A DNA stretch of 64,000 nt from Dimorphilus gyrociliatus. Lineage: Eukaryota > Animalia > Annelida. Below, one piece after another: positions 1-64,000 of the stretch (position 1 is the first letter of the stretch; each line of letters starts with the position of its first letter). The notes under the pieces are model-generated. The model worked only from the letters and a program-made list of their open reading frames with translations. It was not told the DNA's origin and did no database searches. The stretch spans positions 536,964 to 600,963 of the forward strand of contig CAJFCJ010000026.1 in assembly GCA_904063045.1 (NCBI GenBank). Direction: 5' to 3'. The position numbers and the translations under genes are program-made.

Positions 1-29
1 AGAATACTGCAATACATTGCTTTGTTAGG

Positions 30-1362
30 AAAGGGAACCACACTATGTTATATATCATTCTGTTTAAACTATAGTGTATTCCACTAATAGTACTGTTTTC
101 TTTCATAGCCTTGTCATAAATTGACAAGCTATATATGGTGGTGTACTGCTAGGGGGACCATACTAAAGTATATTCAAAATACCCTTTTGTCTTCAAAGGA
201 GAGTTATATTAAAACACATTATTTTCTTAGGCTGAGGGTTTGCAAAAAGAGATAACTAAATTTCAAGGAATTTTAAAATAAATTTGAGAGTGGAACAGGA
301 ACCATATTAAAAAGGCTTGGGTATGGGAGAACATTTTGGACTGAAAAATATAAAAAACATGAAGGATTTATTCTTATGAGAGCGACCATACTTGAAGACA
401 ATTAAAATCTATTGTTTAGTTTTTAAAGGAAACCATACTATTATACCATTAAGGATGAACCACTCTAAAAATACAATTGTAAAAATTTTTATTTTAATAG
501 AAACAAAAACATACAAGAACATTTTTGAAAATGTACTTTTGATTTTCAAGGAAACCATACTAAACCTTTTAAGAACATATTCAATGGATTTGAAATGTGT
601 ATTTGGGGGAACGGAAACCACGCTAAAACAAATAAGGATGTTTTTTTAAAAGAAACTTTACTAATGAATGTTTTGTCTTGATAAAAAAAGTATAGCAATA
701 GATACTTTTAAAATGTGTTTTGTATTTGAAGGGAACCACACTAAACTTTATTTGGCAGAGGAACAACAATAGAATACATTTAATTTATTACTTTTAAGGA
801 AACCATACTAGAATATAAAAAAAATTCTTTTGGAGAACCACACTAGAGCAAATTGTTATAATAGGCTGCTTTGAAAAGAGTGTTTTTAAGAAAAAAGGAA
901 ACCACTCTAAAGTACATTTTTAAATGTGTTCTTTTTCCGGTGTTAATGACGGATTAGGTAGTGAATCAGCAATGGAAGCGGGGTCACTTTCTCTGCAAAA
1001 TTATCACATTATTATCATTTCCTACAACAGATTTTCTAGTATGGTTCCTGTCATAATAAAAACACATTGTACATGCATTTTAGTATGATTTCTTTAAGAT
1101 AAAAAGAAGAATTCTCAAAATGATTTAATTTATGATAGATATGTATTTTTTCGTGGGAAGGGAACCTTACTAGAATACAATTTAAATGTATTTTTTTGTG
1201 CGGAAAGGAAACCATACTAGACAGACACTTTCAATGTTTGTTTTTTTTTGTTTTTTCGGAACCACACTAAAACAGTTTTTGAATCTATTTTTTGCGCGGA
1301 ACGGAAACCATATTAGAAAATAGTTAAAGTCTACTTTTTAATGGATAGGGAACCATACTAGA
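30..1362 (+). repeat. Degenerate tandem array (~20 copies) with a conserved GG(A/G)AACCAYACTA core and variable 35-140 bp spacing
   Basis: Core seen at ~33, 154, 298, 428, 456, 550, 613, 731, 798, 834, 897, 1160, 1207, 1258, 1303, 1348; two inverted copies at ~1036 and ~1081. The core is usually preceded by a T-tract and GGAA. Confidence 0.85.
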
Positions 1363-1845
1363 ACTAAGCTGAAGATGAATCAAAATGGCGCTTATAGAGC
1401 GCTGTTGATGAAGATTTTTGCGGTTGTTTTCTAAAGAAAAGAGAAGAACAAGGATAAAGCGTTTGAACGTGAGGAAGAAGATAAAAGAAACAGAAGAGAG
1501 ATTCAAGTGCATCTAGGAGATATTGTTTATAGATATTTCATCTTAATTTTACAATTGATTGAATAGTGAATGAATGAACGAATAAAAGAATGGAAAAGAT
1601 TCTATTTTGTGATTGGAGGTTGATAATGAATATTCAAATATAATTTGTCAAATTAGAGCAATGTTCTCCATCTTCCGGATAAATATTCACTGTTGCCATG
1701 GTAAAAGAAAAAAATGGAGATTATTACTCGACAGTTGCTGTGACCTTTTAAATGCTCATTTGAACGTTGTGAGTTGTTTACTGGTGTCACTGTTGATTCA
1801 TTTTGTACGTTGGAAGCGTTTTGTTAAAGGAGAAACGATAGAAAA

Positions 1846-2471
1846 ATGTCGGATAGCGATATATCGCTCAGCGATTTGTTTGAAACAAGAATTGAAGCCG
1901 ATGAATTAAATGTCGGAAATGCGGTGGACGACGACGAAATGTCGAAATGTCAGCTAAAACTTGAAGAATTACTTGCTCAGGAACAACGAGATATGGAAAC
2001 GCTTGAAAGTCGGGTATCCGCTCTGCATAATGATGATTCGTCATCACCGCCGCAAGGACCAACCGCTGCAGAGATTCAAGCCGAATTGGACGAATTAAAA
2101 GCACTGTTGGAAGCTAATACAACTGCCGCCGAAAAATTAGATAACGATTACGATACGGTTATTAATAATTTAATAACAGAAAATCCAGAACTTAAAGATT
2201 CTTTACATCTGGATACGCCTTCTGCTGTTCTGGCAAAAAAGGCTGGTTACATAGCTTCCGATTCTGAGGATGAAAAGGAAAAGAGGAAAACCGTATTTAA
2301 GCCAAGAGTAACTAAAAAGAAGAGACGCCAACCAACTATTATGCCAATATCTGGTTAGTTTCCTTTTATAATTCAATAATTTATTCACTTTTTTTTACCT
2401 TTTCAGTGACCAATCAAGAAGCTCTGTCATTAATGGAAGAAAACGAATCACCTCTATTTCGCAATTTCTAA
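1846..2471 (+). CDS. Hypothetical acidic coiled-coil protein with basic (NLS-like) C-terminal patch, 2 exons (1846-2353, 2407-2471), ~190 aa
   Basis: 170-codon ORF with coding-like composition. GTTAGT donor at 2354 and TTTCAG acceptor ending 2406 (53 bp intron) keep the frame into ...SVTNQEALSLMEENESPLFRNF-TAA. No family recognised. Confidence 0.7.
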
Positions 2472-2604
2472 ATTTAATTCAATTTTTAACGGTTTCATAT
2501 AATAAATTCATTAAACAAAATCTCAAATTGTTATGTATTTTGAATAGTTATTTTCGTTCTGTTTTCATTTCGATTCAGAGGTAGACGTACCAGTTTTCTT
2601 TGGA

Positions 2605-2870
2605 ATTGTGGTTGAGTGGATACCTGTTTCCTGGTTATATGGTTGATTGGGTTGCCTATATTCACTGGTTATATGGTTGACGGGGTATCTATTTCCTGGT
2701 TATGTGGTTGATGGGGTGTTATTATTCTGGTTATATGGTTGATGGGATATCTTTATCCTGGTTATATGGTTGGTTGGGTACCTATTTTCCCTGGTTATGT
2801 GGTTGACAGGGTATGTTTATCCTGGTTATATGGTTGGTTGGGTACCTGTTTTTGGTCCCGCGGTTGACTG
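2605..2870. repeat. Minisatellite, ~8 units of 31-34 bp with core CTGGTTAT(A/G)TGGTTG
   Basis: Core starts at 2631, 2665, 2696, 2727, 2758, 2791, 2822, with degenerate units at both ends. Most unit lengths are not multiples of 3, so it is not a coding repeat. Confidence 0.9.
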
Positions 2871-4934
2871 GTTCCCATGACATCCTGTTTGCGTAACCAA
2901 ACATTTCACATGTAAATTCATTATTTGTAGTCTTCGCTTTCAAAAGGCATTACTCTCAAATTTTTCGCACAACAGTCAAAGAACATAGGAAGGATAACGA
3001 TAACGATAACGATGATCTAAATGATTGAAATATTTAAAAAACGTATTAAAAATTTCGATAACCTTGACCTTTCTTATCTCACCAAGATCAATGACGTCAT
3101 TCCGGTTCATACAAATTTTGAATTAACGGTTGTAACGATGTTTTTGGACTGTTGTATTTACGGCGGAAAAGTCGACAATTTCCGAGTGAATTTCATCATC
3201 TTTTTTTGTTTATTTGCTAGATGAAATGTTTACAAAGCGTTTCAGTAAGTTTTTAATAATTTTTATTAGAAAAAAACAATTTTATTCGCTTTCAATCGTA
3301 AATATTAGTTAAAATTTAATGGTTTCTTTATTTTCGCGTATTAAAGTTCAATCACCAACAACGCAGTTGTTTGTTTGTTTCTGAAGAAGAAAACAAGTTT
3401 GTCACTTCAATCAAAGGAGGAAAGACGAAATAGATATCATTCTCTTATCTGTTCACCAAGCAAACAAGTTCACTTTTCTTCCTCTTCAAATCAACCATAG
3501 GAACAATGAAAGAGTTGAAGATACGCTACGAAAAGTGAAGAAAATGGAGAGATGGAAAAAAACAATCTTTGACCAACTTTTAAGGTAATCGTAAGAATAG
3601 AAATAGGATAATCTAACGTATTTTCTTATGCATGATTACTTGGTGGAATCTAAGTACCTAAACTTCTGTTTAGAATGACCTACAAATTATTTTTTATGAT
3701 TGTTTAATTATAATTATTAATGGAGGAAAATCTGTAAAACAAGAGAAATAAAATAATTTTCTTGATTACTTTTAGGGAATAATCGAAAAGAGGAAAGTTC
3801 TATAAGGAATAGAGCCATGTTTCGTTCGGAATTTTCTTTTCGAACAACGTTCTTTGTCTATTTTCAATTGAAAGAAAAGATAAGATAAAGATTAAAAGGG
3901 TAGCTATTATTTAACTTTTAATTACATTTTTATTATTATTATTGTTATTATTCATTAAAAAATTATAGATAATATTCTTTTATATTGATTATTAAACGTA
4001 CGCTTATTTTCCAATATGGCGGAATGTTCTATTAATGGAATATAGTAAACGTTAATGTTCTTTTTCGGCTTTTATCAACCATTTCAAGATTTCGCTAAAG
4101 ATTTTAGAATAATTGGAAGTGTGACGTTTGAAAAGGTTAGATAACCATTAAAGTTTTGATATTAGTCAGTTATCTCTTCCTTCAAGATATCATCCTAAAG
4201 GAAAATGTTACCTAACAAGATGTAAGAGATGATGAGATAAAGTTTTCAACTTTGATGAATAAATTATTATCATGTACGTGTTAATGGTGACGAATCAACG
4301 ACAAAGAGAGCCATGAACGAATTATCTAAGAAGAGGCTATCATCCCTTATCATAAAACATTCTCAAGTCAAGTTAGAAATCTTTAATCAAGCTCAAAAGA
4401 ATTTTCAACGCCTTTATAAGTCTCTAGAGGCAAGTATGCTAAAGGCGGATTAGAGGTTCTAAAGCTACATCTCTATATACATTATGATGGGATAATTGCG
4501 TTTTTTAATCTGAAATTAACTCTTTTGATTATTGTTAACTACTGAATATTTATAGACTTTTATTTAAAAGTCACACAGTAGAGTTTAATGTTCATCGAGT
4601 TGACATCATTTTTTCTATTCTACAGCAAAACGAAACAAGCAAAAACTGGAATATTAATAAGTATATACCAAAAAAATCTTTGCCTACTCTATTTTGTCTG
4701 ACGTTTAAACGGACCGGATGTTCCTTTTTTTGTTTTTTAATATAACGCCGACGTCAAATTAAAACAAATCTTCTAAATAATACAAGAAATAAGGTACGAA
4801 ATTCTATTTTTCTAAACAGAAATTCATTATTTTTAAACAGAAATTATTTTCATACAGATAAAATAAACACCACAAGCACCGTTAATTTATTCTTTTAATT
4901 GTTTGTCTTTTTCTATCGAATGAATGAATGAATG

Positions 4935-7600
4935 AAATAAACAAAATTACACAAATGGCCTAATTAACTAATGATCTAAAATTCAAACTACGGTAATGGT
5001 ACTCTGATTGAGTGTTAAGTTGTTGAAAAACGTAAAAATTCGAAACCGAAAAAAATGAATTACACGAAAACCGGATATAGTAAATAGCATTTTATTAAAT
5101 GACCACATCGAAAATTGGAATACTCTATTAATTTTAATTGTAATTAAATCATTAAAACTTTTGAAAAAGATCGCAAAAAAAGTAGATATAAAATATATGG
5201 CATATAACAGAAACTTGAAATCGTTTCGTTTTTTGCTTAAATAAATAATTTTCGAATTTTGGCCTTGTCTATTAGATACTATAGATGGCACTGCAATTTC
5301 AAATTGTTCGATTTTTAGAGAATTTTATTCGAATCGTTTATTAACAACACTAATGAACATTAAAGAATGAGAAGGATATGATAGATAAAACATGGCTACT
5401 GAAAATCTATCGATCCCAAAAACATTTATATATATATTTCGTATTGCGACATTTTAGGGTTATTCGTTAAAAAGCCCAATTGTTAACTATTAAAGTTAAA
5501 GGTTATACATGAGATTCAATGCTTCCCTTTTCCTTTTTTCTTCTTATCCTTCCTTCTTTAAAATGGACGAGAAGATAATTGAAAAAACTTATTTTCAATG
5601 TCTGCAAGCTTTGCTCATTTGACCAATATTTCATAATTTTACAAAGTTTCCTTTTTCCGCTATTAAAAGCGTTTCTTTCCTTCTCCTTTTCTCCTCTTTC
5701 AATATCACGATCTTTGAGAAAATTCGGAAAATCAATAAGAAAAACGATTAATTGATTGATTGATTAATAAACTATTCAGTTTTTTCTTCTTCATTCTTTA
5801 GAATGATGACACAATTATCTGAAAAAATTACCAACAAATTATAAACTTTGCGCTAGAAATAAACAGCATGACTAAACAAACCTATTATCGTTCATCGGTT
5901 GTCATAGTTCGCATCGAAACGTTTCTTTTGTGCAAGTCTTTCGTAGACAATTCTTTCCATACTGTAGTTACAAACTGTTGTATGTTAAAAAGGACTTGAA
6001 AATATCAACGTTTATCGCCAAAAAAAAAGTCATTTTCTTTAACGGCAAGGTTTCTTAATGTCGGCGGTCAAAGAGGCGGATGTACGTCATAATCACGCGC
6101 AGACATCCATATGTCAAGGTCATTCCGTCTAAAATTCGAATATTAAAAACTTATTAAACTGGCCAATAAACAGCAAATTTCCCATCTTTTGCATGTATTG
6201 CGTTCAAAGATATATTATCCTTCTTTAAATAGAAAAACAATGCAAAAAGGTTTATTTTTTCAAGAGATTATTTTTGTGGTTGAAAATAATTGATATTTCT
6301 CATTTAAATGTATAAACGTTATTTCAATTCTATCGATCTTTTCACTAATAAATCTTTGTCTAAAAATATTTTCTTAATAACTAAACAATTAATGTTTTTC
6401 TTTCGTTTTTCATATTAAAAAAAGGGGTTTGAAAATTGGAGTCGAAAAAAATAATTTCGTTGAAAATGCGTCGAGTTATTTACCGGTGAAAATTTTCATT
6501 ACTTATATTCTCAATCAATCAGTCTATGATTTTCTTTGAACATATCAAATGAGAAGAATCAATGTTATCGTCAACGTATCTATCTTTTCACTTATGAAAG
6601 AATAAAGAGTTTTAAAAAGAAAGAAGCATATTCCACCTCAAGATTTCAATATTGTTTAATGAATTTCCTCGATCTCCTTAGGAGTGATGTTTATCTATGA
6701 TTCCTTTTTTCTCACGTATTGAAGAGTGTTGTTTATAACGTATTTCTTATGGAAAAATGCGAATGTAGAAAAAAATAAACTCGAATAAAATGATTGCGTT
6801 GAAAAAAATAAAACACAATATTTAGCGCCATCTGGAAGATAAAAACTTTTTGATCGTGTACTTAGTGGATTGACTATTAATTTTTACTTTTTTTCAACAA
6901 AATAAATTTTCGTCTCGAGTAAATAAAATATAGAGATAAAAAAAGAAAAACTTGAAATTTTGTGGATGAATGACAACGACATCTGCAGTAGTATTTTTCG
7001 CGGTCATTTTCAAATAGCAGAAAAAGCATAAACAATAGTTTACAGCGTCTCATTTCCTTGTGGATTTTAGTATTAATTTAGTAAAAATTAGAAAATTCAG
7101 TCTATCGATTTCGACTGTCATTGAAAACAATTAATACAACTTTCCTTTGCTGTTGTCTTCGTTCAAATAAATGATTTTTTCATCAAATTACTACTTTTTC
7201 CTGCCTCAGTCCACTAATCTGTAATAAATTTCCTCCATCTTTTTAGAAGTGATACTTATCTACGAGTTCTTTTTTATTACATATTGAAGAGTGTTGTTTA
7301 TAACGTATTTCGCATAGAAAATGAGGAATTTGTTGAAAAATGGACTCGAATAAAATGATTGCGTTGAAAAACATAGTAGACAATATTTAGCGCCATCTGC
7401 AGAGTGAAAATATTTTTGATTAATTTCTCAATCGATTTATCGATAAATTACTGATAATTTTTGCTTAATATCAATATAATAGATTTTCTTGCGTAGGCAA
7501 ATTTACTATTGAGGTGAAAAACGAAGAGATTGAAATTCCGTATGAATGACGACGACGACATCTGCAGTTGTTTTTTTCGCGGTCGTTTTTAAATACTGGA
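4935..7600 (+). repeat. Direct segmental duplication, copy A
   Basis: 5295-7597 matches 19742-22045 almost base for base (offset ~14447). 4935-5110 matches 19600-19730 with an indel. Confidence 0.95.
6680..7600 (+). repeat. Two tandem copies of a ~550 bp dispersed unit with GCGCCATCTG and GACATCTGCAG motifs (other copies at 21130-22045, 27100-27475, 37260-37620; fragments at ~29570-29650 and ~36230-36310)
   Basis: Shared blocks TTGAAGAGTGTTGTTTATAACGTATTTC, CTCGAATAAAATGATTGCGTTGAAAA, TTTAGCGCCATCTG and GACATCTG(C/G)AG..GTA/TTTTT..GCGGTC occur in all full copies. Confidence 0.85.
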
Positions 7601-7619
7601 TAGTATCGTAGAAAGAGAG

Positions 7620-9650
7620 AAGATTGTTTCCGTACAACTCTAGTTTCAAAGAATAAAACATGCTGATGATAAAGGTAAAGTTTTACTTCTGACTATCCAG
7701 TAAAAGGCCACGAACAGCATCTGAGAGTATATATACGTGTATATAAGGCAGACGTTGTCGAACAGGGTGTGTATTCCCTTGACAAAATTATATATATTTA
7801 AGTTAAGATTATTCTGATAAAGTACCTAAGAGTTATCCATCCTCAGAAAGATAAAGATAGAGCTATTAAAGAGAATCAAGTTGGGAGCAAAATGGCTATT
7901 GCAATTCGAATATCTTTACCAGAACGGTAAGTAATAGTGACATCAGCACCCGCATAATCTCCATCATCACCTGTTTGCAGACATATCGGTAAAGGATGCC
8001 AACCAACGTTTTATATTGTTTACATAGGCAACAAAAATATTTTGGGACCGTTTTATGTTCTTGTACTATGTGTCTAATTAGGGCGCATTTTATGGGAGAA
8101 TTTCAGATTGCCCTTTCAGCAAACATTCATCAAAGTTTTGGAGGTGAGGATCGTAGTTGGTAAGGTTAGGCTTATGATGTTGTTGCTGTTGATGTTATCC
8201 TCCTCTCACTCGCTATTGCTCCTTTTTCGATAGCAGGGATGAATTAGGATTTGGTTTGAGTACCTAGGTAGTTTATCCTGTTCACTGCTGCGTGGTTCCC
8301 AAGTGTGCCAAGATAAGAATACATAGCGATGATTACAATTTTTTGAGGAGAAAAGAAAAGAGAGAAATAGAGGAATATTCCTTTTTCTCATTAATTAGTC
8401 TGCAAGACTGCAAGATGGTCTTAAATCTTGATGGATGCTTAAATGTACTGCCTGGTCTAATTATGTCCTTTTCTTGATCATTAGGTCTATGATGTAACAT
8501 TTTAACCGTATGAGATAAGAACATAAAATACAATACTACGAAGGATTTCCAATGTCTCGCGGGTCATGAGTTTTCCTTCTTCTTCTTCTTCTTCCTCAAT
8601 GCATCTATGAATCATTTAAGCAGAATATTATCTTGCCCTGGCAAATGTAATTGTTTTAACGTTCGTTCACCTTTCTTTTCCCTTCTACTGCCAAGCGGCC
8701 AAACAGATATTGCCTAACGTGATCATTCTCTCCACTCCAGTAGCAATGGACGATAGTCTTCTCTTCATTTCTGGAGGATATAGTCATGGAAAGTTAACAT
8801 TGAAGATTAGGGAAGAACACGTAGGAGAACCTAACTCTGACAGAACTGCGTATGGTGTAGAGGGGGAATCGAAAAATGAATTCAGGGTCGCGCAATTATC
8901 GTAAGTTAGAAGGACGTGCTATTTTCGCACAGAGAGACGTTTCCTTCTTCTACAATAATTATGTTGGCATTAGCTCATTCATTTTAAGTCATTCTAGCAC
9001 GACTTTCCGAAGAGTCTATTCTCTTCTTTCGTCTCTATTGTTTCGAATGGTTCTACTGATAAATTGGATGGAGAGTATGATGGTATCAGAGGGATGTCAG
9101 CATTAAAGTTTTCCTTTTGCCAAAATTTCTTTCTCATTATATCAATTGGAATGGTATCATCTTCATCCTTATTATCGAGCTAATAAATGCTAAATTCATC
9201 TTTCCATATATCAGCTTTTATGACCAAATAATATTAATATCTGGGTTATTTTGTAGGCCAGTTTTCCAATAATTTCATATCTTTCTTCAGCTAGTTTTTT
9301 AATGACAGCTTGTTGCATCTTGTTGAAAGATTTCAATGTATTTTTTGGTCGGGGAAAAGGTTTTATACAATTTTTTTCATGTATTCATCACACTTTGCAG
9401 AGTCCTCTATTTCTATTGTATTTCACATACCAAAAAGCCTTGATGCTTAACCGTTTTGGTGATGTAATTAGGATCATTCATTTGCATATTCCCATCGACG
9501 ACGACAAATTATCGATCATGTAGATAGTATTTTCTCTTTTGCATTCTTCATTTCCAAAACTCCATAGTGAAAATTTGGTTTACCCAATCTTCTTCACAAA
9601 AAAAACTGGAAAAATACTAAAACATCTCTTCTCTTCTCTTCTCAGCTGTC
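7620..9650 (-). mobile_element. Heavily eroded BEL/Pao LTR retrotransposon relic (gag-like to pol)
   Basis: Broken reading frames give integrase-like VKGIHTLFDNV...QMLFVAFYW (~7690-7790, DNA similar to 22310-22350), RNase H-like DYAGADVTITYRSGKDIRIAIA (~7890-7970) and gag-like KKLAEERYEIIGKL (~9270-9310). Many stops and frameshifts. Confidence 0.5.
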
Positions 9651-10539
9651 TATTCTTTCCAAACAGTTTCCTTCATAAATTTCGATAAAAAGCAAAATAT
9701 TATAAAAACATAAAAATTGTCTGCCAGTCATTCCTCATTCCATTCTATTCGGCTTACTTTAAGAAAAGCGTAACAATAGATCAATGATCAATATGAAGGA
9801 AAACAGTCTGAAACGAAAAAACGGATTAAAACAAGCCAAGATCTTCTTCATATTATGTATGATGCGGTTAATTGAACAAGTGTAGCATCCGATGGCTCTT
9901 TTCATAATTTTTGGTTTAAAACCAAATCTCTTCATTGTCGTCGATTAGGTTTCGTTCAATAAATTTTGGTTTAAACAATATCTTCTTCATGGTCGTCTTT
10001 TCATGAAAATGTCCCTCCAAAATTTACGACTTTCCCATCAGTCTGTTCGTTTTGATAACGAATCTTTCATCTCACATTTTTAGCATCAAGCTGAGTACAA
10101 CTTTGGAACAAAAAAAATCATTTTGCAGAACGAAATCTCCATCTAATTTTAAAATATTTCCACTATTTGATTTGTTTGAAAGGATATAGAAAAGCAGTAA
10201 TTTTGACTAGTTTTATAGTTTCCAATTTATTCCCCATCTACAATTTCAACGATCAGTTCGTCCTCAAAAGTTCTCTTCCATCTTATTTCGTGTTTACCAT
10301 ACTTTTTAATGAACCTTTCATCGATCTACCAATTAGAAGATTCGCTAATGATTACCTCTTTGGATTCATCAAATAGTAGTAACTTTTGTATTTAACAATT
10401 TTATAGCGTCCTTTTTTCTTATCAAGTTTTTCCACTTCTTCATTCCTTTCAGCAGTTCTTCACTTTCGAATGTTCTATTCTACGGTAGTTTCAGTGACGT
10501 CATTTCCGGCTTTTCCCAAATTTTTACTCTAAAAGATGT

Positions 10540-11451
10540 AACATATACTGTATGTGTTGTCGTCGGTATGTAGGTACTAAGTTGGAATAATCTTATATTC
10601 GACAATAATCGCTAATAATTTGAAGGAAATTTGCTGAATAATGAACAATGCAATAGAGAATGAAGTTATGATACAGTCTTTAAGTTTGAATGATACAACG
10701 CCATATCATCACGTGAGTTTGGCATCATGCATTATGACCATCGACTGCACTGGCGAAGGCAATGTAAATAGAGTGGCTTGAGAGGTGGGGGATTGAATTC
10801 CTAATGTCTCTTTCCACCTTATTATGACCTGAATAAATCTGGCATGCCCGTTCCAAAAATTCTTTCGAGATCTATCCTAGTTTCAATTTGTCTCTTACTT
10901 TGTTAAACAGTTTCGTATTCAGCATATTTCGTTCAATCGATTACGTTCATCAGATATTACAAGCTTTTCTTGGGTTGATAGCGAAGTAGTTGTGTTGTAG
11001 CAGAGTTTAGGGCAGTACAGGCTATAAAGGGTGAACTAGTAGCTCCCAATATCCGAATATATCAAGGGTCATGACAGAAGAGAGAAGATGACCTTTCCCA
11101 GTAGGATCTTCGTAGAGGAAACCGAAGTAGAGGAATGTGTACTCTGACGTTCACAAACATTGATTTCATGTGAGTAGTGATGGGCCTGGCAGTAAGACAT
11201 TTAAAGACTGGCTGTGGTACTTGGCATTACGATTCGAACGGTTTCTTTCTTGAGATTCTTAGCGCCGTGATGTGGAAGATAAAATTCAACTTCATCGTCA
11301 GGTACAGGACAAGTGTAATCCTTGTCGAGCAGGGTCTGTATTCCTTTGAACTATTCGGTGTTAAATGTTAGCTTGTCGTCGAATAGATTGAAATCCGCCT
11401 TTAGCCATAGATTTATTATTATGAAGGATGGTTAATAGCACGAATGTCATT

Positions 11452-11482
<31 letters not shown>

Positions 11483-12150
11483 GTTGAACGAAAGTGATGA
11501 ACACTACTGCTCGTTTCTGTGTATGAGATGCAATTTATCATATAGGGTTCTTCGGCGGTTGGAGAGAGAGAGAGGTTCGGTACCAACCGAGTGGGTACTT
11601 GATATACGTGAAACTATTGCGTCGAAACATTTGTAGAGGACCATGATGAGGAGTACAACTGTATACAGCTGGTTGTTTCTTAGTAGGCAATCGACAACGT
11701 AAGCAATATATGTCGTACAATGGATCTAAGTGAGGCAACATTATTTTACTTGTTCTAAGACAACTGGCTGAAACGAGTTGTTCGTATACGATTTGTCAAT
11801 ACAGCATTATTCATCTGGCTTTGGTTTATATGACGTTCGTAGGAGAAATTTACGGCTTATCAAAGACATTGAGGCTCCAGTATCTATTAAGGCAATCATC
11901 TTGCGAATGGTAGATACCTGTTGATGGCACTTGTGCTTCTGTCTCGTAGATAAGCATTCTATCATTGTTGATGTCTGATTGATTGATGCTAACAGGAAGG
12001 GCTGGGCTGGCTGTTGTTGAATCTTTGTGATGGACGGATGTATCGCGTGGTTTGCTTACATTTATCCCAATCAAATTTAGATGAACAATTTACGTTTGTA
12101 TGATCGCTTCGTAGGCAGTTAGATCAACGCTCCAACAATTCAATTAGTCT
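10540..12150 (-). mobile_element. BEL/Pao pol relic inside the left arm (protease and RT fragments)
   Basis: Mirror of 62007-63617, which encodes MIALIDTGASMSLISRKF (aspartyl protease), DEVEFYLPHHGAKNLKKETVRIV and GATSSPFIACTALN (BEL/Pao RT motifs) in broken frames. Confidence 0.85.
11453..11480. repeat. (AG)14 microsatellite (mirror at 62677-62704)
   Basis: Direct reading; same length in both arms. Confidence 0.95.
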
Positions 12151-12499
12151 TTTTTACTCTCTAGGTTCGTTTTTATATACATTTTAACGGCTTTTCTCTC
12201 CAATTTTTCTATTTATTCATTCGTTTCAACAGCTCTCTATTTTCAAAACTCACGTTCTATGGTTATTTCCCCATATTCAGTCATGTCCTTTCCAGCTTTT
12301 TCCAAATGTGATCTAAAATATATTACAAATGCATGTACTGTATATAACGATACTAAAATCATATACATTTTCACTAAATATTTACCCTACGATTTATACT
12401 GCAAATTTCACTTTTGTTGAACAAAAAGATACTTTCCCACTTGCCAGAAAAAAAGGAGAAAGTTTTCAACTTGTTAATTCGACGAATTACATGGAAATC

Positions 12500-12670
12500 A
12501 ATAACGTCACTTCCGGTGAAAGAGCACGAAACAAAGTTCCATCGTAAAAAACATGACCAACTGTAAGCGAGTCATGTTTTTTTTTGCCGAATTATTTATC
12601 GGCTTTTATTTTCAGTTAAAAAAAGGTGCAACATGCAATTTTAGGCCATGTTGCATTTCCTAAGTTACCA
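12500..12670 (+). other. Triple-hairpin element preceded by ACGTCACTTCCGG (ETS-CRE-like motif), copy 1 of 6
   Basis: Stems AAAAAACATGAC/GTCATGTTTTTT (12546-12582), GCCGA/TCGGC (12586-12603), TGCAACATG/CATGTTGCA (12627-12655). Other copies: 17027-17193 (+), 48295-48485 (-), 54255-54435 (-), 56830-56997 (-), 61487-61657 (-). Confidence 0.8.
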
Positions 12671-13699
12671 AAATGAGTGTCAAGTGGGATTGGTGAAGTG
12701 TTTGGAGTGAAGAGAATCATGTTAATCATTTCAAATGAAATGAAAATTGAAATTTTCCGTCTTTTGATTTTTGCGAGATCCTTGAAAAAACTTATTGAAA
12801 AACGTATAAAATCAGAGAAAAATCATCGACAAAATAGAAAACAATCATTGTTTAATTGGACAATGTGATTGTCGAAAGTATTGCGTCTCTTCTGAAAACA
12901 ATCATTGTTTTCTATTGTCGAAAATCTGACAGAGAAAACGACGGGGTCTTCTCAATTTGGTAACTGACAGTCCACCGTCAATTTTTCTCCTATATTTATA
13001 CAAAATAGTCACGTGATAGCCACGTTGCGAGTTGTTGTTGTTGTTGTTTTAATTATAGGCTGAGTTTTGGAACTAATTAATTGGACAATGTGATTGTCGA
13101 AAGTACTGCATCTCTTGTGAAAACATATTGGAAAATGATTATCTAAGATTATTCTGATCTTTTCAATCTTGTACAGTATGATATTGAATTGTTGCTTTGT
13201 GTAAACAGCAAATGACGAAAGAAACTGTTTTTATAGATTTGTGTTCAACTAATAACCGTAGACGACGACGATCACCTCTAACGTTGAACTAAGAGAAAAA
13301 GGGGCAACGGTGAGATAGGGAAAGGACAAATACACTTACCACTCTTACACCTAGTCACACAAATTACAAACAACATTGACATCGCAACGAAAAGGAACAA
13401 ATGCTGGTTTAATCACTGCAAGAACAATGTCGATCAGCAGTGTTGTAAATAGTATAAGAGGAAAGCATCACTATCAAAAAATACCCTCACCTGTACCTCA
13501 TTCCGATAAGCTCCACACATTTGACAAAGAATTGCAGTAGAATACGAATATAGAACATTTTCCTAAGGTTAAAAATCAAGTGTTCCTGTTAATTAAATAA
13601 TAATTACATTGTGTAATAAATTACAAAGGAATGGCTTTTTTCCGTTATTTGTCGGAAAAGCTAGAATTTGTTTGGGATAACTGTCATCGGTTCGCTCAG

Positions 13700-14960
13700 A
13701 TCGTCAGCTACGAAGTTTACTGGACAATGATTCATTTGTTTCTCTTTAGAAGAGATTGTAAGATGCTTTGTTTTCCAAGTTTGATGTCAATAACATTGTT
13801 TTAATGAGACCTATGACTCCCGTCTTGTGTATGCAATATGGTGAATAGCGCGATCGTAGACAGGCAATTACTAGGATGTATACTTTATCATCTGGAATGT
13901 TCCTATATACAGGTCCAGTAACGTCTATGGCGCAATCTTGGAACGGGCTGGTAAATTCCCCGGACTTTCGTTGTCTGCTTCAATTTATCGGACCTTCCAA
14001 GTGTTAAATAGATGCCATCTTCATTTGTTTGACCAGAGGACCTTTATAGTGGCTTTAATAGGTTTGAGTTGTAGAGATGAATGGTGACTAATCTTTAGCT
14101 GCGAGTACTTGATGTAGCCGCAGTGTAAGGTTTTCTAATTCTTCTTCATTGTTTCCAACTAAGATAAGGTCGTCCATATAGAAGGATATGTGATCTTTTC
14201 TTACGGTGACAATATCGATACCAAGCAAGAGGGTAAAGTTATCACGTCTAAACAGAATTCTGTAGAGGACCATGATGAGTAGTGCATTAGTGCAGACCAC
14301 TTCGTAAACAGTTAGAATCGATTGAGGATTTGGTCCAGTCGCCTTTTATCCTCTGATTTCGTATGAATATATGAAGGACAGTAGGCTAAGCATAGATTAT
14401 TGGCTGAACATAGACAATTCGAATTTTTATCCAATGATGGGTTCAGGGGTGCGGTAGTTTTTGGTTCATTAATTTTACTGGATGGTATAGTTTGTGGACT
14501 TCTAACTTTAACCTTGCTCTCTCAATTTGGAGGTTCATCTTCCGTTGCATATCGACATTTGGGAGGCATTTGATTTATAGCATCTTTTCTCAGTATGCTA
14601 ATTCTAGAGTTGGAATTGTAATGAGGAACCTTCGTAATTTCGGCCGGCATTTGAATAAAACGTTCCGTCATTTTCTTGATTCTAACGAATTAGAAATTTT
14701 CGAACGTTGCACAATGTTGTTCTTCAACTGTTAAAGAATTTTCTGGCTCTTGTATTTGAATGTGGATTGATAACTTACATGATTCTTTAGTCGAATTTGT
14801 TAAATGATACGTTCCATTTTGCGCCGTCAATCTCTCCTCCATCACAGTGTTCTCAGTTCTGTTCTGAGCATTCATATACATGAATTTTTCTTCGAATCCT
14901 TTTCTATTCACCTCCAGTTTCTCATCAAGTGCTGATGAGTCGACCATATTGGCCAGTTGG
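13700..14960 (-). mobile_element. Internally deleted BEL/Pao relic (gag-like, RT YMDD, integrase fragment), left arm
   Basis: SFYMDDLILVGNN (same as 50903-51169 ORF), EDGIYLTLGR and PFQDCAIDVTGP (integrase first Asp). Confidence 0.85.
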
Positions 14961-17349
14961 GTAATAATCTCGATAATAATTGAAAATAAATGTGGTAAGG
15001 ATGAATAACGTAGAAAGAGTGAAAGATGTTGTCTTAACTAACGTTCAAATAATATTTTTTCCCGAATTTCATATACAAAATAGTCCCGTGATTGCTGTTT
15101 ATCTAAAGATTATTCCGATCTTTACGATCCTGTAAAAAACGATATTTAATTGTTGCTTTGTGTAAACAGTAAGTGACCAAAATTTCGTCCCAATAAACAA
15201 ACTGTTTTTATAGATTTGTGTTCAACTAATAACCGTAGACGACGACGATCACCGGACATGTTTAACTGAGAGGAAAAAGAAGGACAACTATCAGACAAGG
15301 AAAGGACTAATACACTTACCACTCTTACATCTACTCACACCATTACAAACAACATTGACATGGCAACGAATAGGAACAAATGCTGATTAAATCGCTAAAA
15401 GTACAGTGTCGATCAGCAATGTAGTAAATAGTAACCGTGGAAAGCCTCACAATCAAAAAAGACCCTCATCAGTACTTCATTCCGATAATGTCCACACATT
15501 TGACAAAGAATTCGGGACGGGTGCTTTAACACAGAAAGGATTTTATTTTCAGAATAAATACTAATATTGAACATCTTCCTAAGGTTTTATCACTTCAAAC
15601 AATGGCCGACCATGTTACACAATCAAGCATTGTGTTTTTATAAAAGAGACGCTATTCAAGTGGGTCTGTGAATTAAAGATAAATTACATTGTGTAATAGA
15701 TTAAAAAGGAATGGTTCCTCTCTCTTATTTGTCGAAAAAGCTAGAATGTGTTTTTTTCCTTTCTGATATTAAATTATCCTTTGGTGTAGATAGGAAGTGA
15801 TACAAATTTCTATTTTAATGTTTTACGTATGAAACTTACAAAAATTGATATTCGACAACGATGATTAGGATTTCATCTCACAATTTGAACGATAAGTTCG
15901 TCGTGTTTTTCATTCTTTTTTACTGATTCTTAGAATTGTTGGTATGCAGTATACTAGAAGAATAGAAAAAAAACTCTACTCACTGCTAACTCGTAAGTGA
16001 AACGAAAAACTCTTTGAATGCGTCGAAGATATTCGGCACTTGTTGATACCATCGTCTTCTGGTCAAACATCAGTTGTAATTAATTGCCATTCATTCGTCC
16101 TATAATTATAATCGATAAACTAATTAGAAGATCTGTTAATCATTACGTCTTTGAACAGATCAAACAGTAGCAACTTTTGTATTTAATCGATTTAATTGAT
16201 TAATGTCGAATGTTTCGATAAAATACATATAGCCATGGGTACATAACACTTTGTTATAACAAAGTAAGCGTTTCATCCAACTTTCTTTACAGTATAAACT
16301 TTCAATCAAAAGATTTCAAATATTTCTTATTATCGATAAGAATATTTTAACGGAAAGTCATGGTTTATTGTTAGGATTAATGATTACAGTTTTGTCATTT
16401 TTTCATATAAAGTATTCAATTTTTAATGAAAATGACGTCATTCTTTCATTGTTTCCTACTAAATTTACATGACGATTGAGTTGAAACGGTTATACCTAAC
16501 TTTCTCGGTGTTCGGTGTTCAAGATGATTCAGTTTTAGATTTTATCTTTATCGTTTCTATATTTGCATGAACAAGCGTTATTTTTAATCGATGATAATCA
16601 GACTTCGGTTAATCTTTCAGTTTTATTCTCCAAATGTCGTTTTTTCTTTATTTATACACATGTTACTTTTCTCTTTCTTTTCATTTTTCAGGAAAAACTT
16701 CCTATCTCTTATAACGTCTTTTTTTCTCGAATCTTTCTATTTCTTCATTCCTTTCAGGCGTTCTCTACTTTCGAATGTTCTATTCCACGATTGTTTCTTA
16801 TTTTGAGTGACGTCATTTCCGGCTTTTCCCAAATTTACTTTAAAATATTTTACATGTATAAATATATACTAATATATACTAAAATCACTTTTTTTCCAAA
16901 ATATTTATCCCACGATTTATATAAAAAATTTCACTTTTATCAAACAAAGAGATACTCTGTTAGTTTTCGATGTGTCAGAAGAGAAATTTGTGAATTTGTT
17001 CATTCGGTGAATTACATGGAAATCCATGACGTCACTTCCGGTGAAAGTGAACGCAACAAAGTTGCACCGTAAAAAACATGACCAACTTTAAGCGAGACAT
17101 GTTCTTTTTGCCGAATTATTTATCGGCTTTTATTTTCAGTTAAAAAAAGGTGCAACATGCAATTTTAGGCCATGTTGCATTTCCTAAGTTACCAAAATGA
17201 GTGTCAAGTGGGATTGGTGAAGTGTTTGGAGTGAAGAGAATCATGTTAATCATTTCAAATGAAATGAAAATTGAAATTTTCCGTCTTTTGATTTTTGCGA
17301 GATCTTTGAAAAAACTGCGTAATTATTAACCCAGTTTTGACATTAATCT

Positions 17350-17780
17350 CATTACATTACTCATGTTTCGTGCCAAAAATAATATCTGTAATGTAATTGA
17401 ATGAAATGGCTATGTTTTCTATATCCTGTTGGAAATTGATATACAAACAGTATCTCAGTATGTAGAAGGCAATTCTACAATGCAATTTCCGCCATTTACA
17501 TATCAAGCATTAGCCTGAGATATTTTTTTCTAGGTCATATATTTGAAATTAAATCTATACATCTCTTCCCAGAGTATCCAAGAGACTTGAAGGATCATCC
17601 ATGAATTTGTGATAGTGGATATATTTTGGATACAGCTCTCCACAGACTCATCTCAAGGTCAATTGTTATCTTCTCAGGCTGTGACATGCCAGTCAGGTTT
17701 TCCATCATACCTTCATTTGCATCTACAATCACATCCTCATTTAAATTCTCATCCATTTCATTTCCATTCATAGTTTTCTA
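17350..17780 (-). pseudogene. MULE (Mutator-like) transposase fragment
   Basis: QPEKITIDLEMSLWRAVSKIYPLSQIHG*SF (~17590-17680) fits the MULE pattern P..i..DFE.a...Av...fP...i.GC.FH. It has an in-frame stop and no long ORF. Confidence 0.65.
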
Positions 17781-17849
17781 TATCATGATCTTGAAAAATA
17801 GCTTGACTGTCAAATGTTTGTAAGGCGTTCCGGTTTTTACGGATCGTAG

Positions 17850-19166
17850 AATGGTGAAAATTCAAAATTTGAAAAGGGTTCAACGTTCAACATTGCGTAT
17901 AGAAGAATCAACGATCCCTGATATATGATTTCCGTATTTGTTAAGAAAATGATGATTATTAGACAAAAAGAAAATTGTCCATTTACGGATGGACCCAGTC
18001 CGTTAAGGGTCAAGTTGAATGAGGGTAGAGAGGCAATCGACACCGAAGAATCATCGAAGCGCTTGAGAAAGTGGATGAGAGATCCTACCAATACGGGTGG
18101 AGAAGATTGGATGGATTGGGATCATACGTTTCTATGGACGAAGAAAGACCTATACAGCGATTCCACCTATAGTGTAATTGGAGCTACTCAAGTTGCAGAC
18201 ATCTGTACTCTTTATGGTTCATCCGTTAATGAATATATTGGTGTGAGCTCTTGGAAAGTCGCTGCCCACGAACTGGCACACAATCTTGGATCCTATCACG
18301 ATGGATCAAGATCCAGCGCAGCGTGTTCACCAGAAGCCAAAAATATAATGTCACCCTATTTCGGCAATCTTGAAATTGCTAAGATCAGACATTCTTTTGT
18401 GTTTAGTCAATGCTCAATTGACGCTATCTACAAAACCATTAATGGACAAACTAGCAACGGATTCCCCAGAATTTGCGTTATGAATAAAATATGCGGAAAT
18501 GACGCATTCAATCAGGACGAAATCACACAGGACAATCAAGCTCCGGGCGCTATTTATTCGTTGGAAGAACAATGCGTATTGATGTTCGGCAACGGAGCCG
18601 CTCCTAGTTACAGATGCCCAAACGAAAGAGATAATGTTTGTCAACGTCTTGTTTGTAAACTAGGAGACTATTGCTATTTTCAAGATCCGGGAGCGCAGGA
18701 CGGAAGTCCTTGCGCCAAGGATAAAGTGTGTATTAAGGGTAAATGCGTCCATTCGTCCCAGTTAAGTTTCCGTAGAAAGAAGAACAATAATTCCGATTGT
18801 ACGCCGGGAGTGACTATGAAAAGAACTGTGTTGTATCAATGAGGGCGTGAGAATTTATGCCTATGTCGAGAATATATTACCTACTATCCGCATAGGTGTT
18901 TTAACAAAGCCAAAAAAAGATGCTGTAAAAAATTTAACGAAATGGGTTTGACTTGGGCCAACGTTCAAACGGTCAACTCCACTTCCGCTTGCGATCCGAA
19001 TCCTTGCAAGAACAGCGGCGTATGCCATCAATACAGTAGTTCCGCTTACGTGTGCGAATGGGAAGTGGAGGAAAGAATTGCGATAAAGCTGAAGGTGACT
19101 GATATAGTAAGTTGCAGTGGTGACGGAGCATCCAAAGTATGGAGCTCAATTTTGCGGCAGATTTAA
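17850..19166 (+). pseudogene. Intronless ADAMTS-like (M12B reprolysin) metalloprotease with Cys-rich, PLAC/ShK-like and EGF-like modules; disrupted and 5'-truncated
   Basis: ORF 17925-18842 has the zinc motif AAHELAHNLGSYHDG, Met-turn NIMSPY and ADAMTS Cys-rich PGAIYSLEEQC...DGSPCAKDKVCIKGKC. The same frame resumes past TGA 18840 with CREYITYYPHRC...RCCK and CDPNPCKNSGVC...YVC. There is another in-frame TGA at 17919 and no signal peptide or prodomain upstream. Confidence 0.8.
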
Positions 19167-19599
19167 TTAAGATTGTTGTCACTCCTGTAAAAGATGTGTT
19201 TGTTTTAGCTCAAGCGAATAAATATGCTTTAAATATATTTTAAAATATTTCCTCCCTCATTAGGCGCATACGCACTGCAAAAAAAATTCGTTACGGTTAG
19301 GGTCATGGTCCATTGGGAGGACGATAAAAGTTGATTGATTGTCGTAAGACTACAAAAATTTCTTTTCAATTGAAGTTTTTCGCAATGATAATGCACACCA
19401 TCCTCCATAGATTTTTTTTAATTCCAAAGTCTTCTGGCATCTCTTCCTCAGCCAAATTTTATTCAACCTTTTATATGTTTTAGTAATACCCCTTCTTTCT
19501 ATAGAACAAAGAAACGTTCCATTAAGAGAACGTTTTTCAAAAAGTCTTTAACTAATTTGTTTTTTTTTTTGAAATAGACAAACCTCTTATGTTTATTTT

Positions 19600-22050
19600 C
19601 CAATGAAATAAACAAAATTCAAACTACGGTAATGGTACTCTGATTTAGTGTTAAATTGTTGAAAATCATAAAAATTCGAAACCAAAAAAAAGATCTACAC
19701 GAAAACAGGATGTAGTAAATAGCAAAAAAAAATGTCACTGTCATTTCAAATTGTTCGATTTTTAGAGCATTTTATTCGAATCGTTTATTAACAACACTAA
19801 TGAACATTAAAGAATGAGAAGGATATGATAGATAAAACATGGCTACTGAAAATCTATCGATCCCAAAAACATTTATATATATATTTCGTATTGCGACATT
19901 TTAGGGTTATTCGTTAAAAAGCCCAATTGTTAACTATTAAAGTTAAAGGTTATACATGAGATTCAATGCTTCCCTTTTCCTTTTTTCTTCTTATTCTTCC
20001 TTCTTTAAAATGGACGAGAAGATAATTGAAAAATCTTATTTTCAATGCCTGCAAGCTTTGCTCATTTGACCAATATTTCATAATTTTACAAAGTTTCCTT
20101 TTTCCGCTATTAAAAGCGTTTCTTTCCTTCTCCTTTTCTCCTCTTTCAATATCACGATCTTTGAGAAAATTCGGAAAATCAATAAGAAAAACGATTAATT
20201 GATTGATTGATTAATAAACTATTCAGTTTTTTCTTCTTCATTCTTTAGAATGATGACACAATTATCTGAAAAAATTACCAACAAATTATAAACTTTGCGC
20301 TAGAAATAAACAGCATGACTAAACAAACCTATTATCGTTCATCGGTTGTCATAGTTCGCATCGAAACGTTTCTTTTGTGCAAGTCTTTCGTAGACAATTC
20401 TTTCCATACTGTAGTTACAAACTGTTGTATGTTAAAAAGGACTTGAAAATATCAACGTTTATCCCCAAAAAAAAAGTCATTTTCTTTAACGGCAAGGTTT
20501 CTTAATGTCGGCGGTCAAAGAGGCGGATGTACGTCATAATCACGTGCAGACATCCATATGTCAAGGTCATTCCGTCTAAAATTCGAATATTAAAAACTTA
20601 TTAAACTGGCCAATAAACAGCAAATTTCCCATCTTTTGCATGTATTGCGTTCAAAGATATATTATCCTTCTTTAAATAGAAAAACAATGTAAAAAGGTTT
20701 ATTTTTTCAAGAGATTATTTTTGTGGTTGAAAATAATTGATATTTCTCATTTAAATGTATTAACGTTATTTCAATTCTATCGATCTTTTCACTAATAAAT
20801 CTTTGTCTAAAAATATTTTCTTAATAACTAAACAATTAATGCTTTTCTTTCGTTTTTCATATTAAAAAAAGGGGTTTGAAAATTGGAGTCGAAAAAAATA
20901 ATTTCGTTGAAAATGCGTCGAGTTATTTACCGGTGAAAATTTTCATTACTTATATTCTCAATCAATCAGTCTATGATTTTCTTTGAACATATCAAATGAG
21001 AAGAATCAATGTTATCGTCAACGTATCTATCTTTTCACTTATGAAAGAATAAAGAGTTTTAAAAAGAAAGAAGCATATTCTACATCAAGATTTCAATATT
21101 GTTTAATGAATTTCCTCGATCTCCTTAGGAGTGATGTTTATCTATGATTCCTTTTTTTCTCACGTATTGAAGAGTGTTGTTTATAACGTATTTCTTATGG
21201 AAAAATGCGAATGTAGAAAAAAATAAACTCGAATAAAATGATTGCGTTGAAAAAAATAAAACACAATATTTAGCGCCATCTGGAAGATAAAAACTTTTTG
21301 ATCGTGTACTTAGTGGATTGACTATTAATTTTTACTTTTTTTCAACAAAATAAATTTTCGTCTCGAGTAAATAAAATATAGAGATAAAAAAAGAAAAACT
21401 TGAAATTTTGTGGATGAATGACAACGACATCTGCAGTAGTATTTTTCGCGGTCATTTTCAAATAGCAGAAAAAGCATAAACAATAGTTTACAGCGTCTCA
21501 TTTCCTTGTGGATTTTAGTATTAATTTAGTAAAAATTAGAAAATTCAGTCTATCGATTTCGACTGTCATTGAAAACAATTAATACAACTTTCCTTTGCTG
21601 TTGTCTTCGTTCAAATAAATGATTTTTTCATCAAATTACTACTTTTTCCTGCCTCAGTCCACTAATCTGTAATAAATTTCCTCCATCTTTTTAGAAGTGA
21701 TACTTATCTACGAGTTCTTTTTTATTACATATTGAAGAGTGTTGTTTATAACGTATTTCGCATAGAAAATGAGGAATTTGTTGAAAAATGGACTCGAATA
21801 AAATGATTGCGTTGAAAAACATAGTAGACAATATTTAGCGCCATCTGCAGAGTGAAAATATTTGTGATTAATTTCTCAATCGATTTATCGATAAATTACT
21901 GATAATTTTTGCTTAATATCAATATAATAGACTTTCTTGCGTAGGTAAATGTACTATTGAGGTGAAAAACGAAGAGATTGAAATTCCGTATGAATGACGA
22001 CGACGACATCTGCAGTTGTTGTTTTCGCGGTCGTTTTTAAACACTGAATT
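19600..22050 (+). repeat. Direct segmental duplication, copy B
   Basis: Near-identical to 4935-7600, with scattered SNPs and one larger indel near the start. Confidence 0.95.
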
Positions 22051-22199
22051 GTACCCTAGATTTTCTTCATCTTTGGATTAAAAGTTAAAAAAATAGGCCA
22101 ATAAGTGCTGATTATCAAACATTGATACATGAGATTTTGTTAGATGTAAAGGCGGTGGTACGAACGTATAAATGCATAAATACATAAAAGTGGATCCAT

Positions 22200-23330
22200 C
22201 CATCCATCTTCTCGGCACTACGATCCACGAAACTGGGGAACGAACACCTCGCGTTGGCTGTACTTAAGACGACCACACATGACCACCATTAAGGAAATGA
22301 GTAGTGTGAGCGGTCCAGTAAAAGGCCACGAATAGCATCTGAAAGTTACATACAGTAGATATATATATACACGTGTTGTTGTCTAAGTTTGTATTAATCC
22401 TCCCACCATTTCCATCTCTTATGGAGGATTTTGGACAGTTCCGTATACCTGAACATAGAGATGATGTAGGGAATATATGTACAGCGCATGAACGAAGGCA
22501 GATAATGACAAGGAGACATACTTTGTCCAGAGTACAGTCTTGAAAAGGACTAATGCGGATGTTGTTGTCTTTGAGCGGTAGTTTCAGCAATGGTGTTCAT
22601 AATGCGAGAGTTGTCGACTTCGGTATCCAATGATAAACGATGGAAAATCAATATTTTAATTTGTAATGTGCTTGGTTCTGTGAATCCGAATATATCAAAG
22701 TAGCAAGTGACGTTTCATGATTGGACGTTTGAGTTGCCAGGGAAAAAGTTCGACTTGATTAGCATCTGAATTGGGTTGGTAATTTGGGTTGATATTCTTG
22801 AAGCATCTACCCTAAATATGAGTAATTTTTAGCTGGCTTTTAAGTTCCCTACTGGGATAACGACGAACACATGCTTAATAATCGGCATTTTCTCGAAACA
22901 ATTCTTATCTAAAGCAGCACATATGTGGACAATAGGACCATCCATCATTTCGCTATGTGCTACCAAATCAACACCAGCCTCAGCCTAAGAAACAGCTTGA
23001 ACAGATAGTGTTACTAATGTACTATCATTATCCACACATCACCATCGGTAATGGTTTCACAATGCCCATAAGTTGTGTCCTCGCAATTGCAGATATCAGC
23101 AATATTTCCTTAATTGCACGAGTTGCCTTGTGAACAATACCATGCTCGTGAGCTGCTGCTGATCCATCTTCCATCATTTTAGATGCAAACTCTGCTGATT
23201 TAGCAACTGATTCTTCAACAGGTACTTCAATGCTTTCAACAATAAAATCACAAGATTTTAAATCGACTACAATGCCAATCATATTTAATCAGGGCATCAA
23301 TCCCTGCAGCAGAATTGACGTCAGCTTTAA
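22200..23330 (-). mobile_element. BEL/Pao pol relic (RT and integrase fragments)
   Basis: HEHGIVHKATRAIKEILLISA (RT PHH..KxRxVF-like); ORF 22264-22590 LPLKDNNIRISPFQDCTLD..VCLLVIICLRSCAVHI...FYWTAHTTHFLNGGHVW matches collapsed BEL integrase motifs. Confidence 0.7.
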
Positions 23331-23339
23331 GAGCTGCAA

Positions 23340-23430
23340 ACTTCAATTATTTAATATCGAGAGAGATGCAAGAGATATAATTCCCTATTCACCGAATGAG
23401 TCTCTTTCTGTACCTCTTTCCCCTCAGCCG
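23340..23430 (+). mobile_element. Short BEL/Pao pol 3'-end fragment in the opposite orientation
   Basis: NIERDARDIIPYSPNESLSVPLS; DNA similar to 51984-52055. Confidence 0.7.
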
Positions 23431-23469
23431 GTGTAGTCAATGAGTCCAAGTTCGTTCCTTGCAAGACTG

Positions 23470-24150
23470 ATAGATATATTAGTATTTTTAATGATAGCCT
23501 ACAATCGTAACTCATTCAACGACTACAATAATTAACCAAGCAAGCTTAGCTAATTCCTCAGCCACACAAACGCGTCGGGACATTCAAATGGGTCGGCAAC
23601 ATCTATCGAATCGATTCTTGTTCCATCAGGATTACGATGTCAGGGCTTAGTTGGGTGTTGGATTCCGGGACAGGAATTCTTAGCTCCTTGGGGCACAGTT
23701 AGTTTTAATCAATCTATCCTGTGTCTATTGCTGTGTCTGCTCTGTAGAGGCCGTATCCCGTACAGCAATTGTTCAAGACATGTGGTAAGGATTCCACTTG
23801 AAACTGGCAGCGACGGCAGCCCCGTCTGGTCTGGTTGTTGTTGAAGTGGAACTTGACGGCGTTTGCCTGAAGAATTCCTTCCTTGCTGGTCCGTAGCGAA
23901 TTCCCTAACTCTCAATTCGGCGATAGCCGATTGGAGTAGAGAAAAGGTTCCTGGTGTTGACAAATATTGATGGCCAACAGTTCCACTTCTCTACCATCCT
24001 CACCGACTTGCAATTCCTGCCAATTGTTATGAATTTCATGGCGAAACTGAGGCTGGTTTTGGTGCCACTCTTGTCCCACTTCGCCCATTTTGTTTGGACA
24101 TAGCTCATCTATGATGCCATTTATAGATCAATTTAAAGCAAAAGGATTAT
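23470..24150 (-). mobile_element. RLE-type non-LTR retrotransposon relic lacking RT
   Basis: Zinc knuckle RGCRRCQFQVESLPHVLNNC (~23760-23830), then LSPDIV..NPDGTRIDSIDVADPFE (restriction-like endonuclease). Upstream WHQNQPQFRHEIHNNWQE segment is shared with 56190-56280. Confidence 0.8.
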
Positions 24151-24520
24151 TTTTATAATCTATTCGTCATACATCAAAGAGTTTAACATTAGTTTCCATT
24201 TGTCTAATGTTAAACCTGAGGATATACACCCTCACACCATCACTCCTCCTCCACCAATAGGAAGCTTACCACTTGACATCTACTTGCCATCTTGACTCAT
24301 CCATAAAGATAATTGTATTATAATTAATTTGTCGCTGGATCTATCCACCTAATATGGTCAGTCTGTTCCTTTTAGCCCTTGCTGAAAGAGTACAAACTTT
24401 GGGAACAATTGGATAGCTTTTAAATCCTCTTCCAGTTCATCATAGGTCATCTGGCTTTTTTTTCCACCTTACTAGCTGTCTTATTTGTTTGTCGTATTTC
24501 ATATTGACTAATAAGTTTGA
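24150..24520 (-). pseudogene. Tc1/mariner transposase fragment
   Basis: LWDESRW followed by IGGGGVMV*GCISSG (DES and GGGSVMVWGC motifs), in broken frames. Confidence 0.65.
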
Positions 24521-24699
24521 AAGAATTGTCTTCTAAAACTAAATTGTTCGAAAGTCGAATGTTCTATATTTATTTAGACCAAAAACATGTTAGTATGGAT
24601 ATTTATGGCACACTTTAAATTAAAGAAAAACCCAATTTTTCGAAAAAGAAATTTCTTTTTTTTCATATATGGATATTTTCGTCGGGGGCTGTATATTAG

Positions 24700-26200
24700 C
24701 TTGTCGTTGAATAGATTGGAATCACCCTATAGCCATAGATTTTTTATCACGAAGAACTGTGGTGCAGTATTTGAAATTTCCTAAAGTTGTGGGAGGGTTG
24801 AGTATAGTTGGCTAATACTTCGAGAGTACCGTGTCGAAGTGATGAACATTACTGCTCGTTTCCACGTATGACATGCAATTTATCATATAGGGGGATAGGG
24901 TTCTTCGGCGGTTGGAGAGAGAGAGAGAGGTTCGGTACCAACCGAGTGGATACTTGATAAAGGTAAAACTATTGCGTCCAAGCATTTGTAGATAATTATT
25001 TGTGGAGAAATTTTACGGCTTATGACAGACATTGAGGCTCCAGTATCTATTAAGGCAATCATCTTGCGAATGGTAGATACCTGTTGATGGCACTTGTGCT
25101 TCTGTCTCGTAGATAAGCATTCTATCATTGTTGATGTCTGATTGATTGATGCTAACAGGAAGGGCTGGGCTGGCTGTTGTTGAATCTTTGTGATGGACGG
25201 ATGTATCGCGTGGTTTGCTTACATTTATCCCAATCAAATTTAGATGAACAATTTACGTTTGTATGATCGCTTCGTAGTCAGTTAGATCAACGCTCCAGCA
25301 ATTCAATTAGTCTTTTTTACCCTCGTGGTTAATATTGATAAATGAGGCTAAGACATAAGCTAGACATAGGTGGCTATCGGAGCATAATCATCTCGAATTT
25401 GTATTTGTTGGTAAGTTTGTTGTTGTATTCATATCTCTTGGGCCATTGTGTGAATCCGAAGGGTAACGTTGACCTGGATTGGTATGATAGTTTTTTTTGG
25501 CATATATTCTTCCGTGGAAGGTTTCGTTATTATTGTTTCTGAGACTATTGTAGGAGGAGCATAGGATTCGTTTTGTATACTATTTGTAATATTTGTGATT
25601 GATTGTTTTTCCAAATTCTTGCACAAGTATGTTAAAGTCAGAAGAGTGGTTAAAGTGAATATATCCGACTTCCTGTTGAATATTTAATGGTAACTTAGAG
25701 ATGAATTAGTTGAGTTTTATGATATTGAGGGTGACCTTTCTTTTCCTGTCTGTTCAAAGATATAAAAAGTGTTTTGAAATCAATCCAATCGGAGACACTG
25801 TTAGCTTTGTTGAGGATTCTTCCTGCGTGATGGTTAAGTATTGTAATTAAATCTTACGTCTTTAACTAGGTTCTCAAAGCTACTCTTGTTTGGCTTTTTA
25901 TTATTTAGTTTGCAATATTCACCAACATATTTCATTTCCGAAATCCAACGTTCGTCGACTGTTGGAGCTGTTTCTTGCATTTGAATAGAGATCGTTGAGT
26001 TATGTGGTTCGTTAGGAGTGTGTTGTTTGAGTCGGACTCATCATTTCGATAAAGCACTCTATCTTAGTAGTCATTTCTGCTTTTATCAAGTAATTAATTG
26101 GCTTCCAGTCAAATTCAAGAAATGCAACATTTTCCAACAGCCAAAGAACAAGATGGCGGAACTTGGAACATTCGAAAAATTTAAATTCTTCAAAACAAAC
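24700..26200 (-). mobile_element. BEL/Pao gag-protease relic
   Basis: ALIDTGASMSVISRKI (24883-25128 ORF). 24870-25315 is near-identical to parts of 11500-12155. GRILNKANSVSDWIDFKTL is homologous to GRILNKT...WVEFKKL at 49.4 kb. Confidence 0.75.
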
Positions 26201-26919
26201 AAAATAACGGAACGTTATCTACAATCTATATAAAGATATGATTAAAAAGAACTTCCATAAACGTGAGACTGATTTATCATTATTTATTAGAAAATTCGAT
26301 TAATTTCCAATTGTTCGATAAAAGTCCATTTGATTCGATTACACCAAAATAAATTTATAATGGTTCGACAGAATGGAATGAAAGTTTTCTAATTAAACAA
26401 GATAATTGTACAGTATCAATAATATTAGTTAGGGCCGTTTTAAAATTACAGCAAAGTTTATGAAAATTGCAAGTTTCTACCTTTGTTACAATTACTTATT
26501 ATCGTGACTGTCTACATATATCTTACATATTTATTATAAATTTAAATATATCCTTTTGTCGGTGATGAAGACGAAGACCTCAATCAAGAGACATTGCAAC
26601 AACAAACTCCCCTGAATAGAATTGACAGTCAGAAAATGTCGCTCGTGTAATGTTCTCTGGATGAAAGACGAAGTTGAATATTTCATGCTGCAACACAAGG
26701 GAGAGAAAGCTGCGAAAAATAGACGATAACGGTCTTTCGAGGATAGAAGAGTCAGTGACGGCGCTTGAAGATATATTTTCCGTCAAATTACTTCAAAATT
26801 TTGTAAGTATAAAATGAATTTAAAAAGAAAAAACAACAACAAAGAATTGGAACGTTCTATTCGCTGCGAATCTTTTAATAATTTCCTGTGATTGAATTTC
26901 GTCCATTTTTTTTTGCGTT

Positions 26920-27775
26920 TTTCTATTAAATTTAGTTTGTCTTTCAAAAATTCCTGATTAGCCGTCCGCCGTCGTGTTCATAACTTCATCAGGTAAATAT
27001 CTATAACATAAAATAATGTCATTACAATGTCATAGCTAAAATATAAATAAATTTTTCGTTAAACTACTACTTTTTCCTGCCTCAGTCCACTATTCTTTAA
27101 TGACTTTCGTCCATCTTTTCAGAAGTGATACTTATCTATGATTTCATTTTTATTACATCTTGAAGAGTGTTGTTTATAACGTATTTCGTATAGAAAATGA
27201 GAAATTTGATGAAAAATCGACTCGAATAAAATGATTGCGTTGAAAATAAAAACTGAGCATTTAGCGCCATCTGCAAGGTAAAAATATTTGTAACAAATTT
27301 GTCAGTCAATTATCGATAAAATTAGCATAAAATTGTGGTTAATATCGATTATAGTATACGTTTTAGTTAGATAAACATACTTAGAAGATGAAAAATGAAG
27401 ATATTGAAATTTGGCATGATCGAGAACGACATCTGGAGGGTAGTATTTTTGGCGGTCATTTTGAAATACTGGATGAAAAGATAAAAATAATGATGTCATG
27501 TCGAGTACCATTTTAAGCGCAACCATTCAAATAACTCTTCATCTTCATTCTTTTGTTTTGATGCTATTATTTGCATCTTCTCTTTATTCGCTCCAAGTTT
27601 GATGTGATTGCAACGATTTCTTTAATGAAATTACTACTTTCTCTTCTAAAAGGTTCCACGACCTTCGCACATCCATACCACAGCCACCTTCTTTTATGGC
27701 CCGTTTCATCTCATCTTGCTTTTCATACTGGATTCGTGGCTCCCTTCGTCTAGAGTGTTAAGACTTTGTCTTCTG
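26920..27775 (+). repeat. Dispersed duplication, blocks in order A (26920-27549) then B (27563-27770)
   Basis: A matches 37070-37695 and B matches 36770-36979 (paired ORFs 27302/37449 and 27571/36724). Confidence 0.9.
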
Positions 27776-27859
27776 TTGTCTATAGTATTAATATTCTCAC
27801 AGATTGTTCCTTGCCTTTCTGACACTTTGATTCGAGACAAACGAAGTCATACCGGACTG

Positions 27860-29250
27860 GAAGAATGTGATGGAAAACATGCTGAGCGACTATGAAGGAG
27901 AATCTGGACAGAAGCCAATGAGGAACAAAGCTAAAGGGCGAGTGTCCAGACTTAAGAAGAAGCATGCAGAATTGGTCAAAACAGCATCAGAGAGTGATGA
28001 TGAACAACCCTAACAAGCTGCGTCAACTAGGTATCTCCGGAAAAGCAAAAAGAAATTGGAAACCCAAAGGGTTGGAAAAAAGGTCTATAGCCTATGATAC
28101 AGAGAACGATGGGGGAGATGAGGATGATCAGGAGGGCAGAAAAAGAGATGGAGCAGGGAGATGTACACTCGGTGCAGGAGATGGAAGATGATATAGGAAA
28201 TGCAACACAGGACGACGTTGAGCAGAAGTCCGATGATGAGAGAGATTTGGCCCATTCCAAGAGCGAGTAGGAACGTAACACAGATGAAGGCCTACAGGAC
28301 AGGAAAGAACTAAACACTACAAGACAGAATAAGACCGCCACAACGCCGCAGTCAAAGATTGACGAAGCTCGGCTAGCCAATGAAAACCTGATTAAGCAAT
28401 TCAGGGAAATGAGAAGAGAATGGGGAATTTGGAGACTAGGATAGAAAATCTGGAGGCGAGCTTGGGCAGGAGGTGGAGACCATGGACAGAAAAATGGAAA
28501 TGTGAGTCGACTCAAAACTAAAGGTGACCGTTAAAGAGGAACAATACGAACTCGTCCTCGCAATAATTGGTAAGGACGTCAGCACTCTCAAAGCCGGAGC
28601 GAAGGAGCTTGAACGTAAAGTTCAGCAGTTGCTACCAACCACTACAGATTCCTACGACCCACCAGTGAGGGAAAGACTGGGCCTCGTTGAGTCACCAAGG
28701 CAACAAAGCCCAGAGCTGCTTTACCAAAAACGACCACATACGGAATTTGAGAGTTGACCTTATTCAATGGCGATATCACTCACTTCAAGGCCTTCATGGA
28801 ACGTCATAAGCAGATAGCGGACCAGTTCGATGTGAGAGATTGGGATAAAGTGGATCTACTGAGTTATTAACCAGGTTATTAAGGGAAATCCAGTCCGAAT
28901 TCAACACCAATCACGCTGGGGAGGGAACCAGGAAACAACTGGAAGTATTGGGGTTGGTTACGACAAGATTTTGTCTGTGCGTTTGGCTTTGGGAGGTATG
29001 GACCAGCAGGATGGTGAAGGAGAAAGGTGAGGTTACCCTGGAACAGATCGCATCATTTGTGGAGGAATATGCAAGGTTCATAAGAATTGTACAATTTACA
29101 GCGCCATCGAATTCTATGGTTCCACAGCACTAGAATAGAGAGCTGAATGTTGATACTCCCCCACGAAGACTGAATGATGGAACAATATGCTTCAACTGCG
29201 GCAATAACCACACAGTTAGGGCATGCCCTCAGCGATGCATGTGGAAATAA
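27860..29250 (+). mobile_element. BEL/Pao gag relic
   Basis: Charged low-complexity N-terminus; LTLFNGDITHFKAFMERHKQI (DUF1759-like, ~28750-28815); zinc knuckle CFNCGNNHTVRACP (~29188-29230). Frameshifted. Confidence 0.7.
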
Positions 29251-31225
29251 ATGGGAAGAGAATGGCTGCTATGATTGATAATTTTAAAGATTATGTGGCC
29301 ATATTGAGTAAAAACAAGGAATTTTCTATCTTTTATGATAACTTCCTCCGTCCACTTGTGACTTAGTCATTTAAGCCTGTGCTGTCTCTCTCCCTCAATT
29401 GGACCCACCATGATATGGATATCCTCGAGTATTACCATACCCCTCCTAGTCCAAGGGTTCCTGGTTTCGAGGTTGGATAATGTGACGGTTTATCTTGAAG
29501 TTGGCTTTTTTCGTGAGGCTACCTTTGAAAGTTTGGGTTCAATTCTTGTTGTAGTTACGATATCACAGCTAAAATATAAACTAATTTTTCTCGCCCGAGA
29601 TCTTTATTCTTTAATGAATTTCGTCCATCTTTTCAGTAGTGATACTTATCTATTCGTTTAGTAACAAGGCAACTCTTTTCCACCAGTTAGGCCAACTTTC
29701 ACTGAAAGTACTTTAGAAATTTACTATGCAGACGGACTCTCTTCAACAAGCCCTGACGTCAATTGACTGTTGATAATTCACCATCCACTAATGATGGTGG
29801 CACAGATAGATCTGAGTCTATCAAGGCAATGATTTCAATTCCAACTCTGGAATCGACGTTACGTAAGGAAAATTAAAAATGTTCTTTAAATTCAAATTTA
29901 TCTCAACAAATAAAGGGCTGTATCTCAAGTTTTACTCATCAAAAACCCTGATATTTCATCATTAGACAAGTCAATAAGTCAATAAAGCTATTCAAGAAAG
30001 TCATTCAAATTCCAGCTATCCTCAAACTAAGGAGAATTTCTCATCGAATGATAGATATCATGACTGGCAGCAGCAGCAGCAGGTCTGTTGAACAAAGTGC
30101 TCTTTTATCGGCTCCAGAATCTTATTCAAATGGGAATAGAACATTCGAATTCTATCTGTGGACGCTATCCTGAAAAAGGGTCAATATATAAATAGATATA
30201 CAAATACCACGTGTGGAGTTTATTCTACGTAATAATCAACGGAAATTTTCAATGATTAAACAAATAATCATAAGTCTAGTTTAGAAATTTTCTTATTTAA
30301 AGAACTCAAGAACCTTTTCATTCTATAAGTTGTTCTTTTTTTTTTGTTCCATAGAACAATCGAACGAAATCGAACAAAAGTGATATATTACTTAAATAAT
30401 CCAAATTGATTATATCTAGATAATAAACTTTATTCAAATTAATAAATGTTTATTATCATCTTTATATTAGCTTTAATAGAATAAAACTTACCGCTTATAT
30501 TAACACTCGTGTGCGTAAATGTTTATCTGATCATACGAATTATTACCAACATCGATGAGAAGGGTGTTAAGTCTGGCAAATCCTTAATTTGCCCACAATT
30601 AGTTTCGAAATCTTTGGACCCAACTGACGAACATATAGACATAAAGAACTTGAAGAAAAGCTTTACCCAAGCCATAGAAAGACTGTACGGAAATTTTAAT
30701 AATGGACCTTAAACCTAATCCTGCCTTTATAGAATACAGCAGTCTATATGGAAGCTGCAATTAAAGATTTGGATCAAAGACTTCTGTATACTGTATACTG
30801 AGGATGGGAAAGATATTTTGTTATTCTCAACTGTTCCCCCTCTCTTATTTATGAAAAATAACCTTCTACTCTCTCCTAATCTTTTCGTAAGAGTGATAAT
30901 CAGGATAAGAATTTTCGATAACTTAAGAATTCCAAAGTCATCATAGTAAATCTTGTTCGTCTTTTCCATTCGCTGTAAGAATGTAAGAATTTGAGTGTGC
31001 TCTATGCATTCTGAATTGATTAGAAATTTCTCCCTTCTCTTACAGTCCCCCTCCTCCAACAGGAGAAAGCAACTACTTGACAAATTTCTCATGCAGGATA
31101 AAGAAATGACTTGACAAGACCACAGATCAACTAATCGCCTTTAATCCGCGTACATACGGTCAATAAGATTGATTGATGCATAATCTCTAAGGATAATCTC
31201 TTTCTAAACGATTATTGCAGTTTAT

Positions 31226-31228
<3 letters not shown>

Positions 31229-31259
<31 letters not shown>
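31229..31259. repeat. (AG)n microsatellite
   Basis: Direct reading. Confidence 0.95.
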
Positions 31260-31263
<4 letters not shown>

Positions 31264-31457
31264 GTGTTGAACTGCAATAATAGTTGCGATTCGTACAATA
31301 TCCTACAAAGTAGGCTACATTTTTTTATTTTGCAACCTCTACCAATGTATTGAAATTTGCAGTCTTGCTATGAAATTAACCGTGAAAATATGTCAGCCAC
31401 GACAGGTAACTTCTTCCAATTCTTTCCATTGTTACCAAATCTTTCAGGTCATCTTCT

Positions 31458-31772
31458 TCATTCTTCTTGAGTGTGACAGCAGGCAATCGCGAACTGCAAG
31501 AAACGCGTCCAATTGAAAAAAGTATTTTCTGCCATGTCTTCTGCCATCAGTTCTTGAGAAGCTTCAAAAGCAGCCGCTGAATCGCAGGCTGAGATCCAAT
31601 TATCAAAATCATCCAAGATTGTTCTTTCTAAAATCTCGAATTGGGTATAAAGATGGGGATAGTAACAGCTATCTTCCTCGTTTTCTGGCATTAGTTCTAC
31701 AGCAGTATCAATGGCAATTCCAAGGCAATATTCTCCCACATCCAGTCCATATTCGTTGCAAAAATATATCAT
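31458..31772 (-). other. Coding-like acidic ORF fragment within a degenerate stretch extending to ~32280; unidentified
   Basis: 104 aa with protein-like composition; upstream minus-strand frames are also protein-like but interrupted. No motif recognised. Confidence 0.3.
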
Positions 31773-32943
31773 AGTGTAGATTATAGATCTAAAAATGTTG
31801 ATGACTTCTTTAACTTTGCTAGAAGATAATTAATGTCTTGATGGTCCATTTGCCGTCTTTCGTCGCAGAAGGGCCAGTTGTCATTCACTAAACCTTTTCA
31901 GTCATGAAGTATTCTTCTGTTCAGATAATAAGAGGATTATCAAGATTATCCCTACCAGTATGGAGATGATATAATTTTGAACCCATCCAGAAATACGGAA
32001 TCTTCCAAAGCATATTTTATAGATAACATAATTGGAAAGCAATTAGAAAGGTGAGACGCTATATGCAAAATAGTTCGCCTCTCCGGTAGAACTTCTTTTA
32101 CAATGTCGAATGAAAGAATTGCCTTTTCACTTGGTGTTGGCCACTTTAAAAGTCAACTAATGTTTAACAATTAGACGACGAGTAACAGCATCAAAGGTAC
32201 AATCAGCGCCAGTTGCTCCACGTCTATATAAATCAAATAATAGAGGAGATTCTCCCATCATGAAGTAGAGCATGTACATTTCCGGGAATTACATTTTTAA
32301 AGGTGATTAACAATTGAGTGGTCAGCTAAAGAGTTAGTCGAAATGCTTAAAAATGGATGGAAACTTTTAGCTTTTTCCTTGGAGATTATCTTCTCATGCA
32401 CTAAAAATGAAATGATTTTTCAGATATAAAAAACATCAAAACATTATAGATTAACTATAATTTTTGGTTAGTTAACCTTAAATTAGCCCTTTTAATGGTA
32501 CAGAGTGAAATTATCGCTCAGACTCTCTCTCTCTCTATTCTCGTTCTTTAACAAGCTGATAAATCGTTGATAACTTTTGTCAAAGGGATTCCATAAAAAT
32601 CCTTTAATGATAAGCTAATATGATAAAATAGTTTAAATTAAATTTCATTTACCTTCGATTTTATCCATTCTTCTCCTATGGAATCTCAAAATTAGATTTC
32701 ATCAGAAACCATGATGATAGAGATCAGAGATTACATTCTTTTATCAATCGGCAGAGTATATAAATTAACTTTGTAAAAAAAAAAAAACAATAAAAAACAA
32801 TGTTTTATAAACTTTTTCTTAAATTATTTAAGTAGAAATAAAAAATTAAAAACACCAGTTTTTATTTTTTAAACCGGAAGCTATCGTTCGAAAATTAGAG
32901 CAAAGCTCAACACTTTCTTGAAAACTTTCATTGGAGGCACTCA

Positions 32944-33726
32944 ATGAGAGGTGAAGAGGAAAATAATTCATTGGAAATGTGCGATATGACAGAATTAAAT
33001 GAAGAAACGACAACTAGATTGATTAAATTGGTAAAGATAAATCCGATTATTTGGGAATCAATGAGCTGTAATAAAAAGGATGAGGAAGTTGTTTGGAAAG
33101 GTATTGGAAATCAATTAGGACTCACAGGAAATCGAGCTAAGCAAGTATTTGACAAATTAAGAGAATGTTTCTATCAAGATGTTAACCGACAAGACGTGGG
33201 AGATGCTGATAAGTTCGATAAAATTAATCCATATTGGAAATTCTTTCCATTACTTAATTTTCTTAAACCGAAGAAAGCATCCAAACCAATACTGATTAGG
33301 AATCATTCGCCAAGGGAAAAGAGACCAAGAGTAGGAGGTGATTTCGAAGATACGTACGGATCGGAGTCGTTGTCAACTCGAACGTCTACTGCTACTTCTC
33401 CAACTTTTACTGAAGGATCTACAACTACAACGGGAAAGAGAAGAGTTTTTGATGAGAAGGATATGTAAGTTTTTTCTTACCTCAAATTTAGTTGTCTTCA
33501 CCTTCCGATTTTCTTCATTTTCCTTTTCTGTTGTTGTTTTTCTTATAGGCATACGTACTTTATGCAATTCCTAAACGAAAGTAAGAAGAGCATTGACGAA
33601 GATGAGATTTTTGCAAATTTTTTGTATACGGAGATTAAAAAACTACCAACAGCGTCTAAAGATGAGCTAAAATGGAAAATTCATTCTCTAATTAGAGACG
33701 AAAAACAAAGGATCATCTCCTGCTGA
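32944..33726 (+). CDS. MADF-BESS DNA-binding protein, 2 exons (32944-33464, 33549-33726)
   Basis: MADF pattern RLIKLVKINPIIWE...W..IG..LG....KQVFDKLRECF...YWKFFPLLNFL. GTAAGT donor 33465 and TAG acceptor 33548 join in frame to BESS-like DEDEIFANFLYTEIKKLPTASKDELKWKIHSLI. Confidence 0.88.
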
Positions 33727-35249
33727 TTGTATTAGTTTACATATAAAATCTTATTAGTTTAATATATCTGAAAGACATATTTCTGTACATTAAATGCGTA
33801 TTTCTACTTATATAATTAGATATTTTAACTTAAACCAATGTACTAATAATAAACTAAAGAAGAATTAAGAACAAAACCAAACGAACGAAGGGAACTCGTC
33901 GAAAAATTAATTAATTAGTCTTTTTTTTATGTCAGTTACGTTGACTATTCAGTTGGTTAATTAGTTACTCACATCTAATATTCCTAACAAGTTTAGTATT
34001 GTAACGAATAGCTATATATATATATATATACAATATATATTGTACAGCCTTGTATTCTTCAGGTTCTCAGCAACCCCATCTGCAATCTTAAACAATCGAA
34101 TTTGTTTCTACCGAAAGAATTATCTCTTAATAAAATCGATCTTCTATTTATTTTCATTTAGAGAATTATTAAACCTTAAAAAAAAAATTCTACGTCTAAA
34201 AAAACGGAAGCGTTAGATTACAAAGGTGGCGTTTCGGATCAGCAAACGGTCTTTTTCAAATTTGGTTCCATCGCGGGAACATGATTGTCAACGAAATAAA
34301 TTGCGTAAGTCTTTTATGTTCATTTCATCTATACAAAAAAAAGGAGTTTAATAAATAATAGAATCCAATAATTGAGTTATTCTCATCGAAAGCTTTTTTC
34401 CAGAAATTTTTTATTAACAAAATGACAAATATAGGCTAAACGCAAAACTTTGAAAACATTATTTTAATATATAAATATTGTAAAAAACTAATTCATATAA
34501 CATTATCCAGACGAATTAATGTAAATTTGCTTTTGAGAACAGTGGAAACTTTAAGGAATTAACAATTCAACAGAAGAAGTTCCTTCTTGGACGCCATCTT
34601 GAAAAAAGAATTATTTGTTTTTGTTCTGGAATAAATAAGAGGGAAAAGATTTTAAAAGTATTTCTACTTAATAAGTAAGTTTTTTATTAGTACTTTTAAA
34701 AAAAATGACAAATAATTATGATTACATCAATACGGCAAGTTGAAGTATCCAATGATATTTTATATTTCTTAGCTATGACATTAAGTAGTTAGCAATTTAA
34801 ATTCACAATAAAAAAAAAAACAGTTACGTCTAGTTTTCTTTTCCATTTTAGCCGAATAAGAAAAACACAGCAAGAGGGAAAGATAATCAAAAAAAAAAAA
34901 GGTAAAGCTTCCCCGAAATCATTTCAACATTTCGATATTCGTACTCCCTGATGAAACTTTGTGCTTCGGAATCTGAAAATTTTAGGTCCATGAATATATT
35001 AGAATAAATTCTGATTGAGAAATCGTATTAGAAAATTCTGGAAAAGTCACTTAAACGTAATATTACGCATTCTCTTTATTTTTTCTAAACAGGTATAGAA
35101 TGATTACGAAAGAGGAGGATAAGAAATTTACCGAAAATACAAATTACGTATTGAAATCTATTGACTGTAGAAATTGAAGATAAATATTACAAGATTATCT
35201 TTATCTTCTTTCAAATATGTAGTTGATTCTGAAGTCTCTACTCGACAGA

Positions 35250-36060
35250 GTAGACCACCCGTATTGTCTTTTAGCCTCTCAATCGAAAAGTGTTCTCCGT
35301 GATACATTCACAATCCTCCATGCATTTTCAATGGGAATAACATCTGGGCTGTTGGCAGACCATTCTAGAATGCCTAAATTCTTAAGCATTGCCTTCGAAG
35401 AATGAACGATAATCTCTTTGAGCACAAGAATTCAAGACAAGCAACCTATCATGTCAATTTGGTTCTTCCTCCTCAATTCATTTATTGTTTACGTTTTTAA
35501 TATTTGTTATCTTTGTAACAAAGACTTTTTTAAAAAACTTTTTAACGGCTAAGTTTTTATTTTTTCTTGTTTTTAAAACTTCTTGATATTTTCAACTGTA
35601 CCCATTGTAAAGGGCAATAGCCCTGTCTCTATTTGACTTTATACAACCCCCAGATAGATATTGCCCCATTCGGACAAATATTAGTCGTTTTGGAAATGCT
35701 GCATGCGTAAGAAAAAATAATATTCTCTGTGTCTTTCTGGTCTTTCTCCAACATACTTATGATACAACCTCATCCGTTATTTGTCTTGATTTCAGGGCTG
35801 GTTTACAATCAGTAATCTAGCCTCGTAGCCCATTCCTCCTCAAGATCCTTTTGAGATAACTATCCCTAAATCTCGATTCTTGATATATTGCAAAGGAACC
35901 GGCTCTAATTTTCTGCGGCGTTTTTAAATTTGCCACAGTGCCATATTTTAAATATTTTTTCGATATTTTTTGAATGACTCCTCTATAAGGCTTTTTGGAT
36001 CTTAACCTGGAATGCCTTGTCTAGCATCTTTTCAACTGCTAGTTTTCTTGAATCTCATGC
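35250..36060 (-). pseudogene. Tc1/mariner transposase relic
   Basis: KYGTVANL (HTH region), SYLKRILRRNGLRG, MIGCLS and LGILEWSANSPDVIPIENAW (WPxxSPDLNPIE motif) in order, with stops and deletions. Confidence 0.85.
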
Positions 36061-36769
36061 TTATCCTCATTTTTTATCTACTATATAGTATCATTTTTAA
36101 ATGAAATTTCGATCATCTCAAGTTCTATTTTTATTCTTTATAGTCATTCCACAGCCTTTATTTTCTAATTTTCAGCAAAAAAAGCTGTGTTGATAGTACA
36201 AACATCTGTAAATAATATTAAGGAGATAAAAAACGAAAATATTGAAATTTCGTTCGAGTGATAGCGACATCTGTAGTTGTAGTTTACGAGTTCGTTTTCA
36301 AATACTGGATTATAAGATAAAACAATCTACGCATTCCGTAATTGCAAAAGTTTTAATAGTGTAGAATGAAATTGCCAATGTCGTTTTCAATTGTTTCAAT
36401 ATATTGTTTTTGACCAAATCAACAACTTTTAAACATTTTCATTTATTCTACATCAACAATTCATTGGTAAAGAGTCTATCTTCATGGTTTTCTACCTTTT
36501 ATTTATCCAGTCAAAATGTATTTTCTTTCTCTTCTCCACGTTCTACTTCTGTAATTTTGCTTTTAAATGTATCTTCTTTTTTAACAAATTACCATTTATT
36601 GTCAGTATTCAAAATGCGTTCAGCCTATCATTATAACAATCTTCAAGTTTTTCTAAAATATTCAGTACATAGTACAAATATACCGCCTTTCTAAAATTCC
36701 ATCACGTGCGATAATGTTTTGTTTTGACAAATACGTCAAATAGATGGAAATACATGATATGCTTTGCTT

Positions 36770-37695
36770 GCTATTATTTGCATCTTCTCTTTATTCGCTT
36801 CAAGTTTGATGTGATTGCAACGATTTCTTTAATGAAATTACTACTTTCTCTTCTAAAAGGTCCCACGACCTTCGCACATCCATACCACAGCCACCTTCTT
36901 TTATGGCCCGTTTCATCTCATCTTGCTTTTCATACTGGATTCGTGGCTTCCTTCGTCTAGAGTGTTAAGACTTTGTCTTATGTTTATTTTTTTGCGTTAA
37001 AAAAATAAATCATGTGGTTTATTCGATTTCTCTTCTTTCAGCATCCTTTCAAATTGTACTTTATATAATCTATTGAATTTAGTTTGTCTTTCAAAAAATC
37101 CTCATTAGCCATCCATCGTCGTGTTCATAACTTCATCAGGTAAATATCTATAATATAAATTAATGTCATTATAATGTCATAGCTAAAATATAAATGATTT
37201 TTTCATCAAATTACTACTTTTTCCCGCCTCAGTCCACTATTCTTTAATGAATTTCGTCCATCTTTTCAGAAGTGATACTTATCTATGATGTCATTTTTAT
37301 TACACATTGAAGAGTGTTGTTTATAACGTATTTCGTATAGAAAATGAGAAATTTGATGAAAAATCGACTCGAATAAAATGATTGCGTTGAAAAAAAAAAC
37401 TGAGCATTTAGCGCCATCTGCAAGGTAAAAATATTTGTAACAAATTTGTCAGTCAATTATGCACAAAATTAACATGAAATTGTGGTTAAAATCAATTATA
37501 GTATACGTTTTAGTTAGATAAACATACTTAGAAGATGAAAAATGAAGATATTGAAATTTGGCATGATCGAGAACGACATCTGGAGGGTAGTATTTTTGGC
37601 GGTCATTTTGAAATACTGGATGAAAAGATAAAAATAATGATGTCATGTCGAGTACCATTTTAAGCGCAACCATTCAAATAACTCTTCATCTTCAT
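36770..37695 (+). repeat. Dispersed duplication, blocks in order B then A
   Basis: Same blocks as 26920-27775 in swapped order, separated by ~90 bp. Confidence 0.9.
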
Positions 37696-38290
37696 TTTTT
37701 AGTTTTGATTTTCTTATTTTGAGTAAATGTTCCATGATAGTATTTACATCTTTTTTTATGCGTTCAAAGAGATATTGTCAGTAGTTATATTCAGTATAGA
37801 TGAAATTATACTGTTACGTCGTGTCTTTTCTTATCCATAGTTTATTTTAACGTTTCTCTTTAATTCTTTATTATTTAGACAGCCATCAACTGTGTGAATG
37901 CTTGCGCCATCAGATATTTTGTTCATCTTCATATCGAAATAGAATTATTCTAATCCTGATAGGCTTTTGTAGCAAAGAATGGATTTTGCGTCTTTAATTT
38001 CGTCAGAAAGTCTATGCAGCAAATCAAGAGAGTTGAAAAATATCTCTAGTTCTATATAATCCTTGGGTTAAGACGATTAAAACATATTTTTAGACGAAAT
38101 AGAAAATCTTCTCAAAAGCTTTGTAATCTATATGATGGCCTGCAATATGAAAGATAAAAATCATTCTATATTCCAGGAATAATCATTTTGAATAATCATG
38201 ACGTTTAACATAAATTACAGAGTAATTTTCTTTATAAAAATTGATTAAAATATTTAGCGAAAAAAACTAAGGTCAATGTCACATTAATGC

Positions 38291-38811
38291 ATGGCGGTAA
38301 TTGGCCATTTTGATGGAATGGATATGAAACGAGGAGGTTCGATTTGCCAGGCAGTAAATTGCTCCAAAACAACAAAGAATAACCGCGAAGTTCACTTTCA
38401 TCGATTTCCAAAAGATATAAATAGGTTTAGTAATTTTATTTTTTTTAAATAATTATTTTCGATTAGGTCGATTTTTATCTCGTATCTCATTTATCGTTAT
38501 CGAATAGAGTAAAGCAATGGGTTTTCGACCTAAGGAATATAAAATTGATTAATGACTTTAAAAGAGATCCAAAAGTATTATGGAATAGAAGAGTATGCTC
38601 TGACCACTTTTCGCCGGATGCTTACACTTCTAAAGATGGTAATAGGCTACTACCAACAGCAAGACCTTTAATAGATAAAAGGATGATTCCTAACATTCAA
38701 ACTACTGATCTTTTTATAAACATTGCTAAGTCAAAAGCAGCAGCGTCTGATAATCCTGTTATTGATACGAAACAAATTGAAGAGAAGAACATGTTCGGTT
38801 GTGAAAGTTGA
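38291..38811 (+). CDS. THAP zinc-finger protein, 2 exons (38291-38424, 38508-38811), ~145 aa
   Basis: CQAVNC...FHRFPKD + RVKQW...VCSDHF...LLPTARP: all C2CH THAP hallmarks once the 83 bp GT-AG intron is removed. Confidence 0.88.
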
Positions 38812-40941
38812 ACAAAAACAAAAAGAACTATGAATATCTTACCTCTCTCATTAACCAGAACATAATTGATTATATAACATTATTGTCAAAGTTTGTAGGC
38901 GTCATAGTCAAGAAGAAAAAGACAAAGTATACATTTCCATTCAAATAAATTAAGGCTTGTAAAACTTAAAGTTTGACATCCATCTTACAAAAAAAATAAG
39001 GATCAGGATAGACTGCATCTCGTTTCTTCATCAAAAATATTTGACTTCGTAATTTCTTCTATTAAATTTCATTGTCACGAATTCTTTTCAAATATACAAT
39101 CAAATTTGATGTTGTAACGTCTCAAAGGATATAACGTTGACATCATACGCATGTCAAATAGTTCAATTGTTAAGATAGCAATCTGATTGTCCCCAAGTTC
39201 CAGCCTCCTTGTCGTCAATAGCCAAAGCTTCCGATTCTTTCACTTCAACTTTCAGTTGACTACCAGTTGATTACTTGGATTCAGCTTTGAGTGAGATGTT
39301 CAAGGAACAACGGATTTTCTCTTATTATAGGCTTTATAATAAGTAATTGATGACTTTTCAAAAAATGATTATACCTGAAACGAAGGAAATAAGGAGTTAA
39401 TGCTTTATATATTCGTTAACTCTTGTTGTAAATTAAATCTTACGGCTTTTTAATCTTGGTCATAATAATTGGTCTTTTTGTAAACCGGTTTAAGTTATTA
39501 GTTGGCTCCAACACTTCCAAGTAAATTTCTTTGAAAACTGTCTGAAAAAATCGTTAATATTAATAGAAAACATATAGTTTACTTTGTCTAAAATATCATT
39601 TTGCCTTTTACTTTGTGATATTAGATCGCAACTATTTAATAAAACTTTATACAATTTTTAATGAAAAACAAAAATTAATCTGTTATGTTTGTTAAGTATT
39701 ACTTTTAATGAATTTATATTCCTGAAACTATATTTGATTTTATATTGAGAAGGATTTTTATTAATACTTACAGAATTCAGTCAGTACAGCAAAACTTTTC
39801 CAAGAACTCCATTGTCCGCCATTTTGAGAAGAAAAATAAACATGCTACAATTTGTATTATTACACCACTTACGTTTTTTTCGTAATTTTTTTAATAGTAA
39901 TTCATAATTAACTATATTTTAACACCTTTTAAGAAACAATAAGATACGAATAAAACATTTTATAATTGCACTACTTTTTTTACGGGTAAAATATTCCGAA
40001 ACTAGTAAACAACTCACTTATTATCGATAATGAATTATTTTCTTATTCCTGCTCGAGATCAGGTTAGAAAATGAAATACTAATAAAAAAATATAAAACTA
40101 TAAATATTAATCGATGACTTCCCCACTGAAAGAACAAGCAACTAATTATATTGAAAATTTTTATATTTTAGCTTTAAAAGAGAAATCGACTAAGTAATAT
40201 ACAAAAACCACTGAATCTCTTTTACTACTGGATGGAAAATTCAACAAGACTAAATATCTAAAAAAAACTCTCAGTGTTATAAATTATATTTATTCATAAT
40301 ATATTTACCAGTTTATATCCTGCAAAGGAAATACTAGTTTACTAGTTTGCACTTCTCCATTTTAAACAAGCAGAGAAGAATAAATCCAGTGATCTTACTA
40401 AAGAAAGCACCGACAAAAAGGACGGATACAGGTTGGCATTGAAGTTTGGGCAACTAACTCTAAAACTAATTAGGATAGTTTTCTAGAACAACAACGATTG
40501 AACCGATGATGATCAATATGATTGCTTTACATATTGAGGATGATGTAGAAAACGTTGCGCTTTCCGATATGATTCTTGGACCTTACTACAATTTTAGTAG
40601 TAACAAAAACCAATAGGCTCAAAAGGCAGATTGCAGTTTGGCAGCTTCCTCCGTTACTTCCGTACACTTCAAATCAGGAATTCCTTATTGATTTATCTTT
40701 GGAAAACGATTGAAATGCTTGGTAATGGAGAACTTGAAAGAGATTATTCGACTCCGAAAGCAAGGTTTATAGAACATAGGAAGAAAGTATAGCAATGCTC
40801 AAGAAGGAAAGAGATACTCCTGCAAGAATAACTAAAGATCAACATTCTACCTTAAATAAACCTGGATATCGTCTCGTACCATTATCAAACGAAGAGTTGC
40901 AGATAACAAGTCATAGCTTTGTATTAGCGACAATATACGAG

Positions 40942-41523
40942 TTATACTTGACCATATCTGAAACACGTAACTAGATGATCATTTATCAGACCGCAGGCTT
41001 GCATATAAGCATACATTATCGTTGATCCACAATATTTAAATCCTCTTTTCTTAAGATCAGCACTCAATTGATCCGATTCTTTACTGGTTGCTGGAACATC
41101 TCCAGTCTTTTCCCATTTGTTTACAATTCTCTTATTGTCTACAAATTTCCAAACATAACTGTCGAACGTTCCAAACTCTTTCTGTATATCTAAGAACAAT
41201 TTTGCGTTCTTAACCGTAGAGTTGATCTTTAGTCGATGCTTTACTATTCCGGGGTTTTTCATAAGATTTTCAATCTTTTCTTCTTTGTATTCCGCTATCT
41301 TCTCAACGTCAAAATTGTCGAAAGCTTCTCTATAAGCTTCTCTCTTCTTTAGAATGGTTCTCCAGTTTAATCCCGCTTGGGCACCCTCAAGCGTCAGAAA
41401 TTCAAAATGAATCCTATCATCGTGAACTGGAACACCCCATTCCTTATCATGGTAGACAATTTCCTCTTCACAGCCAAGGCTCCAATCACACCTGATCAAT
41501 TTGTCCACTTTTCCTTCGGCCAT
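40942..41523 (-). CDS. tag: DNA-3-methyladenine glycosylase I (Tag family), intronless, ~193 aa
   Basis: RCDW...YHDKEWGVP...FEFLTLEGAQAGLNWRTILKKRE.YR.AF...GIVKHRLKI...LKKRGFKYCGSTIMYAYMQACGLINDHLVTC; Zn ligands (Cys, His, His, Cys) and substrate-pocket Glu/Trp present. Likely start ATG 41523 (upstream in-frame ATG 41550). Confidence 0.95.
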   Translation of the reverse strand: MAEGKVDKLIRCDWSLGCEEEIVYHDKEWGVPVHDDRIHFEFLTLEGAQAGLNWRTILKKREAYREAFDNFDVEKIAEYKEEKIENLMKNPGIVKHRLKINSTVKNAKLFLDIQKEFGTFDSYVWKFVDNKRIVNKWEKTGDVPATSKESDQLSADLKKRGFKYCGSTIMYAYMQACGLINDHLVTCFRYGQV

Positions 41524-41844
41524 AGTCCCTATGTTTTTCAACAAGGGCAAAGAAATGCGGGATAATCGACTAACAACCCTAATTTTGACTCTTTACAAAA
41601 TACTCTTGGAAAAAACTGGTATTGAAATCTTTATAATGAAAAGAGATAATGCTTAAGATGAGTGACGCGAAATGTCAATGAACGTTTAGGAAGCGCTTAC
41701 ACTTTGACAATGTTCAGTATTACTTTTCTCCTTGGCCAAAATATCATTTAGTTTTATTCAGTTAATTAAAACTAACAAACAATAAAAAAAGCTTAACGTT
41801 TACATTACAAATATTATATTGACAATGTAGTTCGCTCGGACATA

Positions 41845-43053
41845 TTACATTAATCTTCTCTTAGAACCAAGAATTGAGGGTCCTTTGCGTAATCGTTTCG
41901 ATGATCGAACCCTTTCCTCTTCAAATAGTCCCCTGCGAAATCGCTTAGATGATCGAACAGTTTCCTCCTCGAGTTTATTCCTCTTTTTAGCACTAACGCA
42001 ATCTTGCTTTTGATCTTCAAATAGTTCCTTTCGAAGTTTCTTCTTTTTAGCACAATCTTGTTCTTCGTCTTCAAATAGTTCTATGTCAGATTTGCTCTTT
42101 TTAGGGCTAGCAGTATCTTGGTCTTGGTCTTCATATTGTTCTATGTCAGATTTGCTCTTTTTAGGACTAGCGGTATATTCGTCTTCGTCTTCATTCGGTT
42201 CTACATTGGATTTGCTCTTATCTTGGTGCTCGTCTTCGTCTAGTTTTATGTCGGATTTTTTCTTTTTAGGACTAACAGTATCTTGATCTTCATCTTCAAA
42301 TAGTTCTATTATATCAGGTTCACTCTTTTCAGGGTCAGCAGTATCTTCTTCTTCGTCGTCGTCGTATAGTTCTATTATATCAGGCTCATTTTTTTTAGGG
42401 CTAGCAGTACCTTGATCTTTATCTTCAAATAGTTCTATTATATCAGGTTCACTCTTTTCAGGGTCAGCAGAAGTATCCTCTTCTTCGTCGTCATATAGTT
42501 CTATTATATCAGGCTCGCTCTTTTTAGGACTAGCAGTATTTTGGTCATCATCTTCAAATAGTTCTTTGTCAGATTTGCGCTTTTGAGGACGATTAGTATC
42601 TCGGTCATCGTCTTCAAATAGTTCTATGTCAGATTTGCTTTTTTGAGGACTAGCAGTATCCTGGTCTTTGTGTTCGAATGATACTATGTCAGGTTTCCTT
42701 TTTTTAGGTCCAGAGTAATTCTGATCGAGTTCAGCAAATAGCTCCCTATGAATTTGTAAAGCGTACTGAACATTTTCATCTCTCTCATCCTCCAATTTAC
42801 TGCTATCATAATTCTGCGATTCGTTTCCAAACAGATGAATGAGAAAGTCCCAAAAATCATCATCAGAGCTTCTGTGACTTTGTTCAAGCTTCTTTTCTTT
42901 TTCTAAACACAAAAAATAAATAGTTAGTGGTTTCTTGAGTGGAGTCATTTACATACCGTATTCTTCACTTACGACTTTCGCTATTTCATTGATCCTATCG
43001 ATGAACTCATCAGTCCATTCGCTAAAAAATTGTGCAATTTCATCTTCCGACAT
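41845..43053 (-). CDS. Acidic/basic tandem-repeat protein (~385 aa), 2 exons (43053-42957, 42902-41845)
   Basis: Open frame through ~10-11 repeats of D(I)IELFEDxDQDTASPKKS. The upstream exon MSEDEIAQFFSEWTDEFIDRINEIAKVVSEEY joins in frame via GTATGT donor 42956 and TTTAG acceptor 42903 (54 bp intron). Further 5' exons are possible. Confidence 0.8.
42030..42700 (-). repeat. Coding tandem repeat, 57-66 bp units with an AB-AB higher-order pair
   Basis: Recurring TCTTCAAATAGTTCTAT..TATCAGG..TTTTTAGGACTAGCAGTATC; alternating IIELYDD..ADPEKS and IIELFED..SPKK units. Confidence 0.9.
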
Positions 43054-46000
43054 CACACTCTGAAAACGGATGTCACAATATATTAATTATAGGCGAAAAC
43101 GTTTAGAGAACACCTCCCTTCAACAAGTTCAAGCTAACCATGTCGAAAGGCGGATTTTGTACACGCAATATTTAAATTTTTTCATTAATGCAAAGAAAAC
43201 AATGATATCTTACTGTACTGTTGTTTGGTTGACTTGTATATTCGTTTTCTATATCCTGAAAAGTACCCATATCTTCGGTCATAATTTCTGCATGAAACAA
43301 ACTAAAATATCTCAGTTATTCGATGTCTTTTAAAACTTTTAAGTGCAAAAACTATATAAAAAAAATTACTTTCGAGATGCCTTCGCCAAAAAGCAATTAA
43401 AGAAAAAATAGTAAAAAAAATACTATTTGATATTTATTGTGGAAATTCGAACAGCGTGCATATGAATATCAATATACGAATTGTGCATTACCACATATCC
43501 GGTTATCCAGTTTCCTGTTTCTGTCGCAAATATTCTCATCTTTTTTTTGTTAATCATCTTACAGGTGAAAGGCAGAAAAACTGTATATTATTAAATAATA
43601 ATATTATTTAAATTACTTTTTAAGTTGGAAAATCCGTTTAATACTAAATTTTTGTTAAATACCCCCATTGTCGCTCAAGCATTAAAGTAAAACTGTAGAA
43701 CCAATAAGAGTAAGATCAACATCTTTTTTGATGGAAATCAACTTTGACAATTTGTTTAAACTGGAAATTTTGTATCTATTAATTCTGTACATTGCTTGTT
43801 AATTTTTTAAATTTTAAACGAAACTCATAATCTTTTTCTTTTGAAGTTCACGATTTTGATTTTCCAGTCAATTATATAATTATTAATCAATATTGATTAT
43901 TCCTTGAAGTAAAGTTTTCTTATCTAAATAAGATCCTCATCCTAATTCAAAGTAAAAATATATCATAAAATTAATTTTATAATCTTTTATGCTGATTATA
44001 CTAACAGTATCTTGATCTTCATCTTCAAATAGTTCTATTATATCAGGTTATACTTTTTCTGACGAAGCTTTCAAGTGAACATATGCTCTTTAATCTTTTC
44101 ATTCGCACTTGGAACTTATCTACAAAAACAGTATAAAATGTGCTTTTCAATTTTTCCGATATTATTCAAATAAACGTGATTTAGACACATAATTTCTTTA
44201 GTTACTACATCAGATATTAATATCTATTGTTTCGTAAATATAGTTTTCAATTTACATTTTCTTCTTTCTAAATAAAACACTTCAACGTATAGTTAAAGTA
44301 TATTGTACTTTTATAGTTGCAAAGTAACCATCCTCGATTAATTCATTAAAAGGTGAACTAAATATCATGTATCGTTCAAGGACTTCATTGCTCTCTTGTC
44401 TGGCGGGAAAATATCTATGCCGTCTTTGGGCTAACGACTAATAAAATTATAATTCCAAATAAGAGTGTTTGCTCCTTCCAAATCAACTATCTTTACAGAC
44501 ATTCGTCAATATGACATGTATACGGAGCGTATTTTTTTAAAATCATTGGATTTAAGTATTTCTTTAAATAGTGTTTAAAATTCTTGGTAAAGACTGAAAA
44601 TTATGTTTTTCTTCTTATCTAATAAAGTGTATACAGGAGCTCTTCTTACTTTACAAAATACAACAAGTATATACAATCACTTGTACGCATCTTATCCAGT
44701 TACAACATGCATTACGTCTATAATAAGTAAATATATTGTTTACAGTTTATCGTTTGTGAATCTTGACAAAATTTAATAGTCACATATAATTTCGGAATTG
44801 CATTAGTGTTTCTTGAATATGTTAGAGTAGTTCATTAGTACATTCTTTGAAATTTTCTGTTTGTTACTATAGATTGATATAGAAATAAAGTTTCATATCT
44901 CTTCTTCGCAAAAGCATAACTTCGTCATAAAATTTGTTGAATAAAAATTATTTTGTAGAAATTTAAAGTTCCATTAAGACACATCCATAGAACAAATTGA
45001 ATAAAACATTATAATATTCATATTTTTTAAATACTCCTTCCATAGGATGACATTTTTCCCAATTGTGTACACTTCTATTTTCAACCTTAACGTAATACAG
45101 AATTTTAGAAAAGATTAGGCTTACATCTATATATCTCTTATTTTTCTTTCTGATATTCATTTTAAAAGAATAAAGAATCCAAAATTACTAGTACCTTTCG
45201 ACGTTTTTGCAAAAACTAACCTTTAGTACTCTTATCCAGACCAAGACATTCTAAAGAACATTCTGTTCTTTGTTTCGTATTTAACATTCTTGTTCTTTTT
45301 CTGTTGTATTCCTTCAAAAATTGTCTTTACCAAATAAAAACTATGGATAAATATATTCTTTTTGTTTTTAATAAATTTATAAATACATGACGCTGCATAA
45401 AGATTTTAGAACAAGTTCCAACAGCGTTCGTTCAATGTAATGACGTACGGTCAAAGATGGGAAGTGACGTCATGAGCAGAAGTTTAACTATAGAGAACAG
45501 GTAACCCACTCGTATGAATGCTACTGAACAGAGATCCTCCTTAGTTGCATTGTTTTTTCTTAAAAGAATAATTAAAATTAAGTTTTTAATATTTGAAATA
45601 TTTAATAAACAAACTTTACTCAGTGGGTCATTGCAGCAGATATCATCCATTGATCTGAGGCTTAGCGTAGTAAATTGAACAAATTATACTTGTTATGAAT
45701 AATCTGTTTATAAAAGCAAATTTACTAAAACTAAACCACTTGTTTTTTCTTTGTTTGACGATAACTTGACCTAAATAACCGACATTTTTCTGTAAGTAAT
45801 AAGGAATAGGGTTTCTGTTCTGTAAGCAAGTTTCAAGATTCTAGATATAGTATAATTGCCTTGACATCATAAAGCCATCTTCATACATCTGTCTTTAATG
45901 ATCCATTTCGTCCAAGCTGTCTGTAGAGTTATTATGCTTATTTTACATCCTAATCATTCATTATCATCATCATCATCATCGTCGTCGTCATCATCAATCA

Positions 46001-47822
46001 TGTAATTTCTTATGTTATTTCACTCATTTGTCCTCTTTCATCTCGTTTTTTTTTCTTTATACTTTTCCTCATTCCATTAACTTTATCAACATTTTATTAT
46101 CGCCTATTTCCTTCTTTTATAGTACATCTTGAAAATAATTTTGATCTTCTTTACTCGTTTGTACTTTACGTTTAAAGAAGCTGCTTATGTAAACACCAAT
46201 CATTTAGAGATTTTTTCAACTTTCTCCTTAGTATACTGTATTGCTAAAATAATGCCTTCTTCTTTCAATAACAGCTTTAGCAGTTTCCTTATCTATGTAT
46301 GAAGGTTTTCTACAGAATCTACTATTGTTTTCTAGCTATAGAAATGAGGACATTTATAAAATATAACGCGAGACGAATATATTGAATACTTACAGAATCT
46401 TTTTTCTTTAGGGTTGGACTCTTTTCTCAAACGTCATATTATCTTCTAGTGATAACTAATTGGAAATTTCCCAACTTACAATTTGTTTATTTAACATTTC
46501 CAGTGGATTATTATGATAATAAATATATATGTAAACAAAAAATACCTTCGACTTCAAAACAAATTCAGCGTTTTGCGCATAACGTCATTTCCGTTCTGAA
46601 AAGATGCGGTGTCCATGTATAATTAAAGATGGCGAATATTCGTAAACTACACGAGATTTACAAGTAAAGTTCTTAGATTGGTTGATAAGAAAAATAAAGG
46701 TAAATATTAATTAATACTATAAAATACATAGTGACAGCGAACAATGATATACTTTTCTGGAGGCTGAGAAGCATGCGTATAAACCGTTTTTTGAAAAAGG
46801 TTGAAAAAGATCCATGTTGAAATCAAAGAACAACAACAAAGAACTAACAAGAAATTGTGATAAGAAATCTTCAAATTACACTGAAACCCTTTGAGATCGA
46901 TACTTGACAAATGGGAGAAAAATGAATAAATAGTCAATAAAGAAGACATTTGATAGATTATAAAAGGTAAAGTTTATATGTTAAACAAAGCAATTCTAAG
47001 ATATAATATAATATAATAGATAAACTTTTTAACAGTCAGAAAGAAAGTTGTTTATATCCTTGAACATTTTGATCTACGATCTGAAGAAGAGCAAGTTTGA
47101 ATAAAACCTCCCACACTACTTTGCGAAACAATTATTCTTAAAGCATCAGCAGGCAATGACCTAAAAATTATCGATTTGTAGAATCATATGACCAATGGAT
47201 GTATTATATTAATAATAAGATGGTGTAGTTAAACTTATTGCTGAACCGCCGCTACACTCAAGGAATCAACTCCCTGAATCGATTTTAATCCTTTATTAAA
47301 GTAAAAGGTGTGATAATTGATATCAGTTCACTCAGAAATTGCTGTACGCGATTTCGTATTTCTCTAAAAGAAACTATGATCATTAAAAGCAGTAAAGTTT
47401 GAGAAGATTTCGATGATTATGTTATTAAGTGACACAATTTTTCGTACATTGATTTTATCAACAAACGAATGATAATAAAATTAATGATAGTGATAGTTTT
47501 TTTTACAGAGAAAAAGGAGAACGGAAATAATTACTTCAAAAACTTTTACATCCAACTAAAGAAAGGAAACATCAATACGAGAACCATTGAAATTGTTTAG
47601 AATGTAAGTCTTTTTTTTACATTATTAACAATTAAGTAGTTATGAATCGAAAGTAGGATATTACTACACTCTATCTTGTTAGTAAAGTATGAATTCACTG
47701 AAATTTACACTCTCAAGGTTAACATATAAAATACAGTTTGTTGTTTAACGGAAACCGTTAAAACTGGTTAACGGAAAAATTAAGGAATAATGAATGGATA
47801 ACGCCTCATTTCTAATACTAAA

Positions 47823-47828
<6 letters not shown>

Positions 47829-47859
<31 letters not shown>
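47829..47859. repeat. (AT)n microsatellite
   Basis: Direct reading. Confidence 0.95.
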
Positions 47860-47862
<3 letters not shown>

Positions 47863-48294
47863 TATATACTATTATATTCGATATAATTCAATATTTGTAA
47901 GTAATAGATTTACAAGAAATCAAAGATCAATTGTATATTTAATTTTTGAAAGTTTAAAAATTATGCTAATTATTTCCGATAGACGGAACTGATGTTGATG
48001 GTTGTTTGGTCACGTGGTTCGATTAGTATAAATACACAACCGTTGAACCCCGAGAATCCAGTTACCATTTTGAGTAGACCCAGTGACTTTCTGTTTATCA
48101 ATTGTAAAAAACAAAAGTCCATTATTCTTGAACATTCCACTTCTATTTTGTTCTGATCCTATAATCCTATTCAAAATGTTATAACCAACAAGTCATGGAA
48201 ATTATCATGTCTTGTATCACATTTTTCCAATATACTTCATACGATATTTGTCAATGAGACACAAAAGAAAAAAAGTCTGATATACAATATAGTA

Positions 48295-48485
48295 TTTTGA
48301 CCAACTTAAACTCTGATGGTAACTTGAGAATGAACATGGTTGAAAAACCATGTTGCTTTTTTTTTTTCAATGAAAACAGCCGATATAAAACTCGGCAATA
48401 AAAACGCGGTTGACGGAAAAGTCAGCCATGTTAATTGCGACAAATCTTTGTCCCACGTTACCCGTACCGGAAGTGACGTCGTTGA
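48295..48485 (-). other. Diverged copy of the triple-hairpin element
   Basis: AACATGGTT/AACCATGTT (48333-48354), GCCGA/TCGGC (48379-48396), AACGCGGTTGAC/GTCAGCCATGTT imperfect stem (48403-48432), CCGGAAGTGACGTC at 48467. Confidence 0.75.
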
Positions 48486-48959
48486 TCCGCCATATTAAAG
48501 AATGTCCCCAAAATTGGAGATTTTTACGTTTTATCACACGATTTCAATATCCAATGAGCAATATTTAATTAAATTACACATAACAATTGCATTTACAATA
48601 AGATATAGTACATATAAAACAGAAATAAATGGTAATTGAACGCCCATTTGACCGGTATATTTTTTAAAGAGTCTTGGGTAATACCTAAATTTCGTCATTG
48701 TGAAAGAAAAAAATAATTAACGAAAATGAAGAACTAGGCGAAATATATAGATTTTAATGATAAAGAAAAGATCTAGTTAATAACTGAACATTAAACTCAT
48801 TAAAATAGTATGATTAGATTTAATGGGATACTGAAATATTTTTTTTTTTTTTGAATTGAAATGAAAAGACTAAATTGAGAAACAATTTAATTAATTAAAT
48901 TATATGGCAATTTGACATTAAAAAATTAATAATATCGCTTTTCCATTGACCAGCCTATC

Positions 48960-51900
48960 CTTCCTATATTAGCAATAATAAGGATCAATGTTTTCCAATC
49001 CATAACGGTCGAAGAACAAGATGGCGACAATCAAGAGAACGACATAACGTCATTTAAGAACGATGGTCAAAATGACAGAGGATCGATCTTCTTCGAATTA
49101 TCCTAATACTAGAATCGACATTCTGAGGAACAAAAAAAAAAAACGAATCTTCTGAGAAGTTTAATGGCATTAATTATCGGAAATTCTATAAGAATATTAT
49201 CGTTCCATTAAAAGAAGCAGACATAGTAGACTCCGAAAGATGCCAAATATTAAAACGAATGAGGATTGCCTCGAATATTACGATATGAATGATGGCGAAG
49301 ATAACTTTACAAATCTATTAAAGACTCTAGAGTATACTTATGGGGATACTTCAATACGAGGAAGGAGGATTGTTGGACGAATTCTCAATAAGACAATACT
49401 CTTTCAACCAAGCGTTACAGCAAATTGGGTTGAATTCAAGAAACTTCTCATGTTTTTGAAATTGCCGAATTACAAAGAACGCTCACAATTTGACAAACTT
49501 AAGCAATATACCGAAAGGCTTCCAGTACATATCCGGAGCCACACATATCGATAACGTTATGTTCAAACACGCTTTAGTAACTTTGATCTGATCGTAACAA
49601 AACTGGTACAGTATGTCGTATGAATCATTAAAGCGATTGAAGATTATTCCTATCCATGGAGGACTACAAACACAAACGTAATAGCTTTCAATATTGTCGA
49701 ACAATCAGGTATAGACCAACAGTCACCTAAACGACAATTTAAGAAGTATGCGCATCCCATTTCGAACTCAGAAGATAATGGTAAAGAAAGAGAAACACAA
49801 ACTCTATCACCAACACAAGAACTGATACAATTTTTAAACCGCTGTTCGAACTGCCTACGAGGTGGACATATGAGCGAGAATTTCCAATTAAAATTCAGTT
49901 GTAATAGATACAATCGAGCTCATTATACATCCTTATATCATAAAGAGACAACGACTCCGAAAACGTTATTTGCTATTAATTATAACCAATTAAAAGGGGT
50001 TCGGGAAAGAATACCTGTTTATGAGGCAACAGTACCTGGAGACGATGATAACGGAGAAAGTCAAAGTCATATTTCCTCAACGAGGGGAGTAAATGTGACA
50101 TAGATGCGTACGTCGTAGATTCACTATCCACAATACCAAGACAGTCTGCCATACAGATCAATTCGAGGTACACCGAACCACCGCTTCCGAATGGTCGAAT
50201 CGATTTACTTATTGGTCATAGCATAGGACAAGATAGTACACACGCCCACCTTGTGGTCCTATAAAATCATATACAACCAAAAATTATACTTTTGTTAAAT
50301 ATGCTCTTTGATGGTTCCGAACTACCTCCCCTTATGATAAAGCTACAAACTCAACTACGATAAATTTCAATATGATCCACCAAGAAACGGTCCCGAAAAT
50401 TCACTATTTTAATCCAATTATTCAACTGTCCAATGTGGACTAGCTTGATATGGATTCTCCCTGTTCAATTAGCGATATCCGAGCAAACCACATCATGGCA
50501 AATTATAAACAGCCCACTAATGAATACTGGACTTACCCTCTCCCCTTCAAACATGACCCAAGCACATTACAGAATAACTACGCCATGGCGAGAGGTAGAT
50601 TCCGGGCTGTCCGTCGAAAGCCTATTTACAATGACGAGTATAAAGCAGGAATTCAATCCTTATTTAACAATTACTACGCTCGACAAGTACCACATAAGGC
50701 AGTCAAATTCTATTTACCACACCATGGCGTATCTAATCCAAAGAAGAAAGTAATACTCATAGTCTTTAACGCCGCCGTAAAGTATGAAGGCTATTCCTTG
50801 AACGGCATACTTGTCGCTGGACCTTCGTTACTAACGAACCAAGCCCACATCCTCACATTATGGTGAACTCAACCTTATTTTATATTAGCTAACATCAAAC
50901 AGATGTTCATGAATATACTTGTCGACAAGAAGCATCAACCATATTTTGGTTTTCTTTACGAAGATCCCAAGAAGGAGGATAACATCCTTTTCGCCGTAAT
51001 GACTCGTCACATATTCGGTGCAACAAGCTCTCCTTTTAGAGTTTGTACGGCCTTAAACGCTACTATGAACCAAGCATCTTCCCTGAGTATCAAAGAGAAG
51101 AAAACCATACTAAAGTCATTCTATATGGACGACCTTATTCTAGTAGGAGATAACAATGCCAATCAATAAGCTACTAGAGTCTTACTCGTTGCACAAAGAG
51201 GAAGACGGAATCTATATCACTCTGGGAAGATTGGGAAGATTGAACGAATCCCAACAATCAAGAAAGATCATAGTCGACGACCGCCATCATATTCTCACTG
51301 AGCTAATACACCAGATTCATCACGAAATGAATCATGCATCGCTCAGGACCATCTGGTCAAAGATGGTTTGAGTATCTACACCTCCTTTATGCCACAATCG
51401 GAATTAAGAAGGTCTTGAAAAGGTGTAAACCATATCTGTCTAAAACTCACAAGAGAACTGTCATGAGAATGGCGAACTTTGCCCGAATCCCGTACTGGGG
51501 AAATTCTTCAGCCCATTCGAAAATTGCATTAAAAAGACAATCGGTATGATAAAAGGGATGATAGACACCAGAAAATTAAGAAAAAACAAGCAATTGGAAT
51601 CGGACACTATCCGCTTCACCATCTCAGCAATCGAGAGTATGACGAACTGTCGGCCCATTAGCTTCGGTATCGATGAATTAGGAGAACCAGTTACGGTATC
51701 ACCTGTCGACTTTATAAGACTGAACAAATTATCTATGAAGGATGGTAGCTACGACCCAGCCGATGTTACCAAAGAACGACAGCTCTTAAATGCAAAATGT
51801 TGCACCGAATTGCTTAACCGACTATACAAAAGGACCGAGTGGCAGAAGAACAATTACAAGCCAATTTTACAGCCAGATGTCCTCGTACTATACCTCGATC

Positions 51901-52110
51901 AACTATCTATGCACAACTTCAAACTGGGACGCATAACCCGTAAGGTCACAGAACGTACCTTTGAGATATATACCGGTCACAGCAATATCGAAAGAGACGT
52001 CCGGGATATAATCCCCTACCTACCAAATGAGTCTCTGTCTGTTTCTCTTTCCTCAACGACGACATTAGCAATAATAAAGGATCAATGTTTTCGCGCGATA
52101 CCTATTTTAT
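48960..52110 (+). mobile_element. Most complete BEL/Pao LTR retrotransposon relic (gag-RT-integrase-DUF5641-like), frameshifted and internally deleted
   Basis: FYLPHHGVSNPKKKVILIVFNAA...SLNGILVAGPSLL; NIKQMFMNI...MTRHIFGATSSPF...SFYMDDL; GRL...HHILTELIHQIHHEMNHAS; IESMTNCRPI...VSPVDF; PDVLVL...FKLGRITR. Confidence 0.92.
49015..49025 (+). promoter_or_regulatory. YY1-like CAAGATGGCG motif (also ~1381, ~26149, ~34591 reverse, ~39815 reverse, ~46627)
   Basis: Matches the AAGATGGCG/AAAATGGCG YY1 consensus; function here is untested. Confidence 0.3.
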
Positions 52111-54254
52111 ACCTCACTTAAATGTTTTTTTATACGAAAAGATTGGAAATTCATTACACACAGAAACTAACCAAGATACAGGGGAAGAGACAGTGAACGA
52201 AAGATGAATGCAAACGGAGACTGACAGAAGGTCGAGAGACAGTGATTGATGGGTTGGGAAGATAATAATCAACTGAAGTGAAAAATTCAATAAAAGCTAC
52301 TGGCAGCGGAACGAGGACCAAAACACGATAATCGGGAAAGAGAGAGAGAGATATGCAAGGAGAAGCAAAGACCATCAAGCATCTTTTCACTCTTTTCCTT
52401 TTTTGAAATTCATTTTGGAGAGAAGCTCTACGAGTTTGATTTTTGCTCTTGAAGAGAGACATTAAAGTTCTATGGAGAGATATGATTCTCCACTTGTCAA
52501 TTGGACAGATATTGTACAAAACGTCATTCTTCTCGCGATTATTGCCTCTATTCGTATATACATAACATAAAAGAACTGTCCTGTACTTTTATACGTGTCC
52601 GTAAGACCTTCCTAACGGTCGCCATACACAACTGTAACTGCCTACAGTGTAGTAAAGAGGAAACTCGAGAGAGGAGGGCAGATTGCCTCCTCAGAATTGC
52701 CAACAGACCTCAAAGCATTCACACATTTGCATATTCACGCCATGTTATATTCATACCTCCGCTCATATACAAAATGTCATTTTCGAGGCGAAGGAGTGCC
52801 TACAAATGCATCATTACTACTAGGTTTAGGGGTTAACCTATAACATAAGATTCAATCAATGGCTTCTCCATCCTTCTCATTCAAGTTCTAATTATCAAAT
52901 CTTCTTCAGTATCTATGATCCAATAAATTTAGAACAGTTCAAACCAATTCATACTAGTGTATCGTTTCAGCTCCTTGTTCATCTATGGTTACTATTGAAT
53001 AGTTGTTGCCGTTTTATCTGGTGACTGACGGGTGGTTGTCACAGTGTCTGGATTGGGTGACGATTGAAGGGAAGCAGTATTCAACTGCAACGAAACAACA
53101 TGCTGTAGTTGTGATATGGGAAATCGTCTACTGCGATTTTCATGTTATAATCTGGGAGATCTTAATTAGAGCTCTTTAAAAGGAGAACATGAAATATATA
53201 CAGTGGCAGAGTGGGATTATCACTGATGCCATAGAGACTATCCCTGCATTTAGAATGTTTAATATCTCCTTGTGGGCCTTAGTCTTCCTAACAATCTAGC
53301 TCATAGTGGACCCTCTGTTAGCTCTATTTTCTCCCTTCATCTATTTCGAATGGTTCATAAAAACAAAAGTAGAATAATTTAAGACAAAGGAAAAGTTTGT
53401 AAATATGATGAAATATTTTTCTTTATTCAAGTCAACACTGCTTATCTCTATCATCTAGTAGAATAGATCTGACGAATGTATGAGTAAGGCATTGCTACGA
53501 TGATATTATACAAACAAACACTTATTATTATCTTGATTCGAGTTGATAATCAAATTTCTGCTCTCTCTCTCTCTCTCTCGTCACAAAATATAGACTGTAC
53601 ATAGCGTGTCTTCAAGCCTAAACTGAGCTAATCTTGCACCATTTTAACATCTTATCCTTCTCCTAGTCCTCTATCTCTCATTATGTATGTATACAATCTA
53701 CTGGAAGGTTATCGATAAATTCGAAGCACAGCCTAAGTAAAAAGGAAAAGAAATAGTTTATATAAATAAGATATTGAGAAAGACTTTACTGATTCAGTTA
53801 GTTTTTAGCTGAGTAGCTCCGATTTCCGTTCCTCTTATCTTCTATAACGGCCAAGACAGACAAAATTCACTCAAGGAAGCTTTAGTCTGACACTTTAATC
53901 TCATCAGCAGATGGCAGAGTCTGTCACCATGTCATCTTCAAGGATGCAAAATTCCTTATTTAGAAATCCTATAGAGGGAACTACTAAATTGAAGATTCGT
54001 TATCACGTGCTCATTTGGTATAAATACAACACTGTCACTCGCTCAAAGTCAGTTACCACTTACCCTGCCTAGGTGACTCCTGATTTCTCAGTCATAAAAG
54101 AGAACCTTCCTTTTTCGATCTGATTGCTTTTTGCTGATCAATTAGCGAACGCAGACTACTATCATATCTTGTATAACACTCTTAAATTCTACTTCTATTC
54201 CTATTATCACGTATGTGATTGAGATATACTTTTACTCGAAAAACTCTCCAATTT

Positions 54255-54435
54255 GACCAACTTAAACCTAGGTGGTAACTTGAGAATGCACATGGCCGGA
54301 AGCCATGTTGCTTTTTTTTTCATTAAAAACAACCGTTATAAAACACGGTTAAAAACACGTGGTTGATGAAGGTCAGCCATGTTAATTTCGAAGAAGTTTT
54401 GTCTCACGTTACCCCACCGCAAGTGATGTCATGGA
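54255..54435 (-). other. Diverged copy of the triple-hairpin element
   Basis: ACATGGC/GCCATGT (54290-54308), AACCGT/ACGGTT (54331-54350), GGTTGA/TCAGCC imperfect stem, degenerate CCGCAAGTGATGTC; flanks similar to the 48.3 kb copy. Confidence 0.75.
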
Positions 54436-55639
54436 TTCCCCATATTAAGGGAAATCTCTAATTTAACTTTACGGTTTATTGTACAATTTCGATGTCTAAT
54501 GAATAATATACATCAAAGTCGCGTGTAACTTCGTATTTATGAAAAGGTATAGGACCTAAAATGCGACGGAAATGATGATTAAGCGTATATATAATAATTA
54601 TATTTTTAAGGGGTTTTTGGGAAATACCTAAATTTCGCCATTTTGAAAGGAAAATTTGAAAAAAACGGTTATAAAACAAAGTATTCCCCAATTACTTTTG
54701 ATATCAGCAGAAGATTATGATAATCACCAAAAAAACTTACAAGCTTATTGAACTAGAGAGGCGTTATGTAGTTTTATTAAATGTCTATTAAGAGATGAAA
54801 GACATGAATCATTCCAGTCTTCAGCAGAAATTCTCCAATGAACGTGAGCTCGACAAAGTGACCTGTTTCGAGTGATAAATAGATAAAGAATGAAAGGAGA
54901 AACTATAATAATTTGTTTCTTCAAATCGATTAATGGCATTAGGAAAAAAAATAACTGTTATAAATATGACGTCATGGATTTCCGAAGGCATTGGAATTTC
55001 CAAGTTACTTATTTGTTTTAAATAGCTCAAATTTCAACTTTTAATTAACAATAATCATATAAATCATGCATATCATAATACTTATAACAATAAATAAGAG
55101 AAATATTTACAACAAAATGTGACTATATTTCTAAATTGCGAAAAATAGTTTTTACGGTTTTGGGAAAATACCTCCAATATTACGTCATTTTATAATGAAA
55201 ATGTCGAAGTGGGAAAATACCCGAAAAGAATTATTATATAAAGAACATTTAAAAGAGACGCGAAAGCTCTTTTTTTAATAAAGAAAAGATAAAAAGTTTT
55301 AAAGCAATAAGGTCTGTTAACGACGATTTAATTTTGTAAACTTTCCAAAGAAGGATCTAATGACCTGTAAGATGTCATAGGAACACTATAGCGTCTCACA
55401 GACCATTAGTTTCCTCATAAGACCCCTGTAACCTTGCGGGGGATGCCAACAACAATGCTGTCGATTGCGATCTGTTCTCTTCCAGGTGACGATATTGAGA
55501 CGAGAGAAAGTTTACAGACTATTGAAAGGGATAACAGGAAAAGGAAATAATAACAAGGAATGGGGAATAATGATATAGAAACCAAGAACGAATAAGGTAA
55601 ACATTTTAACATATCAAACATAAACTATTACATAACAAT

Positions 55640-56500
55640 ACAATTTAAATCTAATGGGTGATAAGAAAAAGCGTTACAAACAGATAAATATAGGACGGGG
55701 CGATTTAACCCATTAACATGCAATGGAATGGGTAAATCCAGTAGAAACGGAGCAGGGGATGACGGAACAACTGTTAATTCCAGCGAAAGGTGAGTATTAT
55801 TGTTAGCGGATCGAGTTAAGGTGATTCTAAGGGAGATAAAGGGATAAGGAGTTAGATATATAGCTCTAGTGTCCATTAATGTGGGCGTCATAGGCATCCT
55901 TGGAGCCTTTGATTGCCTCAGCCACGCAGAGTTGGGATAACATTTTACGGTATCCGTATGCTAAGCCAAGCGCTTGCATGACCTTTTGGTTATCGCGGTA
56001 CCAGGCACCCAACGAACCAACCACAAATGACAGAATGCGGACGGTGATGCCATTGGTCTCCAGTTCGGTCTGGAGTACTCGGTACTTGGTGATCTTTTCC
56101 TCAGCAGATGTGGCCAAGGTGCCGGGGCGCTCGAAGGGAACCGCAATATCGATTATATCGATTCTGGAACCGTTGCGGACAACGATGTCCGGCCTAACGT
56201 TCCTGCCAATTATTGTTTATCTCGTGGTGGAACTGTGGCTGGTTTTGGTGCCACGCTCGTCCCACTTCGGCCGTTATGTTCGGGCAGAGCTCGTTGGAAA
56301 AATACCACTCTAAATTAATTGTTTTGCGTAGGCGAGTGGACGCCGACCGAGTTACCGACATGACGGTTTGAGAGGTGGAAGAAGAGGAGGAGAAGGGATT
56401 GGCCACTGAGCCATTCAGGTAGTCTACCAAGAGTTGGGGCGTAACGTGAGTGCCCCTCGCTACCCGGGATCTATCCGCCTTTACAAGTGCAGAGCACAAA
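55640..56500 (-). mobile_element. RLE-type non-LTR retrotransposon relic (endonuclease and 3' UTR) lacking RT
   Basis: GRNVRPDIVVRNGSRIDIIDIAVPFERPGTLATSAEEKITKYRVL...LSFVVGSLGAW (PD-(D/E)xK RLE C-terminus), stop at 55866. Confidence 0.88.
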
Positions 56501-59196
56501 CATTGTCCAATTAATTAGTTCCAAAACTCAGCCAATAATTAAAACAACAACAACAACAACAACTCACAACGTGGCTATCACGTGACTATTTTGTATAAAT
56601 ATAGGAGAAAATTGACGGTGGATTGTCAGTTACCAAATTGAGAAGACCCCGTCGTTTTCTCTGTCAGATTTTTCTCTGATTTTATACGTTTTTCAATAAG
56701 TTTTTTCAAGGATCTCGCAAAAATCAAAAGACGGAAAATTTCAATTTTCATTTTCTTAAACATTTGAAATGATTAACATGATTCTCTTCACTCCAAACAC
56801 TTCACCAATCCCACTTGACACTCATTTTGGTAACTTAGGAAATGCAACATGGCCTAAAATTGCATGTTGCACCTTTTTTTAACTGAAAATAAAAGCCGAT
56901 AAATAATTCGGCAAAAAAAACATGACTCGCTTAAAGTTGGTCATGTTTTTTACGGTGCAACTTTGTTGCGTTCACTTTCACCGGAAGTGACGTCATGGAT
57001 TTCCATGTAATTCACCGAATTAACAAATTCACAAATTTCTCTTCTGACACATCGAAAACTAACAGAGTATCTCTTTGTTTGATAAAAGTGAAATTTTTAT
57101 ATAAATCGTGGGATAAATATTTTGGAAAAAAAGTGATTTTAGTATATATTAGTATATATTTATACATGTAAAATATTTTAAAGTAAATTTGGGAAAAGCC
57201 GGAAATGACGTCACTCAAAATAAGAAACAATCGTGGAATAGAACATTCGAAAGTAGAGAACGCCTGAAAGGAATGAAGAAATAGAAAGATTCGAGAAAAA
57301 AAGACGTTATAAGAGATAGGAAGTTTTTCCTGAAAAATGAAAAGAAAGAGAAAAGTAACATGTGTATAAATAAAGAAAAAACGACATTTGGAGAATAAAA
57401 CTGAAAGATTAACCGAAGTCTGATTATCATCGATTAAAAATAACGCTTGTTCATGCAAATATAGAAACGATAAAGATAAAATCTAAAACTGAATCATCTT
57501 GAACACCGAACACCGAGAAAGTTAGGTATAACCGTTTCAACTCAATCGTCATGTAAATTTAGTAGGAAACAATGAAAGAATGACGTCATTTTCATTAAAA
57601 ATTGAATACTTTATATGAAAAAATGACAAAACTGTAATCATTAATCCTAACAATAAACCATGACTTTCCGTTAAAATATTCTTATCGATAATAAGAAATA
57701 TTTGAAATCTTTTGATTGAAAGTTTATACTGTAAAGAAAGTTGGATGAAACGCTTACTTTGTTATAACAAAGTGTTATGTACCCATGGCTATATGTATTT
57801 TATCGAAACATTCGACATTAATCAATTAAATCGATTAAATACAAAAGTTGCTACTGTTTGATCTGTTCAAAGACGTAATGATTAACAGATCTTCTAATTA
57901 GTTTATCGATTATAATTATAGGACGAATGAATGGCAATTAATTACAACTGATGTTTGACCAGAAGACGATGGTATCAACAAGTGCCGAATATCTTCGACG
58001 CATTCAAAGAGTTTTTCGTTTCACTTACGAGTTAGCAGTGAGTAGAGTTTTTTTTCTATTCTTCTAGTATACTGCATACCAACAATTCTAAGAATCAGTA
58101 AAAAAGAATGAAAAACACGAAATAACATGCAAAACAACTGGACACGACGAACTTATCGTTCAAGGTCTAGATAGGAAATAAATGTAAAACAGTAAACTAA
58201 TTAAAAAGGAACAAAAAGGATATTTAATTAGCAATTACCGCTTTTGTGTACTCCAAAGTTGTACTCAGTTTGATGTCAAATTGTGAGATGAAATCCTAAT
58301 CATCGTTGTCGAATATCAATTTTTGTAAGTTTCATACGTAAAACATTAAAATAGAAATTTGTATCACTTCCTATCTACACCAAAGGATAATTTAATATCA
58401 GAAAGGAAAAAAACACATTCTAGCTTTTCTTAGAGAGAGGAATCATTCCTTTTTAATCTATTACACAATGTAATTTATCTTTAATTAACAGACCCACTTG
58501 ATTAGCGTCTCTTTTATAAAAACACAATGCTTGATTGTGTAACATGGTCGGCCACTGTTTGAAGTGATAAAACCTTAGGAAGATGTTCAATATTAGTATT
58601 TATTCTGAAAATAAAATCCTTTCTGTGTTAAAGCACCCGTCCCGAATTCTTTGTCAAATGTGTGGACATTATCGGAATGAAGTACTGATGAGGGTCTTTT
58701 TTGATTGTGAGGCTTTCCACGGTTACTATTTACTACATTGCTGATCGACACTGTACTTTTAGCGATTTAATCAGCATTTGTTCCTATTCGTTGCCATGTC
58801 AATGTTGTTTGTAATGGTGTGAGTAGATGTAAGAGTGGTAAGTGTATTAGTCCTTTCCTTGTCTGATAGTTGTCCTTCTTTTTCCTCTCAGTTAAACATG
58901 TCCGGTGATCGTCGTCGTCTACGGTTATTAGTTGAACACAAATCTATAAAAACAGTTTGTTTATTGGGACGAAATTTTGGTCACTTACTGTTTACACAAA
59001 GCAACAATTAAATATCGTTTTTTACAGGATCGTAAAGATCGGAATAATCTTTAGATAAACAGCAATCACGGGACTATTTTGTATATGAAATTCGGGAAAA
59101 AATATTATTTGAACGTTAGTTAAGACAACATCTTTCACTCTTTCTACGTTATTCATCCTTACCACATTTATTTTCAATTATTATCGAGATTATTAC

Positions 59197-60457
59197 CCAA
59201 CTGGCCAATATGGTCGACTCATCAGCACTTGATGAGAAACTGGAGGTGAATAGAAAAGGATTCGAAGAAAAATTCATGTATATGAATGCTCAGAACAGAA
59301 CTGAGAACACTGTGATGGAGGAGAGATTGACGGCGCAAAATGGAACGTATCATTTAACAAATTCGACTAAAGAATCATGTAAGTTATCAATCCACATTCA
59401 AATACAAGAGCCAGAAAATTCTTTAACAGTTGAAGAACAACATTGTGCAACGTTCGAAAATTTCTAATTCGTTAGAATCAAGAAAATGACGGAACGTTTT
59501 ATTCAAATGCCGGCCGAAATTACGAAGGTTCCTCATTACAATTCCAACTCTAGAATTAGCATACTGAGAAAAGATGCTATAAATCAAATGCCTCCCAAAT
59601 GTCGATATGCAACGGAAGATGAACCTCCAAATTGAGAGAGCAAGGTTAAAGTTAGAAGTCCACAAACTATACCATCCAGTAAAATTAATGAACCAAAAAC
59701 TACCGCACCCCTGAACCCATCATTGGATAAAAATTCGAATTGTCTATGTTCAGCCAATAATCTATGCTTAGCCTACTGTCCTTCATATATTCATACGAAA
59801 TCAGAGGATAAAAGGCGACTGGACCAAATCCTCAATCGATTCTAACTGTTTACGAAGTGGTCTGCACTAATGCACTACTCATCATGGTCCTCTACAGAAT
59901 TCTGTTTAGACGTGATAACTTTACCCTCTTGCTTGGTATCGATATTGTCACCGTAAGAAAAGATCACATATCCTTCTATATGGACGACCTTATCTTAGTT
60001 GGAAACAATGAAGAAGAATTAGAAAACCTTACACTGCGGCTACATCAAGTACTCGCAGCTAAAGATTAGTCACCATTCATCTCTACAACTCAAACCTATT
60101 AAAGCCACTATAAAGGTCCTCTGGTCAAACAAATGAAGATGGCATCTATTTAACACTTGGAAGGTCCGATAAATTGAAGCAGACAACGAAAGTCCGGGGA
60201 ATTTACCAGCCCGTTCCAAGATTGCGCCATAGACGTTACTGGACCTGTATATAGGAACATTCCAGATGATAAAGTATACATCCTAGTAATTGCCTGTCTA
60301 CGATCGCGCTATTCACCATATTGCATACACAAGACGGGAGTCATAGGTCTCATTAAAACAATGTTATTGACATCAAACTTGGAAAACAAAGCATCTTACA
60401 ATCTCTTCTAAAGAGAAACAAATGAATCATTGTCCAGTAAACTTCGTAGCTGACGAT
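59197..60457 (+). mobile_element. Internally deleted BEL/Pao relic, right arm
   Basis: Mirror of 13700-14960; YMDD at ~59977, PFQDCAIDVTGP at ~60212-60245. Confidence 0.85.
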
Positions 60458-62006
60458 CTGAGCGAACCGATGACAGTTATCCCAAACAAATTCTAGCTTT
60501 TCCGACAAATAACGGAAAAAAGCCATTCCTTTGTAATTTATTACACAATGTAATTATTATTTAATTAACAGGAACACTTGATTTTTAACCTTAGGAAAAT
60601 GTTCTATATTCGTATTCTACTGCAATTCTTTGTCAAATGTGTGGAGCTTATCGGAATGAGGTACAGGTGAGGGTATTTTTTGATAGTGATGCTTTCCTCT
60701 TATACTATTTACAACACTGCTGATCGACATTGTTCTTGCAGTGATTAAACCAGCATTTGTTCCTTTTCGTTGCGATGTCAATGTTGTTTGTAATTTGTGT
60801 GACTAGGTGTAAGAGTGGTAAGTGTATTTGTCCTTTCCCTATCTCACCGTTGCCCCTTTTTCTCTTAGTTCAACGTTAGAGGTGATCGTCGTCGTCTACG
60901 GTTATTAGTTGAACACAAATCTATAAAAACAGTTTCTTTCGTCATTTGCTGTTTACACAAAGCAACAATTCAATATCATACTGTACAAGATTGAAAAGAT
61001 CAGAATAATCTTAGATAATCATTTTCCAATATGTTTTCACAAGAGATGCAGTACTTTCGACAATCACATTGTCCAATTAATTAGTTCCAAAACTCAGCCT
61101 ATAATTAAAACAACAACAACAACAACTCGCAACGTGGCTATCACGTGACTATTTTGTATAAATATAGGAGAAAAATTGACGGTGGACTGTCAGTTACCAA
61201 ATTGAGAAGACCCCGTCGTTTTCTCTGTCAGATTTTCGACAATAGAAAACAATGATTGTTTTCAGAAGAGACGCAATACTTTCGACAATCACATTGTCCA
61301 ATTAAACAATGATTGTTTTCTATTTTGTCGATGATTTTTCTCTGATTTTATACGTTTTTCAATAAGTTTTTTCAAGGATCTCGCAAAAATCAAAAGACGG
61401 AAAATTTCAATTTTCATTTCATTTGAAATGATTAACATGATTCTCTTCACTCCAAACACTTCACCAATCCCACTTGACACTCATTTTGGTAACTTAGGAA
61501 ATGCAACATGGCCTAAAATTGCATGTTGCACCTTTTTTTAACTGAAAATAAAAGCCGATAAATAATTCGGCAAAAAAAAACATGACTCGCTTACAGTTGG
61601 TCATGTTTTTTACGATGGAACTTTGTTTCGTGCTCTTTCACCGGAAGTGACGTTATTGATTTCCATGTAATTCGTCGAATTAACAAGTTGAAAACTTTCT
61701 CCTTTTTTTCTGGCAAGTGGGAAAGTATCTTTTTGTTCAACAAAAGTGAAATTTGCAGTATAAATCGTAGGGTAAATATTTAGTGAAAATGTATATGATT
61801 TTAGTATCGTTATATACAGTACATGCATTTGTAATATATTTTAGATCACATTTGGAAAAAGCTGGAAAGGACATGACTGAATATGGGGAAATAACCATAG
61901 AACGTGAGTTTTGAAAATAGAGAGCTGTTGAAACGAATGAATAAATAGAAAAATTGGAGAGAAAAGCCGTTAAAATGTATATAAAAACGAACCTAGAGAG
62001 TAAAAA

Positions 62007-62674
62007 AGACTAATTGAATTGTTGGAGCGTTGATCTAACTGCCTACGAAGCGATCATACAAACGTAAATTGTTCATCTAAATTTGATTGGGATAAATGTA
62101 AGCAAACCACGCGATACATCCGTCCATCACAAAGATTCAACAACAGCCAGCCCAGCCCTTCCTGTTAGCATCAATCAATCAGACATCAACAATGATAGAA
62201 TGCTTATCTACGAGACAGAAGCACAAGTGCCATCAACAGGTATCTACCATTCGCAAGATGATTGCCTTAATAGATACTGGAGCCTCAATGTCTTTGATAA
62301 GCCGTAAATTTCTCCTACGAACGTCATATAAACCAAAGCCAGATGAATAATGCTGTATTGACAAATCGTATACGAACAACTCGTTTCAGCCAGTTGTCTT
62401 AGAACAAGTAAAATAATGTTGCCTCACTTAGATCCATTGTACGACATATATTGCTTACGTTGTCGATTGCCTACTAAGAAACAACCAGCTGTATACAGTT
62501 GTACTCCTCATCATGGTCCTCTACAAATGTTTCGACGCAATAGTTTCACGTATATCAAGTACCCACTCGGTTGGTACCGAACCTCTCTCTCTCTCCAACC
62601 GCCGAAGAACCCTATATGATAAATTGCATCTCATACACAGAAACGAGCAGTAGTGTTCATCACTTTCGTTCAAC

Positions 62675-62705
<31 letters not shown>

Positions 62706-63617
62706 AATGACATTCGTGCTATTAACCATCCTTCATAATAATAAATCTATGGCTAAAGGCGGATTTCAATCTATTCGACGACAAGCTAACATTTAACACC
62801 GAATAGTTCAAAGGAATACAGACCCTGCTCGACAAGGATTACACTTGTCCTGTACCTGACGATGAAGTTGAATTTTATCTTCCACATCACGGCGCTAAGA
62901 ATCTCAAGAAAGAAACCGTTCGAATCGTAATGCCAAGTACCACAGCCAGTCTTTAAATGTCTTACTGCCAGGCCCATCACTACTCACATGAAATCAATGT
63001 TTGTGAACGTCAGAGTACACATTCCTCTACTTCGGTTTCCTCTACGAAGATCCTACTGGGAAAGGTCATCTTCTCTCTTCTGTCATGACCCTTGATATAT
63101 TCGGATATTGGGAGCTACTAGTTCACCCTTTATAGCCTGTACTGCCCTAAACTCTGCTACAACACAACTACTTCGCTATCAACCCAAGAAAAGCTTGTAA
63201 TATCTGATGAACGTAATCGATTGAACGAAATATGCTGAATACGAAACTGTTTAACAAAGTAAGAGACAAATTGAAACTAGGATAGATCTCGAAAGAATTT
63301 TTGGAACGGGCATGCCAGATTTATTCAGGTCATAATAAGGTGGAAAGAGACATTAGGAATTCAATCCCCCACCTCTCAAGCCACTCTATTTACATTGCCT
63401 TCGCCAGTGCAGTCGATGGTCATAATGCATGATGCCAAACTCACGTGATGATATGGCGTTGTATCATTCAAACTTAAAGACTGTATCATAACTTCATTCT
63501 CTATTGCATTGTTCATTATTCAGCAAATTTCCTTCAAATTATTAGCGATTATTGTCGAATATAAGATTATTCCAACTTAGTACCTACATACCGACGACAA
63601 CACATACAGTATATGTT
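62007..63617 (+). mobile_element. BEL/Pao pol relic inside the right arm
   Basis: DTGA protease motif ~62270-62290; FYLPHH...RIV ~62860-62930; GATSSPF ~63108-63135. Confidence 0.85.
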
Positions 63618-64000
63618 ACATCTTTTAGAGTAAAAATTTGGGAAAAGCCGGAAATGACGTCACTGAAACTACCGTAGAATAGAACATTCGAAAGTGAAGA
63701 ACTGCTGAAAGGAATGAAGAAGTGGAAAAACTTGATAAGAAAAAAGGACGCTATAAAATTGTTAAATACAAAAGTTACTACTATTTGATGAATCCAAAGA
63801 GGTAATCATTAGCGAATCTTCTAATTGGTAGATCGATGAAAGGTTCATTAAAAAGTATGGTAAACACGAAATAAGATGGAAGAGAACTTTTGAGGACGAA
63901 CTGATCGTTGAAATTGTAGATGGGGAATAAATTGGAAACTATAAAACTAGTCAAAATTACTGCTTTTCTATATCCTTTCAAACAAATCAAATAGTGGAAA

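Follow-up and report, generated by a model that had tools for sequence, protein, structure and literature searches.

The window, that is, the whole 64,000-nt stretch of Dimorphilus gyrociliatus DNA that was analysed, contains two long arms in opposite orientation on either side of a gene-bearing spacer. Read in reverse complement, 10157-17316 matches 56699-64000, a result on which a repeat finder and self-BLAST agree; the giant inverted repeat of the original prediction, with arms of more than 7 kb and a spacer of about 39 kb, was thus borne out, and its inner arm ends were refined to exactly 17316 and 56699.

10157-17316, forward strand: left arm, from the repeat finder, self-BLAST and global alignment
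56699-64000, reverse strand: right arm, from the same three analyses, running past the window end
17317-56698: spacer of 39,382 nt, with host genes, transposon fragments and a bacterial-type tag gene

The arm lengths are lower bounds, at least 7.16 kb on the left and at least 7.30 kb on the right, with the outer ends lying outside the window; the left start at 10157 merely mirrors the window end at 64000 and is not a true arm end. By self-BLAST, block 10157-15888 matches 64000-58276 at 99.79% identity, and block 15901-17316 matches 58120-56699 at 99.16%. Across about 7,160 nt, global alignment of arm with arm gives 10 substitutions and five indels, of 7, 116, 27, 1 and 7 nt, and the aligned positions are 99.86% identical (10 substitutions in about 7,150), which lies above the 99% used to define palindromes. 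Chance cannot produce an arm match so long and so identical. The window is free of N, with no scaffold gap anywhere in the inverted structure. Comparison of the spacer ends with each other, and of the left flank with the arm, revealed no older symmetric homology, and self-BLAST placed fragments shared with the arms in the spacer only as pieces of ~150-330 nt at 24837-25340. A 46-nt arm pattern had no match in metagenome, genome and viral contig collections, none of which contains this window.

Several genes and one retroelement remnant lie in the spacer:

17922-18839, forward strand: ADAMTS-like ORF with Pfam and PDB matches, spanning the disintegrin-like/cysteine-rich region as well as zinc site HELAHNLGSYHD
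32941-33723, forward strand: MADF gene whose second exon is BESS-like, 232 aa, annotated as DgyrCDS13652 of Dimorphilus gyrociliatus, the match by which the organism was identified
38467-38808, forward strand: THAP-domain exon, covering profile positions 27-86 of 87
40942-41523, reverse strand: tag (3-methyladenine DNA glycosylase I) of bacterial type, intact and intronless, 193 aa
41845-42948, reverse strand: acidic tandem-repeat ORF, 367 aa, with 60- and 129-nt periods
49192-52118, forward strand: decayed LTR-retrotransposon remnant with RVT_1 and DUF5641

The THAP and ADAMTS-like exons were searched singly and unjoined, and the MADF gene was searched by way of the database protein P0126; Pfam and the annotation agree with the original prediction that tag, MADF-BESS, THAP and repeat-protein genes and a disrupted ADAMTS-like gene occupy the spacer. 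The ADAMTS-like ORF is 5'-truncated and lacks about 76 catalytic-domain residues, the prodomain and the signal peptide; no upstream ADAMTS exons were found in 7613-10156 or 17317-17921, and a word search with this ORF gave no match in the length band covered, longer relatives lying outside that band. The tag ORF matches Pfam Adenine_glyco with an E-value of 1.5e-80, Tag structures are matched over its full length, and this bacterial-type gene is a candidate for horizontal transfer. The 367-aa acidic ORF matched no known family in Pfam.

The arms contain no genes; they are a mosaic of decayed, nested retroelement pieces from several families, and their longest ORF has 177 aa. The recognisable pieces are the following, with the handles a and b used for two partner repeat units:

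56500-57400, forward strand: unit a, an LTR-like repeat of about 0.9 kb straddling the right inner boundary
61066-62040: unit b, partner of unit a, from self-BLAST
16709-17316 (truncated) and 12185-13091: left-arm mirror copies of units a and b
59812-60408, forward strand: decayed reverse-transcriptase remnant with a YMDD motif, matching RVT_1 at E 0.016, below Pfam's cut-off

The reverse-transcriptase remnant, followed by an integrase-like ORF (judged by eye; no Pfam match), lies between units a and b and is mirrored in the left arm at 13749-14345 on the minus strand. In each arm a ~0.65-0.9 kb unit is present twice, with a further fragment of 150 nt, and a second unit, of 0.4 kb, is likewise present twice; the idea that nested copies of a single smaller repeat make up the arms is thus only partly right, since all these units sum to about a third of each arm. 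Tandem Repeats Finder detected no tandem arrays in the arms, the only arrays in the window being those at 1141-1246, 2609-2852 and 41998-42708. The LTR-like repeats flanking the older element inside the arms are 84-96% identical, as against about 99.8% from arm to arm; the duplication of the arms must then be far more recent than what they contain, which was copied as a block.

The two inner boundaries differ. On the right, unit a runs unbroken across 56699, with homology to its sister copies extending about 200 nt into the spacer, and the boundary falls within the best-conserved part of the unit. On the left, the arm leaves repeat-unit sequence at ...GAAAAAACT/GCGTAATT (the slash marking 17316/17317), a junction that lies 606 nt from the ADAMTS-like ORF. 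Since unit a is intact across the right boundary and cut on the left, the boundary is an arbitrary breakpoint and not the end of an element. From the sequence, the right arm looks like the parental copy and the left arm like the derived one, with 17316/17317 as the new breakpoint. No templated insertions were found at the left junction, where 13-mer matches occur at chance level only, and no symmetric or terminal structure was found at the inner arm ends.

These boundaries bear on the reading of the locus as a mobile element. The inverted-arm geometry, the foreign bacterial-type gene inside and the THAP and MADF domains in the spacer would suit a giant non-autonomous mobile element or composite transposon, with the arms of at least 7 kb as TIRs, a 39-kb cargo and a transposase encoded elsewhere, and THAP and MADF domains are known from some transposase-derived proteins; yet the MADF gene is a host gene, spliced and annotated, the arms are pieced together from older decayed retroelements and have no subrepeat arrays, and unit a continues from the right arm into the supposed cargo while being truncated on the left, as a breakpoint predicts. 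Transposase, pPolB, capsid and intact integrase are all absent from the 60 window ORFs scanned against Pfam, as had been proposed from the sequence; the nearest virus- or element-like matches are weak, decayed LTR-retroelement fragments (RVT_1, aspartyl protease and DUF5641). A Polinton/Maverick or other virus-like giant element was rejected on the absence of pPolB, retroviral-type integrase and capsid from the scanned ORFs; a cut-and-paste TIR transposon finds no support in the same 60 ORFs, which show no transposase family. Only Mariner and MULE DNA transposons are mentioned for this genome (PMC7854359). The non-autonomous, cargo-carrying giant element that had been offered as one reading is thus unsupported within the window, which has no transposase-type gene, no subrepeat arrays in its arms and no symmetric inner ends, and in which the cargo is ordinary host DNA (spliced host genes, a truncated gene and fragments of other transposons), and we consider such an element very improbable. 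Its more specific form, a composite transposon of at least 54 kb with the 7-kb-plus arms as TIRs and the host genes and bacterial-derived DNA-repair gene tag as cargo within a miniature annelid's compact genome, is slightly less probable still.

Drosophila Foldback (FB) elements have very long inverted arms, between which long tracts of unrelated DNA may lie, and FB arms consist of tandem arrays of short subrepeats. Compared by general description, the present locus resembles FB transposons and FB-bounded composites in its very long inverted arms; unlike them, it has no tandem array in these arms and no FB-type coding sequence was seen. A Foldback element was rejected on the lack of subrepeat arrays in the Tandem Repeats Finder results.

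It has been reported that transposons of D. gyrociliatus are either old or the product of very recent expansions (PMC7854359). Two independent insertions of one young repeat of at least 7 kb in opposite orientation, the left copy being truncated at its inner end, would draw on such recent expansions, and near-identity together with a truncated copy would suit a young family. However, no ORF in the arms is longer than the 177 aa given above, no long stretch of the arms occurs a third time within the 64-kb window, and the older element and other-family fragments inside the arms would need an unknown composite vehicle, so that paired insertions are most unlikely to explain the locus. A pair of LTR-retrotransposon insertions was rejected, because the boundary cuts a repeat unit and the internal pair is far less alike than the two arms.

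The differences between the arms are unevenly distributed:

10157-15601: the left arm's outer block of 5,445 nt, identical throughout to 58556-64000 in the global alignment
15602-15735: divergent patch 1, with 6 substitutions and a 7-nt indel relative to 58429-58555
58121-58279: right-arm region with the 116-nt and 27-nt segments, which the left arm lacks at 15885 and 15901
16923-17316: divergent patch 2, adjoining the junction, with 4 substitutions, a 1-nt indel and a 7-nt indel

All 15 differences are confined to the inner 1,715 nt (P about 5e-10 under uniformity), and the patches diverge by 1-4% next to the 5,445 nt without a difference. Gene conversion between the arms, error-prone repair by replication, and effects of assembly or polishing would each fit this inner clustering; the identical outer block beside divergent patches is suggestive of ongoing conversion, but a recent origin or polishing explains it equally well. 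The 116-nt and 27-nt segments are flanked by direct microhomology, TTGA (4 bp) and TCGTGT (6 bp), respectively, edges of the kind that mark microhomology-mediated deletions. These two larger indels are real mutational events, and two distinct molecules or templates are implied. With the older paralogous copy at 12350-12960 as outgroup, all four substitutions in patch 2 are derived on the left arm, and the 1-nt and 7-nt indels are derived on the right arm. Because derived changes are found on both arms, a single error-prone synthesis event cannot account for all of the differences.

The same pattern can be read as an error of assembly, in which there is one true arm copy and the inverted second is either a variant (allelic or from the population) put in the wrong place or a chimeric join through a repeat, arising from PacBio CLR data and haplotype merging. 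The assembly was produced from PacBio RS II reads with PBcR, with Quiver and Pilon for polishing, HaploMerger2 for reduction and SSPACE-LongRead for scaffolding, and it spans about 78 Mb, as against 73.8 Mb by flow cytometry and 71.0 Mb by k-mers, with 2.8% duplicated BUSCO genes (PMC7854359); with an oversize assembly and duplicated BUSCO genes, some false duplication is to be expected. A few clustered SNPs and indels (1-116 nt) next to long runs of identity resemble allelic variation, 5.4 kb of perfect identity beside a patch of 1-4% could also be obtained by polishing or haplotype mixing, and the left junction lies within a dispersed repeat, where false overlaps arise. There is also a precedent: the palindromes reported in the first assembly of Adineta vaga were not seen again in the chromosome-level assembly, and faulty scaffolding of phased haplotypes was named as their cause (PMC8494291). 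Both cases concern large inverted duplications in an invertebrate draft in which two haplotypes were handled; unlike the Adineta vaga case, the annelid structure has no scaffold gap and has a long unique spacer between its arms. Against a scaffolding join stands the absence of N from the window, and the 39.4-kb unique spacer is unlike what hairpin-type read chimeras leave. Moreover, allelic arms should share inner flanks, yet the sequence from 17317 onward is unique, and the microhomology deletions call for two templates. An artefact is the chief rival reading, less probable than a real duplication, and for this particular assembly it merits more weight than the original prediction gave it.

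The preferred reading, to which we assign about an even chance of being correct, is that the locus is a real, one-off inverted segmental duplication, palindrome-like in form, in a transposon-rich, gene-poor island; transposon-rich, gene-free islands have been reported for the D. gyrociliatus genome (PMC7854359). The inverted duplication or palindromic amplicon named in the original prediction fits the arbitrary chunk of debris, the boundary in mid-repeat and the arm identity of more than 99%. By such an event, a right-arm block of at least 7.3 kb, made of old nested retroelement debris, would have been copied in inverted orientation to a site 39.4 kb away, and the copying would have created the new junction 17316/17317 beside the 5'-truncated ADAMTS-like fragment. 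The route would be DNA repair or replication rather than transposition: either break-induced replication, with a switch of template onto the other strand, or break repair. The identical outer 5.4 kb may reflect a very recent origin, the synthesis close to the junction having been error-prone, or subsequent gene conversion from arm to arm, and recombination between the arms would be expected to invert the spacer.

Two further known systems bear comparison with such a duplication. The 26 human X palindromes have arm identities of more than 99%, arms of more than 8 kb as a criterion and spacers of 77 bp to 358 kb; genes lie in the arms of 21 of the 26, and in primate X palindromes rearrangements concentrate at the inner arms and spacer (PMC8327919). 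The annelid locus is alike in having arms of at least 7.2 kb, aligned identity of more than 99.8%, a 39.4-kb spacer and differences that all lie in the inner 1.7 kb, and it is unlike most X palindromes in that its arms are gene-free and hold transposon debris only. Beside the 8-kb criterion stand visible lengths of 7.16 kb for the left arm and 7.30 kb for the right, which continues past the window. The other comparison is with non-recurrent inverted duplications that arise by template switching during replication, the subject of the FoSTeS/MMBIR model (PMC2621351) and of work on DUP-TRP/INV-DUP rearrangements (PMC4352052). They share with this locus an inverted block copy with an arbitrary breakpoint, and small microhomology-bounded deletions and point changes that cluster near the junction. 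The annelid locus differs from them in that derived changes occur on both arms and no triplicated segment is seen.

If the duplication is real, one of the smallest known annelid genomes holds, in a transposon island, a young inverted duplication with gene-free arms that matches the definition of a large palindrome or comes close to it; it would be a case for asking whether arm homogenisation and spacer flipping proceed without selection on arm genes, and by what means a genome that compaction has otherwise shaped acquires duplications. Should it be an artefact, the widely used reference assembly contains a local error here, one that touches the annotation of the truncated ADAMTS-like gene and its neighbours. 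Real or artefact, the locus reveals no new kind of mobile element.

A pair of 2.3-kb direct repeats, 5285-7612 and 19732-22060, lies on either side of the left arm. Their interpretation as LTRs of an element enclosing that arm was rejected, as they have no TG...CA ends, no element structure accompanies them, and a host-gene fragment lies in between; they are two copies of another repeat.

The original prediction of a giant inverted repeat around a gene-bearing spacer was borne out, as to the repeat, by a repeat finder, self-BLAST and global alignment, which place the arms and spacer as follows:

10157-15725 / 58432-64000, inverted arm block of 5,569 nt, 100% identical (repeat finder)
15901-16930 / 57091-58120, inverted arm block of 1,030 nt, 100% identical (repeat finder)
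16924-17279 / 56743-57098, inverted arm block (repeat finder)
10157-15888 vs 64000-58276, merged arm block, 99.79% identical (self-BLAST)
15901-17316 vs 58120-56699, merged arm block, 99.16% identical (self-BLAST)
17317-56698, spacer of 39,382 nt

In the global alignment, the arms differ by 10 substitutions and five indel events across ~7,160 nt, a length that is a lower bound: the right arm ends only as the window ends, so the left start at 10157 is a mere mirror of position 64000, and the true outer ends lie beyond the window. No older symmetric homology was found between the two spacer ends. With about even confidence, we read the structure as a one-off event, an inverted segmental duplication that copied transposon debris; the main rival, less likely but serious, is an assembly artefact. 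PBcR assembled the PacBio RS II reads, after which the sequence went through polishing (Quiver and Pilon), reduction (HaploMerger2) and scaffolding (SSPACE-LongRead; PMC7854359). The assembly's size of ~78 Mb, against 71-74 Mb measured, and its 2.8% of duplicated BUSCO genes (PMC7854359) speak for an artefact, as does the precedent of Adineta vaga, where palindromes in the first assembly were later put down to phased haplotypes having been scaffolded wrongly (PMC8494291). However, the window is gap-free (N count of 0), so a scaffold gap is absent from inside the structure, and the arms are separated by 39 kb of unique spacer.

The arms contain no genes, their longest stop-to-stop ORF being 177 aa, and the only family matches within them are weak, sub-threshold reverse transcriptase and aspartyl protease fragments, accompanied by two copies per arm of a repeat unit of ~0.65-0.9 kb:

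14091-14345, minus strand, reverse transcriptase fragment with YMDD motif, weak sub-threshold match
11810-12055, minus strand, aspartyl protease fragment, weak sub-threshold match
56500-57400 and 61066-62040, right-arm copies of the repeat unit
16709-17316 and 12185-13091, left-arm mirror copies of the repeat unit

The two copies of this unit are 84-96% identical and lie on either side of the reverse transcriptase remnant, a pair that resembles the LTRs of an old element. A second unit of 0.4 kb is also present twice per arm (82% identical), another arm family has pieces in the spacer as well (24837-25340), and Tandem Repeats Finder found no tandem arrays within the arms. As a mosaic of weak and diverged retroelement pieces free of arrays, the arms are therefore old nested transposon debris, copied together as one block well after the decay of its parts.

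The differences between the arms are unevenly distributed, as seen along the left arm:

10157-15601, 5,445 nt without a single difference between the arms
15602-15735, six substitutions and a 7-nt indel
150 nt after 15735, no differences
15885 and 15901, points at which the left arm lacks right-arm segments of 116 nt and 27 nt
1,022 nt inward of 15901, no differences
16923-17316, four substitutions and two indels (1 nt and 7 nt)

All 15 events fall in the inner 24% of the arm, which has a probability of ~5e-10 under uniform placement. Clustered SNPs and indels adjoining long identical stretches resemble allelic variation, which would suit an artefact, but allelic arms would need matching inner flanks, and the inner flanks here differ. 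The opening bases of the 116-nt and 27-nt right-arm segments (TTGA and TCGTGT, respectively) recur directly after each segment, a hallmark showing that the left arm lost them by microhomology-mediated deletion; deletions bounded in this way mean that the arms are, at least in part, distinct molecules rather than one sequence used twice. When the older sister copy of the repeat unit was used as an outgroup, all four substitutions adjoining the junction were derived on the left arm (4/4), and the nearby 7-nt insertion and 1-nt A-run deletion were derived on the right arm. Simple neutral divergence following a single duplication is mismatched with this pattern. The pattern could have come from error-prone, template-switching repair synthesis near the junction; later arm-to-arm gene conversion could have homogenised the outer part, or consensus polishing could have homogenised the arms artificially.

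Both inner arm ends were compared by alignment to sister copies of the ~0.65-0.9-kb repeat unit. The left arm matches the unit until ...GAAAAAACT at 17316 and then passes into unrelated sequence; the right arm remains repeat unit for ~200 nt beyond 56699, into the nominal spacer, and position 56699 falls within the best-conserved part of the unit. Because the unit runs on past 56699, the right arm is continuous with its flank and appears to be the parental copy, and the left inner junction is a novel breakpoint, where either the duplication stopped or a subsequent deletion shortened the left arm. That this novel junction sits within a dispersed repeat is a further point for the artefact. Next to the breakpoint, Pfam identifies the following fragment:

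17922-18839, plus strand, ADAMTS-like ORF starting 606 nt past the left junction

The ORF, analysed as it stands, ended at its own stop and kept separate from other pieces, has the zinc site and a disintegrin-like/cysteine-rich part. Its match to the ADAMTS-5 structure 2rjq opens only at residue 77 of the crystallised chain: the ORF lacks the beginning of the catalytic domain, along with the prodomain and signal peptide. A search of the 0.6 kb upstream and of the 2.5 kb to the left of the left arm found none of these 5' parts. A rearrangement breakpoint beside a gene that has lost its 5' part is consistent with an event at the DNA level. Downstream of the stop codon at 18840-18842, the same frame stays open for another 107 codons (17922-19163, plus strand), and this extension has a weak EGF-like match. 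The in-frame stop and the missing 5' part suggest a pseudogene or a gene with an unusual exon structure.

The genes originally listed for the spacer were all present, together with retroelement remnants:

Spacer, MADF gene, a spliced host gene with a BESS-like second exon
Spacer, THAP exon
Spacer, tandem-repeat ORF
Spacer, retroelement remnants
Spacer, truncated ADAMTS-like fragment
Spacer, tag gene (40942-41523, minus strand), bacterial-type 3-methyladenine DNA glycosylase I, intact, intronless, 193 aa

The MADF ORF at 32899-33465 is 100% identical to the 232-aa D. gyrociliatus protein DgyrCDS13652. The proposal of a giant mobile element found no support: six Pfam scans of 60 ORFs of the window returned no transposase, protein-primed polymerase, capsid or intact integrase, and the arms contain no foldback-type subrepeats.

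The tag protein aligns over its full length to the Tag structures of Salmonella and E. coli (E 8e-54), an alignment in which, as we read it, the Cys/His zinc-site positions are conserved. Its nearest non-self relatives, at <=70% identity, are all bacterial or metagenomic, and the named ones are all bacterial, mainly Cytophagales and Balneolaceae (58-66% identity). The gene has its own TATA-like upstream region and a G+C of 38% (GC3 36%), near that of neighbouring host ORFs (36-42%), making it a candidate for horizontal transfer from a bacterium into the annelid lineage. An acidic 367-aa ORF (41845-42948, minus strand) shares the strand of tag and lies 300 nt upstream of it; it is made up of tandem repeats of 60- and 129-nt periods, belongs to no Pfam family and has an AATAAA signal after it.

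The genome of D. gyrociliatus, a miniature annelid, measures 73.8 Mb (PMC7854359). The window, with a G+C of 34%, just 14 ORFs >=110 aa in its 64 kb and numerous decayed retroelement fragments, is one transposon-rich, gene-poor island of this genome. Mechanistically, the inverted repeat resembles the non-recurrent inverted duplications attributed to replicative template switching (PMC2621351, PMC4352052). Among described classes, large palindromic amplicons come closest: these are inverted repeats of >8 kb with identity >99% and spacers from 77 bp up to 358 kb, in which rearrangements cluster in the spacer and the inner parts of the arms (PMC8327919). The structure shares this identity and geometry; its visible arm is ~7,160 nt against the >8 kb of the class and continues past the window end, and its arms lack genes, unlike those of most large palindromic amplicons.

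Separate from the inverted repeat, a 2.3-kb repeat with sharp ends has two direct copies, 98.9% identical, one to the left of the left arm (5285-7612) and the other within the spacer (19732-22060). Patchy homology extends beyond it (4978-5089 / 19614-19724 and 7696-7745 / 22314-22363), and its internal ~0.4-kb subrepeats are also found at 27043-27474 and 37190-37621. Two segments, X (651 nt, 95%) and Y (216 nt, 98%), occur as X then Y at 26922-27777 and as Y then X at 36769-37719, a permuted order as expected of pieces of tandem or LTR-like units. The left flank holds a 170-aa acidic, coiled-coil-like ORF (1846-2358, plus strand) whose Pfam matches (DUF1690 and others) all fall below threshold and which would have a duplicate off the window if the left arm reached it, and a tandem array at 2609-2852 with 31-, 64- and 95-nt periods and ~7.7 copies of the 31-nt unit.

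Follow-up and report, generated by a model that had tools for sequence, protein, structure and literature searches.

A bacterial-type Tag DNA glycosylase gene of probable horizontal origin in the genome of the annelid Dimorphilus gyrociliatus

Metazoans usually rely on AAG/MPG (PF02245) as their 3-methyladenine glycosylase. This enzyme has a presumed substrate and the base-excision repair pathway in common with the bacterial enzyme Tag, but it belongs to an unrelated fold and family. An initial annotation of 64,000 nucleotides from the annelid Dimorphilus gyrociliatus (contig CAJFCJ010000026.1, positions 536,964 to 600,963, hereafter the window) picked out a bacterial-type Tag gene lying among spliced animal genes. 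The locus is part of an 865,716-bp contig of assembly GCA_904063045.1, and it raises the question of whether a bacterial repair gene has become a working part of an animal chromosome, and by what route. The explanation that we regard as very probable is a single old bacterium-to-animal transfer, followed by domestication of the gene as a base-excision-repair glycosylase. The donor would have been a Bacteroidota-type bacterium of the Cytophagales/Balneolaceae kind, and the capture would have taken place in an ancestor common to D. gyrociliatus and at least one other animal. The ORF alone would be what is left of the donor DNA, sitting now among ordinary spliced animal genes and held under purifying selection.

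The mechanical ORF list gives the gene as positions 40942-41550 of the minus strand (202 aa), which is a TTG-extended version of the frame. The ATG at 41523-41521, in the context ACTATGG, is the biologically sensible start and gives a protein of 193 aa, with the TAA stop at 40944-40942; the 92 nt of RNA-covered sequence 5' of this start contain no further ATG (Table 1). A 193-codon open frame was encountered in none of 20,000 random sequences with the composition of Tag. The initial annotation had described the ORF as full-length and intact, intronless, AT-rich like its neighbors, and separated by about 300 bp from a same-strand spliced gene, and each of these descriptions holds. The 193-aa protein matches positions 6-176 of the 177-position PF03352 profile; the RNA-like contigs X2#11 and X4#21/22 span the ORF without a gap; GC and GC3 (0.38 and 0.36) lie inside the ranges of the host exons in the window (0.33-0.42 and 0.27-0.46); and the stop of the upstream minus-strand gene, at 41845, is 321 nt from the Tag ATG, with four CT..AC introns in that gene seen in RNA-like contigs (42903-42956, 43060-43213, 43302-43369, and 43761-43824). 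Composition was discarded as a signal of transfer because it is uninformative here, the GC content of Tag fitting both the host exons and the AT-rich end of the bacterial range.

Table 1. Features of the Tag locus and its surroundings in the window (positions are those of the window)
Feature	Position	Strand	Structure	Basis or remark
Tag CDS	40942..41523	-	193 codons + TAA stop, without intron	ORF list, PF03352, PDB TAG, AlphaFold, RNA-like contigs
Putative Tag 5' UTR	41524..41615	-		RNA-like contigs end at 41608 (X2) and 41615 (X4); strand putative
TATAAA box, candidate eukaryotic core promoter	41630..41635	-		~15-27 nt upstream of RNA contig ends; consensus match only
Intergenic gap	41672..41838	.		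Zero RNA-contig depth in X2, X3, X4
Spliced RNA without long ORF	40170..40885	+	GT..AG intron 40432-40486; AATAAA 40855-40860
Upstream neighbor, multi-exon animal gene for an acidic protein with 20-aa repeats	41845..43900	-	Last exon 41845-42902	Without Pfam match
Downstream neighbor, THAP-domain gene	38291..38811	+	Two exons, 38291-38449 and 38545-38808
MADF-domain gene	32944..33720	+	Exons 32944-33468 and 33550-33720	Synteny anchor

The identity of the protein family is clear. Pfam PF03352 (Adenine_glyco) matches the worm protein with E=1.3e-80 and 269.9 bits, against a gathering cutoff of 25, and among sequences of known structure it matches the Salmonella typhi TAG (2ofi/2ofk, E~9e-54) and the Escherichia coli TAG (1lmz, E=7e-52). 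Its AlphaFold model (pLDDT 92.4) superposes on 2ofk/2ofi with TM 0.90/0.95 and an rmsd of 1.1-1.4 Å; the best structural matches in the PDB are all TAG (TM 0.84-0.95, rmsd 1.1-2.0 Å), and the next fold is MagIII at TM 0.39. The predicted structure of the worm protein is that of a TAG-type helix-hairpin-helix enzyme, and a search of the ESM Atlas for look-alikes returned bacterial Tag clusters only.

The presence of zinc ligands and pocket residues, also noted in the initial annotation, is borne out for both sets by alignment to E. coli numbering, which was checked on the E. coli tag sequence (L090; b3549). All four ligands are kept, C12, H25, H183, and C187 of the worm protein corresponding to C4, H17, H175, and C179 of E. 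coli, which we take to be the structural zinc site of TAG. These columns are invariant across 271 relatives, and the ligands are present too in the copy of a second animal (P0002; 34.6-kb contig from Logan SRR23372215/216/229), which is 70% identical to the worm Tag. The pocket residues W14, Y24, E46, and W54 correspond to W6, Y16, E38, and W46 of E. coli; together with Q49, G51, and L52 (E. coli Q41, G43, and L44) they are kept in both animal copies. We take Trp6, Tyr16, Glu38, Gln41, Gly43, Leu44, and Trp46 to form the 3-methyladenine pocket and DNA wedge of TAG, the wedge being Gly43-Leu44. There are 75 columns that are near-invariant (at least 95%) in the 271 bacterial relatives, and the worm protein retains 70 of them and the second animal 67. 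One departure is at the position of E. coli Tyr13, where 265 of the 271 bacterial relatives have Tyr, the worm protein Glu21, and P0002 Asp; five bacterial relatives likewise do without Tyr at this position. The worm protein scores below the cutoffs of the subfamily model TIGR00624 (205.9 against 232.5) and the equivalog model NF007678 (204.7 against 349). The nearest bacterial Tags themselves reach only 224-234, as compared with 324 and 433 for E. coli Tag; these models are centered on enterobacterial Tag. Compared with the bacterial enzymes (E. coli b3549; S. typhi 2OFI/2OFK; Staphylococcus aureus 4AIA), the worm Tag has the same Pfam family, the length of ~190 aa, a predicted fold at TM 0.90-0.95, and the same Cys/His/His/Cys zinc site, Trp6/Tyr16/Glu38/Trp46 pocket, and Gly43-Leu44 wedge. 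It differs in its location on an animal chromosome, its eukaryote-type promoter context, its 46% identity to the E. coli protein, its score below the TIGR00624 cutoff, the change of Tyr13 to Glu, and the lineage-specific residues K95, H96, Y164, R55, and C18.

From these features a plausible mode of action can be drawn. At 22 kDa the protein is of a size that would allow passive entry into the nucleus. There its helix-hairpin-helix fold, stabilized by the Cys/His/His/Cys zinc site, would bind DNA. N3-methyladenine (and 3-methylguanine) would be flipped into the pocket of Trp14, Tyr24, Glu46, and Trp54 and the glycosidic bond cut, and the resulting abasic site would be handed to host base-excision repair. 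A bolder version of the same idea is that in the gene-poor Dimorphilus lineage Tag became the main alkyl-base glycosylase, replacing a lost MPG/AAG, or a re-specialized one with a substrate range set by an altered pocket. The altered residues are Tyr13, replaced by Glu or Asp, and the R-N pair at positions 95-96, which has become K-H in both animals; we consider this version unlikely.

Expression of the gene is indicated by assembled sequencing runs. In contigs of X2 (2017, from a different study), X3, and X4, eight intervals of 54-230 nt with GT..AG or CT..AC ends are skipped. We treat them as RNA assemblies because the skipped intervals have these intron ends and match the median D. gyrociliatus intron of 66 bp (PMC7854359). 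Across three runs and two studies, such contigs cover 40485-41608/41615 gaplessly, including the whole Tag ORF at 100% identity. The contigs carry no strand information, and we infer sense transcription of Tag from the abrupt 5' limit of the cover together with the TATA box. A stretch of zero cover separates Tag from the spliced gene upstream, and Tag therefore appears to be a transcription unit of its own, transcribed as a single exon from a TATA-type promoter.

It could be argued that the integrated gene is a functionless relic and that the RNA over the ORF is read-through or antisense of the plus-strand spliced transcript, an explanation that we regard as improbable. One RNA contig does contain both the plus-strand GT..AG intron and the ORF, a pocket-lining Tyr has been replaced, and no canonical poly(A) signal was found on the minus strand between the Tag stop codon and 40294. 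The plus-strand RNA converges on the 3' end of Tag and overlaps it, and the assemblers fused both into one contig. Against the relic stands the sharp end of the RNA at 41608/41615, just downstream of the minus-strand TATAAA, where no plus-strand poly(A) signal is present; the nearest ones beyond the RNA end, at 41765 and 41781, fall within the gap that has no cover. Selective constraint speaks against it as well. The two animal genes differ by pS 0.91, which is saturated, and by pN 0.17 over 188 codons; both NG86 and YN00 fail to give a dN/dS for the pair, and we report raw pS and pN because dS is saturated. Full-length ORFs kept in two species, with pN at 0.17 despite saturated synonymous sites, indicate long purifying selection, as the initial annotation had supposed from the intactness of the gene, and the high retention of near-invariant columns in both copies is equally at odds with a relic.

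If Tag is a domesticated gene, the next question is its ancestry. According to a 2016 survey, PF03352 is absent from animals, and Tag is found in plants and, sporadically, elsewhere among eukaryotes (PMC4860697). When 5.8 billion proteins were searched through a word index (best 120 of 8000 scored candidates per search), the matches listed after the worm protein itself were led by one animal copy at 70%, followed by bacteria at 58-69%. A profile built from the two animal proteins scored 425 and 419 bits on its own members and 319 bits on the next match, with no further animal Tag between 419 and 319 bits among the matches listed from these 5.8 billion proteins. Among these matches the closest relatives, with 58-69% identity as against 46% for E. 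coli Tag, are marine and soil Bacteroidota (Cyclobacteriaceae, Roseivirga, Marivirga, Ohtaekwangia, and Peijinzhouia) and Balneolaceae. These bacterial genes differ from the animal ones in having gene-dense, operon-like contexts, and none carries the animal-specific substitutions. In the maximum likelihood tree (195 columns), in which the two animal copies are the sole eukaryotic Tags, the animal proteins are sisters at 100/98 and the Bacteroidota-type P0008 joins next at 98/91, within a cluster of Bacteroidota-type sequences. P0008 (locus L085) comes from a gene-dense bacterial metagenome contig of 34.6% GC with SusC-like, SurE, and MsrB genes.

The rival here is that Tag is an old gene of eukaryotes or metazoans, passed on vertically and lost from most animals. 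The occurrence of Tag in plants and other eukaryotes would agree with such patchy retention, as would the restriction of the tree's eukaryotic members to the two animal copies and an AU test over the 195 columns in which placing the animal pair outside the Bacteroidota-type sequences, beside the E. coli outgroup, was not rejected (delta lnL 16.8, p=0.18). The identity to Cytophagales/Balneolaceae Tags is, however, too close for a split at the eukaryote root when E. coli Tag stands at 46%; a bacterial sequence is the sister of the animal pair; the profile search brought up no other animal members at 319-419 bits among the matches listed; and the gene has no intron, though the annelid retains many ancestral introns (PMC7854359). 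Vertical retention thus seems very improbable, and horizontal acquisition, the interpretation offered in the initial annotation, is favored on these sequence relationships, the nearest relatives being bacterial and the one other animal copy found being the sister of the worm gene.

How many times the gene was acquired can be judged from the second animal. Its 34.6-kb contig encodes TUDOR, NACHT-like, TRPM, M14, zinc-finger, and MADF proteins, and the MADF gene, 376 bp downstream of Tag, is orthologous to the MADF gene in the window, with 81% identity in exon 2 (57 aa) and 36% in the MADF part (94 aa). Where the bacteria are invariant, the two Tag proteins have derived residues in common (K95, H96, Y164, R55, and C18), and the change of R-N to K-H at 95-96, found in both animals, is essentially absent from the 271 bacterial relatives. 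Two independent transfers from similar bacteria would account for an animal-animal identity of 70% that is barely above the 68-69% to the nearest bacterium, and yet the animal copies are sisters at 100/98, have in common five residues unseen or nearly unseen in bacterial relatives, and both lie near an orthologous MADF gene, which leaves separate transfers highly improbable. With the shared derived residues and the common MADF neighbor as its grounds, the best reading of the sequences is that Tag was probably acquired once, before the split of the two animals.

Physical continuity of Tag with host genes is evident in independent data. Among Logan short-read contigs, one of 4,428 nt covers 39000-42094, which takes in Tag together with 1.9 kb of one flank and 0.57 kb of the other; it has zero differences from the window, and its k-mer depth is 266 compared with 215 for the next flank contig. 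Similarity to the sister bacterial locus stops exactly at the borders of the Tag CDS, and a tblastx comparison of that locus with the window and L001, made in search of a co-transferred bacterial flank, found nothing beyond the CDS. Contamination or mis-assembly, in which an ORF of a worm-associated bacterium was wrongly joined to animal DNA, and which the initial annotation had marked for checking, might be suspected from the bacterial nearest relatives, the absence of an intron, and the purging of bacterial contigs by the genome project (PMC7854359), but is refuted for practical purposes by the 865-kb contig, the short-read contig linking Tag to both flanks at flank-like depth, the same sequence in RNA-like assemblies from a second study, the confinement of bacterial similarity to the CDS, and the 70%-identical copy beside an orthologous MADF gene on another animal's contig.

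Two further claims of the initial annotation do not stand. The surroundings of Tag were said to be mostly decayed sequence, but the neighbors are ordinary spliced and transcribed animal genes with short introns, and the window contains ADAMTS, MADF, and THAP genes; searches of the window for tRNA and Rfam features found none. It was also suggested that an inverted repeat might have carried Tag. The sole inverted repeat around the gene has arms of ~7 kb that are 97-100% identical, at distances of 23.7 kb and 15.2 kb; within 5 kb of Tag there is no flanking repeat, and the locus of the second animal bears no trace of the arms. Carriage by the repeat is rejected because the arms are very young or an assembly artifact, whereas the insertion of Tag predates a deep species split.

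The closest parallel lies in bdelloid rotifers, which have horizontally acquired the excision-repair genes AlkD, Fpg, UVDE, and LigK (Hecox-Lea and Mark Welch 2018, PMC6264785). There too, repair enzymes of bacterial or non-metazoan origin, including an alkylpurine glycosylase, have been integrated and expressed in a microscopic invertebrate, although the enzyme families are others (Tag is not among them) and the phylum is Rotifera rather than Annelida. A literature search found no paper on transfer of Tag into an animal, only the bdelloid AlkD/Fpg/UVDE/LigK genes and a fungal case; the plant "MAG" transfer of Fang et al. 2017 was rejected as a precedent, as it concerns PF02245 rather than Tag. 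The Tag gene is a solid example of a not unprecedented kind of bacterium-to-animal gene transfer, and represents neither a new mechanism nor a new kind of element. To our knowledge, D. gyrociliatus is not a host known for massive gene transfer or desiccation tolerance. The value of the case lies in its cleanness, since the gene is integrated, transcribed, common to two species, and under long-term constraint, in a family reported absent from animals (PMC4860697). As a culturable annelid with a compact, well-assembled genome, D. gyrociliatus offers a tractable system for studying bacterial alkylation repair in animals.

The RNA that converges on Tag from the plus strand deserves a comment of its own. 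A plus-strand coding gene across 40002-40960 was considered and rejected, neither exon having a long ORF in any frame, and for this reason the RNA is treated as non-coding. RNA contigs with loose ends at 40109 and 40314 run on into letters that are absent from the window. In the bolder reading of Tag set out above, which we consider unlikely, this convergent non-coding RNA might also regulate the gene.

Judged by family, residues and predicted fold, the worm encodes a complete Tag (DNA-3-methyladenine glycosylase I), and the initial annotation's description of a full-length ORF with zinc ligands and pocket residues was correct in every particular. The 193-residue protein matches essentially the whole of Pfam profile PF03352 (269.9 bits, E=1.3e-80) and finds the TAG structures of Salmonella typhi and E. 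coli at E=1e-53 to 1e-52. An AlphaFold model built with 32 homologues as input (mean pLDDT 92.4) superposes on 2OFK/2OFI with TM 0.90/0.95 and an rmsd of 1.1-1.4 Å; the next fold class after TAG reaches just TM 0.39. With residue numbering set by E. coli tag, the residues that we take to be the zinc ligands (C4/H17/H175/C179) are all present as C12/H25/H183/C187, and the presumed pocket and wedge residues (W6/Y16/E38/Q41/G43/L44/W46) are all present as W14/Y24/E46/Q49/G51/L52/W54. The enzyme activity predicted from the sequence is that of a 3-methyladenine glycosylase. The NCBIfam Tag models score the worm protein at ~205 bits, under their cutoffs, but because the nearest bacterial Tags reach 224-234 bits at most, these scores chiefly gauge distance from enterobacterial Tag.

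The proposal of a horizontal acquisition is favoured by the nearest relatives outside animals, which are bacterial. Searching 5.8 billion proteins returned the worm protein itself, then the Tag of a second animal (P0002) at 70% identity, followed by bacterial Tags in their hundreds at 60-69%. Nearly all of the 80 top-scoring loci in GTDB species genomes belong to Bacteroidota and Balneolaceae (55-66% identity), the Bacteroidota being mostly Cytophagales (Cyclobacteriaceae, Roseivirga, Ohtaekwangia, Marivirga); identity to E. coli Tag is 46%. A profile built from both animal proteins gave 425 and 419 bits on its own members and 319 bits for the next protein, the bacterial P0008, and detected no further member of the animal clade among the matches listed from the 5.8-billion-protein collection. 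The contig encoding P0008 is bacterial and gene-dense, with SusC-like, SurE and MsrB genes and 34.6% GC. In a 60-taxon tree (LG+C20+F+G4, UFBoot/SH-aLRT, rooted on E. coli), whose only eukaryotic members are the two animal Tags, these are sisters (100/98) and join P0008 (98/91) inside a Bacteroidota-type cluster, a placement with which a quick 140-taxon tree agrees; constraining the animal pair beside the E. coli outgroup, outside all others, was unrejected by the AU test (delta lnL 16.8, p=0.18). Four observations speak against old vertical inheritance: identity is high to one bacterial group, the sister is bacterial, no other animal members appeared among the matches listed, and the gene lacks introns. 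Transfer of a DNA-repair glycosylase from a bacterium to an animal, with domestication and conservation in at least two animals, is well supported. The P0008 organism is an AT-rich, Bacteroidota-like bacterium present in three runs (SRR33677534/554/562), and its environment could hint at the donor habitat.

P0002 is encoded on a 34.6-kb, 29%-GC contig from SRR23372229, also present in SRR23372215/216, which we assign to another animal because it carries TUDOR, NACHT-like, TRPM, M14-peptidase, zinc-finger and MADF genes in exon-sized pieces. Window positions 33550-33720 match exon 2 of this MADF gene with 81% identity over 57 residues, and the window ORF 32944-33468 matches the MADF domain of the gene with 36% identity. 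Tag and MADF are convergent and 7.2 kb apart in D. gyrociliatus, with the THAP gene between them, rather than close and head-to-tail as in the second animal, which implies an inversion or insertion since the split. Both animal Tags have K95, H96, Y164, R55 and C18 at columns where a different residue is common to all, or almost all, of 271 bacterial relatives. The shared residues and synteny together indicate that Tag was acquired once, before the split between the two animals. Tyr13 (E. coli numbering), found in 265 of the 271 bacterial relatives, is Glu or Asp in the animal copies. These copies also have K-H for the invariant R-N at 95-96, and Tyr for the Phe of the GFKF hairpin motif. A comparison of the two animal genes shows differences at 97.6 of 107.2 synonymous sites (pS 0.91), a saturation at which formal dN/dS estimators fail, as against 77.4 of 456.8 non-synonymous sites (pN 0.17), and the two copies keep 70 and 67 of the 75 columns that are at least 95% conserved in bacteria. 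It is this comparison that supports selection, which the initial annotation had argued from decayed surroundings; the neighbours are normal spliced genes.

A 2016 survey considered the Tag family ("MDG I") not present in animals (PMC4860697), and a study of bdelloid rotifer repair genes described transfer of AlkD, Fpg, UVDE and LigK, Tag not being among them (PMC6264785). Tag transfer is mentioned in the literature for anaerobic gut fungi; a paper on plant "MAG" transfer, considered as a precedent, concerns the unrelated PF02245 family. The literature searched yielded no description of Tag from an annelid or other animal, and the worm Tag adds to the known bacterium-to-animal transfers.

Coordinates of Tag and associated features (window positions unless a locus is named)
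Feature	Coordinates	Strand or orientation	Remarks
Tag ORF	40942-41550	-	ATG at 41523; TAA stop 40944-40942
TATAAA	41635-41630	-	upstream of Tag
End of RNA cover	41608-41615		15-27 nt downstream of TATAAA
Spliced RNA	40170-40885	+	intron 40432-40486 (GT..AG); AATAAA at 40855; converges on Tag 3' end
Upstream neighbour	41845-43900	-	at least four short introns
ADAMTS exon			same window as Tag
MADF gene	32944-33720	+	same window as Tag
THAP gene, two exons	38291-38811	+	same window as Tag
Inverted repeat, left arm	10157-17279
Inverted repeat, right arm	56743-64000		extends beyond window end
Tag and MADF, second animal	L001 799-2570 / L088 18367-20138	head-to-tail	Tag 376 bp upstream of MADF
P0008	L085 10001-10573

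Three further runs behave as RNA assemblies, their data type being only guessed by the tool, and one comes from a separate 2017 study in which the organism is labelled differently. Eight intervals of 54-230 nt, with GT..AG or CT..AC ends, are missing from the contigs of these runs, and the RNA-like reading is favored because such gaps fit a median intron length of 66 bp in the species (PMC7854359); intergenic 39835-40001 and 41672-41838 are without cover. The whole Tag ORF is covered at 100% identity and without gaps (contig set X2, 40485-41608; X4, up to 41615). The 92-nt leader contains no ATG, the start context is ACTATGG, and none of the RNA-like contigs joins Tag to the upstream gene. The contigs covering Tag continue through the 55-nt plus-strand intron of the spliced RNA, in whose plus-strand exons no long ORF was found. 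We read this RNA as a convergent transcript that is probably non-coding and may be a natural antisense or overlapping one; its 3' end, on this reading, overlaps the Tag 3' UTR, which led the assemblers to merge the two transcripts. Transcription of the plus strand alone across Tag fits poorly with the sharp RNA boundary, the next plus-strand poly(A) signals (41765 and 41781) lying in the uncovered gap. From these strandless contigs we infer sense transcription of Tag. RNA contigs of two studies depart from the window sequence at 40109 and 40314, and their continuations, which are absent from the 64-kb window, could represent exons located outside it or a paralogous locus.

Contamination is excluded, as the short-read and RNA-like contigs join or cover Tag at 100% identity. 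A single locus in the collection searched encodes this exact protein, on CAJFCJ010000026.1 (865,716 bp) of GCA_904063045.1, an assembly assigned to Dimorphilus gyrociliatus in a comparative-genomics study (PMC10212961). The 73.8-Mb genome of this miniature annelid was described in a 2020 paper that makes no mention of Tag or of gene transfer in the species (PMC7854359). A Logan short-read contig of the probable source run (39000-42094) has zero differences from the window and takes in Tag together with 1.9 kb of downstream sequence and the upstream gene's 3' end, at a k-mer depth of 266 versus 215 for the next flank contig. Likeness to the closest bacterial locus ends exactly at the Tag CDS borders, and base composition is host-like, in keeping with the AT-richness noted earlier.

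Carriage of Tag by the inverted repeat, also suggested earlier, finds no support. The arms (at least 7 kb) enclose the ADAMTS exon, MADF, THAP and Tag in a ~39.5-kb spacer, 23.7 kb and 15.2 kb from Tag. With 97-100% identity, the arms stem from a very recent inverted duplication or from gene conversion, unless they are an artefact of fold-back assembly; Tag, by contrast, is older than a species split across which synonymous sites are saturated, and nothing similar to the arms was found at the second animal's locus. The same-strand spliced gene upstream, placed at ~300 bp initially, lies at a measured 321 nt. Its protein, without a Pfam match, is very acidic and consists of some ten repeats of 20 aa (60 nt) of the PKKSKSDIELFEDD type; 50 nt of this repeat occur again, at 100% identity, at 44000-44049.
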